This document shows positions 1 through 64,000 of a stretch of 64,000 nt of DNA, piece after piece (the stretch's first letter is position 1; every line of letters starts with the position of its first letter). Below the pieces are notes generated by a model. The model was not told the DNA's origin and ran no database searches. It saw nothing but the letters and a program-made list of their open reading frames with translations. Origin of the DNA: Nitrospirota bacterium (GTDB taxonomy: Bacteria; Nitrospirota; UBA9217); NCBI GenBank assembly GCA_963740085.1, contig CAVUCU010000003.1:160001-224000 (forward strand). Reading direction: 5' to 3'. Position numbers and translations under genes: made by a program.

Positions 1-187
1 CCGAGTTCCGGTCGCCGTTGCCGTGCAGAAACACAAAAAGCAGGCGCGGTCCTTTGACATCTCCGGCGCTATAACTGATCGTATCGATGGGGACCTTTGT
101 CGCCGGATAGCAGCCGTAGATCAGCGTTGCCAGCAGCAGCGCAGTGAACATGTGATGGATAATGTGCGATCGGGAAGTATTCTTCAC
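1..187 (-). CDS. Probable lipoprotein alpha/beta-hydrolase, N-terminal part (runs off window edge)
   Basis: Manual translation from GTG187 (RBS AGGAGG): MKNTSRSHIIHHMFTALLLATLIYGCYPATKVPIDTISY...LLFVFLHGNGDRNS. Shows a lipobox-like IYGC and an a/b-hydrolase-like FLHG motif. Confidence 0.55.
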   Translation of the reverse strand, partial: MKNTSRSHIIHHMFTALLLATLIYGCYPATKVPIDTISYSAGDVKGPRLLFVFLHGNGDRNS

Positions 188-384
188 TGTCGCCTCCTGT
201 TGAAACGGGTCGCATCGATCATCTGCCGTGACCCCTCCCATGTCCCTCGCTGAATCCACGCCCGGCTTGTTCTTCTCTTTTTTTGTTGCCGCGTTTTCCG
301 TGTTTCCTCAAGACCATCACAAGTGCATCATAATTGTATCACAGGGAGCAGGGTTTTTCTGAAAATGGCAGGGTTATGCAGTTT

Positions 385-921
385 CTACGTTTTTTTTGTG
401 CGCGACGACGAGCCGTCTCCGAGCGCCTTGAGAATTCCCTGAAGCAGTGCCGTGGGCGTCGGAGGACAGCCGGGGATGCAGGCGTCCACGGGGATGACCT
501 TGTCTATGCTTCCCAAAGACGCGTAACTCTCGCCGAATATTCCGCCGGTGCATCCGCAGTCGCCGACGGCAACCACGATCTTCGGCGTCGGCGTGGCGTC
601 GTACGTTCTCCTGAGGGCGATCTCCATGTTGATCGAGACCGGCCCGGTGACCAGGAGCATGTCCGCGAATCGCGGCGAGGCGGTAAAATGAATGCCGAAG
701 CGCTCGCAATCGTAGATGGGATTGTTGATGGCATGGATCTCGAGTTCGCACCCGTTGCATGATCCGGCATCCACCTGGCGGATCGCCAGACTTCCCCGGA
801 AGCGCTGTTTGACGACCTCCTCGAGCTGAACACCGATCTTTTCGATCTCCGGATCGGTGATGGGAGGGACCGGCTCGGTGACGATGCCGGTGCGGAATAC
901 CTGTTTAAGGATACGGATCAT
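385..921 (-). CDS. hyfI: Ehr/hydrogenase-4-like small Fe-S subunit (HyfI/HycG/NuoB family), cluster B
   Basis: Motifs DAGSCNGCELE, SPRFADMLLVTGP, VGDC and IPGCPP. ATG921 has RBS GGAG. Confidence 0.9.
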   Translation of the reverse strand: MIRILKQVFRTGIVTEPVPPITDPEIEKIGVQLEEVVKQRFRGSLAIRQVDAGSCNGCELEIHAINNPIYDCERFGIHFTASPRFADMLLVTGPVSINMEIALRRTYDATPTPKIVVAVGDCGCTGGIFGESYASLGSIDKVIPVDACIPGCPPTPTALLQGILKALGDGSSSRTKKT

Positions 922-946
922 GGTGCTCCAAACAGAATAAAATTTA

Positions 947-1130
947 ACCACAGAGACACGGAGACACTGAGAAAAGATAACTATTTATTGACGAGAGATT
1001 CTTCAGTCGCTCACGCTCCTTCAGAATCACAAAATGACGGATTCAATAATCTTTTTTCTCCCTTTCCCCCTCTTCTCCCTTTCTCCTTTATTATTTTAAT
1101 ATTTTCTCTGAGTCTCTGCGTCTCCGCGGT
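947..1130. repeat. Intergenic bipartite inverted repeat of 8-9-mer units, with nested REP-like motif and TTCTCC tract
   Basis: 947-975 ACCACAGAGACACGGAGACACTGAGAAAA versus reverse complement of 1102-1130 ACCGCGGAGACGCAGAGACTCAGAGAAAA (23/29 by hand). Confidence 0.8.
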
Positions 1131-1140
1131 AAAGGCGACC

Positions 1141-2712
1141 TTACAGATCATTTCCCGAATACGACTGATTAAAGCTCTTGTTGCATACCGGGAAATCGGG
1201 GACGATGTTCCCGTGGATGCACTGCTCCAGTCCGAGCCAGTTCAGGCTCGAGGGGTCCCTGACCATGCAGCGATTGATCTCCCCCTTCGGCCCCGACTGG
1301 ACCCAGTAAATGATCTCCCCCCGCCATCCCTCGACTGCGGCGAATCCGGACCTGTCCGGGGCCGGTGCGTTGACGGGAACGCTGACCTTTCCGGTCGGCA
1401 GGGTCTTCAGGAGCTCGCGGATGATGCGGACCGAATCACGGACCTCTTCCACCCTGACCCATGCCCGCGAATGGACATCACCTGAAACGAGCACCGGTAT
1501 GGTCACCCTGATGCGGTCATAGGGAGAAAAGGGATTATGGATACGGCAGTCGAGGTTCAAACCGCTGGCCCGCGCCACAAAACCCGTCATGCCAAGGTCC
1601 CGCGCCTTTTCGGACGAGAGAATGCCGGTGTCCCTCACCCGGTCTTCGACCGAAGAGTTCTCATCGTAGATGATCACGAGCCGCTCGAATTCCTTTGCAA
1701 GCCAGTCCATTTCCGAAAGGATCGTCGCAACACCTCCTGCATCGATATCGACGTCTACCCCTCCGGGAACGATCTTATCCATCATGAACCGGTGTCCGAA
1801 AAGAGTCAGGTTCGTGCGAAGCAGGATCTCTTTGAGCCGATGAAATTGATACAGGAGGAACGCAAAGGCCACGTCATTGCATATGGCGCCAAGATCGCCA
1901 ATATGGTTGGCGATGCGTTCGCGTTCGAGAAACAACGCGCGAAGCCACAGCGCACGGTCCGGAGGGATACAGTCCGTCATGGCCTCCACTGCGCGGGAAT
2001 AGGTCAGGCAGTGCGCCGCGGTCGTATCTCCGGAAACCCGGCCGGCCAGGCGAAATGCCTCTTGCCATGTCAGGGACTCGAACCGCTTTTCTATCCCTTT
2101 GTGCACGTAACCGAGTCTTGCTTCAAGGTTGAGGATATCCTCACCCATGGCCTGAAAACGGAAATGGCCGGGCTCGATGATCCCCGCGTGCACCGGGCCC
2201 ACCGGTATCTCATAGACGCCCTCTCCTTCTGCGCGTATCCAGCGGTATTCGCCGTAAACCCGCGCCAGCCGCTGCGAAGCGTCAAAGGACTTTCTGAGCG
2301 GCCAGGCGTCCTCAGGCCAGTCCTCGTGCTTTATCCAGGGACGTGGGTCCGGGTGCCCGATGGGGATCACACCCATGAGACTCCTCATCTGGCGCTCGAA
2401 CCGGTACGCAGGAACGAACTTTTTCGTCAGGCTCGGGAATGTCGGGTCGTCAGCAGGCGCACTGGTTTTTATGACAAGGTATTCCGACTCCTTCCGATAG
2501 CAGGCGTATATCCCGAACCCCCTGTTGAACAGGGTCTCGTCCGATGCCCACTCGGCCGCGAGCAGGGCGTAGTCTTTCTTGAGCGCCTTTGCCGCTACGG
2601 CGAACTTTTCCCGGGGAACCATGAGAGATGTCACTGATGCGGGATGCAGAGATCCATCCTGCGTCGCGTCGGTTCCGAGGGCCGCTATGACTAACTCCTG
2701 CAATCTGCTCAT
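1141..2712 (-). CDS. hyfG: Ehr/hydrogenase-4-like large subunit (HyfG/HycE, NuoC-D-like) lacking Ni-binding Cys, cluster B
   Basis: Starts MSRLQELV at ATG2712 (ATGA overlap with the hyfF stop). Contains GPVHAGIIEPGHFRF, RVSGDTTAAH where hydrogenases have RxCxxC, and C-terminal DFPVCNKSFNQSYSGNDL. Confidence 0.88.
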   Translation of the reverse strand: MSRLQELVIAALGTDATQDGSLHPASVTSLMVPREKFAVAAKALKKDYALLAAEWASDETLFNRGFGIYACYRKESEYLVIKTSAPADDPTFPSLTKKFVPAYRFERQMRSLMGVIPIGHPDPRPWIKHEDWPEDAWPLRKSFDASQRLARVYGEYRWIRAEGEGVYEIPVGPVHAGIIEPGHFRFQAMGEDILNLEARLGYVHKGIEKRFESLTWQEAFRLAGRVSGDTTAAHCLTYSRAVEAMTDCIPPDRALWLRALFLERERIANHIGDLGAICNDVAFAFLLYQFHRLKEILLRTNLTLFGHRFMMDKIVPGGVDVDIDAGGVATILSEMDWLAKEFERLVIIYDENSSVEDRVRDTGILSSEKARDLGMTGFVARASGLNLDCRIHNPFSPYDRIRVTIPVLVSGDVHSRAWVRVEEVRDSVRIIRELLKTLPTGKVSVPVNAPAPDRSGFAAVEGWRGEIIYWVQSGPKGEINRCMVRDPSSLNWLGLEQCIHGNIVPDFPVCNKSFNQSYSGNDL

Positions 2713-4158
2713 TTCAACAACCCCACTGCCGTAGTGAACCAGCCGGCAAGAAATTTCGGTATGTACAGGCCGAGAACAAGGACCACCAGCATGTGCAGGA
2801 TCACCGGGATATGCGCCGCCTTGATCATATGCTGATAGGCGGGCATCTCTCCCGCGACCATGGGCTGGACCTTTCGGAAAAGGGCCGCAAAGGACACCCC
2901 AAGCCCCAGAAGGAGGAACGGGCGCAAACAACGGCGCATCCTTGATCGTTGCCGTAAGGATCAGGAACTCGCTCGTAAACACCCCGAAGGGCGGCATGCC
3001 GACTATTGCCATCACCCCGATCGCCATCCCCCACCCCACGAGAGGATTGCCCCTGATGAGGCCTTTGATCGAGTCCATGTCCTGCGTTCTGTGCATTTGA
3101 GACGCATGTCCCACCGTGAAGAAGATGGAAGACTTTGTCAGACTGTGGACCAGCATGTGAAGCAAGGCCCCGAAGGTCGCTACCGGCCCGCCCAGACCGA
3201 AGGCGAACGTGGCGATGCCCATATGCTCAATGGAAGAATAGGCAAACAACCGCTTGATGTCCTTTTGACGAAGAAGGGAAAAAGATGCAACGATGATCGA
3301 GAGGATGCCGAAGCCCATCATGATGTCCCCTGAATGGTGGGTGCCCGTGGACCCGTCCACGAGGACCTTGCACCGGACCAGCGCGTACAGCGCGATATTC
3401 AGCAGGAGCCCCGAGAGCACCGCCGAGATGGGTGTGGGCCCTTCGCTGTGGGCATCGGGAAGCCAGTTATGGATCGGCACAAGCCCCACCTTGGTGCCGT
3501 ACCCGACCATCAGGAACACAAAGGCCAGGGACAAAATCGTCGGCTCGAGCTGATCGCTCACCTTGCTCAGGTTCGTCCAGTGGAGGGCCGCGCCGCCGGC
3601 GCCGAGCACCTTTTCCGCGGCAAAGTACAAGAGCACGGTCCCGAACAGTGCAAGGGCGATTCCCACGCCGCAGAGGATAAAATATTTCCAGGCAGCCTCG
3701 ATTGCCGCGGGTGTACGGTAGAGAGACACGAGCAGGACCGTGGAGAGCGTGGCCAGTTCCATGGCGATCCAGAGGATGCCGACGTTGTTCGTCAGGAGGC
3801 ACAGCAGCATGGCAAAGATAAAGAGCTGGAACATGGCGTGATAGAAGCGAATCCGCTTGGAACCGATCGTGCCGTGTTCCCGTTCGCGGCGCATGTACCT
3901 TCTGCTGAAAATAGCGGTGGTCATGGAGACGAACGCGGTGAGCACGGTGAGGTAGACACTGAAGGCGTCAACGAAGAAGAAGTTGTCGCCGGCCAGTATC
4001 GGCCCCTGCTCGTAGACCTCGAGCGCCAGTACGAGGCTCGTCACGAACGTGGCGGCAGAGCCGAGGATGTTTATCTCGGGCGCGAACTTCCGGTCGCCGA
4101 TAAAGGCGAGCGCCAGGGCCGCGAACAGCGGAACGACCAAGAGGATGAGAAGGGTCAT
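2709..4158 (-). CDS. hyfF: Hydrogenase-4 subunit F-like antiporter subunit, cluster B; one frameshift at about 2920
   Basis: Motifs EAAWKYFILC, GYGTKVGLVPIHNWLPDAHSE and AYSSIEHMG. The true C-terminus (PFLLLGLGVSFAALFRK...) is in ORF 2709..2939; the G run at 2920-2922 has one extra base. Confidence 0.85.
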
Positions 4159-4172
4159 TTACACCTCAATAT

Positions 4173-4276
4173 GGGTCAATAAAGTCTATAGAGTTGATAG
4201 AGTTTGTAGAGTCTGTCGAGCCATAAATAATTTTAACTCGATGAACTCCCTGCACTCTACGAACTCTATAATCTCT
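4173..4276. repeat. Intergenic bipartite inverted 9-mer tandem repeat
   Basis: AAGTCTATA GAGTTGATA GAGTTTGTA GAGTCTGTC ... AACTCGATG AACTCCCTG CACTCTACG AACTCTATA. Confidence 0.75.
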
Positions 4277-4277
4277 T

Positions 4278-4943
4278 TCAATCTTCTTCCTTCAACCTCG
4301 CCATCTGGTCCACATCCAGGCTGTCAAAGGTGGTGCTGATGTGAAAAAAGAACATCCCGAAGATGAACGCCGCGATCAACAGGTCCAGGGCCACTCCCAG
4401 CTCGACCACCAGGGGCATGCCGTAGGTTGCGCTCGTTGCGGCGAACAGGAGCCCGTTCTCCATGGCAAGGAACCCGATGATCTGGGTGACCGCGTGCTTG
4501 CGCGTGATCATCATCAGGAACCCGAGCATGACCGTGGCGAGGGCCACCGCGAGCGTGGACCGGGTCACGAGGGTCGAAAGTTCCCTGATGGGGGCCGTAA
4601 GATGGTACGAAAATATCACGAGGATGATCCCCATCAGCATCGTGGTAGGGATGTTCACAATTGTCTCCACTTCCTTATGTATCTTGAGCTTCACGATCAA
4701 CCTATGTAAAATATAAGGCAGCAGTACTACCTTCATGGAAAGCGTCAGCACTGACGAGATGTACAGGTCATGCACTCCTCCCACATACCCCACCGTGGCG
4801 GTGCTCACGGCAAGCAGAAAACCCTGAAGCGCAAACAAGTGCAAAAGGGCGTTCATCCTGCGCTGTACCAGGAGGCCGAAGGCCGTCAGGAGGATCAGGG
4901 CCGCCAGAAGACTGTTGATCTGCGCTGCAAGCTGCATGTTCAT
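4278..4943 (-). CDS. hyfE: Hydrogenase-4 membrane subunit E-like, cluster B
   Basis: Motifs QIIGFLAMENG and GMPLVVELGVALD; position in operon. Confidence 0.88.
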   Translation of the reverse strand: MNMQLAAQINSLLAALILLTAFGLLVQRRMNALLHLFALQGFLLAVSTATVGYVGGVHDLYISSVLTLSMKVVLLPYILHRLIVKLKIHKEVETIVNIPTTMLMGIILVIFSYHLTAPIRELSTLVTRSTLAVALATVMLGFLMMITRKHAVTQIIGFLAMENGLLFAATSATYGMPLVVELGVALDLLIAAFIFGMFFFHISTTFDSLDVDQMARLKEED

Positions 4944-4972
4944 ATCGTTCCTCACACAGACAAATGCTCTTT

Positions 4973-5095
4973 ACCGCCAAGGCGCAAAGGACGCAAAGGA
5001 AACCTTGAAATTTGACCTCAACCCTTCGCGCTCTTCGCGCCTTCGCGGTTCAAAGCCTTTGATTTGGCTTTCTTCATGTCTCCGCGACTCCGTGG
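4973..5095. repeat. Intergenic bipartite inverted repeat (CGCRAAG units) plus orphan half-arm
   Basis: 4973-4999 ACCGCCAAGGCGCAAAGGACGCAAAGG versus reverse complement of 5023-5049 ACCGCGAAGGCGCGAAGAGCGCGAAGG (22/27 by hand). Confidence 0.8.
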
Positions 5096-5106
5096 AAAAA
5101 AACAAA

Positions 5107-6051
5107 CTACTCCAGCATGAAATACGAAAGCATCCCGAGCGTGGCGAATAGGAACGCGCTCCCCAGGAATTCGGTAATGCGGAAGATCCTCATCTTCGCC
5201 ATGCCGGTTTCGATCAGCACCAGGGCCGCCCCCACGAACCCGAGTTTGAGCATCAGGATGGGAAACGCGGAGACGACCGATGCCAGGTCATCATTCAAGG
5301 CAATGCCCAGCGGGAAAAAGGACGCGATCCCCAGGACAACAAAGAGAAAGAGTTTCATCATGCTCGACCATTCGATGAGCGCCAGATGTCTGCCGGAATA
5401 CTCCAGGATCATGGCCTCGTGGATCATGGTGAGTTCGAGATGCGTGGCGGGATTGTCCACCGGCACCCTCCCCGTCTCGGCCAGCGCGATGAAGATGAAT
5501 GCCAAGAGGGCGAACACGAGTGACGGCCTCAGCAGGGAATGTCCCTGCGAAATGACCAGCACGATCTGGGACAACGATGTGGATTTGCCGACCAGCGAGA
5601 CGGCAAAAACAGCCATGAGCATGGCGGGCTCTGCCAGAGAGGCGATGGTCATCTCCCGGCTCGAACCCATGCCGCCGAAGGCGGTGCCTATGTCCATGCC
5701 CGCCAGCGCGAGAAAGAACCGTGCTATCGCAAAGAGCGCCACGAGGGCGATCACGTCCGCGGTAGCTGAAAAAAGCAGATCCGTTGACAGCATGGGGATG
5801 ATGCCGCCCGCCATGACCGAGACGCCGAATACCAGATACGGCGTAAAGCGGAATATCCACGAGGCATTCTCCGCCAGGACAACGTCCTTTGACAGAAGTT
5901 TCCTGATGTCCCGGTAAGGCTGGAGCAGGCTCGGGGCCGTGCGACCCTGGAGCCAGCACTTCACCATCTTCACCCAGCCCGTGAACAGGGGCGCCATGGC
6001 CAGCAGAAGAATAATCTGCGCTATCTCCAGAATAAACGCGTTGATCAGCAA
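5107..6051 (-). CDS. hyfC: Complex I subunit 1 family membrane subunit (HyfC/HycD/NuoH), cluster B
   Basis: Motifs GTAFGGMGSSRE and AETGRVPVDNPATHLELTMIHEAMILEYSG. Confidence 0.9.
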   Translation of the reverse strand: MLINAFILEIAQIILLLAMAPLFTGWVKMVKCWLQGRTAPSLLQPYRDIRKLLSKDVVLAENASWIFRFTPYLVFGVSVMAGGIIPMLSTDLLFSATADVIALVALFAIARFFLALAGMDIGTAFGGMGSSREMTIASLAEPAMLMAVFAVSLVGKSTSLSQIVLVISQGHSLLRPSLVFALLAFIFIALAETGRVPVDNPATHLELTMIHEAMILEYSGRHLALIEWSSMMKLFLFVVLGIASFFPLGIALNDDLASVVSAFPILMLKLGFVGAALVLIETGMAKMRIFRITEFLGSAFLFATLGMLSYFMLE

Positions 6052-6138
6052 TGGAAAGCTCCTAACCCCGAGAAGCCGACGTCCTCACGCCGCAGTCTCG
6101 GGAAATCCTCTGCAAGATAATAAACATGCATTGACGGC

Positions 6139-8184
6139 TCACCTCAGAAATATCAGCAGTACGACGATCGTCACGAACGAATAAATGAGATAGACCTGGA
6201 TATGGCCATGCTGCATCCTTCCGATCCGTCTCGAAATCCAAAAGCTTGCGACAACGACAGGCTGGTACAACCAGACCCAGAAGCGGTCCCTCACCTTGAG
6301 ATGGTAATGCAGCCGCTCGGGGAAGGCCGGATGGGTCGCCGGCGGGAGCTGACGCACGCGCTCCTTGATGTTGAAGAGATACCCGAAGATCCTCCGAAGA
6401 GGCATGGCAAACGAGGTGGCCGTGTACTGCATCCGGTTGGTGACCTTTTCGAATCCGCAGTCCCAAAGCGGCATGCGGCGAATGGTTCCGGGGCGTGTAT
6501 GGAGCAACAGATAGGTCGCCACCACGACCGACAGGATGCCCAGGAAAGCGATGGGCGCCGAATAGGAGGCGCGCGCAGCGGCAATCGGCGTGAGCCACAT
6601 CCAGCCGAAACCCGATGCTGACGCGGCGATCGTGCCGCCCACCAGCTCCTCGGCAATAGGGTCCATCCACCTGATCATGAATGTGGGCAGGATACCGAGG
6701 CCAAGACAGGTGAGAGCCCCAAGCAGCATGCCGATGCGCATGGACCAGTCCACTTCATGGACACGGACAGGATGATGTCCACGCTGGTGTCCCAGAAAGG
6801 TTACGCCGAATGCCTTTACGAAACAGGCTGCCGCCAGCGCGCTCGTCAGTGCCAGGAGCGCGGCCCCCAGCGGGATAAGCAGGTTCAGGAGCGGACTGGG
6901 AAGCGCGGGTGACAGCAGGAACGCCTGATAGGTCAGCCATTCCGATACGAACCCGTTAAATGGCGGCAGTGCCGATATCGAAATGCACCCGATCAGAAAG
7001 AAAACAGCGGTCCAGGGCATGAAGCGAATGAGGCCGCCCATCTCCTCCATATTCCGCTCATGCGTGGCATGAAGCACGGCGCCCGCTCCCATGAAGAGCA
7101 GCCCTTTGAACATGGCATGGTTAACGGTGTGATAGAGACCGGCGATGAGCGCGAGGGCGGCCAGCAGGGACATGTCGAAGGAGGTGAAGATCATCGCAAG
7201 CCCGATGCCGATGAGGATGATGCCGATGTTCTCCACGGAATGATATGCAAGGAGCCTCTTCAGATCATGCTGCATCAGCGCATACAGAACACCCATGACC
7301 GCGGACACCAGCCCGAACACCAGAACGAGGGCGCCCCACCACCAGGGGAAAACGCCGATCAGGTCGAAGACGACGCGCACGATGCCGTAGATGGCCGTCT
7401 TAAGCATTACGCCGCTCATAAGAGCGGAGACGTTCGAAGGCGCGACCGGATGGGCCTCGGGCAGCCAGACATGAAGCGGTATCACACCGGCCTTGGCGGA
7501 GAACCCGAAGAAGGCGAGCAGAAACGCGATTGAAGCCCAGCCAGCGGGGAGGTCTGCTTCACGCATGGCGTCGAATGTGTAACCTTCAAATCCCTTGAAC
7601 CCGGTTGCCAGGCCGGCCATGATCCCGAAGGAGAGGAGGATCGCGATCGCCCCCACGTGCGCGACGACCAGATAGAGGAAGGCGGCCCTTCTGTTCTCAA
7701 TTCGCTCATCTTCAAAAAGCACCAGGAAGTACGAGGCAGCCGCCATCATCTCCCAGGCGATCAGGAAGAAGAACGCATCGTCGGCCAGGACCACGAGGAA
7801 CATCCCCGCGAGAAAGAGCGAATAAAATACGACAAGACTGGTCACCGACCGGTGCCCCAGGTAACCCTTGACATATCCGAGAGAGTAGATGGATACAAAA
7901 AAAGCGAGCAGTCCGACGATCACGAGAAAGAAACCGGACAAGAGATCGAGCCGAAGATGAAACGGCAGGTCGGGCAGGCCCAGAGGCACGATGACCTGGT
8001 AAGGAGTGCCGCTCGATACCGCCCAGATACCGGCGACCGTCGCCAGCAGGGAAGCGATCGTGGTGAAGGAAAAACCGAGTGTGATGAGAAGTCTCTGGTT
8101 CCGACGGAGAAACGGCGTCAGCGCAAGCGAAAACAGAAGCACCGCAAACGATGAGGATATCAAGCTGATGGGTGAAAGATCCAC
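6139..8184 (-). CDS. hyfB: Hydrogenase-4 subunit B-like antiporter subunit, cluster B
   Basis: Motifs KAGVIPLHVWLPEAHPVAPS, LLAYHSVENIG, ALPPFNGFVSEW and WDCG...RMQYTA. Confidence 0.9.
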   Translation of the reverse strand: MDLSPISLISSSFAVLLFSLALTPFLRRNQRLLITLGFSFTTIASLLATVAGIWAVSSGTPYQVIVPLGLPDLPFHLRLDLLSGFFLVIVGLLAFFVSIYSLGYVKGYLGHRSVTSLVVFYSLFLAGMFLVVLADDAFFFLIAWEMMAAASYFLVLFEDERIENRRAAFLYLVVAHVGAIAILLSFGIMAGLATGFKGFEGYTFDAMREADLPAGWASIAFLLAFFGFSAKAGVIPLHVWLPEAHPVAPSNVSALMSGVMLKTAIYGIVRVVFDLIGVFPWWWGALVLVFGLVSAVMGVLYALMQHDLKRLLAYHSVENIGIILIGIGLAMIFTSFDMSLLAALALIAGLYHTVNHAMFKGLLFMGAGAVLHATHERNMEEMGGLIRFMPWTAVFFLIGCISISALPPFNGFVSEWLTYQAFLLSPALPSPLLNLLIPLGAALLALTSALAAACFVKAFGVTFLGHQRGHHPVRVHEVDWSMRIGMLLGALTCLGLGILPTFMIRWMDPIAEELVGGTIAASASGFGWMWLTPIAAARASYSAPIAFLGILSVVVATYLLLHTRPGTIRRMPLWDCGFEKVTNRMQYTATSFAMPLRRIFGYLFNIKERVRQLPPATHPAFPERLHYHLKVRDRFWVWLYQPVVVASFWISRRIGRMQHGHIQVYLIYSFVTIVVLLIFLR

Positions 8185-8238
8185 GTCCCTGCCTCCACAA
8201 CTATCCGTGCATCTGTGAGCGAAAGCCGATCTAAATTT

Positions 8239-8768
8239 TCAGGTTCTTTTCGTGCAGGAATCTATCAGCTGGGAAAGCCCCAGCAGGATGGCCGTGGGAG
8301 TCGGCGGACACCCGGGGATATAACTGTCAACAGGGATTACGTTCGCCGCGCCGTTCGTAACGGCGTAACTTCCCTTATATATTCCTCCGTCCTTTGCGCA
8401 GTCGCCGCAGGCGACCACCAGCCTTGGCTCCGGCGTCGCGATATACGTTCTTTTGAGCGCCAGTTCCATCTGTCGCGACACCGGACCGGTCACGAACAAC
8501 ACATCGGCATGTCGCGGTGATGCGACAAAATCGATGCCGAACCGCTGAATATCGTAGACGGGATTAGTGAGCGCCGTGCATTCCCATTCACAAGCGTTGC
8601 AGGAACCTGCATCTATGTGCCTGATCCGGAGCGACCTGTTAAAGATTTTATCAATGTTTTTCTGAAAGTCAACAATCTTCGCCGCCTGCTCGGGAGTAAC
8701 AGTGAATCCCTCGGGAAACGGGATGACTTTCTTTTCTTGATTATATTTTTAATGATCTCTTTAAACAT
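8239..8768 (-). CDS. hyfI: Ehr/hydrogenase-4-like small Fe-S subunit, cluster A; frameshift at about 8730
   Basis: The frame upstream of ORF 8239..8502 reads KVIPFPEG...RSLRIRHIDAGSCNACEWEC...SPRHADVLFVTGP...GDC...GCPP. ATG8768 (MFKEIIKNIIK) is one frame off. Confidence 0.82.
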
Positions 8769-8787
8769 AATTTACACCCTGCGTTAT

Positions 8788-8890
8788 GCAGACTGAAGCC
8801 TGCGGCTACCCGCGAGTCATTTATCTTTTCCTGACCTCTGATTTCCCGACTCCGAACTTCGAACTCCTAACTCCGAACTTCTCCCATCTC
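8788..8890. repeat. GTAG-type REP-like hairpin plus heptamer tandem tract (half element)
   Basis: Reverse complement of 8788-8809 is GTAGCCGCAGGCTTCAGTCTGC. 8845-8879 reads CCCGACT CCGAACT TCGAACT CCTAACT CCGAACT. Confidence 0.65.
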
Positions 8891-10459
8891 TCACATGTCC
8901 GTCCCTGAATACGACAAATTAAAGCTCTTGTTGCAGAGCGGGAAATCGGGCACGATGTTCCCATGCACCGCAAAAGGCACCGCGGGCCAGTTGCAGTACG
9001 ACGGCGAACGGAGCTTCACCCGGAGCGGTTTCCCGTCCTTATCCGCCATGACCCAGTAGAAGAGCGATCCGCGCGGCGATTCGACATATCCCAGCGAAGA
9101 GGCATACGGTGCAGCCTGTTTCGCCGGAACGGCCAGACCACCTTTATAACCGCTTTCGATGAGCTCGTGGATCATGGATATGGAACATTCTATTTCTTCA
9201 GACCTGATCATCATGCGTGCAAACACGTCTCCCTTTTCCAGGGTATGCGATTCAAAGATCAGGCGGTCGTAGAGCAGATGGGGATGGGCCTTTCTCATAT
9301 CGTCGGTCAGGCCCGATGCACGGGCGGCCACGCCCGTGACGCCGAACTTCCGCGCGAGGTCCTTCGACAGCCGTCCGGTGTTCTGCATCCGCTCGATGTG
9401 CGATACCGAGCCCAGCAGCAATTTCATCAGCTCTTTGTATTCCCGGGTGACGATATCGAGGGTCTTGAGAACATCATCGGCCAGGGCAAAGACATCTTTT
9501 GTGACGCCGCCGATCACGTTCACGCCGCGCAGATACCTGCTGCCCGTGAGCCGTTCATTGAGCTGCATGAGCCGTTCCTTGATGACCGCGCCGTTCATAT
9601 ACCCGAGCGCGAATGCCGTTCCGGCGCACATGTTCCCGATATCGCCGATATGGTTGTAGAGCCGTTCGAGCTCGAGAACAAGGGTCCTGACCGCAGCCGC
9701 CTTTTCAGTGATCCCGACGCCCGTCATTCGTTCAACAGCCATGCAGTACGCCGTCCCGTGCGCAAAGGACGAGGTGCCCGACACGCGTTCAGCGAGCTTC
9801 ACTCCTTCGACAAACCCGAGTTTTTCGAAATGCTTCTCTGTGCCCTTGTGCGTGTAGGACAATCTCGGTTCGAGGAAGAAGATCGTCTCTCCCACGGCAC
9901 TGAACCTGAAGTGCCCGGGTTCAATGATGCCCGCATGCACCGGCCCGACGGGGATCTCGACGATGCCCTCGCCGGCAACTTCCATGAACGGATGAGGGAC
10001 CTTTTGCAGTGTCCCCTCACCCCACTCTTTGAGATCTGATCCGGAAAGAGACCAGTCCTTGCGAAGCGGATGAGAATCCGCGGGGAACGCCTCATGAAAA
10101 ACAAGTCTGCGCTGGTCCGGATGCCCTTGCGGGTTGAGGCCGAACATATCCATGATCTCGCGCTCGTACCAGTGGGCGGCGGGGATATGCGGCGTCAGCG
10201 ACGGGAACCGGGGATCGGATTCCTTCACCGGCAGGACAATGAGGAAGAACCGGTCTACACCGGGCACGGTGAATACGGTATGGACCCTGAACACCCCGTC
10301 CCGCTCACGCTCGTCCGTCGCGAACATCAGGCGCAGCAGGGCGTGCTTCTCCGCGGACAGATAAAGGCAGACGTCCCTGAAATCGTCGCGCTTGACCTCG
10401 ATTGAGGACTCGTTCAAATAGTCTACGGTCCTGACCGCCTTATGAAACACCTTGTCCAT
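8891..10459 (-). CDS. hyfG: Ehr/hydrogenase-4-like large subunit lacking Ni-binding Cys, cluster A
   Basis: Motifs AHWYEREIMDMFG, GPVHAGIIEPGHFRF, ERVSGTSSFAH (no CxxC) and C-terminal DFPLCNKSFNLSYSGTDM. Confidence 0.9.
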   Translation of the reverse strand: MDKVFHKAVRTVDYLNESSIEVKRDDFRDVCLYLSAEKHALLRLMFATDERERDGVFRVHTVFTVPGVDRFFLIVLPVKESDPRFPSLTPHIPAAHWYEREIMDMFGLNPQGHPDQRRLVFHEAFPADSHPLRKDWSLSGSDLKEWGEGTLQKVPHPFMEVAGEGIVEIPVGPVHAGIIEPGHFRFSAVGETIFFLEPRLSYTHKGTEKHFEKLGFVEGVKLAERVSGTSSFAHGTAYCMAVERMTGVGITEKAAAVRTLVLELERLYNHIGDIGNMCAGTAFALGYMNGAVIKERLMQLNERLTGSRYLRGVNVIGGVTKDVFALADDVLKTLDIVTREYKELMKLLLGSVSHIERMQNTGRLSKDLARKFGVTGVAARASGLTDDMRKAHPHLLYDRLIFESHTLEKGDVFARMMIRSEEIECSISMIHELIESGYKGGLAVPAKQAAPYASSLGYVESPRGSLFYWVMADKDGKPLRVKLRSPSYCNWPAVPFAVHGNIVPDFPLCNKSFNLSYSGTDM

Positions 10460-11949
10460 CAATTCACTCCAAAGATCTGTACGCAGGACCTGATGGTATC
10501 GTCGATGAACCGGGGGACCCTGACGCCCATCACCACGATCGCAACTGCCATCACGATCATGACGATCGTGCCGAGCATATTCCCCGGGTTAAATCCTGCA
10601 GCGGGGTGATGGCCGGGATCAAGAGAACCGGATTCCCCGGGTTTCCCGAACAGCATCTTTCCGAAGCCGGAAAGCACCCCGTAAAACACGATGGCGACGA
10701 AGAACAGGAAAAAGGCAACCACGAACCACAGGCCCCTGTCCACGCCGGCCTTCAGGACAGTGAACTCGCTCACAAATATATTGAACGGCGGTGTGCCGGA
10801 GAGCGACAACATGCCGATGAATGTCAGCGTTCCCAGGAGCGGCATGGACGTGAGCACTCCGCTCACGTTGGCGATGTTCGTAGATCCGAAACGTGACTGG
10901 ATCTTTCCCGAGGCGAAGAACATGAGCGGTTTTGCGAGGGCATGGTTCAGGACATGCAGGAGCGCGCCGTAGATACCGACCGGCCCGCCGATGCCGATAC
11001 CGAGCGAAATGATGCCCATGTGCTCGATACTGCTGTAGGCAAGGAGCCGTTTGTAATTGTCCTGTACCAGGATGAAGATCGCTGAGATGCCCAGGGAGAT
11101 AAGGCCGAAGATGATCAGGAGGTTGCCGGTAAAGGCGCCGCCCGTCGACGGTTCGACGATCATGACAAAGCGCATGATCCCGTAGAACGCCGTATTGAGC
11201 AGTATCCCCGAAAGCAGGGCGCTGATCGGGCTCGGCGCCTGGCTATGGGCGTCGGGCAGCCAGTTGTGCACCGGTGCAAGGCCGGCCTTGGTGCCGTAAC
11301 CGACAAGCACGAAGATAAAGGCGAGTTTCATGGTCTCGGGATTAAGCTTGCTTGCAACACCGCGAAGCACGGTCCAGTTGAGCGCGCCCTCGGTCCCCAT
11401 GACGGACGTGGAGGCATAGTAGGTAATGAACGTGCCGAGCAGGGCAAAGGTGATGCCGACCGTGCACAGGATGATGTACTTCCACGCGGCCTCGACCGCC
11501 AGCGGCCGCTTGTGGAACCCGAGGCCGATGAGAAGAGCGGACACGATGGTCGTTGCCTCGATCCCGATCCACATGACGGCAAGGTTGTTCGCCATGCACA
11601 CAAGCAGCATCGTGAAGACAAAGAGATGGAACAGACCGTAGTAGGTCCTCACTCCGCGGAGATTCATCAGCCCCGTTTCGTACTCATGTTCAAGATAGCT
11701 GATGGAGTAGATGGCAGAGGCAAGGCTCAGGAATATCACCAGCGCCATGATATACCCCGAAAGGGCGTCCATGGAGAACATGCCGCTCAGATCCGAAACC
11801 GATGCAGTGAGGGACGCGGCAATAAAAGAAAATGCGTACCAGGCGAGCGCAACCGCGCCTGCAAGGCTCAGGTAGCCTACGACGCGCGGATTTCGCACGT
11901 TATAGCAGATGATCGCGGTAATAATCGGTATGACGAGTATCCCTATCAC
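10459..11949 (-). CDS. hyfF: Hydrogenase-4 subunit F-like antiporter subunit, cluster A
   Basis: Motifs EAAWKYIILC, GYGTKAGLAPVHNWLPDAHSQAP and AYSSIEHMG. Confidence 0.9.
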   Translation of the reverse strand: MIGILVIPIITAIICYNVRNPRVVGYLSLAGAVALAWYAFSFIAASLTASVSDLSGMFSMDALSGYIMALVIFLSLASAIYSISYLEHEYETGLMNLRGVRTYYGLFHLFVFTMLLVCMANNLAVMWIGIEATTIVSALLIGLGFHKRPLAVEAAWKYIILCTVGITFALLGTFITYYASTSVMGTEGALNWTVLRGVASKLNPETMKLAFIFVLVGYGTKAGLAPVHNWLPDAHSQAPSPISALLSGILLNTAFYGIMRFVMIVEPSTGGAFTGNLLIIFGLISLGISAIFILVQDNYKRLLAYSSIEHMGIISLGIGIGGPVGIYGALLHVLNHALAKPLMFFASGKIQSRFGSTNIANVSGVLTSMPLLGTLTFIGMLSLSGTPPFNIFVSEFTVLKAGVDRGLWFVVAFFLFFVAIVFYGVLSGFGKMLFGKPGESGSLDPGHHPAAGFNPGNMLGTIVMIVMAVAIVVMGVRVPRFIDDTIRSCVQIFGVN

Positions 11950-11951
11950 TT

Positions 11952-12056
11952 GTCGCTTCGCTCCGTTGAAAATTGGATATTTAAAATTTGAGATTTCAAA
12001 TTGCTTTGCTTAATTTCAAATCTCGAATCTGCAATTCGGCGCGCCTTCCGCGCCGC
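11952..12056. repeat. Complete 'empty' bipartite heptamer element with GC-rich end motifs
   Basis: GTCGCTTCGCTCC - TTGAAAA TTGGATA TTTAAAA TTTGAGA ... AATTTCA AATCTCG AATCTGC AATT - CGGCGCG(cctt)cCGCGCCG. Confidence 0.75.
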
Positions 12057-12715
12057 TATCCCTTAAGAACCGTCAGCTTGTCCAGGTCCGCTGAAGCAAA
12101 GGCCCGTTTGATCTGGATGGCGAAGATCCCCATGATGATCACCCCCATGAGCATGTCGAACAGTACCCCGAGCTCGATCATCGTGGGCATTCCGAAGGTC
12201 AGCGAAAAACCGGCCAGAAAGAGGCCGTTTTCCATGAACAGCAGTCCCAGCACCTGTGTCAGCGCCTTTTTCCTCGTGATCATGATGAAGAGACTGATGA
12301 GGATCACGGCTATGGATATCTGGAGAACATTCCTCGAAAAACCGGTCACAAAGATGCCGTCTTTCAGTGAAGCGTACACCACGGCCACCAGAATGCCCGA
12401 TATGGCAAGAGAAAGGGTATTGCTGATATATGGCTGAACCTCGTGGGTCACCCGCATCTGGCGGACTATCCTCCGCAGGAAAAGCGGGATAAGGATACCC
12501 TTCGTAGCAAGGGTCAGGAACGCCGCAACATACAGATGCGTTTCTCCCGCGAGGACCGCTACCACGGCGATCAATCCGGCCAGCAGCCAGGAATTGATCG
12601 TGTACGCCTTCACGTATGACTCGATGCTCTTGAAGGCGTTCAGGGTCACTGCGGTCAGGAGAATGCCGACGGAGATATAATCGATTATGGAAAAAGCTTC
12701 AAGCCAGGATTTCAT
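12056..12715 (-). CDS. hyfE: Hydrogenase-4 membrane subunit E-like, cluster A
   Basis: Motifs TQVLGLLFMENG and GMPTMIELGVLFD. Confidence 0.88.
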   Translation of the reverse strand: MKSWLEAFSIIDYISVGILLTAVTLNAFKSIESYVKAYTINSWLLAGLIAVVAVLAGETHLYVAAFLTLATKGILIPLFLRRIVRQMRVTHEVQPYISNTLSLAISGILVAVVYASLKDGIFVTGFSRNVLQISIAVILISLFIMITRKKALTQVLGLLFMENGLFLAGFSLTFGMPTMIELGVLFDMLMGVIIMGIFAIQIKRAFASADLDKLTVLKG

Positions 12716-12782
12716 GTCGCTGCGCTCCGGGGGTCGCTATGCTCCATTGGAAATTGAAGATTGGAGATTGGAAATTTTAAAT
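12716..12782. repeat. Left arm of heptamer inverted repeat flanking hyfC (cluster A)
   Basis: GTCGCTRYGCTCC twice, then ATTGGAA ATTGAAG ATTGGAG ATTGGAA ATTTTAA AT. Matches the reverse complement of 13812-13848 at 33/37 by hand. Confidence 0.8.
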
Positions 12783-12791
12783 TTAAACCGT

Positions 12792-12856
12792 CTACTTTTT
12801 CTTCTTCGCAGTAATAACAGACTTTGCAATAAAAGCTTCATCGTGAGTTTGAATAT
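12792..12856 (-). pseudogene. Possible relic of a four-helix-bundle (23S rRNA IVP-like) gene
   Basis: Minus strand encodes IFKLTMKL in one frame joined to IAKSVITAKKKK* in another. Recalled as resembling N- and C-terminal segments of TIGR02436-type proteins; very short. Confidence 0.35.
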
Positions 12857-12879
12857 GCCCGCACCATGCCCGCATGTCG

Positions 12880-13797
12880 CTATTTCCCCATCATAATGTT
12901 CGTTACGAGCGAAAGGAACGCAAGAACAAAGGCGCCGCCAAGGATCGACGGAAGCTGGAAGAACCTCACCTTCGCGCGTGTGGACTCCACCGCAGCCATC
13001 AGCACGGACATGCCGAGCATTTTGATCGCATATATACCGGTAGCTGCAACCATGCCCGGGCCGCCCGCGGCATGCGCCATCCCGAAAGGGATAAAAACAT
13101 CCACTGCCAGTGTGAAAAGGACCATCTGCTTCATGGAGTGCGCCCATTCCATGAGGGCCAGATACCTGCCGGAATATTCCAGGATCATGCCTTCGTGGAT
13201 CATCGTAAGCTCAAGATGCGTGTCCGGGTTGTCAACCGGCACCCTGCCGGTTTCCGCGATGATCGCCACAATGAACGCAGCCGAAGCAAGCAGGTGCGAC
13301 GGTGAATAGGCAATGCCCTGCGCACCGGCGATACGTGCAATGTTCGTGGATCCTGCCGCTATGGCGGCAGTGAAGAGAGCGAGCATCATCATGGGCTCCA
13401 CCAGGATCGCAACGGTCATTTCCCTGCTGCTTCCCTCGCCGCCAAAGGCCGTCCCGGCATCAAGGCCGGCGAGCGCCATGAAAAACCGGGCCAGGGCAAA
13501 GAGCGCGATAAGGGCGATGAGATCTCCCATCACATCAAAGGCTGATGCTGTGGTTATCACCGGAACGATCATTGCCGCAGCCACCATTGACGCAAACACA
13601 ATATACGGCGCGCTCTTGAATATCCATGACGTGACCGTGGAGATCACCATATCCTTTTTAAAAAGGCGCAGGAGATCATAGTAGGACTGGAGCACGCGGG
13701 GCCCCTTTCTGCCCTGCATCTCCGCCTTGAATGTCTTGATCAACCCGTTCACCAGCGGTGAAAAGATGACGATTATGAGAAATTGATAATACCGCAT
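12880..13797 (-). CDS. hyfC: Complex I subunit 1 family membrane subunit (HyfC/HycD), cluster A
   Basis: Motifs GTAFGGEGSSRE and AETGRVPVDNPDTHLELTMIHEGMILEYSG. Confidence 0.9.
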   Translation of the reverse strand: MRYYQFLIIVIFSPLVNGLIKTFKAEMQGRKGPRVLQSYYDLLRLFKKDMVISTVTSWIFKSAPYIVFASMVAAAMIVPVITTASAFDVMGDLIALIALFALARFFMALAGLDAGTAFGGEGSSREMTVAILVEPMMMLALFTAAIAAGSTNIARIAGAQGIAYSPSHLLASAAFIVAIIAETGRVPVDNPDTHLELTMIHEGMILEYSGRYLALMEWAHSMKQMVLFTLAVDVFIPFGMAHAAGGPGMVAATGIYAIKMLGMSVLMAAVESTRAKVRFFQLPSILGGAFVLAFLSLVTNIMMGK

Positions 13798-13811
13798 GCC
13801 TTCACACTCAG

Positions 13812-13866
13812 ATTTAAAATCTCAAATTTCCAATCTTCAACTTCCAATTCGGCGCGTCGCGCCGCT
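13812..13866. repeat. Right arm of heptamer inverted repeat flanking hyfC (cluster A)
   Basis: ATTTAAAATCTCAAATTTCCAATCTTCAACTTCCAAT followed by TCGGCGCGTCGCGCCGCT, the same end motif as 12036-12057. Confidence 0.8.
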
Positions 13867-13867
13867 G

Positions 13868-15859
13868 CTATGTTCCAAAGATCAATAACACGATCAGCGT
13901 GATCAGAATGTATCCCAGATAGAGCTGAAGGCTGCCGGACTGCAGCAGCTTCACTTTACCGGCAACGATATTTATGAATCCGGCGACCGGCTCATACACA
14001 TATCGATCGAAGAACGGCGTGATCTCACCGCCATACCGTATTGACTTCACAAAAAAAGGCTTGATGAGATAGGACACCTTCAGGTCTCTGCTCGGAAGGT
14101 AGATGCGCTTATAGATGATCCTGAGCGGTTTGGTAAATGCCGTGGCCGTATACTGCATCCGCGAGGTAAGCCCCCGGATACCGCAGTCCCATGAATCGGC
14201 ATACACGATCTTTCTTTGCCCCCCGACGATCCTGATGAAGAGCATTGCGGCGACCAGCATAACGACCATGGTGACCATTATCGCAACCGGTGACAGGGTC
14301 GCCGATGTCTGCGGTATGCCAAGAACGCCATGCTGAAAGACAAGGGTCGATGCGCCGGTGACGCTATAGACGGCGGAAACCAGAAGAGACATCGCGGCAG
14401 CAGGAAAAATACCGAAAATGAGGCATGGAACGGCAAGGAACGCCATTCCCAGTATCATCGTAGTTGACGTCTCCTTTGCTTCCCGGGCCTGAGCGCTCCT
14501 CGGCATGCCGAGAAATGATATGCCAAAGGCCTTCACAAAGCCCGCGGCGGCAAGGGCGCCGGTGAGCGCGAGCGCCGCCCCACCGAGCGGCGACACGATC
14601 TTCGCCGTCACCGAGGGGGCTTGAAATCCGAGAAGCAGCGACTGATAGGTAAGCCATTCGCTCACAAACCCGTTCAGCGGGGGAAGCGCGCAGATCGAGA
14701 GTGAACCGATCAGAAAAAAGAGACCGGTGTACGGCATTCGTTTCAAAAGACCGCCCATCGTTTCCATATTACCGCTGCCCGTGCTGGCGATCACCGATCC
14801 CGCGCCCAGGAAAAGCACGCTTTTGAACAAGGCATGGTTCAGCGCGTGATAGAGGGCCGCCGTAAGCGCCAGCGACGACAGTGCATAGAGTCCGTTGCTC
14901 TTGAACATCATGGCTGCGCCGACGCCCAACAGGATGATCCCGATATTCTCTACGCTGGAGTAGGCCAGGAACAGCTTCACCTCGTTCTCGATCAGGCTGT
15001 AGAGGATGCCGAGGATCGCCGATACCGCGCCCACGCAGATGAGCGAGATCCCCCACCACTCGGGCCCCTGCCCCATCACATCCATGCAGATCCTGATCAA
15101 TCCGTAGATGCCCATCTTTACCATGAGGCCGGACATGAGGGCGGCGATATTCGACGGCACCACCGCGTATGCCCGGGGGATCCAGGTATGGAGTGGGATG
15201 ATCCCCGACTTTGCGCCGAAACCAATGACTGAAAAAATAAAGATGATCGACTTTACGCCTTGTGGCATACCGGAAAGCCCCGCCTTCATCCCTTCGAAGT
15301 CCATCCTGTTCGTATAACGATAGAGAATAAAGAAAAGTGCGATGAGGAACGCGGTGCCGATGTGGGTCATCACCGCGTAGAAAAGGCCTGCGCGCGCGGC
15401 CTTCTCGCTCCGTTCGAAGATCACGAGAAAATAGGACGCGATCGCCATCGTCTCCCAGGAGATCAGAAAGGTAAAGATATTTGCCGACAGGACGACGGCG
15501 TAGAGGCTCAGAATGAGGAGATTATAAAAGAACCCCATGAAACCCGCGTGCGGTAAGCCGCGCGTAAATCCGATGGAGTAGACCGACACGGCGAAGGTGA
15601 CCAGTGATATCGTGATCATGAAGAAGCCGGTCAGCGCATCACCGCGGAAGGAAAACTCGAAGACGGATGACGCGGACAGGGCCTGGTAGGTTACCGGAGC
15701 CGCAATAGTGAGATAGATCCCGATCGCAAGAAAACTGAGGGCTCCAAAGAGAGAACAGAGGTAGGATATGATTCTGCTTTTTCCGGCTGGTACGAGTGCG
15801 CTTACCGCACCCACTGCAAAAAAAATGATCCCCGAAAGAAGAAAATGTTCCGTTTCCAT
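13868..15859 (-). CDS. hyfB: Hydrogenase-4 subunit B-like antiporter subunit, cluster A
   Basis: Motifs KSGIIPLHTWIP, LAYSSVENIG, ALPPLNGFVSEW and WDCG..RMQYTA. Confidence 0.9.
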   Translation of the reverse strand: METEHFLLSGIIFFAVGAVSALVPAGKSRIISYLCSLFGALSFLAIGIYLTIAAPVTYQALSASSVFEFSFRGDALTGFFMITISLVTFAVSVYSIGFTRGLPHAGFMGFFYNLLILSLYAVVLSANIFTFLISWETMAIASYFLVIFERSEKAARAGLFYAVMTHIGTAFLIALFFILYRYTNRMDFEGMKAGLSGMPQGVKSIIFIFSVIGFGAKSGIIPLHTWIPRAYAVVPSNIAALMSGLMVKMGIYGLIRICMDVMGQGPEWWGISLICVGAVSAILGILYSLIENEVKLFLAYSSVENIGIILLGVGAAMMFKSNGLYALSSLALTAALYHALNHALFKSVLFLGAGSVIASTGSGNMETMGGLLKRMPYTGLFFLIGSLSICALPPLNGFVSEWLTYQSLLLGFQAPSVTAKIVSPLGGAALALTGALAAAGFVKAFGISFLGMPRSAQAREAKETSTTMILGMAFLAVPCLIFGIFPAAAMSLLVSAVYSVTGASTLVFQHGVLGIPQTSATLSPVAIMVTMVVMLVAAMLFIRIVGGQRKIVYADSWDCGIRGLTSRMQYTATAFTKPLRIIYKRIYLPSRDLKVSYLIKPFFVKSIRYGGEITPFFDRYVYEPVAGFINIVAGKVKLLQSGSLQLYLGYILITLIVLLIFGT

Positions 15860-15919
15860 CAAAATAAATTCCCGCTCTGTCAAAAATCAGTCGTCCAAAA
15901 TGCCGTGTTACGATGTTGC

Positions 15920-15947
15920 AGTATATTCCAATAGGCCGTTTTGTCAA
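15920..15947 (-). promoter_or_regulatory. sigma70-type promoter for the Ehr operon
   Basis: Minus strand TTGACA-16nt-TATACT upstream of hyfB. Confidence 0.6.
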
Positions 15948-16100
15948 GATAAAATTCAAATACCCCTGGGTTCAAGCGGCGTTTTGTCTTCAACAACTTC
16001 GCCCATCACGGCGGTCAGCCCCGCAATTGCAGCTCAGCATGGCCCCCCATCTTTACGGCGCCCTGGTGGACCGGATCGATGAAAGCGACGCGTGTCAAAC

Positions 16101-16128
16101 AAAAAAGGGCGGCTTTTTCAGCCGCCCT
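16101..16128 (-). terminator. Rho-independent terminator after the DUF1634 gene
   Basis: GGGCGGCT/AGCCGCCC stem followed by T6 on the minus strand. Confidence 0.75.
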
Positions 16129-16161
16129 GCAGTTATCTTAGTCAGATACCGTTCTGATCGA

Positions 16162-16581
16162 TCAATGGCCGCCGACTTTCAAGAGTCCGCTCGCTGCAAG
16201 AGACAGCACCAGTATCTCGACGATCGCGAGAATGACGTAGGCGGTATCCTTTTTCCTGAACAGGATCGGCAGGATAACCAGGTAGCAGAGGATCGTGAGT
16301 CCCGACAGCATTGCAATGCCGACGAAGTTCAGGTAATCGCCCTTTCCTACCAGTGCGGCCCAGTGCCAGCCCGTGGGCGCGTTGAGAGCAACGTTGTAGT
16401 CATGCACCCGCATGGTCCAGTACTTCGGCAGATCGTCGATCGGCACAAAGGTCGGGAGCACCCCCGAGATGTAAATAAAGAAAGTGATCACCAGAACGGC
16501 GAGCCCCAGCCACATCCCGACGTTCAGAACACCCGCATATGACATCTGCTCTTCCGATGCCTTGGTTTTTTCGTTCGTCAT
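16162..16581 (-). CDS. DUF1634-like membrane protein
   Basis: Hydrophobic 139 aa protein with GDYLNFVGIAMLSG, directly downstream of a TauE/SafE gene, its usual partner. Confidence 0.7.
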   Translation of the reverse strand: MTNEKTKASEEQMSYAGVLNVGMWLGLAVLVITFFIYISGVLPTFVPIDDLPKYWTMRVHDYNVALNAPTGWHWAALVGKGDYLNFVGIAMLSGLTILCYLVILPILFRKKDTAYVILAIVEILVLSLAASGLLKVGGH

Positions 16582-16593
16582 TTTAAGTTCCCC

Positions 16594-17637
16594 CTATTTC
16601 CAGATTGCAAGTCCCTTGAGCAAAGACCTGAGTCCCGCGAAGAGCAGGAGACCTATCACCATCCACTTGATGGCCTTCGGCTTTGATTTGGCGAGGATCT
16701 TCACACCGATGATCGAACCGAGCATGATGCCCACGAGGGACGGCACCACGATCATCGGCAGGACCGCGCCCTGGTTCAGGTAAACCCATGCCGCCGAGGT
16801 GTCGGTGATCGAAAGCAGGAACTTGCTTGTGGCCACCGAGATCTTGAGCGGCGCGCCCATCAGCAGGTTCAGCACCGGGACATTCGCCCAGCCCGCGCCG
16901 AGACCGAACATGCCTGCCATGATGCCGATCACGACGAACAGTGCCAGGCCCATCGGTGTCTTATGGACGGTCCATTCCACGTCCTTGCCGAGCGACTCTT
17001 CCCGGTAGATGCCCATGATCCCGAGGCTCTGTGCAAGGTTGTCCGGCTTGGGCACATGGGGAAAATCTGACTTTTTTGCAGTTGCCATAATGACCACGAT
17101 GAACAGGATCGTCGCGCCGAGGAGGGTGTTCACTACGTTCGGCTTCAGTGCAAGGCCGATCATCGCTCCGCCGATCGCGGCCGCAGACGCGATCACCGCC
17201 ACGGGAATCGCCAGCCGGAGGCTCGCGAGATTCCTCTTCAGCAGACCCGGACCCGCAGCAAGCGCGCCTGCGAGGGCAACGAGTAGTCCTGCGCCTCTCA
17301 CGAAGTCAATGTTGAACGGGAAGAACCCGCCCACGATCGGCACGAACAACACTCCGCCTCCGACACCGCCGAGTACCGCCAGGATGCCGAGAATAAAGGT
17401 AGTGACGAACAACGCCAGCGGCCATATCCACCATGGTGTGGCCGACCCAGGCACTGCGGAAACCGGGGTTGCCTCTGCCGCATGGGCATAGTCGTGTCCA
17501 ACTGCCTCAGCAGCAGGCGCGGCTGGAGCCGGGTCGTTTGATGCAAATACGGTTCCGGCTGCGGACAACATGGCAAAAACGGTCAGCAGCATGACGGAAA
17601 CCTTTAACCAACGCTGTACCATTTCTTTTCCTTTCAT
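16594..17637 (-). CDS. Sulfite exporter TauE/SafE family protein
   Basis: Repeated GGVGGGVLFVP and GMFGLGAGWANVP motifs; multi-pass membrane protein. Confidence 0.85.
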   Translation of the reverse strand: MKGKEMVQRWLKVSVMLLTVFAMLSAAGTVFASNDPAPAAPAAEAVGHDYAHAAEATPVSAVPGSATPWWIWPLALFVTTFILGILAVLGGVGGGVLFVPIVGGFFPFNIDFVRGAGLLVALAGALAAGPGLLKRNLASLRLAIPVAVIASAAAIGGAMIGLALKPNVVNTLLGATILFIVVIMATAKKSDFPHVPKPDNLAQSLGIMGIYREESLGKDVEWTVHKTPMGLALFVVIGIMAGMFGLGAGWANVPVLNLLMGAPLKISVATSKFLLSITDTSAAWVYLNQGAVLPMIVVPSLVGIMLGSIIGVKILAKSKPKAIKWMVIGLLLFAGLRSLLKGLAIWK

Positions 17638-17828
17638 TCCGATAAATCCAATAGGGTATTTTATTCAAACCAATGCATTGCGTTATGCAATTGTATGGTT
17701 TCAATTTGCACGGGTTGTCATGTTATTATAATATTGGAGAAGTTGTCAAGAAAAATGTTAGGCATTCAGCACTGGATTTCCATAAATTCGTGCGATAAAG
17801 CGATAAGAAACACTTATGGTTAAAAACG

Positions 17829-17860
17829 AAAAAGGAGGAGGCGGGGCAGATGCCCCGCCT
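17829..17860 (-). terminator. Rho-independent terminator
   Basis: AGGCGGGGC-agat-GCCCCGCCT stem with a downstream T run on the minus strand. Confidence 0.65.
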
Positions 17861-17899
17861 TGGAGGAGGAGGTTCATGACCGAGTCATGAGAAGTTATG

Positions 17900-19108
17900 T
17901 TACTGGACTACGCCGCCGATGACCGCCGGCGCTACTGTAACCACAGGTTCCGTGCCGATCGCGGGCGCCGTCCATTCCGTGGCGAGATCCGGCAGAGGAT
18001 AGCTTGCTACCGACAACGCAGAGCAGTTGCTGGCATCAACTTTCTTCATTCTCTGCTCCAACTCTAGAGGTTTCACGAGATACTCGGTAGTATCTACCGT
18101 TACCTTGGTGAGTGATCCATCTGCCTGTACCGGCGGGATCACGAATGCCGGTACATATCTGATAGTACTGCTATTGGTACACTCCGCATCAAGACCGGTA
18201 TCCATATTCACACACTTGCCGGGAATACCATTGAGATTGCCGAATCCGCTGTATTCCATCATAAAGGTCGCGCCGGCATAGGGCGCCTTATTATGTACAT
18301 ACTTGACCGATAGCGGCGGTTCGAACTTCAGCATTGTCCCACTCCCATCTTTAAGCGCTGAGAACTGGTTCCAGCTGTCTGGTCCTGTTTCCCATGTGTA
18401 GAAGACATCAAGAGCGCTCCACGCTTTCCAGCCACAGACCTGGGCATTCGTTGCAGGATTATTATCCCCGTCCCAGTTGCAATCAAGCGCAGCCAAATTT
18501 GCGGTAGTCGGATCGAACAATGCGCCGCTCATGACACCGTAGGCATTAGTCGAACTCGCCTGGCTCATTATGACGCTCGAACCATTCAGTTGCAGAAGCA
18601 TGGAAGTCGGGTTAAATGTATAGTTGGTCGCCGTATTTGATGGACCGGACATCATCATGCTGATATAAGCCTGCCCGTTGCCATCGACTTGCGGACAATT
18701 ATCATAGCAGGCAAATGACGCGGGAATGGTATCTGTCGGGTACACAAGGTCTTCGGCAAAGAAAATAATGTTCGTATTATTTACAGGTGCGTCACAGGTG
18801 GTCGTGGGCGGCGACGGGATCGAACCTGTTGGGAATGTTTGCATGCAATTGACCAATGGTACTCGCACTTGGCCGCCAAGCGACTGAGAATAGAAATTCA
18901 GTTCACCCCACTGGAGCGTTGACAAATCAAACACCTCCGGAGAAGCCAAATTCTGCCACTGGCAGTTGCCGCTGCAGTTCGAAGGCATTGAGGCTGTTTT
19001 ATAAAACATTTGATCTGTGCCATCCCAAACGACCTGGTAGTTTGAACAGCCACTCTGATCGCATACTGAATAATTGAGCGGAATCCCCTTGATCTCTGCA
19101 AGGGTCAT
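17900..19108 (-). CDS. Hypothetical Cys/Thr/Asn-rich extracellular-type protein, probably 5'-truncated
   Basis: 402 aa ORF with no signal peptide. The frame stays open upstream (LVFTAGGKLKKHSKKT) to the glnE stop. Confidence 0.65.
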   Translation of the reverse strand: MTLAEIKGIPLNYSVCDQSGCSNYQVVWDGTDQMFYKTASMPSNCSGNCQWQNLASPEVFDLSTLQWGELNFYSQSLGGQVRVPLVNCMQTFPTGSIPSPPTTTCDAPVNNTNIIFFAEDLVYPTDTIPASFACYDNCPQVDGNGQAYISMMMSGPSNTATNYTFNPTSMLLQLNGSSVIMSQASSTNAYGVMSGALFDPTTANLAALDCNWDGDNNPATNAQVCGWKAWSALDVFYTWETGPDSWNQFSALKDGSGTMLKFEPPLSVKYVHNKAPYAGATFMMEYSGFGNLNGIPGKCVNMDTGLDAECTNSSTIRYVPAFVIPPVQADGSLTKVTVDTTEYLVKPLELEQRMKKVDASNCSALSVASYPLPDLATEWTAPAIGTEPVVTVAPAVIGGVVQ

Positions 19109-19171
19109 TGTTTTCTTGGAATGCTTCTTAAGCTTCCCGCCTGCGGTAAAGACTAGAAGGGATTCAAGCGA

Positions 19172-22100
19172 TCAAACATCGCTGAGCAGCTTATCGAATA
19201 AATGCCTCACCTGCCTGCTCATCAGGTTATAATCATCGAGAAGCTTCTGCCCGGCCGATACTCCCTCATCCGGGTATTCCATGCGGAGCGCAAGAGGGAG
19301 AAGCTTTGCCGGGTCCCTGCTCAGTTCACTTGTTGCCTGGTTCGAAACGATCCTCAACCTGTTTTCGAGCCGCCGCATGAACAGATAAGCCCGTACCAGG
19401 GTCGCGTATGCATCCTCGTCAAGGAGCCCCTCTCTTTTCAAGGCCCGCAGGGCATTATATGTTCCGGGGATCCGGACCCTTTGGTGCTGCTTCCCGCAGA
19501 GAAGCTGCAAATACTGGACAAGGAAGTCAATGTCCACAAGGCCGCCAGCACCCTGCTTGATATTGTAGGAAGCCTCGCTTTCCCTGCCGACCTCATTCTC
19601 CATCCTTTTTCGCATCGAGGTAATGTCCTTGGCCAAGGTTGCCCGGTCCACGTCCCGATAAATGAGTGCCTGGATCAGGCGACAGAATATCGCACCGAGT
19701 GCGCGGTCCCCTGCAACACACCTCGCCCGCAGCAGCGCCTGAAGCTCCCAGGTCTCCGCCTGGCTGGAATAGTAATTTTTGAAGGCATCGACACTCTGCA
19801 CCAGCGGCCCTTTAGAGCCCGTGGGTCGGAGCCGGGTGTCCACGCGGAAAACGAACCCCTCACGCGTGAGCGTGGAAAGATAGGAGATCGTCTTTTCCGC
19901 CACTTTGCTGAAATATTCGAACACCGTCAGACCTGCGGGCGGGGATGCGGCCCGGAGTTCCGTGAAGACAAAGAGGATATCGAGATCAGAACCGTAAGAA
20001 AGCTCCCTGCCGCCGAGTTTGCCGACACCGATTACGGCAAGGCCGGCCGTGGACCCCTGCATATTGTACCGCTTGCCGGTTTCATTTGCGGCAAGAGCAA
20101 GTGCTGCATCGAGACAAACCTCCGCGAGCTTCGACAGATCGCGGGAGACCGCAGCCAGCGGCATATTCGACAACAAGTCCGCCATGCCGATCCGGATCTC
20201 TTCCAGGTGTTTGAACCGCCGCAAGGCGTCAAGGTTCGCCGCAAGGTCCGGAGACCGCTCCAGGGCCTCGCCGAGTTCCTTCGCAAAGCTCGCGCTCGTG
20301 CCGGTGCCGGAGGATTTTCGGAACTCGATGAGGTTTTGGAGGAGTATCGGCCTGCTCACGAGCAATCGTGACAAATACTCGCTGTTGGCAAATATCGCGA
20401 TCAGGACCTTGCCGGCCGATGGACCTATCTTCATCAGCGCCTGAAAGGCTTCCCACGAGCCTTGCGCCGCGAGAAAGGACTCCAGCTGGTTCAGCGCCAT
20501 GTCGGGATCGGGTGAAGAGATGATCTCCTGAAAAAGCGCCGGAAAGATCTCGTTAAAAAGCTTGCGGCTTCGCGGCGTTTGATGAACGAAGGCTGTTCCC
20601 TCGCGAAGCAAAAGCAGGTCCCGGAACGCCTTGCCGGGGTCCTTGAATCCAAGCTTCCCCAACAGCGAGACCGCCTCCTGCTCTGGTGTCTCAGGGTCGA
20701 GTAGCGCTGAATAGTCCCTGGCTGATGATTTGACGGCCCCTTCTTCACCCGTAAAAGCGAACAGGTCGTCATAGATGCCCCTTACCTTTTTCGTATGATC
20801 GGCATAGTTGTGGAGCAACTCCTCCGCCTCTCCTCCATGGGGGTCGAAATAACCGGTACGCCGGGCAAGGGTGCGCAGTTCAGGTTCGTCGCCCGGAAGC
20901 GTCTGGGTCTGCAGATCATCGAGGATCTGGATCCGGTGCTCCACGGTCCGCAGGAAGATATAGGCCTTGGAAAGCACGTCGTGCTCCTGATCGGTGATAA
21001 GTCCCTTTTGCGCAAGGACATGGAGCGCCTTGAGCGCGTTCTTTTCGCGCAGCGTCCGGTCCCGGCCGGAGTAGATAAGCTGAAGCGCCTGGATCACGAA
21101 CTCGATCTCCCGGATGCCGCCGTAGCCGAGCTTTACGTCGCGGTGAGTCCTCCCCTTCTGCTCCACGTCCCTGTTGATCTTCTGCTTCATGTCGCGGATC
21201 TCGGCGATGGCGCTGTAATCCAGGTACTTCCGGTACACAAATGGGGCGATGCGGTCCATGAATTCCCTGCCCACGGCCTCGTCGCCGGCTACCGGTCTTG
21301 CCTTGAGCAACGCCGACCGTTCCCAGGTCTGGCCCCAGGACTCGTAGTAGATCTCATACCCGCCCAGGCTCTGGGCCAGTGGACCACGCTGCCCCTCGGG
21401 CCGGAGACGCATGTCCACGCGGAACACGAACCCGTCCTCGGTCTTCTCGTTGATGGCAGCGCTCAGCTTCTCCGCGAGTTTGATAAAATACTGGTGATTC
21501 GTTATCCGGTTCGTTCTGTGACCGTCTGAGGTGACTATCCCCTCCGTCTCGCCATCGGCGGTATAGACATACATAAGGTCAACATCGGAGCTGAAGTTCA
21601 GTTCCCTTCCCCCAAGTTTGCCCATGGCGATGACCGCGAATCCGGCGGGAGCCATTGTTCCGTCGGGGTTCTCCATGATCGGTCTGCCGTATCGTTTCGT
21701 GAGCCCGGCATCGGCCCATTCATAGGCCCTCTGCAAGCTCACTTCGGCAAGATGAGACAGGTCCTCCACGGTCTCCCTGAGATCGGCCCTGCCGAGCAGA
21801 TCGCGCAGCCCGATCCTGAGCATCTCTTTTTTACGGTTCAGACGAAGCAACCGGAAGAACTCGTGATCTTCAGGATGGTCGCCGACCAACGCCGCGAGCC
21901 GTTCGTCCAGTTGCCGTTTGTCGGTTGGATGGGAAAGAACGAGCGGATCGGACAAAAAAACCAGGCTTTCATCGGCGATCGTGACGAGGAAGGTGGAAAG
22001 AAACCGGCTTGCGCCGAATATCGTGATGAGCGCGCGAAGAATGTCATGCCTCCTCCGGCAAAGCGAGATGAAGGAGGGAATGTCCGTAAGCGCGCTCACG

Positions 22101-22303
22101 AACCGTTCGATATTGTTCAGCGCCATGTCAGGATCAGCGGCCTTGGACAGATCGGCAAGCAGCAGCGATGCGACCTCCGCAAAGTTCTCCGGGCCGAGCT
22201 TTGCGCCCAGGAGGTCGAGGTTTCCGAGCGCCTGCGCCGCGTCCTGTACGCCGAGATGCAATAATTGCTCTGGATTAGCCGTTATATGTTTGTCAAATGA
22301 CAT
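19172..22303 (-). CDS. glnE: Bifunctional glutamine synthetase adenylyltransferase/deadenylase
   Basis: Two NT domains: MGKLGGRELNFSSDVDL...RVDMRLRPEG and GKLGGRELSYGSDLD...VDTRLRPTG; also KLGYGGIREIEF. Confidence 0.95.
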   Translation of the reverse strand: MSFDKHITANPEQLLHLGVQDAAQALGNLDLLGAKLGPENFAEVASLLLADLSKAADPDMALNNIERFVSALTDIPSFISLCRRRHDILRALITIFGASRFLSTFLVTIADESLVFLSDPLVLSHPTDKRQLDERLAALVGDHPEDHEFFRLLRLNRKKEMLRIGLRDLLGRADLRETVEDLSHLAEVSLQRAYEWADAGLTKRYGRPIMENPDGTMAPAGFAVIAMGKLGGRELNFSSDVDLMYVYTADGETEGIVTSDGHRTNRITNHQYFIKLAEKLSAAINEKTEDGFVFRVDMRLRPEGQRGPLAQSLGGYEIYYESWGQTWERSALLKARPVAGDEAVGREFMDRIAPFVYRKYLDYSAIAEIRDMKQKINRDVEQKGRTHRDVKLGYGGIREIEFVIQALQLIYSGRDRTLREKNALKALHVLAQKGLITDQEHDVLSKAYIFLRTVEHRIQILDDLQTQTLPGDEPELRTLARRTGYFDPHGGEAEELLHNYADHTKKVRGIYDDLFAFTGEEGAVKSSARDYSALLDPETPEQEAVSLLGKLGFKDPGKAFRDLLLLREGTAFVHQTPRSRKLFNEIFPALFQEIISSPDPDMALNQLESFLAAQGSWEAFQALMKIGPSAGKVLIAIFANSEYLSRLLVSRPILLQNLIEFRKSSGTGTSASFAKELGEALERSPDLAANLDALRRFKHLEEIRIGMADLLSNMPLAAVSRDLSKLAEVCLDAALALAANETGKRYNMQGSTAGLAVIGVGKLGGRELSYGSDLDILFVFTELRAASPPAGLTVFEYFSKVAEKTISYLSTLTREGFVFRVDTRLRPTGSKGPLVQSVDAFKNYYSSQAETWELQALLRARCVAGDRALGAIFCRLIQALIYRDVDRATLAKDITSMRKRMENEVGRESEASYNIKQGAGGLVDIDFLVQYLQLLCGKQHQRVRIPGTYNALRALKREGLLDEDAYATLVRAYLFMRRLENRLRIVSNQATSELSRDPAKLLPLALRMEYPDEGVSAGQKLLDDYNLMSRQVRHLFDKLLSDV

Positions 22304-22353
22304 TTTTTATATTATACTGACAAGTATCAGGAGATACAAGCGCAACAATGATA

Positions 22354-22420
22354 CAGAGCGCAGAGGGCATAGCGCAAAGGGCAAAGGGGCAAACGCTATG
22401 CGCTATGCCCCATGCGTTCT
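22354..22420. repeat. Intergenic bipartite inverted heptamer repeat
   Basis: CAGAGCG CAGAGGG CATAGCG CAAAGGG CAAAGGG ... CGCTATG CGCTATG CCCCATG. Confidence 0.75.
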
Positions 22421-22454
22421 ACACCTTGCTCTCTGCTTCATGTGCGTCTCTATA

Positions 22455-22877
22455 ATGACCCAACTCCGAGACAATCGCAAATGCTACGTCTGCGGCAGGG
22501 ATAACCCCGCCGGCCTTGGCGTTGATTTTCATATCGACAGAGAACGGCGCTCCATCAGCGCGAAATTCACCCCTTCGGATATTTACCAGGGGTACGAAGG
22601 GATCGTCCACGGCGGCATCCTTTCGACTTTGCTCGATGAGGCCATGGCCAAGCTCACCGTCAGCCTCGGAATCCCCGCCGTGACCGCCGAAATGAAGGTC
22701 ACCTTCAAGGCCCCGGCTGCTCCGGGAGAGGAGCTGTATGTTTCCGGCAAGCTCACGCAGGAGACCAGGCGTCTGATCCAGGCCGAGGCGAAGATCGAGC
22801 GGGGGCCGGTCCTGATCGCGGAGGCCACGGGAAAGTTACTGAGAATCAGTTCGGAGTTCAGCGAGATCAGTTCATAG
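22455..22877 (+). CDS. PaaI family thioesterase (hotdog fold)
   Basis: MTQLRDNRKCYVCGRDNPAGL...YQGYEGIVHGGILSTLLDEAM. This is the real 3' part of ORF 21918..22877. Confidence 0.85.
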   Translation: MTQLRDNRKCYVCGRDNPAGLGVDFHIDRERRSISAKFTPSDIYQGYEGIVHGGILSTLLDEAMAKLTVSLGIPAVTAEMKVTFKAPAAPGEELYVSGKLTQETRRLIQAEAKIERGPVLIAEATGKLLRISSEFSEISS

Positions 22878-22985
22878 TTCAGAGTTCATGGAGCATAGTA
22901 ATAGAAATAAGCTTCATAACTCTTGACTCTGAATTTTGAACTCCTGCACTCTGAGCTCTACCTTTGAACTCTGAACTGTGAACTA
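22848..22985. repeat. Bipartite inverted heptamer repeat (AGTTCAG/CTGAACT) overlapping the thioesterase stop
   Basis: AGTTCGG AGTTCAG...AGTTCAT AGTTCAG AGTTCAT ... TTGAACT CTGAACT GTGAACT. Confidence 0.8.
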
Positions 22986-22991
22986 TTTATT

Positions 22992-25136
22992 ATGGAATAC
23001 ACCCACAAACAACTCATAGCTCTGATCAAGACCAGGACAGGGAAGCCCGTGATGGTGCGCGAGCTGATGCGTCTCCTAAAGCTCCAAACCTTCGACAGGC
23101 ATGAACTTAAACAGGCGCTTAACGAGCTCGTCCTGAGCGGTGAGATCGTCAAGACGCGCGGCAATCGCTACGGCCTGCCCGAGAAGATGGACCTCGAGAC
23201 CGGCATCTTCCAGGCCCATCCGCAGGGATACGGATTCGTGATACCGGAGACAAAGGGCAGGACCGACATCTACATCTCCGCGAAGGGAAAACTGGACGCC
23301 ATGAACGGCGACAAGATCGTGGCACGCGTATCGCCGCCGGTCGGAAGAAAGAAGATCGCGGGCAAGCGCGAGGGCGTGATCATCCGCATCCTCGAGCGTG
23401 CGCACACGCGGGTCGTCGGCTCGTACGAACTCCCTGATGTGAAAGCCGGAGGATACGGGTTTGTAACGTCGCGCGACCCCAAGATCACCCAGGACCTCGT
23501 CATCGGCAGGGAGAACGCAGGCAATGCAAAGAGCGGCGACATCGTGTCCGCCGAGATCATCGCTTATCCCATGCGCGGCAGACCGCCGGAAGGCAGGATC
23601 GTCAAGGTCATCGGCAAGCCCGGCGATCCCGGCATCGACTCTGAACTGATCATCGAGCAGTACGAGCTCCCGGTCCATTTTACGCCCGCCACGCTGCGGG
23701 AAGCTGACGACATCCCGCAGCAGATCAGCGTTGCTATGCTCAAGGGCAGGAAAGACCTCCGGGACCTGGTGACGGTCACCATCGACGGAGAAACAGCCCG
23801 CGACTTCGACGACGCGATCTCAATCGAAAAGATCAGGGCGGGGTACCGGCTCTGGGTGCACATCGCGGACGTTTCCAGCTATGTCAAGGAAGGCACATCG
23901 CTCGATGAAGAGGCGTACCAGCGCGCCACGAGCGTGTATCTTCCGGACCGCGCCATTCCCATGCTTCCCGAGGCGCTCTCGAACGGCATCTGCAGCCTGA
24001 ACCCGAACGTGGACCGGCTCACCTTCACCTGCGAGATGGACATCTCGCCGGAAGGAGCGATCCTGCGGTACGACATCTACGAGAGCGTCATCAACAGCAA
24101 CGAGCGCATGACCTACACCGCGGTTCGCGAGATCCTCGTGGACCGGGACGCGGCCCAACGGAAACGCTATGCCGCGCTTCTCACGGAGTTCGGGCTCATG
24201 GAAGAGCTCATGGCGATCCTGCGCGCGAAACGTGCGAAACGCGGCAGCATCGACTTCGATCTTCCCGAGCCCCAGATCGTACTCGACCTCCAGGGCCGCA
24301 TGACCGACATTCTGCGGGCCGAGCGGAACATGGCTCATCAGATCATCGAGGAGTTCATGCTTGCGGCGAACGAGACCACGGCGCACCACATCGAAAAGAA
24401 AAAAGCGCCGTTCATCTATCGCATTCATGAGGAACCGGCCGAGGAAAAACTGACGGACCTCATCGATTTCCTCGCCACCCTCGGCATAACCCTCCCCGCG
24501 GTGAAGAAGCTGAAACCCCTGCACCTGCAGAAGGCGCTTGCCAAGGCCAAGGGCACGCCGGAAGAGACGCTGATCAACACCGTCCTGCTCCGCACCATGA
24601 AACAGGCAAAGTATTCGGCGGAGAACGTCGGACATTTCGGACTCGCCGCAGAGACCTATACGCACTTCACCTCACCCATCCGTCGCTACCCGGACCTGAT
24701 CGTGCACCGCATCCTGAAGGCGGACTTAAATGGCAGGTTGAAGAACGAAACTTATGCGGAACAGCTTGCCGAAAAACTTCCCGGCCAGGCGGATCATTGC
24801 TCCAAACGCGAACGGGTCGCGATGGAGGCGGAGCGTGACGTGATCACCATGCTCAAACTCGAATTCATGAAGGACAAGGTCGGCGAGGTGTACGACGGCA
24901 TCATCACCGGTGTACTGCAGTTCGGCTTTTTCGTTCAGTTAAATGAGTTCTTCGTGGAGGGACTGGTCCACGTCTCATCGCTCTCCGATGACTACTATCA
25001 CTATATTGAGAAGATGCACAGCCTGCGGGGGGAACGGAAGAAGCGCTCGTACCGCATCGGCGATACGGTGCGGGTGCGCGTGGACCGCGTCGATCCCGTC
25101 AGGAAGCGGATCGACTTTACGTTATCTGCGGATTAA
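22992..25136 (+). CDS. rnr: Ribonuclease R
   Basis: Motifs TIDGETARDFDDAIS, IEEFMLAAN and YTHFTSPIRRYPDL; C-terminal S1 domain. Confidence 0.95.
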   Translation: MEYTHKQLIALIKTRTGKPVMVRELMRLLKLQTFDRHELKQALNELVLSGEIVKTRGNRYGLPEKMDLETGIFQAHPQGYGFVIPETKGRTDIYISAKGKLDAMNGDKIVARVSPPVGRKKIAGKREGVIIRILERAHTRVVGSYELPDVKAGGYGFVTSRDPKITQDLVIGRENAGNAKSGDIVSAEIIAYPMRGRPPEGRIVKVIGKPGDPGIDSELIIEQYELPVHFTPATLREADDIPQQISVAMLKGRKDLRDLVTVTIDGETARDFDDAISIEKIRAGYRLWVHIADVSSYVKEGTSLDEEAYQRATSVYLPDRAIPMLPEALSNGICSLNPNVDRLTFTCEMDISPEGAILRYDIYESVINSNERMTYTAVREILVDRDAAQRKRYAALLTEFGLMEELMAILRAKRAKRGSIDFDLPEPQIVLDLQGRMTDILRAERNMAHQIIEEFMLAANETTAHHIEKKKAPFIYRIHEEPAEEKLTDLIDFLATLGITLPAVKKLKPLHLQKALAKAKGTPEETLINTVLLRTMKQAKYSAENVGHFGLAAETYTHFTSPIRRYPDLIVHRILKADLNGRLKNETYAEQLAEKLPGQADHCSKRERVAMEAERDVITMLKLEFMKDKVGEVYDGIITGVLQFGFFVQLNEFFVEGLVHVSSLSDDYYHYIEKMHSLRGERKKRSYRIGDTVRVRVDRVDPVRKRIDFTLSAD

Positions 25137-25188
25137 AACGTTTTTCAGGACAGCCGACAGGTTGGGCTGTTCCCAGGATTGTAATAAA

Positions 25189-25728
25189 TCAGAGGTACTT
25201 GTTGCGAATACGCGCCAACACCTGGCTTACCCGTGTTTGCAGACTACCGCTGACCTCCAGCACGTCCACATCAAAACCGTATGAATTCCCCAAGGCTATC
25301 TCCTCGAGAATCTCATCCACGCGTTGTCTGTACATAGCGTCCTGCGACACGGGTAGAACTATCCGGTCGGGCTCTTCGATAGATAAAAATACCACTAGAT
25401 CAAGCTTTCTAACTGCCACTCGAATGCGAGGTAACCAGGCGTCGAGATCAAACGCTTCAAAGTCGGCATGCGAAAGAAGGTAGCCCAGGATGTCAACCGG
25501 ACAGCGGTCAAAAATCACATTCGGCGCGCTTTCGTCAAGATTCTCGATGGAGCGCTCCAGTTGCAGCTCGAAATCTTCGAGTGAGGGCAACTCAGCAAAC
25601 TCGTATCCCTCGTCTTGCAATTGGTGGTAGGGCTCCTCGACGGTTGTATACTGGGGCAGCGCTTCTGACAACGCGTCGACGAGCGATGACTTTCCCGAAA
25701 AGTGAGTGCCTGAAATTGCTATCCGCAT
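25189..25728 (-). CDS. AAA_28-like P-loop ATPase/kinase
   Basis: MRIAISGTHFSGKSSL (Walker A) and VIFDRCPVD. Confidence 0.75.
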   Translation of the reverse strand: MRIAISGTHFSGKSSLVDALSEALPQYTTVEEPYHQLQDEGYEFAELPSLEDFELQLERSIENLDESAPNVIFDRCPVDILGYLLSHADFEAFDLDAWLPRIRVAVRKLDLVVFLSIEEPDRIVLPVSQDAMYRQRVDEILEEIALGNSYGFDVDVLEVSGSLQTRVSQVLARIRNKYL

Positions 25729-25805
25729 ATTAGCTTTGAGAAAAAAGTCCCCTCACAATTGCAAATATATTCCCCGTGCCGATTAATTCATCGCGTTGCT
25801 CTTCT

Positions 25806-26443
25806 TTAACGGCGGCCGCTCTCCCTGGATATCGCGGCCTTCATTTCATCATAAGTGCGAGACGTAAGTAGGTCCCCATCCTGCGGTATCATGCCGTTTT
25901 GAAAATCAAGTTCTTTAAAGGGGGCGATACGATCTCTGGTTCAAGGGCAATGCCGAGGCACTGAATATCCGTAATACAGCCATCATGGCGGTCGCGTCTC
26001 ACGACGAAATCAGTGCACGGAAATTTTCTGGGTTGTTCGAACACCTTAAGAACTTTATGAGGCCCCAAGGAAGCCAGATACCGGCCGTTCATGTAAAGCA
26101 CTGACCCATCATGCAATTCTATGAAATAATGCGGTCCCTCTTCATTGGCCCCCTCGACCTCGAAATATCGAGTTGCTCGATACGCCGTGGAGACAAGAAG
26201 ACCCTCCTGCTCGGACTGCTCATCTCGTTCGGGAGCTCTTGAAAGGCTCCAAAAATCGGTTCCCGGGGCATTGACGAGTTTGTTGGTAAAGAAAAGCGAA
26301 AGGGAGAAACCAATCAGAATTGCAATGCCCATCAACCACTCCGGTGCGTTTGCCGGAAGGAGGGCCATGAACGCGCCGGTTATTGCAAAAAGACCGATTA
26401 AGAACGATAGGGCGGCAATAAGCAGTCTCATTGATCCTCTCAA
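25806..26443 (-). CDS. Hypothetical membrane protein; frameshift in the homopolymer run at 25920-25924
   Basis: Two N-terminal TM helices. An alternative frame continues PFKELDFQNGMIPQDGDLLTSRTYDEMK...* to 25806. Confidence 0.6.
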
Positions 26444-26541
26444 ATAGTAATCACACTGTGTTCCAACAAGGAAAGCAGTGAGGCGGTTATCGCGCGACGG
26501 GACGACCCCACCCTTGTTTTACAAAAGACCGGGTGCTCGGG

Positions 26542-26614
26542 TTTCTTTTCGTTCCCGCTGGCAGTGATGTGATATACGGCGCCGAGATATTCTATGCAGA
26601 GAGGAACAGGCCAT
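26542..26614 (-). pseudogene. N-terminal remnant of a REP-associated/IS200-like Y1 tyrosine transposase
   Basis: MA(frameshift)PLCIEYLGAVYHITASGNEKK resembles the MARPLRIEYPGAxYHITSRGNE start of RAYT/Y1 transposases. Confidence 0.6.
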
Positions 26615-26681
26615 GCGGTGAGATTATCAGAAGATTTGTTGAAAGTCAAAAATATAGACCTAATTCCAAGATGTTTTCCGC

Positions 26682-27968
26682 TCAGTAATATCCCAGTCTT
26701 CTCGTCACGGCGACCAGGACGACCGAGATCCCGATCGACCCCGCCATGAGGGTAAGCGAGATCGCAAGGCTGTTCAGCAGTGACGGATCCAGAAGCAGCA
26801 TGACGCTCAGTCCGAGCATCATCGTGCCCGAGACGAGCTTCAGAGCCCGTCCCTGCTGTTCCGTGAGCTTCTTTCTTCCAAGGGTGATCGTGAAGACCAG
26901 GACGATGGCGAAGAGCGGGAGCACGCGGATCACGTTATAGAGGACGAGATACAGGTAGGAGGAAAGGGCCGGAACGCGATCGAGCGTCAGGACCCGGGTG
27001 AAGACCATGGGAAAGCCGGCCGTGCAGAGGAGCTCGTAGAAGTTCGCCAGGATGGCGAGCACTGTGGTCCCGGCAAGGATCGACAGGAGTGACGCGGACC
27101 GGACGAGCTGCCGCATGCGGTCGAAGAGCTTGGGCTTGGCGCTCTCGGGGATAGACAGGGAGATGCCTTTCTTGAAGGCAAAGAAGTCCTTGACGTTGAC
27201 GGCGCCGATGAAAAGCGAAACGAGGCCCGCGGCGGTTGTTACCGACGAGACGTTCGCCATGACGAGGAAGAGGTTCAGCCATGCGGCCATGACGAGCAGG
27301 GAAATGAACCCGGAGAAGAAGACGAAGACGGTGCCCACGAGAAGCATCCTGTTCCGCGACCGGGCATGGACCAGGAGCCCCAGGAGCGACAGCAGCACGA
27401 AGAAGGCGCAGGGGTTGAAGCTGTCCATCCCGGCGATCACGATGGTCAGGACCGGCAGCGAGAGATTGCGGGCGTCCAGCGTGCCGAGGAGCGGGAGCTC
27501 GAATGAGATGCCGCGCTCCCCGGACTGTGCCGGCAAGAGACTGACGGCCGCGCCTCCCCTGCTCCGCAGCAGCGCAACGGGATCCCTGCAGGACGCGGCC
27601 CCGCATTCGTCCACCTCCTTCACGATCTGCTCCTGAATGTGTCTTGAGAATCCCACGAATACCCGCTCGCCCACGAAGGTGACGGGAACTCCGGGCGTCT
27701 CTTTTCCCTGCTGGTCCATCAGGTCCTGCAGGAGCTCCAGGTTCCGGCGGTCCTTCAGCACTTCGTGCTCAGTGATCCGGAGACGCGGATCGCTCCGGCC
27801 GAGCCCGGCGAGGAACGCCCGTTCCTCTTCGCAGTGCGCGCAGCCCTCACCCCAGAAGAGATGGACGGGCACGGTGACGCCGTCCTTCCGGCTTTGAACA
27901 TCGGCATGGGCGGCGCCGGCCGTCAGGGAGAGGAGGAGGCAGAGGATCGCGGTTGTCAGCCTGGTCAT
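26682..27968 (-). CDS. Thioredoxin/glutaredoxin-fold (CAHC) protein fused to a CcdA/DsbD-like membrane domain
   Basis: Signal peptide, FWGEGCAHC, and membrane DSFNPCAF and ELLCTAGFP cysteines. Confidence 0.75.
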   Translation of the reverse strand: MTRLTTAILCLLLSLTAGAAHADVQSRKDGVTVPVHLFWGEGCAHCEEERAFLAGLGRSDPRLRITEHEVLKDRRNLELLQDLMDQQGKETPGVPVTFVGERVFVGFSRHIQEQIVKEVDECGAASCRDPVALLRSRGGAAVSLLPAQSGERGISFELPLLGTLDARNLSLPVLTIVIAGMDSFNPCAFFVLLSLLGLLVHARSRNRMLLVGTVFVFFSGFISLLVMAAWLNLFLVMANVSSVTTAAGLVSLFIGAVNVKDFFAFKKGISLSIPESAKPKLFDRMRQLVRSASLLSILAGTTVLAILANFYELLCTAGFPMVFTRVLTLDRVPALSSYLYLVLYNVIRVLPLFAIVLVFTITLGRKKLTEQQGRALKLVSGTMMLGLSVMLLLDPSLLNSLAISLTLMAGSIGISVVLVAVTRRLGYY

Positions 27969-28294
27969 TGGTCACGGACCTCGATGTGACTTGCTGAAAG
28001 TGGGGCGACTATTGCTGATCGTCGGTTTGTGCTTTTCCGTTCTTTCCCGGGGCGTCTTGCCGATCTCGAAGAGCGTGCCCATGAACGCGATTTTCAGCAT
28101 GTCGAGAGGTTCTGTCTCGTTTCTTCGTCCGGGCGGGAAGGAACGAGCACGTGATGGCGCGTCTTTCAGCGATCCTCTCGGCGAGAGTGTTAGATGTCCC
28201 GAATTGCGCGTCACTTCTCGCACCTTGATATATTTTATGCGTCCTTTTTGAACGACGTGCTGGGCGAGATACATCTTAACAATCTAAATACAGT

Positions 28295-28684
28295 TCATGT
28301 AAGCAGCCACTTGGTAGTATCATCAATAGTTCGAAATGCATGATACGTAATGGGTATTTCGTCATATTCTGCATATGCCTCATACATTCGAGATAATCCA
28401 AAATCTATATCAAATTTACCCACCAGCGCAGTTTTGCCGCCCGAACGTTTTTCAGTATGACTTTTCATTTCAGCAGATATTCTGTGGAAATCGTCAGCTG
28501 TAATTTTGCCTACCGAGCCTTTAAGAGCATTCCATAAAACGTATTTCGTGGGGTTCTCATTATAGTACTTCGATGAATAATTCAATATTTCATTTGCTGA
28601 TAAGTCACCTTCAACAGTGAATATTGTTAGATCAGCTTCCGCTACGATTTTTACCGTGATAATTGCCATTTTGTGATGTCTCAC
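28295..28684 (-). CDS. Hypothetical protein (SpoIIAA/STAS-like), integron cassette
   Basis: AT-rich; begins right after the attC R' site; KTALVGKFDIDFGLSRMYE. Confidence 0.65.
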   Translation of the reverse strand: MRHHKMAIITVKIVAEADLTIFTVEGDLSANEILNYSSKYYNENPTKYVLWNALKGSVGKITADDFHRISAEMKSHTEKRSGGKTALVGKFDIDFGLSRMYEAYAEYDEIPITYHAFRTIDDTTKWLLT

Positions 28685-28739
28685 CTAACGCGGCGCTGAC
28701 GCGCCGCAAGGCGCGTCGCCGTCGAGCGCCAGGTTGGTC
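28683..28739 (-). mobile_element. Integron attC site
   Basis: Minus strand GACCAAC...GTTAGGT with an imperfect palindrome (GGCGCT/AGCGCC, GACGCGCC-GCAA-GGCGCGTC) directly after the stop of 28748..29095. Confidence 0.75.
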
Positions 28740-28747
28740 GTCTTCTT

Positions 28748-29095
28748 TCATTCAGGCAATGAAGGCATAAACGTACGAAGCAATATTGAGCCTAGCACAA
28801 GCAGCGCAATCATGCAGTACGTAGTTATTACGGGCCTACGAATACTTCTATCGATTATAGTCACTTTTAGGTATGCGAGGACAACGGTTGCTCCAGCTAG
28901 ATACATGACTTCAGAAATGTTGGATAAACTTTGAGCTCCGTAACCTGAAGCAGTCAGAATGATCCATATAGCTATCGCTGGAATAGAAGCAAATATTAGC
29001 CATTTTGATTCGGCGCCGCGTCGCTTGGATATTGAATAAGCAGGATAAGAAAGCGCGCAAATGATAAGCAGCAAGACTATGAAGAAGATAGTCAT
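28748..29095 (-). CDS. Hypothetical 4-TM membrane protein, integron cassette
   Basis: AT-rich ORF directly followed by attC. Confidence 0.7.
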   Translation of the reverse strand: MTIFFIVLLLIICALSYPAYSISKRRGAESKWLIFASIPAIAIWIILTASGYGAQSLSNISEVMYLAGATVVLAYLKVTIIDRSIRRPVITTYCMIALLVLGSILLRTFMPSLPE

Positions 29096-29103
29096 ATTAG
29101 GGC

Positions 29104-29652
29104 CTACTTCGGTAAGACGCCTATTTGCGAATTGAGGTAAATTACGGCTCTAATCAACCAGTATGCTATTGTGCCAATACCAATCAGCGCAATTACATTC
29201 GCAGCAACGACAAAGGGTCTTGGCCAGACACGCTGAGGTGCGATATGAATCCACTTCCCTTGACCATCTTTCCATCGTACATTTTGTAATTGCGGCACGG
29301 TTTTGTAGCTAAGTAACTGAACCACAAACCACTCCTTCGGTCCAAGCGATGGGACATGAATAATATGTTCCCCAGTGGGGGACGAAGATTCTGTATATCC
29401 GATGGATGGCTGAATTTCGAAAAAGTCGGGGCGCGTTTTGTGAATTATTTCGATTCCCTCAGCTGGCTTTCGGCCCCAGTTTTGGACCGTCAATGAGTTT
29501 GTCTGAATCACGACATTTTCGTTCTTAAGATTAAATAAGAAATTATGTGGTGACCAGCATAGTAATTTAGATTTCGGTTCCAGAAACCGACTAAGATAAC
29601 CAACTATGAGACTGACAATAATAGTGGCAACGTAACTACCGAGAGTATCCAT
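29104..29652 (-). CDS. Hypothetical membrane protein, integron cassette
   Basis: N- and C-terminal TM helices; RBS GAGGAG; preceded by a GTTAGTC core site at 29683. Confidence 0.7.
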   Translation of the reverse strand: MDTLGSYVATIIVSLIVGYLSRFLEPKSKLLCWSPHNFLFNLKNENVVIQTNSLTVQNWGRKPAEGIEIIHKTRPDFFEIQPSIGYTESSSPTGEHIIHVPSLGPKEWFVVQLLSYKTVPQLQNVRWKDGQGKWIHIAPQRVWPRPFVVAANVIALIGIGTIAYWLIRAVIYLNSQIGVLPK

Positions 29653-29829
29653 TATTCAGCTCCTCTTGATTTATTCGACTAACAAGTTCTTATAGGGACG
29701 GGATACCGTAGCATAAAAAATGCGAACTGGTCAAGATAATTTGAAAAACCTTGATGTAACGGGCGGAATTCATTGCAATTCAGTTGCTGACTAATATGCA
29801 ATAAATGGAAATTTAAAATTAGTCGGACC

Positions 29830-29848
29830 AATATGCAAATTGCATATT
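29830..29848. promoter_or_regulatory. Perfect palindrome, candidate regulator site
   Basis: AATATGCAA-A-TTGCATATT, with an extra half-site AATATGCAA at 29793-29801. Confidence 0.45.
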
Positions 29849-29850
29849 CA

Positions 29851-30018
29851 ACGGATGCTGATTCTCTTTAACCTGTGAACTCTGCGTAATCTGCGGATAA
29901 TACGACCGGAGAAGTTGACACATGTGGACGCAGAGTTAAATGAAATTTTTTAGTCTTGTTTTAACCTGGAACATATTTCTTAAGCTTTTCTCTGCGAACC
30001 CTGCGACTCTGCGAGAAA
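29851..30018. repeat. Degenerate CTCTGCG-type tandem repeat arms upstream of selA
   Basis: CTCTGCGTAATCTGCGG; ACGCAGAG; CTCTGCGAACCCTGCGACTCTGCGAGA. Confidence 0.55.
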
Positions 30019-30066
30019 AGAAATGTCCTGTTGAAATTAATGAATAGCTATGATATGGTATTGTCC

Positions 30067-31515
30067 ATGAAAGAACTGCTCAAACAGCTTCCGTCAGTGG
30101 ATGATGTGTTGAAGGAAGACAGGACGAAACAGTGGATCGAATCGCATCCCCGCGTGCTCGTACTCGAAGCGATCAGGAGCGCGATCGACGCGAGACGGAC
30201 GGCAATTCTCCAGACCGCGGACAGCAAAACGACCCGAAAGATCGATGATGCGCTTTTTTCCATCGAAGGCGTCCTGAATCACGCAGAAATTATTCTCAAG
30301 GAGCTGTCCGAACCGAGCCTCAGGCCTGTCATCAACGCCACCGGGGTGATCGTTCATACCAACCTCGGCCGTTCCCTGCTGTCGGAGAAGGCCATCCAGC
30401 GGGTTGTCGAGGTCAGCAGGAGCTATTCGAATCTCGAGTACGATATTCCTGCAGGCGAGCGCGGCAAACGGCATGTTCACGTCGAGGGCATCCTGAAGCG
30501 GCTGACGGGCGTCGAGTCCGCCACGGCCGTGAACAACAACGCGGCTGCCGTACTCCTCTGCCTGAACACCCTTGCCCGCGGCAAAGAGGTCGTCGTCTCG
30601 CGCGGAGAGCTCGTCGAGATCGGCGGGTCCTTCCGCGTTCCGGACGTAATGGAGCGGAGCGGCGCTGTCCTTCGCGAGGTGGGGACCACGAACAAGACCC
30701 ATCTCAAGGATTACGAGAAGGCGATCAACGAAAAAACCGGCCTCCTGTTGAAAGTACACACGAGCAATTACAAAATTGTCGGGTTCACCAAAGAAGTCTT
30801 TCCCGAGGAGCTTGCGAAGCTCGGCAAGAAACGCAACGTGCCCGTGATGTGGGACCTGGGCAGCGGCAGCTTCGTGAACCTCAGTACGTACGGGGCAGGC
30901 GACGAACCCACGGTGCAGCAGGCTGTGAATTCCGGCGTGGACGTGCTCACCTTCAGCGGCGACAAGCTGTTGGGCGGGCCGCAGGCAGGCATGATCCTCG
31001 GCAAAAAGGCATACATCGAACCGATCCGCTCCAATCCCCTTGCCCGCGCGCTTCGACTCGATAAAATGACCCTTGCGGCGCTCGACGCCACGCTCAGCCA
31101 GTATCTTGACATGAACCGGGCCATTCGTGAGATCCCCACGCTCTGGATGTTGACCCAGCCGCTTTCCGAGATCAGCCGCAAGGCCGAACTGCTGGCATCG
31201 GGCCTCAGGCAGATCGACAATGCCGGTCTTGCCGTATCGATCCAGGACGACACTTCCCAGAGCGGCGGCGGCGCCCTGCCCACGGGCAATTTCCCCACCA
31301 GGACGGTGTGTGTTCGGCATCCCCGGATGAGCGCGAACCAGATCGAATCCCGCCTGCGCACGGGCAAACCGCACATCATCTCGCGCATCAAGGAAGGGAT
31401 GGTCATCTTCGACCCCCGAACGCTGAAGGATGAAGAGATCGGGAAGATCGTGGAAGCGGTGGGAGAAATAATGCTGGGGTCAGGGGTCAGTAGTCAGGAG
31501 AGCATTAGCCATTAG
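30067..31515 (+). CDS. selA: L-seryl-tRNA(Sec) selenium transferase
   Basis: Motifs INATGVIVHTNLGR, VNNNAAAV, SRGELVEIGGSFRVP and FSGDKLLGGPQAG. Confidence 0.96.
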   Translation: MKELLKQLPSVDDVLKEDRTKQWIESHPRVLVLEAIRSAIDARRTAILQTADSKTTRKIDDALFSIEGVLNHAEIILKELSEPSLRPVINATGVIVHTNLGRSLLSEKAIQRVVEVSRSYSNLEYDIPAGERGKRHVHVEGILKRLTGVESATAVNNNAAAVLLCLNTLARGKEVVVSRGELVEIGGSFRVPDVMERSGAVLREVGTTNKTHLKDYEKAINEKTGLLLKVHTSNYKIVGFTKEVFPEELAKLGKKRNVPVMWDLGSGSFVNLSTYGAGDEPTVQQAVNSGVDVLTFSGDKLLGGPQAGMILGKKAYIEPIRSNPLARALRLDKMTLAALDATLSQYLDMNRAIREIPTLWMLTQPLSEISRKAELLASGLRQIDNAGLAVSIQDDTSQSGGGALPTGNFPTRTVCVRHPRMSANQIESRLRTGKPHIISRIKEGMVIFDPRTLKDEEIGKIVEAVGEIMLGSGVSSQESISH

Positions 31516-31695
31516 CCTCTGCTCATGTTTTCTTCTATCTATCATTGTCGGCCATTCTACTATTGTAACAAAAACTAAAACACTCAATCGTGTCATTGCG
31601 GGCGACCAACGGGAGCGCAGTACTCGCTTCTCGAATCAGCCATACACAAAACGTGCTCAAAATCTACTGACCCCTGACCCCTGAACCCTGAACTC
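31476..31695. repeat. Bipartite inverted heptamer repeat (GGGGTCA) spanning the selA-selB junction, with nested REP-like motif
   Basis: 31476-31493 GGGGTCAGGGGTCAGTAG is the exact reverse complement of 31664-31681. TGTCATTGCG...GGGAGCG lies at about 31591-31617. Confidence 0.85.
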
Positions 31696-31696
31696 A

Positions 31697-33625
31697 ATGA
31701 AATACATCATCCTCGGCACTGCCGGACATATCGACCACGGGAAATCAAGCCTTGTCAAGGCCCTCACCGGCACGGACCCGGACCGCCTCAAGGAAGAGAA
31801 GGAACGCGGCATCACCCTTGACCTCGGGTTCGCGTCGCTGGACCTTCCGGGCGGCAACCGCCTCGGCATCGTGGACGTGCCCGGCCACGAAGGGCTCATC
31901 AAGAACATGCTCGCCGGCGTCGGCGGCATGGACATCGTGATGCTCGTGGTCGCCGCGGACGAAGGCATCATGCCCCAGACCCTCGAACATCTTGCCATCT
32001 GCGATCTCCTTCACGTGAAAAAGGGACTGATCGTCCTGACGAAGATGGATATGGTGGACAAGGACTGGCTCACGCTCGTGCAGGACGAGGTCCGCGATGT
32101 GGTCAAAGGCACGTTCCTCGAAAAATCCCCACTCGTTCCGGTCTCGTCCAAGACCGGCGAGAACCTGCCGCTCCTCATTCAGGAGCTTGGCAAACTCGCC
32201 GCTGACGTGACTCCCAAGTCATCGAACGGCATCCTTCGTCTTCCCATCGACCGGGTCTTTACCATGAAGGGTTTCGGCACGGTCATCACCGGCACCCTGC
32301 TATCCGGCACGATCAGTGCGGAACAGGAAGTCGAGGTCCTGCCGAAGGGAACCAGAACAAAAGTTCGCGGTCTCCAATCCCACAACCAGGCGGCCAAGCG
32401 CGCCGTGGCGGGTCAGCGTACTGCCGTGAACCTTCAGGGGATCGAGAAAGACCAGCTCTCCCGCGGAAACACCATCGTGAACCCCGGGTTCTTCAAGCCG
32501 ACCAAGACCCTCGACGCAAAGCTCGACCTTCTCAAACAGGCGCCCCGCGGGCTCAAGACCGGCTCGCGTGTCCGGTTCTACAACAGCACGCAGGAGGCCA
32601 TCGGCAGGATCACGCTCCTCGGGACGAACCAGCTCGCGCCGGGCGAGGAGGCCTTTGTACAGCTCCGGCTTGAACAACCCGTGATCGTCCAGCATGGAGA
32701 CCGGTATATCCTGCGTTTCTACTCTCCCATGGAAACCCTCGGCGGCGGCATGGTGCTGAATCCCCATACGCGGCGTCACAAGAATTCGACGATGAAGCAG
32801 TCCCTCGAGAACCTCGGCATTCTCGAAAAGGGAAAAGCCGAAGACCGGCTCGCGCTCTTGATATCCGGCAAAGGCCTTGCCGGGATGGAAGAGACCGAGG
32901 CCGTCGGCGTCATCGCCGCTGACAAGCAGGAGACCACTTCGGCGCTCGCGTCCCTGTCGCAGAAAAAAACGGTCCTGCGGGTTGACAATCTCTACGTGCA
33001 CACCTCCCATCTTGCGACGCTCGAGAAAAAGACTCTTGATCTCATCAGGTCATTCCACAGGGACAATCCGCTCAAGGCCGGCCTGGACAAGGAAGAGCTC
33101 AAGGGCATGCTGCGCATGAGGATAAACCCGAAGGTCCTGAACATGACCATTGACGGCCTTGTAAAGAAGAAGGCCTTGGAGACCGAAGGCTCCAAGCTCA
33201 GGGTCCCGGGGTTCAAGGCAGCAGGCGGTAAGATCAATGACGAGGTCAAGGACAAGATCGTTGAAACCATCAAAAAAGGCGGCACCCAGCCGCCGGTCAG
33301 GGAGGAATTCCCCGCTCTTTTCAATATCTCGGACCGGGACGCCAGGGACCTGATGAAGCTGCTCGCTGATGAAGGCCGCACGGTCAGGATCACAGACTCG
33401 CTCCATCTTGACAAAGAGGTGGTTGACAGGATCAGGACCGATCTCAAAAAGTATCTTGAGGTAAAGAAAGAGATCACCATGGGCGAGTTCCGCGACCTCG
33501 CCAGGACCTCCCGTAAGTTCGCGGTCCCGATCATGGAATACTTCGATTCTCAGAAGCTGACGCAACGGGTGGGTGACAAGAGGGTGCTGACGGGGGTAAA
33601 CTCTTTCCGGGTTACTTCCTATTAA
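31697..33625 (+). CDS. selB: Selenocysteine-specific elongation factor
   Basis: [27 protein letters not shown]; C-terminal winged helix [20 protein letters not shown]. Confidence 0.96.
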
Positions 33626-33839
33626 GTGCTGCGAATGAGCGTTGCGCAAATATTCCACTTTCATCCTGAAAGCAGCACATTCTCATTCATACTGAAGGTA
33701 AAAGACCGATTCCATCGTGCATTCTTGCTGAAGATTCTGCCGGGCACGTCGGATACACAAACTCCCTCTTCTTTTTCCTCGAAATATTCTGTCGAGAAAT
33801 ATCTTGCGTGATTTCAACACTCCGCCGACCTGTCATTTA

Positions 33840-34025
33840 TCAGGCGGCCATTTTGAGTTTTTCGAGAACGGTCTTGAGCGCTGCCTCGTCCTGCTTCAGC
33901 TCATCCCTGTCATCCTGCCGCAGTCCCGATGCGATCAATTCCCTGATCTCCGGAATGGCGCTCTCCTCCAGTTCAGTGACCAGCAGGTCACGCTCCTTCT
34001 TTTCCAGGTTGACGACCATACTCAT
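33840..34025 (-). CDS. Small hypothetical protein
   Basis: RBS GAGGTG; 61 aa charged, helical-looking sequence. Confidence 0.6.
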   Translation of the reverse strand: MSMVVNLEKKERDLLVTELEESAIPEIRELIASGLRQDDRDELKQDEAALKTVLEKLKMAA

Positions 34026-34091
34026 TCACCTCTTTTCCTCTTACAACAATATTATACCACTTTTGGAACTGCCAAAAACCCATCCACCACG

Positions 34092-34120
34092 TTGACATCT
34101 CGGTGAATCAGTTATAAGAT
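34092..34120 (+). promoter_or_regulatory. sigma70-type promoter
   Basis: TTGACA-17nt-TAAGAT upstream of 34164. Confidence 0.5.
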
Positions 34121-34163
34121 ATGAATAGATAGATGTTACTGATCAGTTTGTAGGAGGTCAACT

Positions 34164-34469
34164 ATGAGAATGCTAATGCAAGCCAAGTTCCCACACGCCA
34201 AGTTCAATGCGGCCGTCAAGGACGGCACGGTGGGACAGAAGATCAAGCGGATTCTCGATGAAATCAAACCCGAGGCAGCCTACTTCACGGAATATGACGG
34301 TCATCGAGGTGCGGTCCTGATCGTGAATGTGGAGGATCCATCCAAGGTGCCGGCTCTCGCGGAGCCCTTATTTCTTGTCTTTGATGCCGATGTCCAGTTC
34401 CACGTCGTCATGAGTCCGGAGGAGCTTGGACGGGCCGGCCTTGAGGCCATCGCCAAGAAGTGGACTTAG
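34164..34469 (+). CDS. Conserved small protein (GYD/DUF3303-like ferredoxin fold)
   Basis: RBS AGGAGG; KPEAAYFTEYDGHRG...PALAEP. Confidence 0.75.
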   Translation: MRMLMQAKFPHAKFNAAVKDGTVGQKIKRILDEIKPEAAYFTEYDGHRGAVLIVNVEDPSKVPALAEPLFLVFDADVQFHVVMSPEELGRAGLEAIAKKWT

Positions 34470-34718
34470 CAACCGGCTGACCGGCGGCCGCACCCGACGG
34501 CGGCCGCGTCGCGAGCAATCTGATTTACCGCGATTGCGAGGCCGACGCGGGTGCACCGCATGTCATAATGGTTCACTCCAAGCTTATTCCATCGATCGAA
34601 ACCCGCAGAGTTCAAGGTGAAATCAATACCTCAGATACAATCCACCCTGCATGCCGCCTTCCCCTTTTCCGGTCAGACATCCCGGTGATATACTGTATCA
34701 GTAGACAGCAATAAGGCC

Positions 34719-35993
34719 ATGATGGATACATCCATTACAAAAACGCTCTTCCGTTCCCTGCGCCATCGAAACTTCCGTTTGTTCTGGTCCGGCCAGCTTG
34801 TGTCCCTCATCGGCACCTGGATGCAGAACGTAGCTCAGGCGTGGCTGGTGCTGGAGTTGACCCATTCATCACTGAAGCTCGGCATTGTTTCCGCGCTCCA
34901 GTTTCTGCCCATGCTTTTCCTCTCGCTCTTCACCGGACCGTTCATCGATTACTTCGACAAACGGAAGATCATCATCGGGACCCAGGCCGCGCTTATGACC
35001 CTGGCCTTCGCGCTGTCGATCCTGGTCTGGACAGGGACCGTGCAGTACTGGCATGTGGTGGTCCTCGCCACGCTGCTCGGCATCGTGAACACGATCGACA
35101 TGCCTGCCAGGCAGGCGTTCATCATCGACCTGGTGGGGAAGGAAGACCTCATGAACGCCATCGCGCTGAACTCGTCCGTCTTTAATTCCGCCAGGGCGGT
35201 CGGGCCGGCGCTTGCGGGTTTGCTGATCACCGCCGCCGGAACCGCTGCCTGTTTTTTCGTGAATGGTTTGAGTTTTCTCGCTGTCCTGGCGAGCCTTTTG
35301 TTCATGAACATCGAGTCCGCCTCGCGCAGGGCGAAGCCCGTCTATAACGTACTGCTGGACATGAGGGAGGCCATCGGTTACGTTCGGGCAACTCCCGCGG
35401 TCCTTACTACGATCCTTCTGGTCTCGGTGGTCAGCATCTTCGGGACGAATTTTAATGTGCTCGTCCCGGTGTTCGCAAAAATGGAACTGAACCGTGATGC
35501 AGCGGCCTTCGGCCTGCTCATGTCCTCATTCGGCGCGGGCGCGTTGATCGGGTCGGTATCGCTTGCAATATTGAGCCAATGGGGTCCAAGACAGTCCCTT
35601 CTGCTCGGCGGCGGTATGGGGCTTTCGCTGTTCCTGATGCTTATCGGTCTGCAGAGATCATTCGCCCTGACCGCCGTCCTGCTCGCCCTTGCGGGCCTAT
35701 CCATGATCATCTTCTTCGGCATGGCCAATACCACGGTCCAGCTGAATACCGAAGATCGCTTGCGCGGCCGTGTTATGAGCCTTTACATTCTGTCCTTCGG
35801 CGGGCTGACGCCTTTCGGCAGCATGTTCGCCGGTGCGGTCGCCCACTGGATCAAAGCGCCCCTCACCTTCGCCCTGGGCGGACTGCTTTGCGGGGCCGTT
35901 TTTCTTGTCGTCATCGTGAAGCGCAGGTCTCACCGCGGAGGCGCGGAGACACCGGGAACTGACCTCGAGAAAGAAAATAAAGGTTTACGGTAG
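34719..35993 (+). CDS. MFS transporter (MFS_3/DUF894 type)
   Basis: RNFRLFWSGQLVSLIGTWMQ, NAIALNSSVFN and LRGRVMSLY. Confidence 0.9.
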   Translation: MMDTSITKTLFRSLRHRNFRLFWSGQLVSLIGTWMQNVAQAWLVLELTHSSLKLGIVSALQFLPMLFLSLFTGPFIDYFDKRKIIIGTQAALMTLAFALSILVWTGTVQYWHVVVLATLLGIVNTIDMPARQAFIIDLVGKEDLMNAIALNSSVFNSARAVGPALAGLLITAAGTAACFFVNGLSFLAVLASLLFMNIESASRRAKPVYNVLLDMREAIGYVRATPAVLTTILLVSVVSIFGTNFNVLVPVFAKMELNRDAAAFGLLMSSFGAGALIGSVSLAILSQWGPRQSLLLGGGMGLSLFLMLIGLQRSFALTAVLLALAGLSMIIFFGMANTTVQLNTEDRLRGRVMSLYILSFGGLTPFGSMFAGAVAHWIKAPLTFALGGLLCGAVFLVVIVKRRSHRGGAETPGTDLEKENKGLR

Positions 35994-36066
35994 TTTTATT
36001 CCGGATACATTAAAATAAAACTCTCAATTTTCCCGTACTTTCTCCGTGCCGCCGCATCTCCGCGGT
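35932..36066. repeat. Bipartite inverted repeat overlapping the MFS C-terminus
   Basis: 35932-35957 ACCGCGGAGGCGCGGAGACACCGGGA versus reverse complement of 36041-36066 ACCGCGGAGATGCGGCGGCACGGAGA (20/26 by hand). Confidence 0.7.
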
Positions 36067-36123
36067 CATCCATCGGCTTTCAACTTTTTTTACGAATGAA
36101 CCGGAATATGATATGATACTGTC

Positions 36124-38112
36124 ATGCAGAATCAGGAAATAACCATACTGCGAGAGCTGATCATCATTCTCGCCGTCTCGCTTCCCATCACCTACATCTT
36201 TCATCGGGCAAAACTGCCGGCGCTCGTGGGATTCCTGATCACCGGCGTGCTTATCGGTCCTTACGGCGCCGCCATTATAACCGAGACCCGCGTCGTTGAA
36301 CGGCTCGCTGACATTGGCGTCGTTCTGCTCCTGTTTACCATCGGACTCGAGTTCTCGATCGCCGACATCATGAGATCGGGCCGCCAGTTCCTGATCGGCG
36401 GCGGCACCCAGGTGCTGTTGACCATTGCCGCGGTCGCCGGCATCGCGCTCCTGCTCCACTATCCCCTGCCGCAGGCCGTGTTCTTCGGCTTTCTGGCGTC
36501 TCTCAGCAGCACCGCGATCGTGCTCAAGATGTATTCCGACCGTTCTGAGCTCGAGACGACCCATGGCAGGCTCGCGACGGGCATTTTGCTGTTTCAGGAC
36601 ATTGCCGTTGTGCCGATGATGCTCATGCTGCCGGTACTAGGAGAGGCGAGCGCGGCAGGCGAGGTCACCGTGCTGTCCGTACTCGTGTCTCTCGGCGAGG
36701 CTGTGCTCGGCCTTGTCGGTGTCTATTTTGCGGCGCGCCAGGTCGTGCCGTTCCTGCTCCACCAGGTGATACGGCTCAAGAACCGTGAGATGTTCTTTCT
36801 GCTCGTCGTCCTGCTCTGCCTCGGAGCTGCATGGATCACGTATAGCCTCGGTCTGTCGCTCGCCCTCGGCGCCTTCCTTGCGGGGCTTATCATCTCTGAA
36901 TCGGAGTACAGCCATCACATCGTTGCCGAAATCTTGCCGTTCCGCGATTACTTTGCGAGCATCTTCTTCATCTCCATCGGCATGCTGCTGCAGACGGACT
37001 ATTTTATGGCCCACTGGGTCCTTCTCGTTATCATTGCGCTTCTCCTTGTACTTTTGAAATCCGGGCTGGTGGCCGCGACCTCAACCCTGCTGCGTTATCC
37101 GGTCCGGAGTTCCCTGCTCGCGGGACTCGGCCTGGCGCAGATAGGTGAATTTTCATTTCTCCTGGCTCAGCAGGGCCAGATAAGCGGCCTGATGGGTCAC
37201 GACATTTTCCAGGTGTTCATCAACGCCTCCATCCTGAGCATGCTCGCCACTCCCTTCTTCATCCAGGCAGGCCCGTGGATCACGGGCCTGCTGCCGAACA
37301 TGACCCCTGAACAGAGTGAAAAAAGCTATGTGTGCTCACTCACCGGGCATACGATCATCGCGGGATACGGCTTGAACGGCAGGAACCTGGCCAAGACGCT
37401 CAAGGCCACTCACCTCCCCTATGTAGTGTTGGAAGTGAACGCCGATACCATACGGAAGGCGCGTGACGAGGGTGAGTCCATCATCTACGGCGATATCACG
37501 AGAAGGGACGTACTGCTGCGGGCGGGCACTGACTGCGCCAAGGTGATCGTGTTCGCCGTATCGGATTATGCCGCGACACGGATCGCCGTGCGCACGGTGC
37601 GTGAGCTCAACCCCGCCATATTCATTCTCATCCGCACGCGGTACGCGGCTGACGTCGACGAGCTCTACAAGGCCGGTGCAGATCAGGTGATACCCGAGGA
37701 GTTCGAAACGTCGATCGAGATCTTTTCGCGCGTGCTCCATGAATATCATGTCCCGAACAACGTCATCGCGAACCAGATCCAGCTCGTGCGGTTCGGGGGG
37801 TACAAGATGCTGCGCGGGTATTCACTGGACCAGGAGAACCTCGGCCGCATTGCGGCGCTCTTCGCCGATGCGACCGTGGACCATATCCAGCTTGAGTCAG
37901 ATTCCCCCACGGTGGGCAGAACGCTCCGGGAGCTTGATCTCCGGAAGAATACCGGCGCTTCGGTCATTGCCATCGCGCGGAACGGTGAGGCGAATACGAA
38001 CCCGGGGCCCGACTTCATGTTGCAGCCCGATGATATTGTCGTGCTCATAGGCGGGCACAGGGAACTTGACGAGGCGATGAGCCTGTTGACAAAGAATAAA
38101 GCGAAGCAGTGA
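36124..38112 (+). CDS. CPA2 (Kef-type) cation:proton antiporter with TrkA-N and TrkA-C domains
   Basis: GVVLLLFTIGLEFS, SLSSTAIV, LLFQD, AQIGEFSF and IIAGYGLNGR; C-terminal RCK-C. Confidence 0.9.
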   Translation: MQNQEITILRELIIILAVSLPITYIFHRAKLPALVGFLITGVLIGPYGAAIITETRVVERLADIGVVLLLFTIGLEFSIADIMRSGRQFLIGGGTQVLLTIAAVAGIALLLHYPLPQAVFFGFLASLSSTAIVLKMYSDRSELETTHGRLATGILLFQDIAVVPMMLMLPVLGEASAAGEVTVLSVLVSLGEAVLGLVGVYFAARQVVPFLLHQVIRLKNREMFFLLVVLLCLGAAWITYSLGLSLALGAFLAGLIISESEYSHHIVAEILPFRDYFASIFFISIGMLLQTDYFMAHWVLLVIIALLLVLLKSGLVAATSTLLRYPVRSSLLAGLGLAQIGEFSFLLAQQGQISGLMGHDIFQVFINASILSMLATPFFIQAGPWITGLLPNMTPEQSEKSYVCSLTGHTIIAGYGLNGRNLAKTLKATHLPYVVLEVNADTIRKARDEGESIIYGDITRRDVLLRAGTDCAKVIVFAVSDYAATRIAVRTVRELNPAIFILIRTRYAADVDELYKAGADQVIPEEFETSIEIFSRVLHEYHVPNNVIANQIQLVRFGGYKMLRGYSLDQENLGRIAALFADATVDHIQLESDSPTVGRTLRELDLRKNTGASVIAIARNGEANTNPGPDFMLQPDDIVVLIGGHRELDEAMSLLTKNKAKQ

Positions 38113-38203
38113 AATAACGTGCGGCGTTCTTTTCCTCAGGCCCGGCTTCTCATCTTCCCTCTCTTTAATGAGGATAAGCTGGGACTATAAACAAATGCAA
38201 TTT

Positions 38204-38288
38204 ACCACGGATGCGCACTAGACAAAAGGCGAGAAAAGAATTCAAGATTTAGTCCTTTAATCAGCGTCAATCCGTGTTAATCCGTGAC
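38204..38288. repeat. Degenerate bipartite repeat (CACGGAT / ATCCGTG 10-mers)
   Basis: ACCACGGAT... facing AATCAGCGTC AATCCGTGTT AATCCGTGAC. Confidence 0.6.
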
Positions 38289-38374
38289 AAGATCGTTGTT
38301 GAGATCTTCTTGCCATTTTGAGAAGAAGTCATAAGTTACTAACATCCTTCACACCTGTCTCTGCCAAATTTATA

Positions 38375-38403
38375 TTGCCATCAAGGAAAGTCTCAAGTAT
38401 AAT
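38375..38403 (+). promoter_or_regulatory. sigma70 promoter of selC
   Basis: TTGCCA-17nt-TATAAT, 16 nt upstream of the tRNA. Confidence 0.65.
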
Positions 38404-38419
38404 CACGAAGCTTACAAAG

Positions 38420-38518
38420 GGGAGAGGATGCCGATCTGGTGACGGCCCCGGACTTCAAATCCGCTGTTTCCTGGCTTTGGTCAGGAAAGGTGAGTTCGAT
38501 TCTCATGCTCTCCCGCCA
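38420..38518 (+). tRNA. selC: tRNA-Sec (anticodon UCA)
   Basis: GGGAGAG/CTCTCCC acceptor with G-CCA end, anticodon loop CTTCAAA, 9-bp variable arm, T-arm GTGAG-TTCGATT-CTCAT; close to selA and selB. Confidence 0.93.
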
Positions 38519-38581
38519 ATTTATTCAAGGGTTTATGTAGGCAAGTAGTCATACGGTAGCAGATAATAAATAAGTTAGCTG

Positions 38582-39655
38582 TCAAATTGTGCCCGAAATT
38601 GTGCCTATTTGTGCCCGGTCAGTATTTTCTTTCGACTCTTCATGATATCTATAGACCTTTTCTGATGCATTCTTCAAGTCAGCCTCGTTCACGATGTTAT
38701 AGCGATCAAAAACTGATCGTGTTTTGTGGCCTGAGATGCTCATCGCCACTTTCTCGGGGATGCCTGCTCTGACCATGTTTCTTACGGCCGTTCTCCTGAG
38801 ATCGTGAAATAGTTTCCCCCCAAGCCCTACTTTTTCACATGCAATGTCCCATGATGTTCCAAAATCTATTAGCTGCTTCCCTTGTCTAAATAAAACATAC
38901 GGGCATTGCGGGTATTGTCGATCCCGAAGCTCTTTTCGATACATAATGGTTTCGTACAAACTACCAAAGAGATAGATGACTCTTGCATCATCGTTCTTCG
39001 TCATGCCAGCTTCGAGAAGTATCTTGCCTTCGACAAGATTCACCTGGGACCACTTTAGGCTGAGAATCTCCCCCTTCCGCAGTCCGGTAAAGTATCCGAT
39101 ATCCAATACCGGCCTCAGATGTTCAGGCAATGCATCCCTGAGTCGCAAGTACTCTGCTTTATCAAAGTAGCCTGTTCTTACATTGTTTTCTTTCAGTTTT
39201 GGAATATAGGGGACTTGAATGACCTTAGGTGGAGTATTTCGTGTTCCGAGGGTGAACATCCTCTTTAGCGCTGAAAGCTCACGATTGATAGTCCCGTTTG
39301 TCGCCTCGGATTCCTTCCTCGCAACAATATATTCTTTAATACGGGCAGTTGATATCTCGCATACTTTCAATGAATCGAAATACTCTTTCAGATGGTCAAT
39401 GCTCAGGACAGCCCTGTCCAATGTCTTCCTAGCATTCATCATGTAATCGGTGACTAGATCCTGTGCAAGCTCATTGAAAAGAATCTTTTCAACCCTCAGT
39501 CCAACGAATTTTCCCTCCGCTATATGCCCCTCGCGAAGCTTGAGTAGCTTCTTAGCATCGGACTCTTTATTAGATTTGGTACTTTCACGGAACGGCTTTC
39601 CGTTTCGGTAATACTTAATCCAATAGGTCTTACCACGAAGATAAATCGTGCCCAT
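38582..39655 (-). CDS. int: Tyrosine recombinase/integrase
   Basis: [18 protein letters not shown] and [12 protein letters not shown] give the catalytic R-K-H-R-H-Y set. Confidence 0.93.
38584..38617. repeat. Three TTGTGCC direct repeats, candidate integrase arm-type sites
   Basis: AAATTGTGCCCG AAATTGTGCCTA TTTGTGCCCG, about 65 bp from the tRNA end. Confidence 0.6.
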
Positions 39656-39673
39656 TCCTTTTCACCTCCTTTC

Positions 39674-39883
39674 TCATTTTTGTTTTCGCTCCTTTTGCTG
39701 CTTTTTAAACCCACCCCCTTTCATCGCCACTCGCTCCAGGGCTATGTGCAAGAATGGCGGTATTTCCCTGACACCGCGCTCCCACCTGCTGACCGTCGAT
39801 ACATCAACGGACAGAATATCCGCAAGTTGATTCTGGCTGAAGCCGTTCTTCGTTCTCCAAGAACGTAACTGTACTGATGTCAT
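39674..39883 (-). CDS. Xre-family HTH regulator
   Basis: MTSVQLRSWRTKNGFSQNQLADILSVDVSTVSRWERG. Start moved to ATG39883 because the promoter overlaps ATG39901. Confidence 0.8.
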   Translation of the reverse strand: MTSVQLRSWRTKNGFSQNQLADILSVDVSTVSRWERGVREIPPFLHIALERVAMKGGGFKKQQKERKQK

Positions 39884-39889
39884 TTTGAT

Positions 39890-39918
39890 ATTATGGGCCA
39901 TTGGCCTATCAATGTCAA
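39890..39918 (-). promoter_or_regulatory. sigma70 promoter with operator-like palindrome in the spacer
   Basis: TTGACA-17nt-CATAAT; the spacer contains GGCCA-A-TGGCC. Confidence 0.65.
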
Positions 39919-39939
39919 GTTTTTTATATTCAGTCTATT

Positions 39940-40155
39940 TCAGTCTATAGACTGAGTCTTGTTTTTTTCGATCCAAGCCTCCATATCTTTGATGTCCAGT
40001 AATATTCTCTTTCCGTCTTTGACATAGGCTATCTTACCTGCCCAAAGCATTTCGCGTAAGGCACAAACAGTCCTGCCAAGATAAACGGAAGCCTCGTTAA
40101 TGTTAAAAAGTCTTTTTTCATTTAGAATATGTACGTGCTTATCCTTTGATTTCAT
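39940..40155 (-). CDS. Excisionase-like HTH_17 protein
   Basis: KRLFNINEASVYLGRT...GKIAYVKDGKRILLDIKDMEAWI, near the integrase. Confidence 0.8.
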   Translation of the reverse strand: MKSKDKHVHILNEKRLFNINEASVYLGRTVCALREMLWAGKIAYVKDGKRILLDIKDMEAWIEKNKTQSID

Positions 40156-40165
40156 ATCTGTTCAA

Positions 40166-40639
40166 TTACTTTTTATTCTGTTTTCCTTTAATAAGAAATA
40201 AGCCTGTATTACGCTTTTTTAACGAATTATGGATTATCCAGGAATACGACAATCTTTTGATATTTATTCTTTGCATGATAACAGCCCACCGCCTCCCAGG
40301 TGTAACCATAGTCCCTGATACATCGAGAAAGAATCCAAGCTCCGACTTACGTGCATTGACAGGGATCGCTGAGAGACGCCCATGCAGTTTCTCCTATCTC
40401 GCTCGCCCATGATGAGTTTATCTGCATATGGCAGTAATCATAGGAGCCATTACGATTAAAGTTGAGCGCGTAAGGATTGAACCGAGACTCTTCCTTCGAT
40501 ATCGCCCACAGGAGTGCAGGGGCAATACCGTATCGGTTCCCCGATTGTTCAAAGCAGTAATCTTGTGAAACTACGCAATATGAGGAGACCCAAATACCAA
40601 GATGACGGCAAAGCATACTAAGAATGATAGTTTCCTCAT
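40166..40639 (-). pseudogene. Lytic transglycosylase (SLT), disrupted by frameshifts and an in-frame TAA (real or assembly error)
   Basis: LLWAISKEESRFNP...SYDYCHMQINSSW...DPCQCT*VGAWILSRCIRDYGYTWEAVGCYH. Confidence 0.8.
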
Positions 40640-40695
40640 GGATTTGCGTTTCCGCTCATGATAATGAGATCTCCTGAGCAAATATATTTCGTAGT

Positions 40696-41424
40696 TCAGA
40701 TCATCCAATCTCGCGGATTTAGTTTGGGAGAATCGGCTGTACTCGATGATTTTTTTAATCCGCTCGCCGCAGACGATGGGGTTGACGATGAAACGACGGC
40801 AGTCGATTCAACTCTTTGAGGCACCAACTCCTTCCCGCAATATTTACAGACCTTCGCCTTTCTCTTGATGACTTCTATGCAGTAAGGACACTCTATTTCA
40901 TCATCGCGAAGATATCGGGACTCATTACCTCGCTCATTCGAGCGATGTTCCGTTTCTTTTAATTCACCTTGAATTCTGACAATAGTGTTATGAAGTAATT
41001 TTGGGTGAGATACGAATTTATTGATGGTTGCACCCTGCTCGGCTGCGGTCTGGATCTCCACATCCCCAAAGTCGAATATGCGACCGACGACAGTCTGCCT
41101 GTATTGAACGTTATTAATCTTGTCGAGGGGTGATTCCTTGGCCCTGTGCGTGATAATACCGGATTCATCGATAATACGGAGATTCGTTACTACCCAAATG
41201 TCCACGCTACGTTCAGCGATCGCATACCACAGATAAAGCCCGGCAAAAACCATCGTCCAAAACACCGAGTCTAAGAATTTTTTTGCAAGCACACTGTTAG
41301 AGAAATAAGTTGTTATAAGAAGGATGGCAGAGCCGATAAATACCAGCCAGGGTTTGATCAGTACAACCCAATGCTTCTCGATCTTCAGGATGACTTCCTC
41401 TCCGTCGCGTAATATTGTTCGCAT
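40696..41424 (-). CDS. Membrane protein with bacterial PH domain (bPH_2) and zinc ribbon
   Basis: VVTNLRII..SGII...PLDKINNV....GRIFDFGDVEIQTA; CPYC...CKYC. Confidence 0.8.
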   Translation of the reverse strand: MRTILRDGEEVILKIEKHWVVLIKPWLVFIGSAILLITTYFSNSVLAKKFLDSVFWTMVFAGLYLWYAIAERSVDIWVVTNLRIIDESGIITHRAKESPLDKINNVQYRQTVVGRIFDFGDVEIQTAAEQGATINKFVSHPKLLHNTIVRIQGELKETEHRSNERGNESRYLRDDEIECPYCIEVIKRKAKVCKYCGKELVPQRVESTAVVSSSTPSSAASGLKKSSSTADSPKLNPRDWMI

Positions 41425-41540
41425 GTAGTTATCCTTTCACTGCTGAATATCAGGTGAATTTTCGTTCAGCGCGATCATGGTCAGCTTGCCCATTGACTTT
41501 ATCTAATGAAAATGATATTTTATTTATTGAGGTGATAGCC

Positions 41541-41765
41541 ATGATGTACACTTTGATTACATTCGGTATATTCTTCGCGTTTTACTATTTGGTCATTAGA
41601 CCTATAAGAAAACGTTCAAAACATACTGAGATCACGACAGCCAAAAATAACGAATCCAAAAATTGGGCCAATGACCCTGCTGATCCTCTTTATCAAGAAA
41701 CTTATCGGCAATGCATCAAAAGAATGGTAACACTGATAAAGTCGCCACGATATCGGAGCAGATGA
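41541..41765 (+). CDS. Small membrane-anchored protein convergent with traG (entry-exclusion candidate)
   Basis: RBS GAGGTG and an N-terminal TM helix; the only plus-strand gene in the tra region. Confidence 0.55.
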   Translation: MMYTLITFGIFFAFYYLVIRPIRKRSKHTEITTAKNNESKNWANDPADPLYQETYRQCIKRMVTLIKSPRYRSR

Positions 41766-41767
41766 AA

Positions 41768-44752
41768 TTATCGTTCATTCTGCTCTATTTGTTTTCTCAT
41801 CAATTTATTAACCATATTTTTCATTGCATCCTTGATTTCCGCCCCTGGCACGCTAGCCCCGAATTTTTCCGGATCATTTATCGCTAATTTATTCGCCAAT
41901 TCTCCAACGTGCTCATTGAGTTTGTCCATAATGAACTGACTATGAGCGTCTCCCTTGAGACCTTTAGCATGAGCTTCACGATCAGCCCCTTCAATCCTTT
42001 TAATGATTTCTCTATTCATAAGATTAGTGTTATATGAATCCGTTCTCATGCCACCAACCGCAGCTGACCCATCTATTGATGCTCCACCGAATCATAGTTT
42101 TGGCACCAGCATATCCATTGCACACTGCCATCGGCCTTAACATAGTCCTGCGAAATTCCTGTCCTGCTCAAATACTCTTTAATGTCATTTCCGACAGACT
42201 GAGCCATATGCAGTAATTGCAGCTCGACGTTGATCCTCATTTTTTGCATTCGTCAGACCACGTCGCCATTGCCTTATCCTTATTCATTACCATCTGAAGA
42301 CCGTGGCCGATTGTCTGTCCATGATCTACTGTTCTTGTTCTTTCGTCGTGGCTTCTGTCTATTGAACCGCTTTCACCTTTGTGCAGGACGGTTTTGCCGG
42401 ACTGATTGACATAATCTGTTTCCATTCCATGTACTGTTGCATGTTCCTTGACCTTATAGGTTCTGTCTTCAATAACATCATTATGCTTCTGCGCAAATTC
42501 TGACCCGCCCGTTCCGCCCACATAGATGGTATTTCCTCGAGAATCCGTAGTAACATGACCCTCGTGGCCGTCACTCCCTTTAGTTCCGTCCAGATCGTGG
42601 ATGTTACCTTTAATCGTTGAACTTCCTCCGGGAGCGCCTGCTACAATAAGATCGGCGCCTGCCCTGACCAAGAAACGCTTCCCGTCTTGAGTGAATTCCA
42701 TGTCATGCTGCAGCTTACCGTGACCGGTTACATTTGAGATAGCGCCATTTTTGTCGTATGCAAATTCAAGCTGCATCCCGGCGCGGAATTGATTCTTTTT
42801 GTCAGTAATATCTAACGCCTTATTCAGTTGATCTGCCTGCCTCTGATCCAGCATCTTGCCGCCTGTCTTGAACTCCTCCCATTCCTGCTGACTTAAACCG
42901 AAAGCTGCCGCCCCTGCCTGAGACATGGTCGTATTGGACGCTCGTTGAGCTGCGTTTGTCGTTGACAATTGATCAGACGCGCTTTTTGGTCCGTGGAAAG
43001 CAGAAACCGACTTTTCTGTTGAGAGCTGTACTTGTTGCACCCTCAAAACCGCTTGCCCTGCCGCCCCTCATCCCTCCGGTAATCGAGTCCCTGCTCATCA
43101 TGGAGCTTTCGGTCAATGACGACTGAGTATTCTTGGCAGCCGCGAATTGCTTCGCCATTGTCAGCCGGTCCTGTCCAAATGCAGCTGTCTGGCCCCAGCT
43201 CACCCGAGATCCCTGATAGCCTTCCATGGCCTGCGCGGACCCTGTCGGCGTCATAGCGGCAGTGCCGGCAGCGCTTGCCTGCCCCTGTACCGGACTTGCA
43301 AAGTGTTCCGCAAAACGTGTCATTGCGTAAGAACCAGCAGGGATTAGAGTAGTGGACACGATGGAAGCCAGAACCATTCCAGCCATTCGCAGCATGCCGA
43401 AAAGACCGAGCGTTTTTGTCGCGGCCGACGGCATAAGCATGATGGCGGCATATCCGGTCCCGTTTCCCCGAATCTGGTCAAAATAGGTATACGCGTAATT
43501 TGTCGCCAGCGTATGGGTGAGAGCGTCGGCGACGCCCCATGCGGTCAGCCAGACGAAAAAGCCTATCAGTAGAGCAATGGATTTGGCTCCAATCGGCGTC
43601 GTGATAAACAATAAGAGGAACGGCATCAGGCCAACAGCGACGCATGTAACGACAGCCCGGATTATCGGGAGATACTCGTTCGCAATGACTCCCATGGCAG
43701 ATGTAGTCGATATGACCCCAATATTGGACTGAGCCGCGATAGCCTGGTTGCTGTTGCCGTTCTGAATGACGTCATGAAGCTTCTGGGCCAAGGCAGTTTG
43801 CTGAAAATACTTGTCGGCGTTCATAGTCGAACCGGTCGTCCACTGCAATGTTGCCCCGAGGATTTGGCGGCAACGGTTGGACTCGTCGATGTCTGCCATA
43901 TTAAAACCTGCGCTTGAACATCGTGCATTGATAAGTTCAGGAAGGGAATTAATGCTATTATCATTCAAGACGGTCGTAATCGTGGCATATGCCGTATCAC
44001 ATGCCATCACGGTCCCATTCTGATTCGAAGCGTCATAATATGTGGTGTTGATCGCTGGAGAAGCTGCCAATTGGAACAAGGTCCAGAGGTCTTTTCCCGA
44101 GCTGGCGTTGTTCATGATATCGCTGATAAGCAGCGTTGATCCGGGGCGGTTAATCTCAAACATGACGCAGTCCTCGATATATTTCGTCGTTGATGCATCC
44201 AGATACTTATTCAGCAAATAGACGTTTGTGGATGCTTTATTAACCAGATCGAACCCGATGCCGCCCGCGCCATCTGTGTAGGACAGCGGGCTGCCGGAAG
44301 TATTTATGATATCAACGAGGCCTCGCTCTATCGTGTTGAATAGTTTGACCGAAAGCGTGATGCCGTTCGGAATGCCCGCAACCGGCTGGTATTTGTTCAT
44401 GACCGGATCATAAATATGAAGTGTCCCTTTAGGCACGAAGAGCCCCAGATAAACAGTAATGCCGATCACGAGAGGGAGGAGCCAGGAAAGCATGGCTCCT
44501 CCCCCCTTCCCTCCGCTAATGGCTTTAAAATGGTGGGACAAAACGCTGAACATGATCCCCGCTACGGTAATCGGGAAGAATAACAGCGTATAATTGACAT
44601 TACCGAATATCGCCGCAGCAAGCTGCCAGGCCGATAAAACAGCGTCAAACCCATTGTAGGTGTAATATTCGGCGTCAAAGGCGAGGACATCTCGTCGCAA
44701 AAAGAACACCGAATAATATTGATACAATCGTTAATAATGTGCGTCGTTTCAA
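41768..44752 (-). CDS. traG: TraG mating-pair stabilisation protein, split by several frameshifts
   Basis: TraG_N-type sequence (EYYTYNGFDAV..., GFFVWLTAWGV) in 42973..44727, with low-complexity C-terminal pieces at 42237..43046 and 41768..42049; follows traH. Confidence 0.8.
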
Positions 44753-44764
44753 GCAGGTCCCCCG

Positions 44765-46231
44765 TTATCTAGAAAATGCGCCGGTCACGCCGAATCTCTT
44801 TGCGATATCAGATTCCAGCTTGCCCTTTTGCTCTTCGAATGCGCGAATGTTCGTGAGCATGGCGGTCATATGGGCGAGCTCGGCGTTATAGCCGTCGTTC
44901 AGTTCCTTACGGAGAACTGCGACTCGCTCCATCAGCTTATCGGCCTGGGACAAGACACCTTCAAACATCTTGGCGCTGCATTCATTGGAATCCCCTGCTG
45001 AAGAATCCGTTGCCTCAACCGTAGGCTTCGACTTTTTCTTTGCAACCTCTTTCGCTTTTGCAAGCATGGCTTCGGACTTGGTATAAAGATCGTTTAAAAT
45101 CAATCGCGTCATGTCTTTGGCAAGAAGCGGCGTTATCTGCGCGATGATCATGTCTTTGTTTCCTGACTGTACCCCGAATTTTATATAGCTGTAAGCATCA
45201 CCGCTTATGTAATTCAAAAATCCCGATTCTGCGGGAGACAAGGGGGTCTGAGTCTCCATCTTGCTCGCGATGGAAGTAACGATATTGGTAACGTAGGTCT
45301 TGATGTTGGCGTTCGGCCCGCTGTCCTGAGTGCACCTGCTGGTATCATTAAAATCACGCAGATAGACTGCGTTATCGAAGATGCTGGTGACGTTATATAT
45401 CTTGTTCTCTTCGCACGGAGGGATCGCGAATGTCGTATATCCCGAGGTCGGATCCCTGTTGATGCCCACGTCCCCTACTATGCCTGCAATCAGTTGAGTC
45501 GTGGCAGTAGGAAGTCCGATCCGGTCGCCGATATTGGTGAGGAGAGATGTTGCCCCGTATGTATTGGCGCGGGTGGTAAAAATCACGTTAAAATCGGCAT
45601 CGCACCCGGACGTGGCGGCGGTTATGGTCGAAGGGCTTGGTTTCCCGTCATTGGCCACTGTTTTGTCGTTCGATTCCGTATAGAAGGCGGATATACCCGA
45701 TGATTGTTCGTAATCAGACACAATGCCGTCAAGTTCGGGTTCTTCATAATCAGATGCCTCAGACATGGTCTTCGCCACGATAGCCTGGGTAGCTTTACAG
45801 CTGTCCAGTTGCAAACTGTTCAGTCTCGACATCATGGATTGAAATTCCTTGATACTCTTGGCGCATTGGGTACAAAGGACGTTCAGGGCCAAGTCCAGAG
45901 CGACGCTCGGGGCGTTTTGGAGTATCGACTGCAGCTGTTTAACGAGATAGTTGGCGTTCAGGAAGCTCATGCCTCCCGCGAAAACGTCTATTCCGCCGCA
46001 GCCTGACTTCAATTTCGGCGGTGTCACGGACACAAGGTAATCGCTGCTGTTTCTCCAGCGGGCGGAATAGCCCCCTGCTGATAGGTATCCTCTCGACTGG
46101 CCCTTATAGTAGCTCGGTTGATCGACAACGGCATTTGCCGTCCAGTCGTCAACCCATCCGGCGAATACTGCGCTCGGCATTATGAGGATGATGATTAATG
46201 CGATAGAAAGAATATGTCGAGTCGTCTTCAT
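44765..46231 (-). CDS. traH: Conjugal transfer protein TraH
   Basis: QSRGYLSAGG, PPKLKSGCGGIDVFAGGMSF and LDSC. Confidence 0.9.
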   Translation of the reverse strand: MKTTRHILSIALIIILIMPSAVFAGWVDDWTANAVVDQPSYYKGQSRGYLSAGGYSARWRNSSDYLVSVTPPKLKSGCGGIDVFAGGMSFLNANYLVKQLQSILQNAPSVALDLALNVLCTQCAKSIKEFQSMMSRLNSLQLDSCKATQAIVAKTMSEASDYEEPELDGIVSDYEQSSGISAFYTESNDKTVANDGKPSPSTITAATSGCDADFNVIFTTRANTYGATSLLTNIGDRIGLPTATTQLIAGIVGDVGINRDPTSGYTTFAIPPCEENKIYNVTSIFDNAVYLRDFNDTSRCTQDSGPNANIKTYVTNIVTSIASKMETQTPLSPAESGFLNYISGDAYSYIKFGVQSGNKDMIIAQITPLLAKDMTRLILNDLYTKSEAMLAKAKEVAKKKSKPTVEATDSSAGDSNECSAKMFEGVLSQADKLMERVAVLRKELNDGYNAELAHMTAMLTNIRAFEEQKGKLESDIAKRFGVTGAFSR

Positions 46232-46251
46232 GACGATAACCTCCCTCGCTG

Positions 46252-47175
46252 TTATTGTTTGCTGTAGACGGACGGATCGAAACCGCCGCCGCGCTGGTAT
46301 TCGTACATATTGAATTCTTCCGGGGTAATTTCGCCGCCAAGCAAGCGAATTCCTCGATAAAGCCTCTGCTCAATTTCATCGAGCGTAGTCACGCCTACCG
46401 CAACCGGCAACGATTCGGTGCTGTGTTTGTATATCAAGAGGAGAAAAGGAACTGTGCTTACATTGAACCGGGCGGCAAGCTCGGGGGCGCTCTCAATATC
46501 GACTTTTTTGATCTGCCAGTGATATTTGTCCACGAAGAATTTGAGAATGCTGCTCTGGGCCTTGCAGAAATCACAATCGGCCTTATAAAAGTAGATCATC
46601 GCAAAATCGTCCGCCGATGAAGCTATTTTGGATTCAACTTCCCTGTTCTGCATTTTGAGCCTGGCCGTCTTGCCTGGGGTGTTTGACGGATAATCGAGGG
46701 CAAGCGTATTCAATTCCGGGTGTTTCTGCCAGACGAGTGTGGCGACGTTGGCAAAGGCGTTCGCCCGGGAGCGGGCGATATCCTGAATTTTATAGTAGTC
46801 GGCAACGTTCTCTTCCGTTGGATATTGAACGGCTTTATCAAAGAACGCATCGAGGAGCGGCTGAAAATCCTTCGGATGCATGTTCCAAAGCTGCTCGGTG
46901 GCGTAGTCCTTCATGCTCGGCATGAAATACTTAGGCTTTTGTCTTTTCTCCTCTTCATTCTTCTTTTCCGGTTCCTGCTCATACCACCAATAGCCATTGT
47001 GTTTAACGTCTTTATAGTATGGTATTGCGATCTGCTGATCCTGGGACTGAGTCTGCTGGTTTTTCGGATTCTGGTCTTGCTGCGCAATCTGACTTAGGGG
47101 CAGGGCCTGTTCGTCAGCCTGAACTACAGCCGCAAATAAAGTGACAATACATATGGAGAAGATATTTTTGATCAT
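46252..47175 (-). CDS. traF: Conjugal transfer protein TraF (thioredoxin-like)
   Basis: GYWWYE, AVQYPTEENV and YFYKADCDFC. Confidence 0.88.
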   Translation of the reverse strand: MIKNIFSICIVTLFAAVVQADEQALPLSQIAQQDQNPKNQQTQSQDQQIAIPYYKDVKHNGYWWYEQEPEKKNEEEKRQKPKYFMPSMKDYATEQLWNMHPKDFQPLLDAFFDKAVQYPTEENVADYYKIQDIARSRANAFANVATLVWQKHPELNTLALDYPSNTPGKTARLKMQNREVESKIASSADDFAMIYFYKADCDFCKAQSSILKFFVDKYHWQIKKVDIESAPELAARFNVSTVPFLLLIYKHSTESLPVAVGVTTLDEIEQRLYRGIRLLGGEITPEEFNMYEYQRGGGFDPSVYSKQ

Positions 47176-47183
47176 ACCGATCC

Positions 47184-47684
47184 TCAGAATATTGGAAATG
47201 CCTTTGCAACTACGTTTCTGCTATCAACGAATCCAAAATATCGTGAATCGAAACTGTCTTTATGCTGTCCTATGACGAACAGGCTGTTGCTCGGGATCGT
47301 TCCGTTGAAGACATAATTATTCACAGGCTTCCCTGCAAGAGAAACGTCTTTCGCCTTCCCGAGATATTCGTTATCGCAGTAATAGTCTTTGTTGACGACT
47401 GTTAAGAATGATCCACCCATGCATCCGACGATCTTCAACGTCTTGTCCGTGTCCTGTTTATCGGTAAACTGCCTGACAATTTCCTTACTCATGTCAAACA
47501 TGATGTAATCCCCTTTTTTAATGCTGTTCCTGTCAGGATTGAAGATTAAAAAGAAAACCCGATGATTAAGGGACGGCGTAAGCGTCACCGAAATATGGGC
47601 CGGCAGTAGACCCCCGATGCTCAACAGGACGATCAGCGTTATGATCTTAATTGTCGATATTGATTTTTTCCGCGTTTCTGACAA
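47184..47684 (-). CDS. S26 family signal peptidase (TrhF-like pilin-processing peptidase)
   Basis: TPSL, LKIVGCMGG and FVIGQHKDSFDSRYFG. Confidence 0.85.
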   Translation of the reverse strand: MSETRKKSISTIKIITLIVLLSIGGLLPAHISVTLTPSLNHRVFFLIFNPDRNSIKKGDYIMFDMSKEIVRQFTDKQDTDKTLKIVGCMGGSFLTVVNKDYYCDNEYLGKAKDVSLAGKPVNNYVFNGTIPSNSLFVIGQHKDSFDSRYFGFVDSRNVVAKAFPIF

Positions 47685-48015
47685 CGGCGTCTCCTAACAG
47701 TACAACGGTGCGTTTATCGGTTTTCAGCAGGGCCTTTTCAATTTTGTCCACGCTTTCCGTGAATTGCTTCTCGGTTATGCTTCCAGCCAGGAACAATTGC
47801 TTTCTATCCAGCATGTAGCCTCTAATATCGATGAAAGCGATTCTTCGAGCAAAATACCTGTCGTATAGAGAAACGGTGATTATTGAGACGATAATATTCA
47901 CGATAAGAAGCAGAATAACCGCCCCGACCGTAAGCTTGTTCTTCTGATGCATCGGTTTTTGACCTTTTTCAATATTCATCTTGGTCACGTCCGGCTTATT
48001 ATCTCCGTCATCCAT
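47647..48015 (-). CDS. TrbI-like F-type conjugation protein
   Basis: Single TM helix then RIAFIDIRGY...VVLLGDAVV; position in the tra operon. Confidence 0.6.
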   Translation of the reverse strand: MDDGDNKPDVTKMNIEKGQKPMHQKNKLTVGAVILLLIVNIIVSIITVSLYDRYFARRIAFIDIRGYMLDRKQLFLAGSITEKQFTESVDKIEKALLKTDKRTVVLLGDAVVRNAEKINIDN

Positions 48016-48039
48016 AAATATCCTTTTCACCCAAGGGAG

Positions 48040-48082
48040 AGGCCCTCCCGGAAAGACTATTTGCTGCAATCCGGGAGGGCCT
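48040..48082. other. Intergenic 13-bp stem hairpin after trbC
   Basis: AGGCCCTCCCGGA ... TCCGGGAGGGCCT. Confidence 0.55.
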
Positions 48083-48091
48083 TGGGGGAAG

Positions 48092-49135
48092 TTATTGGTA
48101 GAAGCCTTTTCTCATTGCCTCCACCAATCCTTGCAGCGAACTCTTGTGTAATTCCTTGTTGATCGCCTCTAAGTGATAGTCCAGCGCTGCGTCACCCTTA
48201 ATTACGTAAAACTGCTGAACGGATGCGTTTCCCTCGATGCCCTCGCTCCCGCCGACGTTAAGCACCTGGACATTTGAAGCGTACACAACTGCCGGGACCT
48301 CTGTGATCCGGTACCGCCTGAACAGCAGCGGATCGATCTCCAGATTTGCATTGAACATCGGGCAAGGGGACTCTTTATTGCCACATGCCGGGTCTTTCAC
48401 AAGTACGCGAGACACAAACATCATCGTAGAACTGATATCGTCCATGCCGTTAAGAAACCCGCGTATCACCATAACGATGTTCGGGTCCTTGACCTTATCT
48501 ATCGCTGCGGCATAATTCCTGATTGTTTGAAGCGGCATCGAGGACGACACAAAAACATAAACACGCTCGTTCTTTGACAGACTTGATTTATCTTTCTTCA
48601 TGACCGCGTTTTTGTCGTCTTTGTAGTATTCCTCGATAGGCTTTCTGAAGACTTCTTTTTTAAGCCTTTCTGTTTCTACATGGACGCGATTTTGGAACTC
48701 GGGAGAATTGAAGATAGTAGTAAATTCGGCAGCCTTCTCCTCTGCCCATTTCTCATGCCTGTTTTCAGGAGTCACCAGCCGTTCGGCCTGCCGCTCCGCT
48801 CTGATGCTTAGCTCTTTGGTTACGTCAGGAGAGATTCCATCAACCCCGGAAACATCCTGGCTTTTCCACAAGACCCCGTTATGGTAAATATTGACGGACT
48901 GCACTTCCGCGCCGATCTCTACTGATGCCTTGGCGGTCCCCTTCATGCAGTTATCCTCGGTAGATCTTAAAAAGACGTTGTCCGCATCTACCTTTTCGAT
49001 TTTGCAGCAATAATTCGGGGTATCAATGACCACCTTTTTCATGCCGTTCGTTGTTTCAATGGCAAACGTTCTATTGTTGGCAGCAAGGATGAGCATCAAG
49101 GGCAGAATTATCATCGCAATATGTTTACATGTCAT
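48092..49135 (-). CDS. trbC: F-type pilus assembly protein TrbC with N-terminal extension
   Basis: YVFVSSSMP, VMVIRGF, IDPLLFRRYRITEVPAVV and GDAALDYHLE. Confidence 0.85.
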   Translation of the reverse strand: MTCKHIAMIILPLMLILAANNRTFAIETTNGMKKVVIDTPNYCCKIEKVDADNVFLRSTEDNCMKGTAKASVEIGAEVQSVNIYHNGVLWKSQDVSGVDGISPDVTKELSIRAERQAERLVTPENRHEKWAEEKAAEFTTIFNSPEFQNRVHVETERLKKEVFRKPIEEYYKDDKNAVMKKDKSSLSKNERVYVFVSSSMPLQTIRNYAAAIDKVKDPNIVMVIRGFLNGMDDISSTMMFVSRVLVKDPACGNKESPCPMFNANLEIDPLLFRRYRITEVPAVVYASNVQVLNVGGSEGIEGNASVQQFYVIKGDAALDYHLEAINKELHKSSLQGLVEAMRKGFYQ

Positions 49136-49149
49136 GTGCGGTCACCTGT

Positions 49150-50206
49150 CTAGTAGTAAGAAATGCAGCAAGCGTGTTTTCTGAACATGATCCATAGAAA
49201 ATTATCCGTTGAATTCCCGCCCACGGAAAACGGAGGGTTTTTCCCGGCGTCCCACAGCATACCTGTCCTGCCCGATGGGATAAGCGGTCAAGGTGCTTGC
49301 GACGGGCTTTGCAATCTGGATGCGGTAATGGTCTTTTACCCACAGTGGGTAGGTGACGCAATTGCACCAGTCGAGCGCAGGATCGCAGATTGCGTAATCC
49401 CTTGCCTCTTTGTAGATGAACCGCGAGGCAAGGGCAAAATTGGCTTCTGTGAAGTTTTCTCCGTTGTAATGACCGACAATCGGATAGACCGGTCCCTGCG
49501 ACCCCATGCACCAGAAGAGCGGGTTGAGCGGAAGCCCGGCTACGTCGACGGCCACGGCGTCGGCCACGCACGAGTATTGAGCATAGGGGTTGGCAAAAAG
49601 CAATTCCTCGGGAAAGGCGAGCACGGTCGTCATCTCATCGTTCCATAAGGCGTCCGGCTCCGTCATGTAGGCAAGATCGAACGAATTGCCTGCGTTGTTC
49701 CCGCTGCCGCATTTGGACGAGATGACACTTGAGACATAAGCCATGATCGCGAAGGCATAGTAATGTACCTGGGCGAACGTCGTGCCGTGGGACGTGTCGC
49801 TGTTTTTTTGCGTGGACCCCTGGTGTGATCCCGGATTCGGGTTGTTCAGCTGATAGCCTATTGCGGGAAAGCAGTACGGAGTTTTGACGGTCTCGATCAG
49901 CCTGGCGGGTTCCCAGAAAGAAAATGAAAGCCCGATCCTGACCCAGGGATAAGCCGTCGTGGGACACTGACAGATGGCACTCTGCTGCAAGCCTTCGGGC
50001 GTACTGTCAGGCAAACTTCCGTCAAGAATTGTGACTCCGCCGAGCTTCATCGGGTACAGGCAGTCCCAGCAAACCTCATTGACAACATCGATCGGCAAGT
50101 TGCTGCAACCGGACGAAGCTGCCTGTAAATCGGCAACGCATGCAAGAAGAAGCGCCGTTATAGCAATGCTAATTGTTATGACTGATTTTGTCCTGGTGAT
50201 CGACAT
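49150..50206 (-). CDS. traU: TraU; frameshift at about 49267
   Basis: VCWDCLYPM, FWEPARLIETV and LFWCMGSQG. The shifted frame ends DNFLWIMFRKHACCISYY*. Confidence 0.88.
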
Positions 50207-50840
50207 CGATCTCGGAAACCTCCATCATCCTTTTTTTCTGTGTCGCTACTGATGGGACATGATGCAACTGAAGACGTGATACAATTTTCTCATGGGCAAA
50301 GTAGACCGGCTGACCCAATTCTCCTGACAGGTCGTAGTAGTTTCCGTCAGTGATCAGGATCATCACGTTCGATTTCTTGTAATAAGGGGACTTCTTGAAC
50401 CATTCAACCTGATCGCGGTCGGCTCCGTTCAGGACCACGATGGTACGGGTATAGGTCATAAAATCGAGCGGGTTGAACGTATAGCCCTTCGGATAGATGA
50501 CGTTCCCCTTCCCGTCCGTAATATCGAATTCCAACGTGTAATTCATGCTCACCATGCGGACCCGGTCTTCTGTTGCCCTCGGCAGAGATTTTATGGTATC
50601 AGGCTTGTATTTCTTCATTCTCTCAATGCCGTTCTTTTCAAGCATCTTTTGCCAGTTTACCGACCTTACCCGTTCCTTTAATTCATCGGACGCGTCTCGC
50701 TCTGCAATAGGATAGGTCTTGCCTACCACCCCGAGATCAACAGCTAAGGCCCCGTTGATCGGGAATAAAGTCAATGACCCCATAATCGCAATAGCGACAG
50801 CCGAGAATCTTGCTTTATTAACCATGTTCAGATACCGCAC
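50169..50840 (-). CDS. traW: TraW
   Basis: DLGVVGKTYPIAERD, YPKGYTFNPLD and VPSV. Confidence 0.85.
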   Translation of the reverse strand: MRYLNMVNKARFSAVAIAIMGSLTLFPINGALAVDLGVVGKTYPIAERDASDELKERVRSVNWQKMLEKNGIERMKKYKPDTIKSLPRATEDRVRMVSMNYTLEFDITDGKGNVIYPKGYTFNPLDFMTYTRTIVVLNGADRDQVEWFKKSPYYKKSNVMILITDGNYYDLSGELGQPVYFAHEKIVSRLQLHHVPSVATQKKRMMEVSEIDVDHQDKISHNN

Positions 50841-50865
50841 TTATTCCCCCGGAATCAATATCATA

Positions 50866-53800
50866 TCAATGAGTCGTGCCTGTGGCCTGGGACTGGGTAT
50901 TGTTGTAGTAGTTCTGGAGCCGGTCGGATATCTTGCCTGCAATATCCGAAGCAACCGGCTGAACAATATCGGCAATGAATTCCGAGAAATCCATTTTGGA
51001 AAAGTCGAGCATCTGAAACTGTTCCGGGCTGAGCCCTATGCAGTTGGGCTGTTCCGGCGTTCCCCAGCCCCCTCTGGACCGAACTCCTGAAGCTGCGGTC
51101 TCCCCTGCTCCTGGATGATCCTGCCGAGTTTCGAGTTGAAACAGCAATAGGAAGTTTTACGTTGCGTGCAATTGTGCCATATTTTACTGATACAATACGA
51201 ACCCACGAGATGGCATTTGTTTGCGTCCCTGTCTATATCCGTCTGCTGTTCATGAGGACGGCATGGAGATGTGTACCAATTTATCGCTCCTGATACCACG
51301 CCAAATAACTGCTGAAAAATCTGCACAGTCGATAAATCGGGCAAAAATCCTGTATGAAGTATAGTTTGGTTACTGTATGCGCCCTGTTGGTTTACCGTAG
51401 TTGAAGCGGTCAATGCCGGAGTTTCGTTCGAGAAAATAACCATGACCGCCTGCCCGCTGTTAATGTAACCGTCGCAATCATAATCAGACGGCATTTTGAG
51501 AGAGACCGATGTCCCGGTAGGGCCTTTGGCCACAATCGCCACGTTTTCAACAAGAGAATAAGGCGGATCAGTGAGTACGTAATCAGCAGTCATCTGGATG
51601 TTTCCGCCCGACATGGAAGTTTTGCAGACGAATTGACATCTGGTGTCTTTGTAATTTCCCGAGACAGTGCAAATGCCGGTACTTGCTGTCCATCGTCACC
51701 AGCGGATTTTCGACATAGGTCACGATCGGTATACGGATCATGGGCAACATCAGGATATTGACCGCCGGGGCCGCACGTCGTGCCGCACGTCGGTGTAAGC
51801 GTCGATTTGATATCGTTTATCGCCACATACACGTCGTTTTTATAGTTTCCGTAAGTTTGAGTCACAACAAGCTCTCTCGGATAAACGGTATCCTAGGAAA
51901 ACGTCGGCGGTGAACCGCAGCCCGTAGTAGTCCAGTTCCGTATTTATCATCAATCACGGTCTGGATCGTAGTCAGTCCACCGCTGGTAACAGTCGAATAA
52001 TCGAACCTGGGATAGGGTCCGGATTGAGGATCTATCTCCTGGTAGTACGTAATCGGAGTCCCTGCGACGACCGGATATTGATTTATTGTGTCGCTTCCCG
52101 CCTTGTATCCCGACGGATGCTGGTCTATCTTGACCGTGTTTGAATCGCAATTAATGTATGTGTCGATATTCTGGTAATAAGCATCAACAGTCGCCTTTAT
52201 CGCCTGGTCCAGGTCCTCGGTTCTCGAAAACTTGCCCCCATGAGCGGCACTGCAGCAGTTCGTACCCACGGTGGCCAGGCCGGGGGGACGACAGTACTCC
52301 GGCTTACCGGGGAATATGACCAGTTGCCCCATGCACTGGCCCGAATTGGGATCAATAGCCCCGTTATTCGTCTGTGAGGCGGTGGGAGGATCAGGCACGG
52401 TTGTAACCGGCGCGGTGCTGAGATCGACACAGCCGATAGCAGAACACATCTTTTTGCCGTTGAAATCCTGGCAGGCATACTGAGACCCGAGCGGACATGT
52501 TCTGACCGTGGATTGGCATAGGTGACTGCCCGGATCAAAGACAAAGTTCACGGGGCACGCGGGTGCGACTTCACATCGACCGGTGTTGCTGTTCAGGGTG
52601 GTAGTGGCTGGACAGGTTGGAGTTGCCGTTGTTGCATCGGTACATGCGTTGGAAATATCAGTGGCGTAGTTATAATAAACGAACCCGGAAGGGCAGGTAG
52701 CCCGCGCTGCACATAAATTTGTAGAAGGGTCGAATGTTAATCCAGAGCTGCATTTTGGAGTAAATGACGGCCTGGTACACGAGCCGGAACCGGAGTCAAA
52801 ATTATAATAGGCAGGACATCCATTAGGATCAACATACACAACACATTGTGCATCGTATCCATCTGATGTCGCGCCCTGGACGCCTCCAGGACACTTGGCG
52901 GGACCGCCATAATAGACATTTGTATTGCACCTACTGCAATCGCTACAAGGCGGGCAATAATCTATCGGAGTGCCTACCGTGCAGAGATTAGCCGAATTAA
53001 GCCAAATGGACTGGACAGTTCCAGCGGGAACGAAAGTTCCTATTGGCGTACCCGGACCTCCCGGACATTTGTAATAAGTACCAAAATCATCAATACAGTA
53101 ATTGAAACCGCCTAAGGTTACTATTGGACATAAATTGATTGGTGGATAAACACAAAGATGCTGGACAGGATCGAAGACAGCGCCATCTGAGGCACAGGCA
53201 ATCATATTGGCCTGGCATACTCCGGTAGGAAGATTGAGTGCCGAGCCTGGAGGACAATAGGCAGCTGAATACTTTACAGTTGCGACACAGGCATTGACTG
53301 CAAGGTCGTATTTTTTACCGGCAGGGCACGCAGGCGCCGCATCGCACATGTTCGTGGTCGCATTCATCGTCGTTCCGGCCGGGCATATAGGTGCCTTAAT
53401 AGCCGGTCCCGAGTCAAGGCAAAGACTGCCGGTCGGGGTGAGAGATCCACTCGTGCATCCCTGAGGGGCTTCACAACGGTCTGTAGCGGTATTCATAAAC
53501 CCGTCAGGGGGACATGTTGCCGGTACGTGCGAGATGCAGACACCTGCTTGCGGGTCGAATTGCTGGCCTGTCCCTGAAGGACAAGCCGGGAATGCCTCGC
53601 ACATACCCGTGTTGCTGTTCAAGAGAACGCTGGAGCTTGTGAAACACGTCGTCTGAGGCGACGTATCGACACAAAGCTTCGATGCGGCCTCATATACTCC
53701 GGCCCCCGTGCATAACGGCACGGCTTCGCAGCGATTCGTTGTGGTATTGAGCGTCAGTCCGGCAGAACATATCGGGGAGCTGATAATAGCGCCGGCAGCG

Positions 53801-54351
53801 TCAACGCACATGTTGCTTGTTGAAGAGTATGAGGTCCCAGCCTGACATGCTAAAGGTCCTATACAACGACCCACAGCGCCGTCGAAAGAGGCCCCGGACG
53901 GACAATTAGCAGGCGACGTAACAATGCACTGGTTATATGCGGCATTATAGGTACCAACAGAACAGCTGGGGGCTGCGGAGCAGAGACCGGAGGCTGCTTG
54001 TGTCGATCCTGCGGGACACGTTCCCTTTGAAGTTACAACGCACTGGTGATAACTCGTGTCATAGATACCGTTCTGGCAAATAGGCGGCACGACACACTGG
54101 TTGGTGGTCGCATCGTAAGAGATGTTCGGGAGGTTTGGGCACCCGGTGCCGACTGACGGAATAATGCAGTCCGTCATGTCGAGGCTGCACAGCATGCCCT
54201 GAGGAGTCGTGACACAGATCCCGGCGTTTCCCGGCACATCGGCAGAAGCCGTGCTGTCCTTGAAACAACCATAAGAAGCCGCCCAAAGGGTATCTGTCGC
54301 GGCGAATCCGAAAACAGCTACAATCAAGGACGATAAAATAATATTTTTCAA
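50866..54351 (-). CDS. traN: Large Cys-rich TraN (C-terminal TraN domain), split by frameshifts
   Basis: CHLVGSYC...YCCFNSKLGRIIQEQGRPQL and CIGLSPEQFQMLDFSKMDFSEF are TraN C-terminal motifs. They are preceded by about 22 C-x(11-16)-C modules. Confidence 0.82.
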
Positions 54352-54388
54352 ATAAATATCGCATTTTTAACATTCTCCTCGGAATTAG

Positions 54389-56447
54389 CTACGGGTTTGA
54401 AGTCATGCCGTTACTGCATATCATGTCGCTTGCTGCATTGCCGATGATGTCCAATGCCGTGGCGCCTTCGATGAAATCATGCAGGCACTGGCAATCGGTT
54501 ACGAGAAGTTCTCCCCCGGCCGTATCAATCGGACACCCGTCGTTCGTGCATTTTTTTATGAAGATCATGTATTCCTGCGTGGTTAAATCCGTTGATGTTT
54601 TCGTAGTGGCCCCGCTCGCCGCAGTGTTCGTCCATGGTTTCTTTGTCTTGCACGCAAACTCGCAGGTCGCCTGCGTCCCGTCCATGACCGCAGATCGAGG
54701 GACCGTGCCGGTCGGATAGGTCCAGTTGCCGTTGCCGTCCTTTATAGCGTCCTGGTAATGCAGACCGGATGCATCCAACGTGGTCGTGGCCTCGATGTTG
54801 GCTTCGCGTTTGGCAGCGTCGCTGAAATTGTAATTCGTTCCGGCGCACTTATAGGTCATGTGCTTTCCCCACCAGGGCTGACATTCTGTATAGGTGCCGA
54901 GTTTTCCGGGGACCGATTTGCACGATGAAAGCGGAGTTAGGCCGGTCGTTTGATAGTTCTTGAATACGAAAACACCGTCGTCGATCTCTTCTTTTTTGGT
55001 ACAGGTATTGTCTGCCTGCAGGGCCGCGCAGCTGTCCGCGATTGATATCGAGTCGCTTTCGATATAGCATTTAATGTCCGTGGACAAATAGGTGTATCCG
55101 GACGGACAGATCGGAGGTGACTTTTTGAACATGAGATAATCGTTGATCCAATGCTCGTTGGCAGTACATCCCCTGCCGCCTCCGTTTGACTCACCCATCG
55201 TCGGGGGCGGGGTGCCGGGCTGGATGTCGGTAACCGGGACATTGTTCTGGGTTTGGTACTGAATTACGAGATTATCCAGTCGTGCCTGTAATATCGGTTG
55301 CCAGCCCCCATAGCCTGTTTGACCACAGCTGATAACGCCTGAGCCTTCAGACGACGTATCGGTTCTGTCATAAACGCCATCAGAGCCGGTATCGACCAAT
55401 ACGGTGTAGGCTATCAAGTTATCGCTGTCGCGTCCCATGTACATATGAACAGTCAAATCCAGCCATGGCAGAAACGCATACGTGGGGTCGGCAGCGGTAG
55501 TATTTGCGTTCAGGGTCTTAATAACGGAACAGGTCTTATAAGTGCTGTTATTTGAGCTCATAGCCCGCGAATTGAGAATGGTTGAATAAAGGGATTTCGG
55601 ATCGGAGAGCTGCGTACCGGCTTCCGATGACGCGGCAGCATCCATGCCGCTCCCTGTGCCTCCGTTGTAATACTGCGTCGGATCGGCTGAAACGGCCCCG
55701 GAACCGCCGAGGCTGCAATTCGTGGTGTCCTGCGCATAATAGGTAATGGCAGAAGCATTGATATTTGAACTGGTGACCGCAATTCGCGCGTTTGATTGCT
55801 GAACGGCCCCTATCGCGCCGCCCCCGAGGGTCTGTAATATGATCGGCATGTCGGAATTTACTATCCCAGAGCCGCAGCTGTTGTTGATGCAAAAACAACC
55901 TCCAAGGGCGTCGGTGTTGGTCAGTTGGACCCCTACCCTGCCCGTTCCATCAGCTATCCACTTGTAGTAGACGCAATTGGACCATGTCCCCGCGTCGCAG
56001 GAAATCCAGCCGTTTGCGCAAACACCGGAAATAAGGGTCGTGGTGTTCGGCGAAGCTGCGGGCGGGAGAAGAAAGACATAACCGGACGTCCCGCTGAAGC
56101 TGATATCCTCCTGCAAAATCATCGAATCGAGGTCACCGGTGGTCGAGGGATGAACGAGGATCTGCAAAAATTGTTTGGTTGACGGGCAGAATAGCTGCGC
56201 CGTAAACGAGTTGTTCCCGTTGACGGTAGAGAGCGGCTGCCCGGTAAGCATCGGTTGTATCAGGTTCAGGTTCAAGGCGTCGCCGGAGCCATATCTTTGC
56301 TGAATCATGGTATCCAGACCCGGCTGTACCTGGCTCTGGCCAAAGTAACCCGTAGTCGTCGGCTGCGAAACAGTCTGCGCCGACGGCAGTCAGCGCCAGT
56401 GCACAAACAAATGCCGCGCTAACTGCGATACTTACGGACCATTTCAT
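54389..56447 (-). CDS. TraN-like N-terminal partner protein (secreted, Cys-rich); frameshift at about 56340
   Basis: Signal peptide in ORF 56133..56462; ISGVCANGWISC, GGCFCINNSCG and C-terminal DCQCLHDF; lies between traC and traN. Confidence 0.65.
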
Positions 56448-58974
56448 CGATTGCCTGATCATAGGTCATCCCCCTGTCTACCATAGCTTCGATCTCGGAA
56501 TATTCGGTCGCAGACGACGTGTACACGTAGTATGAGAACGGGTCCACGACAAGACGCGCAACGCCCTTTCCGTAAGGGCTGTCCATGAATATCTCGGAGT
56601 ACCTGCCGCCAACGGTCTTCATGCTTTTCATCAGTTTCAGGGTAAAGTCATCGACGTCCAGGAGTTTTCTGTCCCGCGCCTTATCGAAATCGACCGACTC
56701 AAGATAGAAGTTAAACGCCGCCTGAGCACGAATGACGTTCCCGATATTCCCGAAGGTGTCAAGATCGAGGATGGACTGGGTCACGATGCCGAAAGACCCC
56801 CGGTACTTGCGCGCCCGTCTGTACCCGCTCTCGATCACGTCCCCCAGGAACCTGTTGTCGCCCCTGATAAACTCATAGGCCTCATCGAAAATGACGAGCC
56901 GGGGCCGGGAGCGGTCGGATAGATACAGGTCCTGGGTCACGGCGTTGATGATCTGGAGAACGACGACCTTAAAAAGCTCCTTGCGTGACCTGAGGCCGTC
57001 GACTTCGAGCACGACGAACTCGTCCTGCGAAATATCAAGCGTCGATTTGCCGTTGAACCATTTGCCGTAGGTGCCGCTTGAGGTAAAATCTCGGAGGTTA
57101 AACGCCATCGTATGGCTGATCTTCTTAAAATCCTCAAGAGCGCTGCTGCCAATCCCGATATCTCCGGGCCTGAAATCGGTCGAATATTGTGGGTAGCTCT
57201 TTAAATAGGTATGCACATGATCGATGCAGGCGTCTGTTCCTTCCTGCGAAAACGCCCATTCAATGGCTTCCTTTACGAGCGTTGACCCGGTCTCGGCGAT
57301 GTCGTTCGGGACCTTGTCCGTGGCCGAGAATATCATCTGCATGATGATCGCCGCGATCGTCGAAATGTCGGTCTTGATGTCCGTGATGCCGGAAAAGGGA
57401 TTGATGCAGATATCAGCGTCTTCGGTGAAATCAATAAATTGAGCATTCAGCATCTTCGTCATTTTCCGATACGAACGCCCGATATCGATGATCCTGACAA
57501 TGCCGTTTGCCGCGAACTGGTTGCACGCTATATAGTTGACAAGAAACGACTTGCCCGAGCCTGAAGTGGCCGCAATGTAGAAATTGTGGTTATTGACCTT
57601 GCTGTTGAACAGGTCGAGGGTTGAAATGGCCCCCTTTCTGCCAGTAAAGGTCATCACAGGCGATCCGCCGCCAGCGAAATCGGCCTGTATCGGAAGCAGT
57701 GTCGGGACGATAAGCGATGAAATGACAAAATCACGTTGCAGCATTGCAATATTCTTTTCCTTGTCGATGAGGCCGAAAGGGAGCGCCGACATAAAAAGAA
57801 TGGGCAGGATTCCCCTGTCCTCCTGCATCACGTAACCCCGGCTCTCCCATACGCGCTTAACCCTGCTGATCGATTCTCCTGACTTGTTGGCGTCCTTGCT
57901 CCAGGTCCAGAAGATCGGCATGACCTTGACGTACAGCGTGCCCTTTTCTATTTCGTCGACGGCATCGAGATACTCCGTCTGTTTCCGCATCAGGGACGGG
58001 GCGAAGCTGCCGACCGCCTTCTGGTTCAGGACAAAGTTGCATTTGCCATGCAGTTTGTTCTTAACGTTGTGATAAATGATATTGAGCGTATACAGGAAGG
58101 GCGTTCTTATCTGATCGGCATCCGATACGACTCCCCATATTCCTCCGAAAAGCTCATTCGTCTGGAGGGGGTCTCCCTCGCGGGGAAGGGATTTCGGTGT
58201 GATGCAGCGAAAATACTTTTCACCGATCTTGAGTTCCGACATGCTCTTATGGCTGACCGTTTCAGCCATGAGCATCTGCTTGCGAATGGGAATCGTGTCG
58301 TCATATGCCTCGCAGTCTTCGAATTCGCGGTCGTTCAGAAGCCGCCTCATCATATCGATCAACTGGGTCGGTTTGAACGGCTGGGGGTACAGCGTGGCCC
58401 CGGCCAATACTTCGCCGAGGTTGGCGTAAAGGTCCTTGATCCAGGGGAATACATCGTACAGGTTCGTATATGACTCGCCTTGAGCGTATACATGATCGAG
58501 CTCTTTATCAGTCAGTGGTATCTTGACGGAAACGAAAAGCCTGAAGTTTCGAAGCGGTATCCCCGCGCAGCTGTCGATGCCGCCTACGGCATTCAGAAGA
58601 AATGCGCTGTAAGCCTCCGTGGTCTTTTTTACAAGAGGTACATCGCGGACCTTGAGATGCTTGTATGCGTCAACATAATCCTTGATATAGGGATCGGCAT
58701 ACAGCGAGAACTGGACAATGGAATTTACGCGAAGCCCGGCGCGGAAGATCCCGACGAGGGTATCAAGAGATTTTTCACCGGCAAAACAGAGAGGAACGCA
58801 TTCCCAGATAAAACCGATGGTATTGTCGGTATTCAGGTATATTTTGGTTTCTTCTTCATACGAATTATACGGAAGGAAGTCAGAGAGAGATGATCTCTCC
58901 GTCTGCCTCTTTAACTCAGGCACGCTTAACCCGCCGCGTTTCCCAAAAATCATGTCCGCGATTGCTGTGAACAT
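56419..58974 (-). CDS. traC: TraC (VirB4-family ATPase)
   Basis: ATSGSGKSF, IIDIGRSY, IFDEAY and YRRARKYRGSFGIVTQS. Confidence 0.93.
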   Translation of the reverse strand: MFTAIADMIFGKRGGLSVPELKRQTERSSLSDFLPYNSYEEETKIYLNTDNTIGFIWECVPLCFAGEKSLDTLVGIFRAGLRVNSIVQFSLYADPYIKDYVDAYKHLKVRDVPLVKKTTEAYSAFLLNAVGGIDSCAGIPLRNFRLFVSVKIPLTDKELDHVYAQGESYTNLYDVFPWIKDLYANLGEVLAGATLYPQPFKPTQLIDMMRRLLNDREFEDCEAYDDTIPIRKQMLMAETVSHKSMSELKIGEKYFRCITPKSLPREGDPLQTNELFGGIWGVVSDADQIRTPFLYTLNIIYHNVKNKLHGKCNFVLNQKAVGSFAPSLMRKQTEYLDAVDEIEKGTLYVKVMPIFWTWSKDANKSGESISRVKRVWESRGYVMQEDRGILPILFMSALPFGLIDKEKNIAMLQRDFVISSLIVPTLLPIQADFAGGGSPVMTFTGRKGAISTLDLFNSKVNNHNFYIAATSGSGKSFLVNYIACNQFAANGIVRIIDIGRSYRKMTKMLNAQFIDFTEDADICINPFSGITDIKTDISTIAAIIMQMIFSATDKVPNDIAETGSTLVKEAIEWAFSQEGTDACIDHVHTYLKSYPQYSTDFRPGDIGIGSSALEDFKKISHTMAFNLRDFTSSGTYGKWFNGKSTLDISQDEFVVLEVDGLRSRKELFKVVVLQIINAVTQDLYLSDRSRPRLVIFDEAYEFIRGDNRFLGDVIESGYRRARKYRGSFGIVTQSILDLDTFGNIGNVIRAQAAFNFYLESVDFDKARDRKLLDVDDFTLKLMKSMKTVGGRYSEIFMDSPYGKGVARLVVDPFSYYVYTSSATEYSEIEAMVDRGMTYDQAIDEMVRKYRS

Positions 58975-59474
58975 TATTTCCCGTCCTTTTCTTTAAAAAG
59001 GTAGTCCCCCATCACCCACTTCGGTCCGTCAACGATGATGTAGACGTACCGGAGCATGAACAGCTCGTTTTCATCCCCCCTATACGGAAGCATGAGTACC
59101 CGCATTACAGAGGGAGGGGCCACGACCGGGGTAGTCGGTTGCGCGAGCAGACCGGCCAGCTTCTTATGAAGCTCGTCCTGATAAGCAATTTCAGGCGTCG
59201 GTACATTATCTTTGTTGATACGGTCCTTTTCCTTATCCGTCTTATTTTTACTTTCACAGTCTTTGCCGTCGCAGGGCGGCTTGCCGGTCTCTCTGTTTTT
59301 TTTGCCGGTCTTTGCAAGAGACTCTTCATGCGCGGCTTCCATATCCACGCATTTGCCGTTCTCCGTCTTGGGACAGGTAAAATCAGAGCTGTACGGATTC
59401 AAAATGGATGAACATCCGTAGTTGAATGCGGCTACCATTGCAGCAAAAGATAGAGTGATTATTCCGATGCGCAT
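58974..59474 (-). CDS. traV: TraV lipoprotein
   Basis: Lipobox YGC, NPYSSDFTCP...GKC and P.VMRVLMLPY. Confidence 0.85.
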   Translation of the reverse strand: MRIGIITLSFAAMVAAFNYGCSSILNPYSSDFTCPKTENGKCVDMEAAHEESLAKTGKKNRETGKPPCDGKDCESKNKTDKEKDRINKDNVPTPEIAYQDELHKKLAGLLAQPTTPVVAPPSVMRVLMLPYRGDENELFMLRYVYIIVDGPKWVMGDYLFKEKDGK

Positions 59475-60745
59475 TTCCCCTCCAGAGTATTGTTCCTTCC
59501 GCAAAAGTTCTTGATCTCAAGATCGACGCCCTCGCTGATAACCAGGGTTATGTCCCTCGCGGCCCCGATTTCGATGACAGGCAGCGTCGCCTCGGCCAGT
59601 TTCAGATAAAACTTCTGTAAATCGTGCGAGGCCTCGGCCATGCCTCCCCCGACGGCCGATTTCAAGAGGTCGCCGCTGTTTATCGACGTGGTAGTCCCCA
59701 GCGGAGATACCAGGTTGACCTGAGATGCTGCTTTCAGCCCGTCGCCGATCCCGCCGAAAAAACCTGAGAGGAGGCCCCTCGCAAGCATGGCCCCCATCTT
59801 TGCCACCACCTTCCCCGCGAGTCCGATCTTGCCGTCCTGGTCCACGACAAATCCTTTCACCTTCTGGTCGATAACCGCCGATCCGCCCCTGGACAGGCAG
59901 GTGATGCTGAGCAATCGAAGGTGAGCCCGTTCGTCGGCGAGGTTACCGATACCGTCCGCGATTGCAAAACATCCTTTCAAGTCGGCCTTCACCCTATTGG
60001 GGAGCTGGGCCAGATTTTTTATCCGGATCAGCACCGGGACAGGGTTTCCCTTTGCGCTCTCCACGGTCGGGGCGTCCAGGCCGGAAAGGAGTGATGCCTC
60101 CATATATGAAGGGGGAAGGTAAATCTTTTCCGCTTTTTTTTTAACAGCCTCGTTTGCCTGGACCGGCTTCTGACCCGGATTAGAGATAATTTCGATGTCC
60201 CCTATAAATGCGGGAGAAGCTGCACCCGGTGACCTGGCGTCTCGCCCGGAATTGGACGGGAGAGGCATCGGCGGCACCGAATAGGCCGGTGTAGGAATCT
60301 CACCTTCGCGCGCGTTGCCGGCAAAACTACCGGTGTTGGACGCGAATTCTTTGGGCGTATTGACAAGCGGAGACGGAATGGGCGGCAAGGGTGCGTTAGG
60401 GAACTTGCCGGATGCGGCCTGCGGCGATTTATTCGTTTCCTTTTCTTTGACTTTTTTGATGTCTTCGACTTCCTGCTGAAGTTTTTTCATTTGCTCGTCG
60501 CGCTCATGCAGGGCCTTTTCCTGTTCACGATACTGTGATTTCTCAAGAAGACCCGGCTCAAGCGTCATTTCGACCCTTTTTTCGGATGATTTGGAGTTTG
60601 AAGGGATGGTGATCTTGCTCCGGTTCAAATACGTGGTCATGATCAGCACCGTGAGTGAAAGGGTAATCAAGGCGAGAACGACGAACCGTTTCTTTTCGGG
60701 AGTCAAGGTGTCAAAATACTTCTTTGCCTTATCTTTAATTGACAT
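59459..60745 (-). CDS. traB: TraB (VirB10-like)
   Basis: ASLLSGLDAP, LKGCF, DGKIGLAGKVV and PVIEIGAAR. Confidence 0.9.
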   Translation of the reverse strand: MSIKDKAKKYFDTLTPEKKRFVVLALITLSLTVLIMTTYLNRSKITIPSNSKSSEKRVEMTLEPGLLEKSQYREQEKALHERDEQMKKLQQEVEDIKKVKEKETNKSPQAASGKFPNAPLPPIPSPLVNTPKEFASNTGSFAGNAREGEIPTPAYSVPPMPLPSNSGRDARSPGAASPAFIGDIEIISNPGQKPVQANEAVKKKAEKIYLPPSYMEASLLSGLDAPTVESAKGNPVPVLIRIKNLAQLPNRVKADLKGCFAIADGIGNLADERAHLRLLSITCLSRGGSAVIDQKVKGFVVDQDGKIGLAGKVVAKMGAMLARGLLSGFFGGIGDGLKAASQVNLVSPLGTTTSINSGDLLKSAVGGGMAEASHDLQKFYLKLAEATLPVIEIGAARDITLVISEGVDLEIKNFCGRNNTLEGKCASE

Positions 60746-61555
60746 TGGTTACGCTCCCTCCCGTTGACTCCACAATGAACAATCTGAGCGGTCTCGTCCT
60801 TCTTGATATTGAGCTTATCCATGGCGATAGCCATAGTGTTCGTTGTCAAATCGGTCACCATGAAGTCCCTTTCGCTCAGCCTCATCACGTTGCTCTCACC
60901 CGGACCTGCAATCTTTTCATTTGTCACGTAGTATTCCTTCAGGCGAAGCCCTTCCCCTTCCACTAAAACCGTTCGTTTGAGAATTATTTTGAGACCCTTG
61001 AATATCTTGAAAGCGCTTGTTCAACGCGGCGATTTCAAAGCTCTCCGGGAGGGTGTCCGTAACTGCAAGTTTGATCAAAAGAGTGGTTTTTTTCTCTATA
61101 GGCATGCCGGACATGAGCGATGCATTCTGCTTGATCGACTTCAGCTTGCCCGAGGAAAGCCGAATTGTCTGCGACGGGATCCGTTTCGGTGTGGCTATGA
61201 GGTTATAGACGTTCTCGCCGCACACGATGTAAAACTCGACCGGATTGGTCGCGTAATTGTTGACGCCATTCCGGACGGTAAAAAGGAACTTGATGAAGGC
61301 ATTCGAGCCGGAGTATTTCACCTTTACGCCTTTTTCCTGAGAGTAAACGACGTCCTGTATCTGCTGCTCCTGTGGGCAGGCAACGCGGTTAACATCGGAT
61401 GAACTCAGGTCCACCGGGACCGCAACCTCGGGAAGCACGACAATGGTCTGCTCGTGCGCCGATACCGACGTATTCTGAGGTTCACTTTCCGCTGCCGATA
61501 CAGCGATGCATGGAAAAAGCAATAGAGCAATAAGAGCCATCATTACTTTCTGCAT
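60735..61555 (-). CDS. traK: TraK (secretin-like), frameshifted
   Basis: LSSSDVNRVAC in 60917..61555 continues in 60703..60963 (LSERDF); lies between traE and traB. Confidence 0.8.
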
Positions 61556-62128
61556 TTACCGTCCCCTCTCCCTTTCTTTCGTGGTGATTTTCGTCAATTG
61601 AAATTTGCCGTTATTGACCTCGTATTCCAGGACATACTTGCTGACAGCATCGGAAACAAGAGTGCTGTCCTTGAATTTCCGGTTCTGTCCCGAAATCTCT
61701 ATTGTCTTGGTCCGGGTATCAACGATGAACTTAGGGTCCAGGTAAAACACGCTGCTCACGTTTGCGGTTTCAATCGTACCGGCCAACTCGTAGAATGTCT
61801 GCTGCGCCTGTGGATAAGCCTCAATCGAAAAAAGGGTAAGAAGCGCGTCAAACTGCTTTCGCGCCGTCGCCGGGGAATAGGTAAACGCCAGCGAGGAAGC
61901 GTACCGGACCATTGTTTTGATATATTCCTCGGAAAGCTCGCCCCCGGTCACTTCTACCTTGCTGTCGAGTCCCGGAGGGATCAGAACGACGCGCTGGTAG
62001 TTCAGCGCTTTGTTGATCATGAATGAATTCAATATCGTTGTTGCCCCTATCACAACGACGACAAGCGTGAATACCCTGTTTGCCGCCTGGATGTTGGAAC
62101 TCTTTTGCAGAAATCGCTTTATGTTCAC
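61556..62128 (-). CDS. traE: TraE
   Basis: TM helix then RVVLIPP, YSPATARKQF and SSVFY. Confidence 0.85.
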   Translation of the reverse strand: MNIKRFLQKSSNIQAANRVFTLVVVVIGATTILNSFMINKALNYQRVVLIPPGLDSKVEVTGGELSEEYIKTMVRYASSLAFTYSPATARKQFDALLTLFSIEAYPQAQQTFYELAGTIETANVSSVFYLDPKFIVDTRTKTIEISGQNRKFKDSTLVSDAVSKYVLEYEVNNGKFQLTKITTKERERGR

Positions 62129-62391
62129 TCGATAAACTCCTTTTGAAAGAAGTGCGGATATCCGTGGATCTTCGTGATCCCTAAAAAGTAAAAGACATGG
62201 CCGAGAAATCCACGGGGGTATTTCTTCTTAAACTTCGTATAAAGATAAGGGAAAACAATCATGCCGATGTAAAAGAAACCTTCCAGTAACAGCCCCATGA
62301 GAAACGAGAGAAATATGATTCCCACTTCGTCCACTTCGAACCAGAGCACCTGTAAAGGCGATGACAGATATTGCGGAAACTTCTTTATCAT
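62125..62391 (-). CDS. traL: TraL
   Basis: KFPQYLSSPLQVLWFEVDE...PRGFLGHVFY. Confidence 0.85.
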   Translation of the reverse strand: MIKKFPQYLSSPLQVLWFEVDEVGIIFLSFLMGLLLEGFFYIGMIVFPYLYTKFKKKYPRGFLGHVFYFLGITKIHGYPHFFQKEFIE

Positions 62392-62436
62392 AAAAAAGCA
62401 TCATAACAGGGCAGCCGCTGCTGCCCTGTTATGATG
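62392..62436 (-). terminator. 17-bp stem terminator/attenuator between pilin and traL
   Basis: CATCATAACAGGGCAGC-4nt-GCTGCCCTGTTATGATG, then CTTTTTT abutting the traL ATG. Confidence 0.75.
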
Positions 62437-62447
62437 ACCACCTCCTT

Positions 62448-62756
62448 TCAAATGATCGCGCCGAAACTGGTAACGATGGAGTCCGCCTTGAGCAGCAATA
62501 TGCAGCTGACGGCACTCAAAATGCCCCGGAGTATCTCCGACTGGGAGAAGAAGTAGGCCGCCATTCCGAACAGAATGACGCCTGCCGCAAATCCCATTGC
62601 GCCCCTTAACATCATGTTCACTATGACGTCGTAAAAGTCATAGAAGGGCGATCCCGCTGCAGGCGCGGTAAAGGCCATGGCGTTGGACGTGAAGAATATT
62701 GCCATGCCGAATGCGACCATGCACAGGACAACGTAACTTTTCATGGTATGTGACAT
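62448..62756 (-). CDS. traA: Conjugative pilin (TraA-like)
   Basis: Signal peptide ending AMA plus two hydrophobic helices; upstream of traL. Confidence 0.75.
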   Translation of the reverse strand: MSHTMKSYVVLCMVAFGMAIFFTSNAMAFTAPAAGSPFYDFYDVIVNMMLRGAMGFAAGVILFGMAAYFFSQSEILRGILSAVSCILLLKADSIVTSFGAII

Positions 62757-62801
62757 GTGATTTCACCTCCTTTCGTTAGATATTTGAAACAGCGGTCAAA
62801 A

Positions 62802-63730
62802 CTACTTCTTTCCGTTATCCACAAGCAGCTCATCGATACGTTTTGTATCTGCGCCGCGGACCGCGACACCGTTTACGATCAGATATGGGGTGCCCTGAAT
62901 GCCGAGCTTCCGGGCCAGGGATTTATTATCATTAAGGACGGCCGCAACCTTTTCATCAGAACACGGCTTCAGCTCTTCGGTATCGAGGGAACCTCCCATG
63001 GCCTCCAGGAAGGCTTTCGTTTTGTCCTTCGAACACATGATGATCTTCGATTTGTCCATCGACTTCGGATGAAGCTGTTCGAGCGGGAGAAGATAGACGT
63101 ATCTGGTGATGTCTTTCCTGTCCTTGAAATATTCCTCGATCTTGCGGCAGAACGGGCAGTCTGGATCGGTAAACATGATTACCGTGTTTTTACCCTTGCC
63201 GATTTTGATGGCCTTATCGAGCGGGAGTTCCTTCAATGCGGCCTGGGCAGATGGCTTTATCTCGCGATTCGACGGTCAGGTTCTTACCCTCTTTGGTGTA
63301 CATTTCACCGATCAGCCTGGTGCCGCTTTTGGGATCGTAATAGATCACATTCTGACCGGATACGACCTCATAAAGCCCATCAATGCCGGACTTGGTACCT
63401 GGCCTGATCAAGTTGAATCTCTTTGAAGACCCATGCCATCAATCATACTGCGCTTTTCATCGGTCTGGTTTTTCCAGTCCTTGCTGAACATCTCTCCGAA
63501 CAGAACCACGCCGTTTTTCGGGCTGTAGTAGAGCACGTTCGTAGCCTGCGACGACTTCATACAACCCATCCACTTCGTCGGCTCTACACTCTTAAACTCC
63601 AACTTCGGAAAGTCCCGTTTGAGTGATTCGGCAACCGGGGAATGCGTTCCCCTCTGCAAAGACACTCATGCACAGAACGATCCCGAAAACAACAAACAAC
63701 AAACCAGATACGATACAATGTTTTTTTCAC
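62802..63730 (-). CDS. dsbC: DsbC-family disulfide isomerase with tandem N-terminal domains, heavily frameshifted
   Basis: FTDPDCPFC and GIQGTP; two GLYEVV..NV.YY.P....L.GEM..K..KN.T segments upstream. Confidence 0.75.
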
Positions 63731-64000
63731 GTCTTTACTCTCCTTTCTGTTTCAGGCAGCAGATCTTCTGCCCGTCGGTTTTTGCTTTTGTCTTCGGAAA
63801 CATAACAGCACTTTCCTTCTCCGATAACCACGGACGGTTTAATGCCGTTATCTTCGAGATACGCTGCTACCGCCCTGGCGCGAAGCAAGGCCAGCCTGTC
63901 GTTATATTCCCTGGTCCCTCTGTCGCAGGTAAAACCCTTGACCGTGACTGCCTTCACCTTCTTCAAATCATTAAGAGACGCCAGTATTTTCAACTTTTCC
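63727..64000 (-). CDS. OmpA-family peptidoglycan-binding protein (partial, 5' end beyond window)
   Basis: VKGFTCDRGTREYNDRLALLRARAVAAYL...NRRAE. Confidence 0.8.
   Translation of the reverse strand, partial: EKLKILASLNDLKKVKAVTVKGFTCDRGTREYNDRLALLRARAVAAYLEDNGIKPSVVIGEGKCCYVSEDKSKNRRAEDLLPETERRVKT

Follow-up and report, generated by a model that had tools for sequence, protein, structure and literature searches.

The short inverted repeats at gene junctions of this Nitrospirota bacterium are a genome-wide system rather than a local oddity. We think it reasonably likely, though well short of certain, that they form a superfamily of small selfish elements of the foldback type, some bearing cargo genes and others none, in two arm/cargo classes whose RNA and protein roles we infer. 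The window analyzed is a stretch of 64,000 nucleotides (contig CAVUCU010000003.1, positions 160,001 to 224,000 of the forward strand). An element consists of two inverted arms of 25–45 nt, each made of 3–6 degenerate tandem 7–10-mers, around either a short loop or a single small gene; the window sites are cargo-less, non-autonomous-like forms.

We scanned the window with Tandem Repeats Finder (TRF). Tandem 7–10-mer arrays are present at all 12 places given in a preliminary description of this DNA. TRF calls arrays at 949–972, 1055–1124, 4188–4212, 4975–5047, 8849–8879, 11969–12003, 12746–12776, 13807–13848, 22357–22416, 22869–22984, 29990–30014, 31476–31691 and 38257–38286. The site at 35932–36066 has no TRF call, yet it contains an inverted pair (40 nt, 70% complementarity). 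RNA folds were scored against 200 dinucleotide shuffles, a strong fold being one equalled by 0–2 of them; of the ten short sites with two arms, seven are much more stable than their shuffles. The features are as follows, with arm length and complementarity, and with the folded interval and its z score, in brackets.

947..1130: foldback element of CRCRRAK type at Ehr junction J1; read on the + strand, purine arm (CACRGAGA) at 947–975 and pyrimidine arm at 1105–1130; strong fold (940–1140, z −3.35, 0/200 shuffles as good).
1053..1090: lone pyrimidine array of TTTCTCCC units, nested inside the loop of the J1 element.
4187..4276: foldback hairpin at junction J2, 9-mer units ATAGAGTTG, short loop; arms 4187–4220 and 4237–4270 (34 nt, 71%); strong fold (4173–4280, z −6.4).
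4973..5049: foldback hairpin at junction J3, CGCRAAGG units of CRCRRAK type, from a dispersed family; strong fold (4965–5060, z −7.75).
8849..8879: lone arm at junction J6, heptamer ACTCCGA on the + strand, which makes it a purine arm of GGAGTTC type when read on the transcribed − strand.
11969..12040: weak foldback hairpin at junction J8, ATTGGAR/ATTTGAG units, reverse-complement score 24; weak fold (11950–12056, z −1.8).
12746..12782: purine arm at junction J9, ATTGGAA units, partner of 13812–13848 (37 nt, 89%).
13812..13848: pyrimidine arm at junction J10, partner of 12746–12782.
22355..22420: foldback hairpin upstream of glnE (19172–22303, − strand), GCAAAGG/CGCAGAG units; arms 22355–22379 and 22396–22420 (25 nt, 84%); strong fold (22345–22425, z −5.3).
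22848..22985: foldback hairpin in the spacer that separates glnE from the RNase R gene, AGTTCAG/AGTTCAT heptamers; arms 22869–22888 and 22965–22984 (20 nt, 95%); strong fold (22845–22990, z −4.5).
29873..30016: degenerate copy belonging to family B, the "CTCGCAGAG" family of ~25 copies; weak fold (29870–30018, z −0.6).
31476..31691: foldback element in the selA–selB spacer, GGGGTCA heptamer arms, 161-nt loop; arms 31476–31501 and 31663–31688 (26 nt, 85%) and also an 18-nt inverted pair at 100%; strong fold (31470–31700, z −4.4).
35919..36079: foldback element between MFS and Kef-type genes, CGCGGAG-type arms of CRCRRAK type; strong fold (35925–36070, z −3.0).
38204..38288: weak foldback element just upstream of tRNA-Sec, CACGGAT-type units; weak fold (38200–38290, z −1.8).

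Arrays, inverted arms and predicted folds thus bear out the proposal, made in the preliminary description, of one common architecture with long imperfect hairpins. We agree that 8830–8890 is a single arm, and we reach the same count of seven arm-bearing junctions among the ten Ehr junctions (J1, J2, J3, J6, J8, J9 and J10). The J9 and J10 arms lie 1029 nt apart, with a nuoH-like gene (12880–13797) in between. By crude gene calls, the 22848..22985 hairpin has a divergent gene context. The ICE had been described as free of elements. Four weak unpaired arrays are found there, compared with 20 arrays and seven hairpin loci in the host part; these counts rest on a crude gene caller that under-calls ICE genes, and by it the "intergenic" lengths of the two parts are similar.

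Across the genome (G000) we count 721 arrays in intergenic DNA and 125 loci with hairpins. Intergenic arrays of period 7, 8 and 14 number 257, 142 and 73, versus 12, 10 and 2 in a block-shuffled genome. Of the 721 arrays, 212 have a reverse-complement partner no more than 1.5 kb away at a score of at least 24 (controls: 42 with reversed sequence, 51 with the complement); none was detected at that score for the other 509. Both comparisons place the real sequence far above its controls. The purine-rich arm comes first in 119/125 hairpin loci, and a single genome holds more than 100 distinct units per period.

Non-self matches exist for 82 of the 125 hairpins; 43 have no other copy in the genome. 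The larger families comprise ~23–25 full-length copies at unlinked loci, 80–92% identical with loops included, and the same families adjoin unrelated genes. Among the window sites, the J3 element has seven genome matches covering at least 70% of its length, and positions 29926–30016 align at 79–83% to other family B copies, the left arm being decayed. The element upstream of tRNA-Sec has one full-length relative in the genome (G000:C4:600672-600759, 74%). No further genomic copy was found for the hairpins at 22355..22420 (0 matches) and 22848..22985.

Ehr junction spacers across 14 relatives range from −34 to 339 nt. The junctions are tight in distant relatives. In close relatives (88–92% identical coding DNA), one and the same junction is occupied by different unit families from genome to genome; elements nested in others are also found among relatives' junctions. 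Aligning orthologous junctions, as had been proposed, thus reveals empty, filled and differently filled states; at J6, where G000 has a lone arm, the relative G002 has a complete GxxExxY-bearing element. Comparison of the relative G006 with G000 shows clean insertions with ends GTAWCTRCTCAG...CTGAGYAGWTAC and 8-bp target duplications (CCTTTCTT, TTTGCATG). Terminal inverted repeats with target duplications were found in one family only and in none of the window's own sites. The variable junctions, dispersed families and clean insertions all fit the mobile, intervening-sequence-like footprint suggested earlier. The accompanying statement that the elements match no MITE class was too strong, since at least one family has terminal repeats and duplications and several reach ~25 copies. 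No transposase tied to the elements was found, including any IS66-type DDE enzyme, and the repeats on either side of the Y1 (RAYT-like) genes are of a different kind and are not dispersed.

By crude gene calls, hairpins lie mostly between co-directional genes (112/124, versus 1751/2282 of all spacers genome-wide) and only rarely between divergent ones (4/124). Elements are placed between a stop codon and the next, preserved ribosome-binding site. This placement, the very stable predicted stems at seven window sites and the tendency of cargo genes to follow the direction of host transcription (of 148 ORFs next to cargo genes, 137 share the strand of the cargo) would suit stem-loops selected as processing sites or stabilizers in polycistronic mRNA, setting the amounts of Ehr and other subunits, with mobility secondary. 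We consider this explanation unlikely. The orthologous junctions of relatives are empty or hold unrelated units, and one family may stand beside unrelated genes. Cargo-less families A and B occur in both insertion orientations (10 vs 12 and 11 vs 10), and stems are no more stable in sense than in antisense (57 vs 55). G.U pairs are not in excess over A.C in the stems, either host-sense (74 vs 81) or cargo-sense (57 vs 73), so RNA-level maintenance of pairing is not visible. The earlier alternative of RNA elements tuning stoichiometry is therefore unsupported.

Two small gene families are found inside such arms, a link that the preliminary description had mentioned and that is verified here. 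In G000, arms flank 14/14 cargo loci, which encode four-helix-bundle (TIGR02436/PF05635) or GxxExxY (TIGR04256/PF13366) proteins; in the relatives they flank 19/19 GxxExxY and 17/20 four-helix-bundle loci. Among TIGR02436 loci from many phyla, 67/77 are flanked (reverse control 6, complement control 22). The GxxExxY cargo has a PD-(D/E)XK nuclease fold, and the four-helix-bundle cargo is Avd-like. Arm class follows cargo: CRCRRAK units, as 8–10-mers, are present in 17/19 GxxExxY arm pairs and 0/17 four-helix-bundle arm pairs, the latter having other units, mostly heptamers. Both arms are common to cargo-bearing and cargo-less elements. The pyrimidine arm of the J3 element matches 27/27 nt of an arm of a GxxExxY-bearing element (G000:C1:323417-323443), and the GxxExxY element at G000:C4:111294-111635 has arms of the same TTTCTCCC unit type as the array nested in J1. 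Array density is 19–41 per 100 kb in six of eight cargo-rich genomes, modest in the other two (G008, and G014 with 38 kb sampled), and 7–13 in four cargo-free and two cargo-poor genomes; the compared genomes are relatives, and the statistics ignore their shared ancestry.

These findings bear on a further possibility, that the arrays are ordinary long simple-sequence repeats made by replication slippage, partnered by chance or local duplication, with neither mobility nor a cargo link. Degenerate units, variable copy numbers and the many lone arrays agree with it, as does the local clustering of same-unit arrays (26 observed vs 7.2 ± 3.5 expected; 0/500 permutations reach the observed value), and heptanucleotide arrays are the commonest long simple-repeat class in prokaryotes (Mrazek 2007, via PMC4679880). 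We nevertheless regard slippage as distinctly improbable, given the excess of reverse-complement partners, the fixed purine-first polarity, the full-length families with conserved loops at unlinked loci, the insertions with target duplications, and the tight tie to two gene families that differ in the unit type of their arms.

The arrays might also be operator-like sites at which a global regulator, or several, would bind, as the authors proposed for paired tandem octanucleotides and heptanucleotide arrays in Geobacter metallireducens (PMC2700814). A multimeric binder would fit tandem units. However, the diversity of units within one genome, their replacement at orthologous sites and a location mostly inside operons, not at promoters, make this very improbable. 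We give just as little credence to scars of break repair by templated repeat addition, in which the two 3' ends of a double-strand break would each gain copies of one G-rich oligomer repeat before being joined, sometimes around a captured gene: this would account for the G/purine-rich arm running 5'–3' toward the center on both strands, for units common to both arms of a site yet differing between sites, and for a cargo homologous to the reverse-transcriptase accessory protein Avd, but the elements have no linked reverse transcriptase, and conserved-loop families and terminal repeats with target duplications show that whole units are copied rather than synthesized anew at every site.

We found no description of this architecture in the literature, but several known systems resemble parts of it. 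Leptospira has intervening sequences in its 23S rRNA that carry a PF05635 gene, and RNase III would cut a long stem of this kind and release the insert. The elements here are similar in having the same cargo family (PF05635/TIGR02436) on an insert between inverted repeats, in sense orientation within a host transcript, and on this analogy RNase III probably acts on their RNA stems as well. Some PF05635-family proteins are encoded in large intervening sequences of 23S rRNA genes (PMC10053308). The present elements differ in their location, which is the spacers of mRNAs and of rRNA operons rather than the 23S gene itself (no array was found in the single 23S gene of G000), in their tandem-oligomer arms and mostly geneless copies, and in a second cargo family (GxxExxY) with its own arm type; RNase III processing is, for them, the presumed route.

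MITEs, and likewise REPINs (Bertels and Rainey 2011, PMC3116915), are miniature non-autonomous mobile elements; ours resemble them in being small and non-coding, in forming hairpins and in occurring between genes in many copies. One family shares terminal inverted repeats and 8-bp target duplications with MITEs, and the arms common to cargo-bearing relatives recall autonomous/non-autonomous pairs. The differences are arms made of short tandem-unit arrays, with many unit families per genome and the purine arm first, associated genes that are not known transposases, and RAYT-like Y1 genes that are present without these repeats as flanks.

Foldback (FB) transposons of Drosophila have inverted arms of short tandem repeats, of variable length, around a center that is empty or carries a gene. 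Our elements match them in these arms, whose length varies between copies and between the two arms of a copy, and in the empty or gene-bearing center; FB transposons are eukaryotic and kilobase-sized, and the likeness is one of architecture only, with no homology implied. The short tandemly repeated repetitive (STRR) sequences of cyanobacteria are heptamers. Reports on such arrays and on long simple-sequence repeats, among them studies of TAACTGA repeats (PMC4679880) and of Nostoc heptamer repeats (preprint 10.1101/2022.06.06.494920), concern intergenic tandem heptamers, many per genome and often near start codons, like those seen here. In what these reports say of them, the arrays are treated as direct repeats or regulator sites, with no account of the paired inverted architecture, the polarity or the PF05635/PF13366 link. 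In Geobacter metallireducens, four-unit tandem octanucleotide arrays occur in pairs, one on each strand and variably spaced, and there are also five-unit tandem heptanucleotide arrays; such sites have dozens of copies (Aklujkar 2009, PMC2700814). Judged from that description, they are very probably the same kind of element. Unlike in our reading, they were taken as protein-binding sites, and that description makes no mention of mobility, cargo genes or polarity.

In our preferred reading, foldback elements of this type multiply and turn over in the spacers of co-directional genes, nest in one another's loops and spread locally, the last in line with the clustering of same-unit arrays. Their cargo genes would be expressed by read-through from host operons, and RNase III would cut the long RNA stem and free the insert, as happens with the intervening sequences of 23S rRNA. 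Each small cargo protein may recognize the repeats of its own arms and so help the element to spread or persist, and nuclease-initiated copying between hairpins with common arms is one possible route. The cargo-less sites of the window behave like miniature mobile elements and are relatives, lacking a gene, of the elements in which these two widespread small proteins are encoded.

Pfam scans bore out the gene setting that the preliminary description had assumed for this part (G000:C3:160001-224000) of the genome (G000; 3.46 Mb in 7 contigs, 54% G+C). Besides TauE-family, glnE, RNase R, selA, selB, MFS and Kef-type genes, the window holds:

385-15883, minus strand: two complex-I-like clusters of the Ehr/Mbh type (Pfam)
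38420-38518: tRNA-Sec, directly downstream of the selA-selB region
38582-39655: tyrosine-integrase gene, starting 64 nt after tRNA-Sec

Because the integrase gene lies so close to it, the tRNA-Sec gene appears to be used as the attachment site of the integrative element (ICE) in the window. The NuoB-like gene of the second Ehr cluster (8239-8775, minus strand) requires a frameshift in an A-rich run at about 8715-8730; its ATG at about 8770 is out of frame with the conserved body, and the ortholog in a related genome (G002) is intact. The shift may come from a homopolymer error in the assembly, mark a pseudogene or be programmed. The region previously called a cassette array is a run of small minus-strand ORFs (25889-29652) that gave no Pfam match and has 41-45% G+C, against about 55-58% around it.

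Tandem Repeats Finder (TRF) and an inverted-repeat scan, with every site read, recovered the arrays and arms of tandem 7-10-mers where they had originally been placed. In a complete foldback element, a purine-rich arm faces an inverted pyrimidine arm. Compared with 200 dinucleotide shuffles, seven two-armed sites fold with z-scores of -3.0 to -7.75 (0-2 shuffles equally good), and three sites (11950-12056, 38200-38290 and 29870-30018) fold weakly. The site at 8830-8890 is a lone arm, as had been thought, and one arm pair (12746-12782 and 13812-13848; 37 nt, 89%) spans a whole nuoH-like gene. At least one arm is present at seven of the ten internal junctions (J1-J10) of the Ehr clusters. The host part of the window has 20 arrays and seven hairpin loci, while the ICE part has only four weak, unpaired arrays, a comparison in which the true ICE spacer length is below the figure used, since the gene caller under-calls the ICE. 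The window sites at 947, 4973, 22355, 29873, 35919 and 38204 have arm units of the CRCRRAK type and the remaining ones are of other types; none contains a small gene between its arms. The loop of the J1 element (991-1045) harbors a nested 55-nt repeat, 87% identical to copies at G000:C1:630661-630714 and C1:758239-758291 (genome:contig:positions).

Are such arrays a general feature of this genome? Using gene calls from a crude codon-usage caller (about 80% coding), we assigned 19.5% of G000 to intergenic sequence. Intergenic arrays there far outnumber those in a block-shuffled genome at periods 7 (257 vs 12), 8 (142 vs 10), 9 (161 vs 27) and 14 (73 vs 2). After merging, 721 arrays remain; for 212 of them a reverse-complement partner lies no more than 1.5 kb away (score at least 24), compared with 42 and 51 for reversed and complemented controls and 91 direct matches. 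The arms of a pair are mainly less than 150 nt apart, and a further group is separated by about 330-450 nt. We defined 125 hairpin loci; co-directional genes flank 112 of 124 (baseline, 1751 of 2282 spacers), convergent genes eight and divergent genes four. The purine-rich arm comes first in 119 of the 125. Because the elements are near-palindromic, this order holds on both strands, and the polarity is therefore a property of the element, not of its orientation. Lone arms keep the same layout, with G-rich arms nearer the upstream stop (83 vs 41) and C-rich arms nearer the downstream start (59 vs 39), so many of them are probably halves of decayed hairpins. CRCRRAK-type arrays (131) nearly all have periods of 8-10, and period 7 leads among the other 590. 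Arrays of the same unit cluster within 0.3-5 kb (26 observed vs 7.2 +/- 3.5 expected). Near a contig end (G000:C1:2673-2757), GGGGTCA forms a long pure array in which at least 12 units follow one another.

The 330-450-nt spacing class surrounds small genes, which we call cargo: four-helix-bundle proteins (TIGR02436/PF05635), GxxExxY proteins (TIGR04256/PF13366) and one GIY-YIG protein. Both main families rank with the most frequent small proteins of bacteria whose function is unknown. PF05635 proteins are homologs of Avd, and PF13366 has the PD-(D/E)XK nuclease fold; a D...E-x-K motif is retained in the single GxxExxY sequence inspected (G000:C1:323033-323377). PADLOC assigned the cargo proteins to no defence-system family, save for a weak UzuA match of the GIY-YIG protein. 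That similar arms flank these two gene families had been proposed in the preliminary description; in G000 it proves to be so at all eight four-helix-bundle and all six GxxExxY loci, each with a purine arm upstream and a pyrimidine arm downstream, and the arm unit differs at each of the 14. Several four-helix-bundle copies are broken, one of them by the GIY-YIG gene:

G000:C4:482568-483350: four-helix-bundle gene between AAAGTGMCT arms, split by a GIY-YIG nuclease gene
482702-482827 and 483109-483288: TIGR02436 halves
482845-483048: GIY-YIG gene

Ordinary host genes are also framed by arms (nuoK-like, yajC and hisA elsewhere in the genome, as well as the nuoH-like gene). Cargo-bearing and cargo-less elements have arms in common: the window hairpin at 4973-5049 matches the arm of a GxxExxY element at 27 of 27 nt, and both arms of a family of roughly 25 copies ('CTCGCAGAG') are shared with another GxxExxY element.

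We surveyed 20 full-length loci of each cargo family in relatives, chosen among the top-scoring ones with one or two per genome, excluding one GxxExxY locus whose flank was too short. Arms were present at 19 of 19 GxxExxY loci, with CRCRRAK units in 17 of the 19 arm pairs, and at 17 of 20 four-helix-bundle loci, with CRCRRAK units in none of the 17; the loci come from related genomes, and these counts are therefore not independent. The purine arm came first at 18 loci to 0 (GxxExxY) and 17 to 0 (four-helix-bundle). Across 13 relatives, array density in 100-kb samples tracks cargo-gene content, with two weak exceptions (G008 and G014).

The association extends well beyond the phylum. A scan of one genome per species, with three aligned four-helix-bundle proteins of G000 as the query, yielded 80 loci in Nitrospirota, Chloroflexota, Patescibacteria, Bacteroidota, Acidobacteriota, Bacillota, Planctomycetota, Cyanobacteria, Proteobacteria and one archaeon. 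TIGR02436 also matched in the control genome, that of Bacteroides thetaiotaomicron. Inverted arms (score at least 24) accompany 67 of the 77 TIGR02436 loci that have both flanks, compared with 6 in the reverse and 22 in the complement control. They are mainly tandem heptamers, and the median number of paired columns is 31; G exceeds C in the first arm at 51 loci, the opposite being true at 8. The ORFs flanking the cargo are on its strand in 137 of 148 cases (upstream neighbour, 71 of 75), which argues that cargo expression relies on host transcripts.

Several observations bear on mobility. Non-self matches gave other copies for 82 of the 125 hairpins. Two families each comprise about 23-25 full-length copies (100-135 nt, 80-92% identity, loops included), some with small nested inserts. 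In the window, 4973-5049 and 29926-30016 belong to dispersed families, and 22355-22420 and 22848-22985 are single-copy. An insert of about 30 nt (GGCC...TTAG type), resembling the 'very small mobile repeats' of cyanobacteria, replaces or interrupts one arm in copies of the cargo-less families A and B:

Family A: G000:C1:461006, C4:404404, C4:392651, C4:704988
Family B: G000:C1:1007715, C1:883503, C1:358336

Across the ten Ehr junctions in 14 relatives, spacers range from -34 to 339 nt and are tight in the more distant genomes. The earlier idea that the elements are footprints of a mobile system accords with the comparison of orthologous junctions, where close relatives have different unit families at one junction and the downstream ribosome-binding site is kept. 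Units at J1 are as follows:

CRCRGAGA: G000, G004, G018
GGACGAN: G006
CACGGAT: G008, G012
CGCAGAT: G013

Second elements are nested in the loops of junction elements in relatives, and J6 of G002 holds a whole GxxExxY element. In contigs from DNA runs, 140 other letters replace 225 nt at J1 of a related strain (X4); the contigs of the four DNA runs are short and broken at repeats. Over 124 kb, the clean indels between G006 and G000 are elements ending GTAWCTRCTCAG...CTGAGYAGWTAC with 8-bp duplications. Terminal inverted repeats with 8-bp target duplications were seen for this one family only (ends GTAWCTRCTCAG); the junctions compared offered no clean empty allele of any of the window's own sites. 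A loose regular expression for the terminal repeats returned 25 pairs, against 88 for a reversed-motif control, and hence mostly chance matches; only about five are real, with near-identical 8-bp flanks. Genes can be affected too. The window encodes a 1005-amino-acid protein in which an antiporter-like subunit is fused to NuoC- and NuoD-like domains (1141-4158, minus strand). In G006 the exact joint between the domains (window position about 2710) is occupied by a 90-nt lone GGACGAN array that has a direct repeat, TCAT, on either side and divides the ortholog into two ORFs, the upstream one gaining a repeat-encoded tail.

How do the elements relate to known classes? One likeness is to 23S rRNA intervening sequences (IVSs). 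PF05635 genes are found in 23S IVSs excised by RNase III (PMC10053308), and a PF05635 gene likewise lies between inverted arms at the 8/8 G000 and 67/77 other-genome TIGR02436 loci. The single 23S gene of G000 (G000:C5:95964-98965) contains no IVS of this kind: it has no arm-like array of period 7 to 10, and the one repeat that TRF lists within it is an 11-nt unit in 1.9 copies (96038-96058). The single rRNA operon has tandem heptamer arrays and one hairpin in its spacers, just outside 23S (G000:C5:95838-95860 and 99074-99295). The preliminary description had set the elements apart from the standard REP, MITE and CRISPR classes, which stands for REP/REPIN and CRISPR and only partly for MITEs. 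Like MITEs, the elements are small, non-coding and dispersed in many copies; in contrast to MITEs, their cargo-bearing relatives encode PF05635, PF13366 or GIY-YIG proteins and no known transposase. Mobilization of the GTAA-ended family by an IS66-type element was rejected, since no DDE_Tnp_IS66 domain was found in G000. There are four Y1_Tnp matches in the genome, among them these Y1 (IS200/RAYT-like) transposase genes:

G000:C5:70076-70330
G000:C1:370350-370679
G000:C1:609567-609890

The Y1 genes have a C-terminal helix-turn-helix part and lie between inverted repeats of the GGGGTCAGACTT or GGGGTCAAGTCTTG type; one copy has an in-frame TAG. A RAYT/REPIN reading fails because these flanking repeats are not the ones dispersed in the genome (GGGGTCAGACTT-type repeats occur only six times). 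The hairpins are not intrinsic terminators either, since at least six T in the 9 nt after the stem were found in only 6 of 109 sense and 4 of 112 antisense cases between co-directional genes, and the arms are 25-45 nt long. Contiguous 7-10-mer units without spacers, paired as inverted arms, exclude a CRISPR array. No Rfam family matches the elements; a search of window positions 1-39000 at E of 1 or less returned only tRNA-Sec.

Is the pairing of the arms kept at the level of RNA or DNA? The stems show no excess of G.U over A.C (cargo-sense 57 vs 73, host-sense 74 vs 81), and sense and antisense folds do not differ in stability (57 vs 55). Cargo-less families A (10 vs 12) and B (11 vs 10) are inserted in either orientation; the small family E gave 0 vs 8. 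Given no strand signal in stems or folds and insertion either way, arm complementarity is maintained by DNA copying rather than by any selection visible on a single RNA strand.

It is tempting to combine these observations in one scheme. The foldback elements would have no promoter of their own and would be carried by host read-through transcription. Transcript stems of 25-45 near-perfect pairs are RNase III substrates, as in the excised IVSs of Leptospira, and RNase III might cut the elements out of RNA at the tandem-repeat stems. Each cargo protein would act on its own arm repeats as hairpin or cruciform DNA, the PD-(D/E)XK nuclease reading CRCRRAK repeats and the Avd-like four-helix bundle reading heptamers; cargo-less copies would be non-autonomous relatives. 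The chemistry of the copying step may explain why the purine arm comes first, or instead there may be selection against exposing, in either orientation, a C-rich arm where Rho could load. The widest form of the scheme, in which elements without their own promoter make up a pan-bacterial class of 'intervening sequences', protein-coding or empty, in rRNA and operon transcripts, are carried by host transcription, are excised by RNase III and are spread by their own repeat-reading small proteins, we regard as possible but rather doubtful.

Comparable systems include STRR sequences, Leptospira IVSs and Drosophila foldback elements, and Elhai reportedly treated small dispersed repeats in cyanobacteria in 2008. 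To our knowledge, tandem heptamer arrays were already noticed in the first cyanobacterial and Geobacter genomes but not explained. In the literature we found neither the paired-arm architecture nor its link to the two gene families described. The nearest accounts, as far as the available portions of these sources go, are the paired octa- and heptanucleotide 'regulator sites' of Geobacter metallireducens (PMC2700814), TAACTGA heptamers (PMC4679880), Nostoc heptamers (10.1101/2022.06.06.494920) and REPINs (PMC3116915).

Inverted tandem-oligomer arms thus frame both gene families nearly always, with an arm type specific to each. Together with fixed polarity, co-orientation of the cargo and fast-turning cargo-less copies in operon spacers, this turns scattered curiosities into one testable class of element, which accounts for much of the intergenic DNA of such genomes. 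Annotators and assemblers should note that this repeat class breaks contigs and can split genes. The arms provide concrete substrates for biochemistry on the two cargo proteins, and the elements may represent an origin of rRNA intervening sequences.
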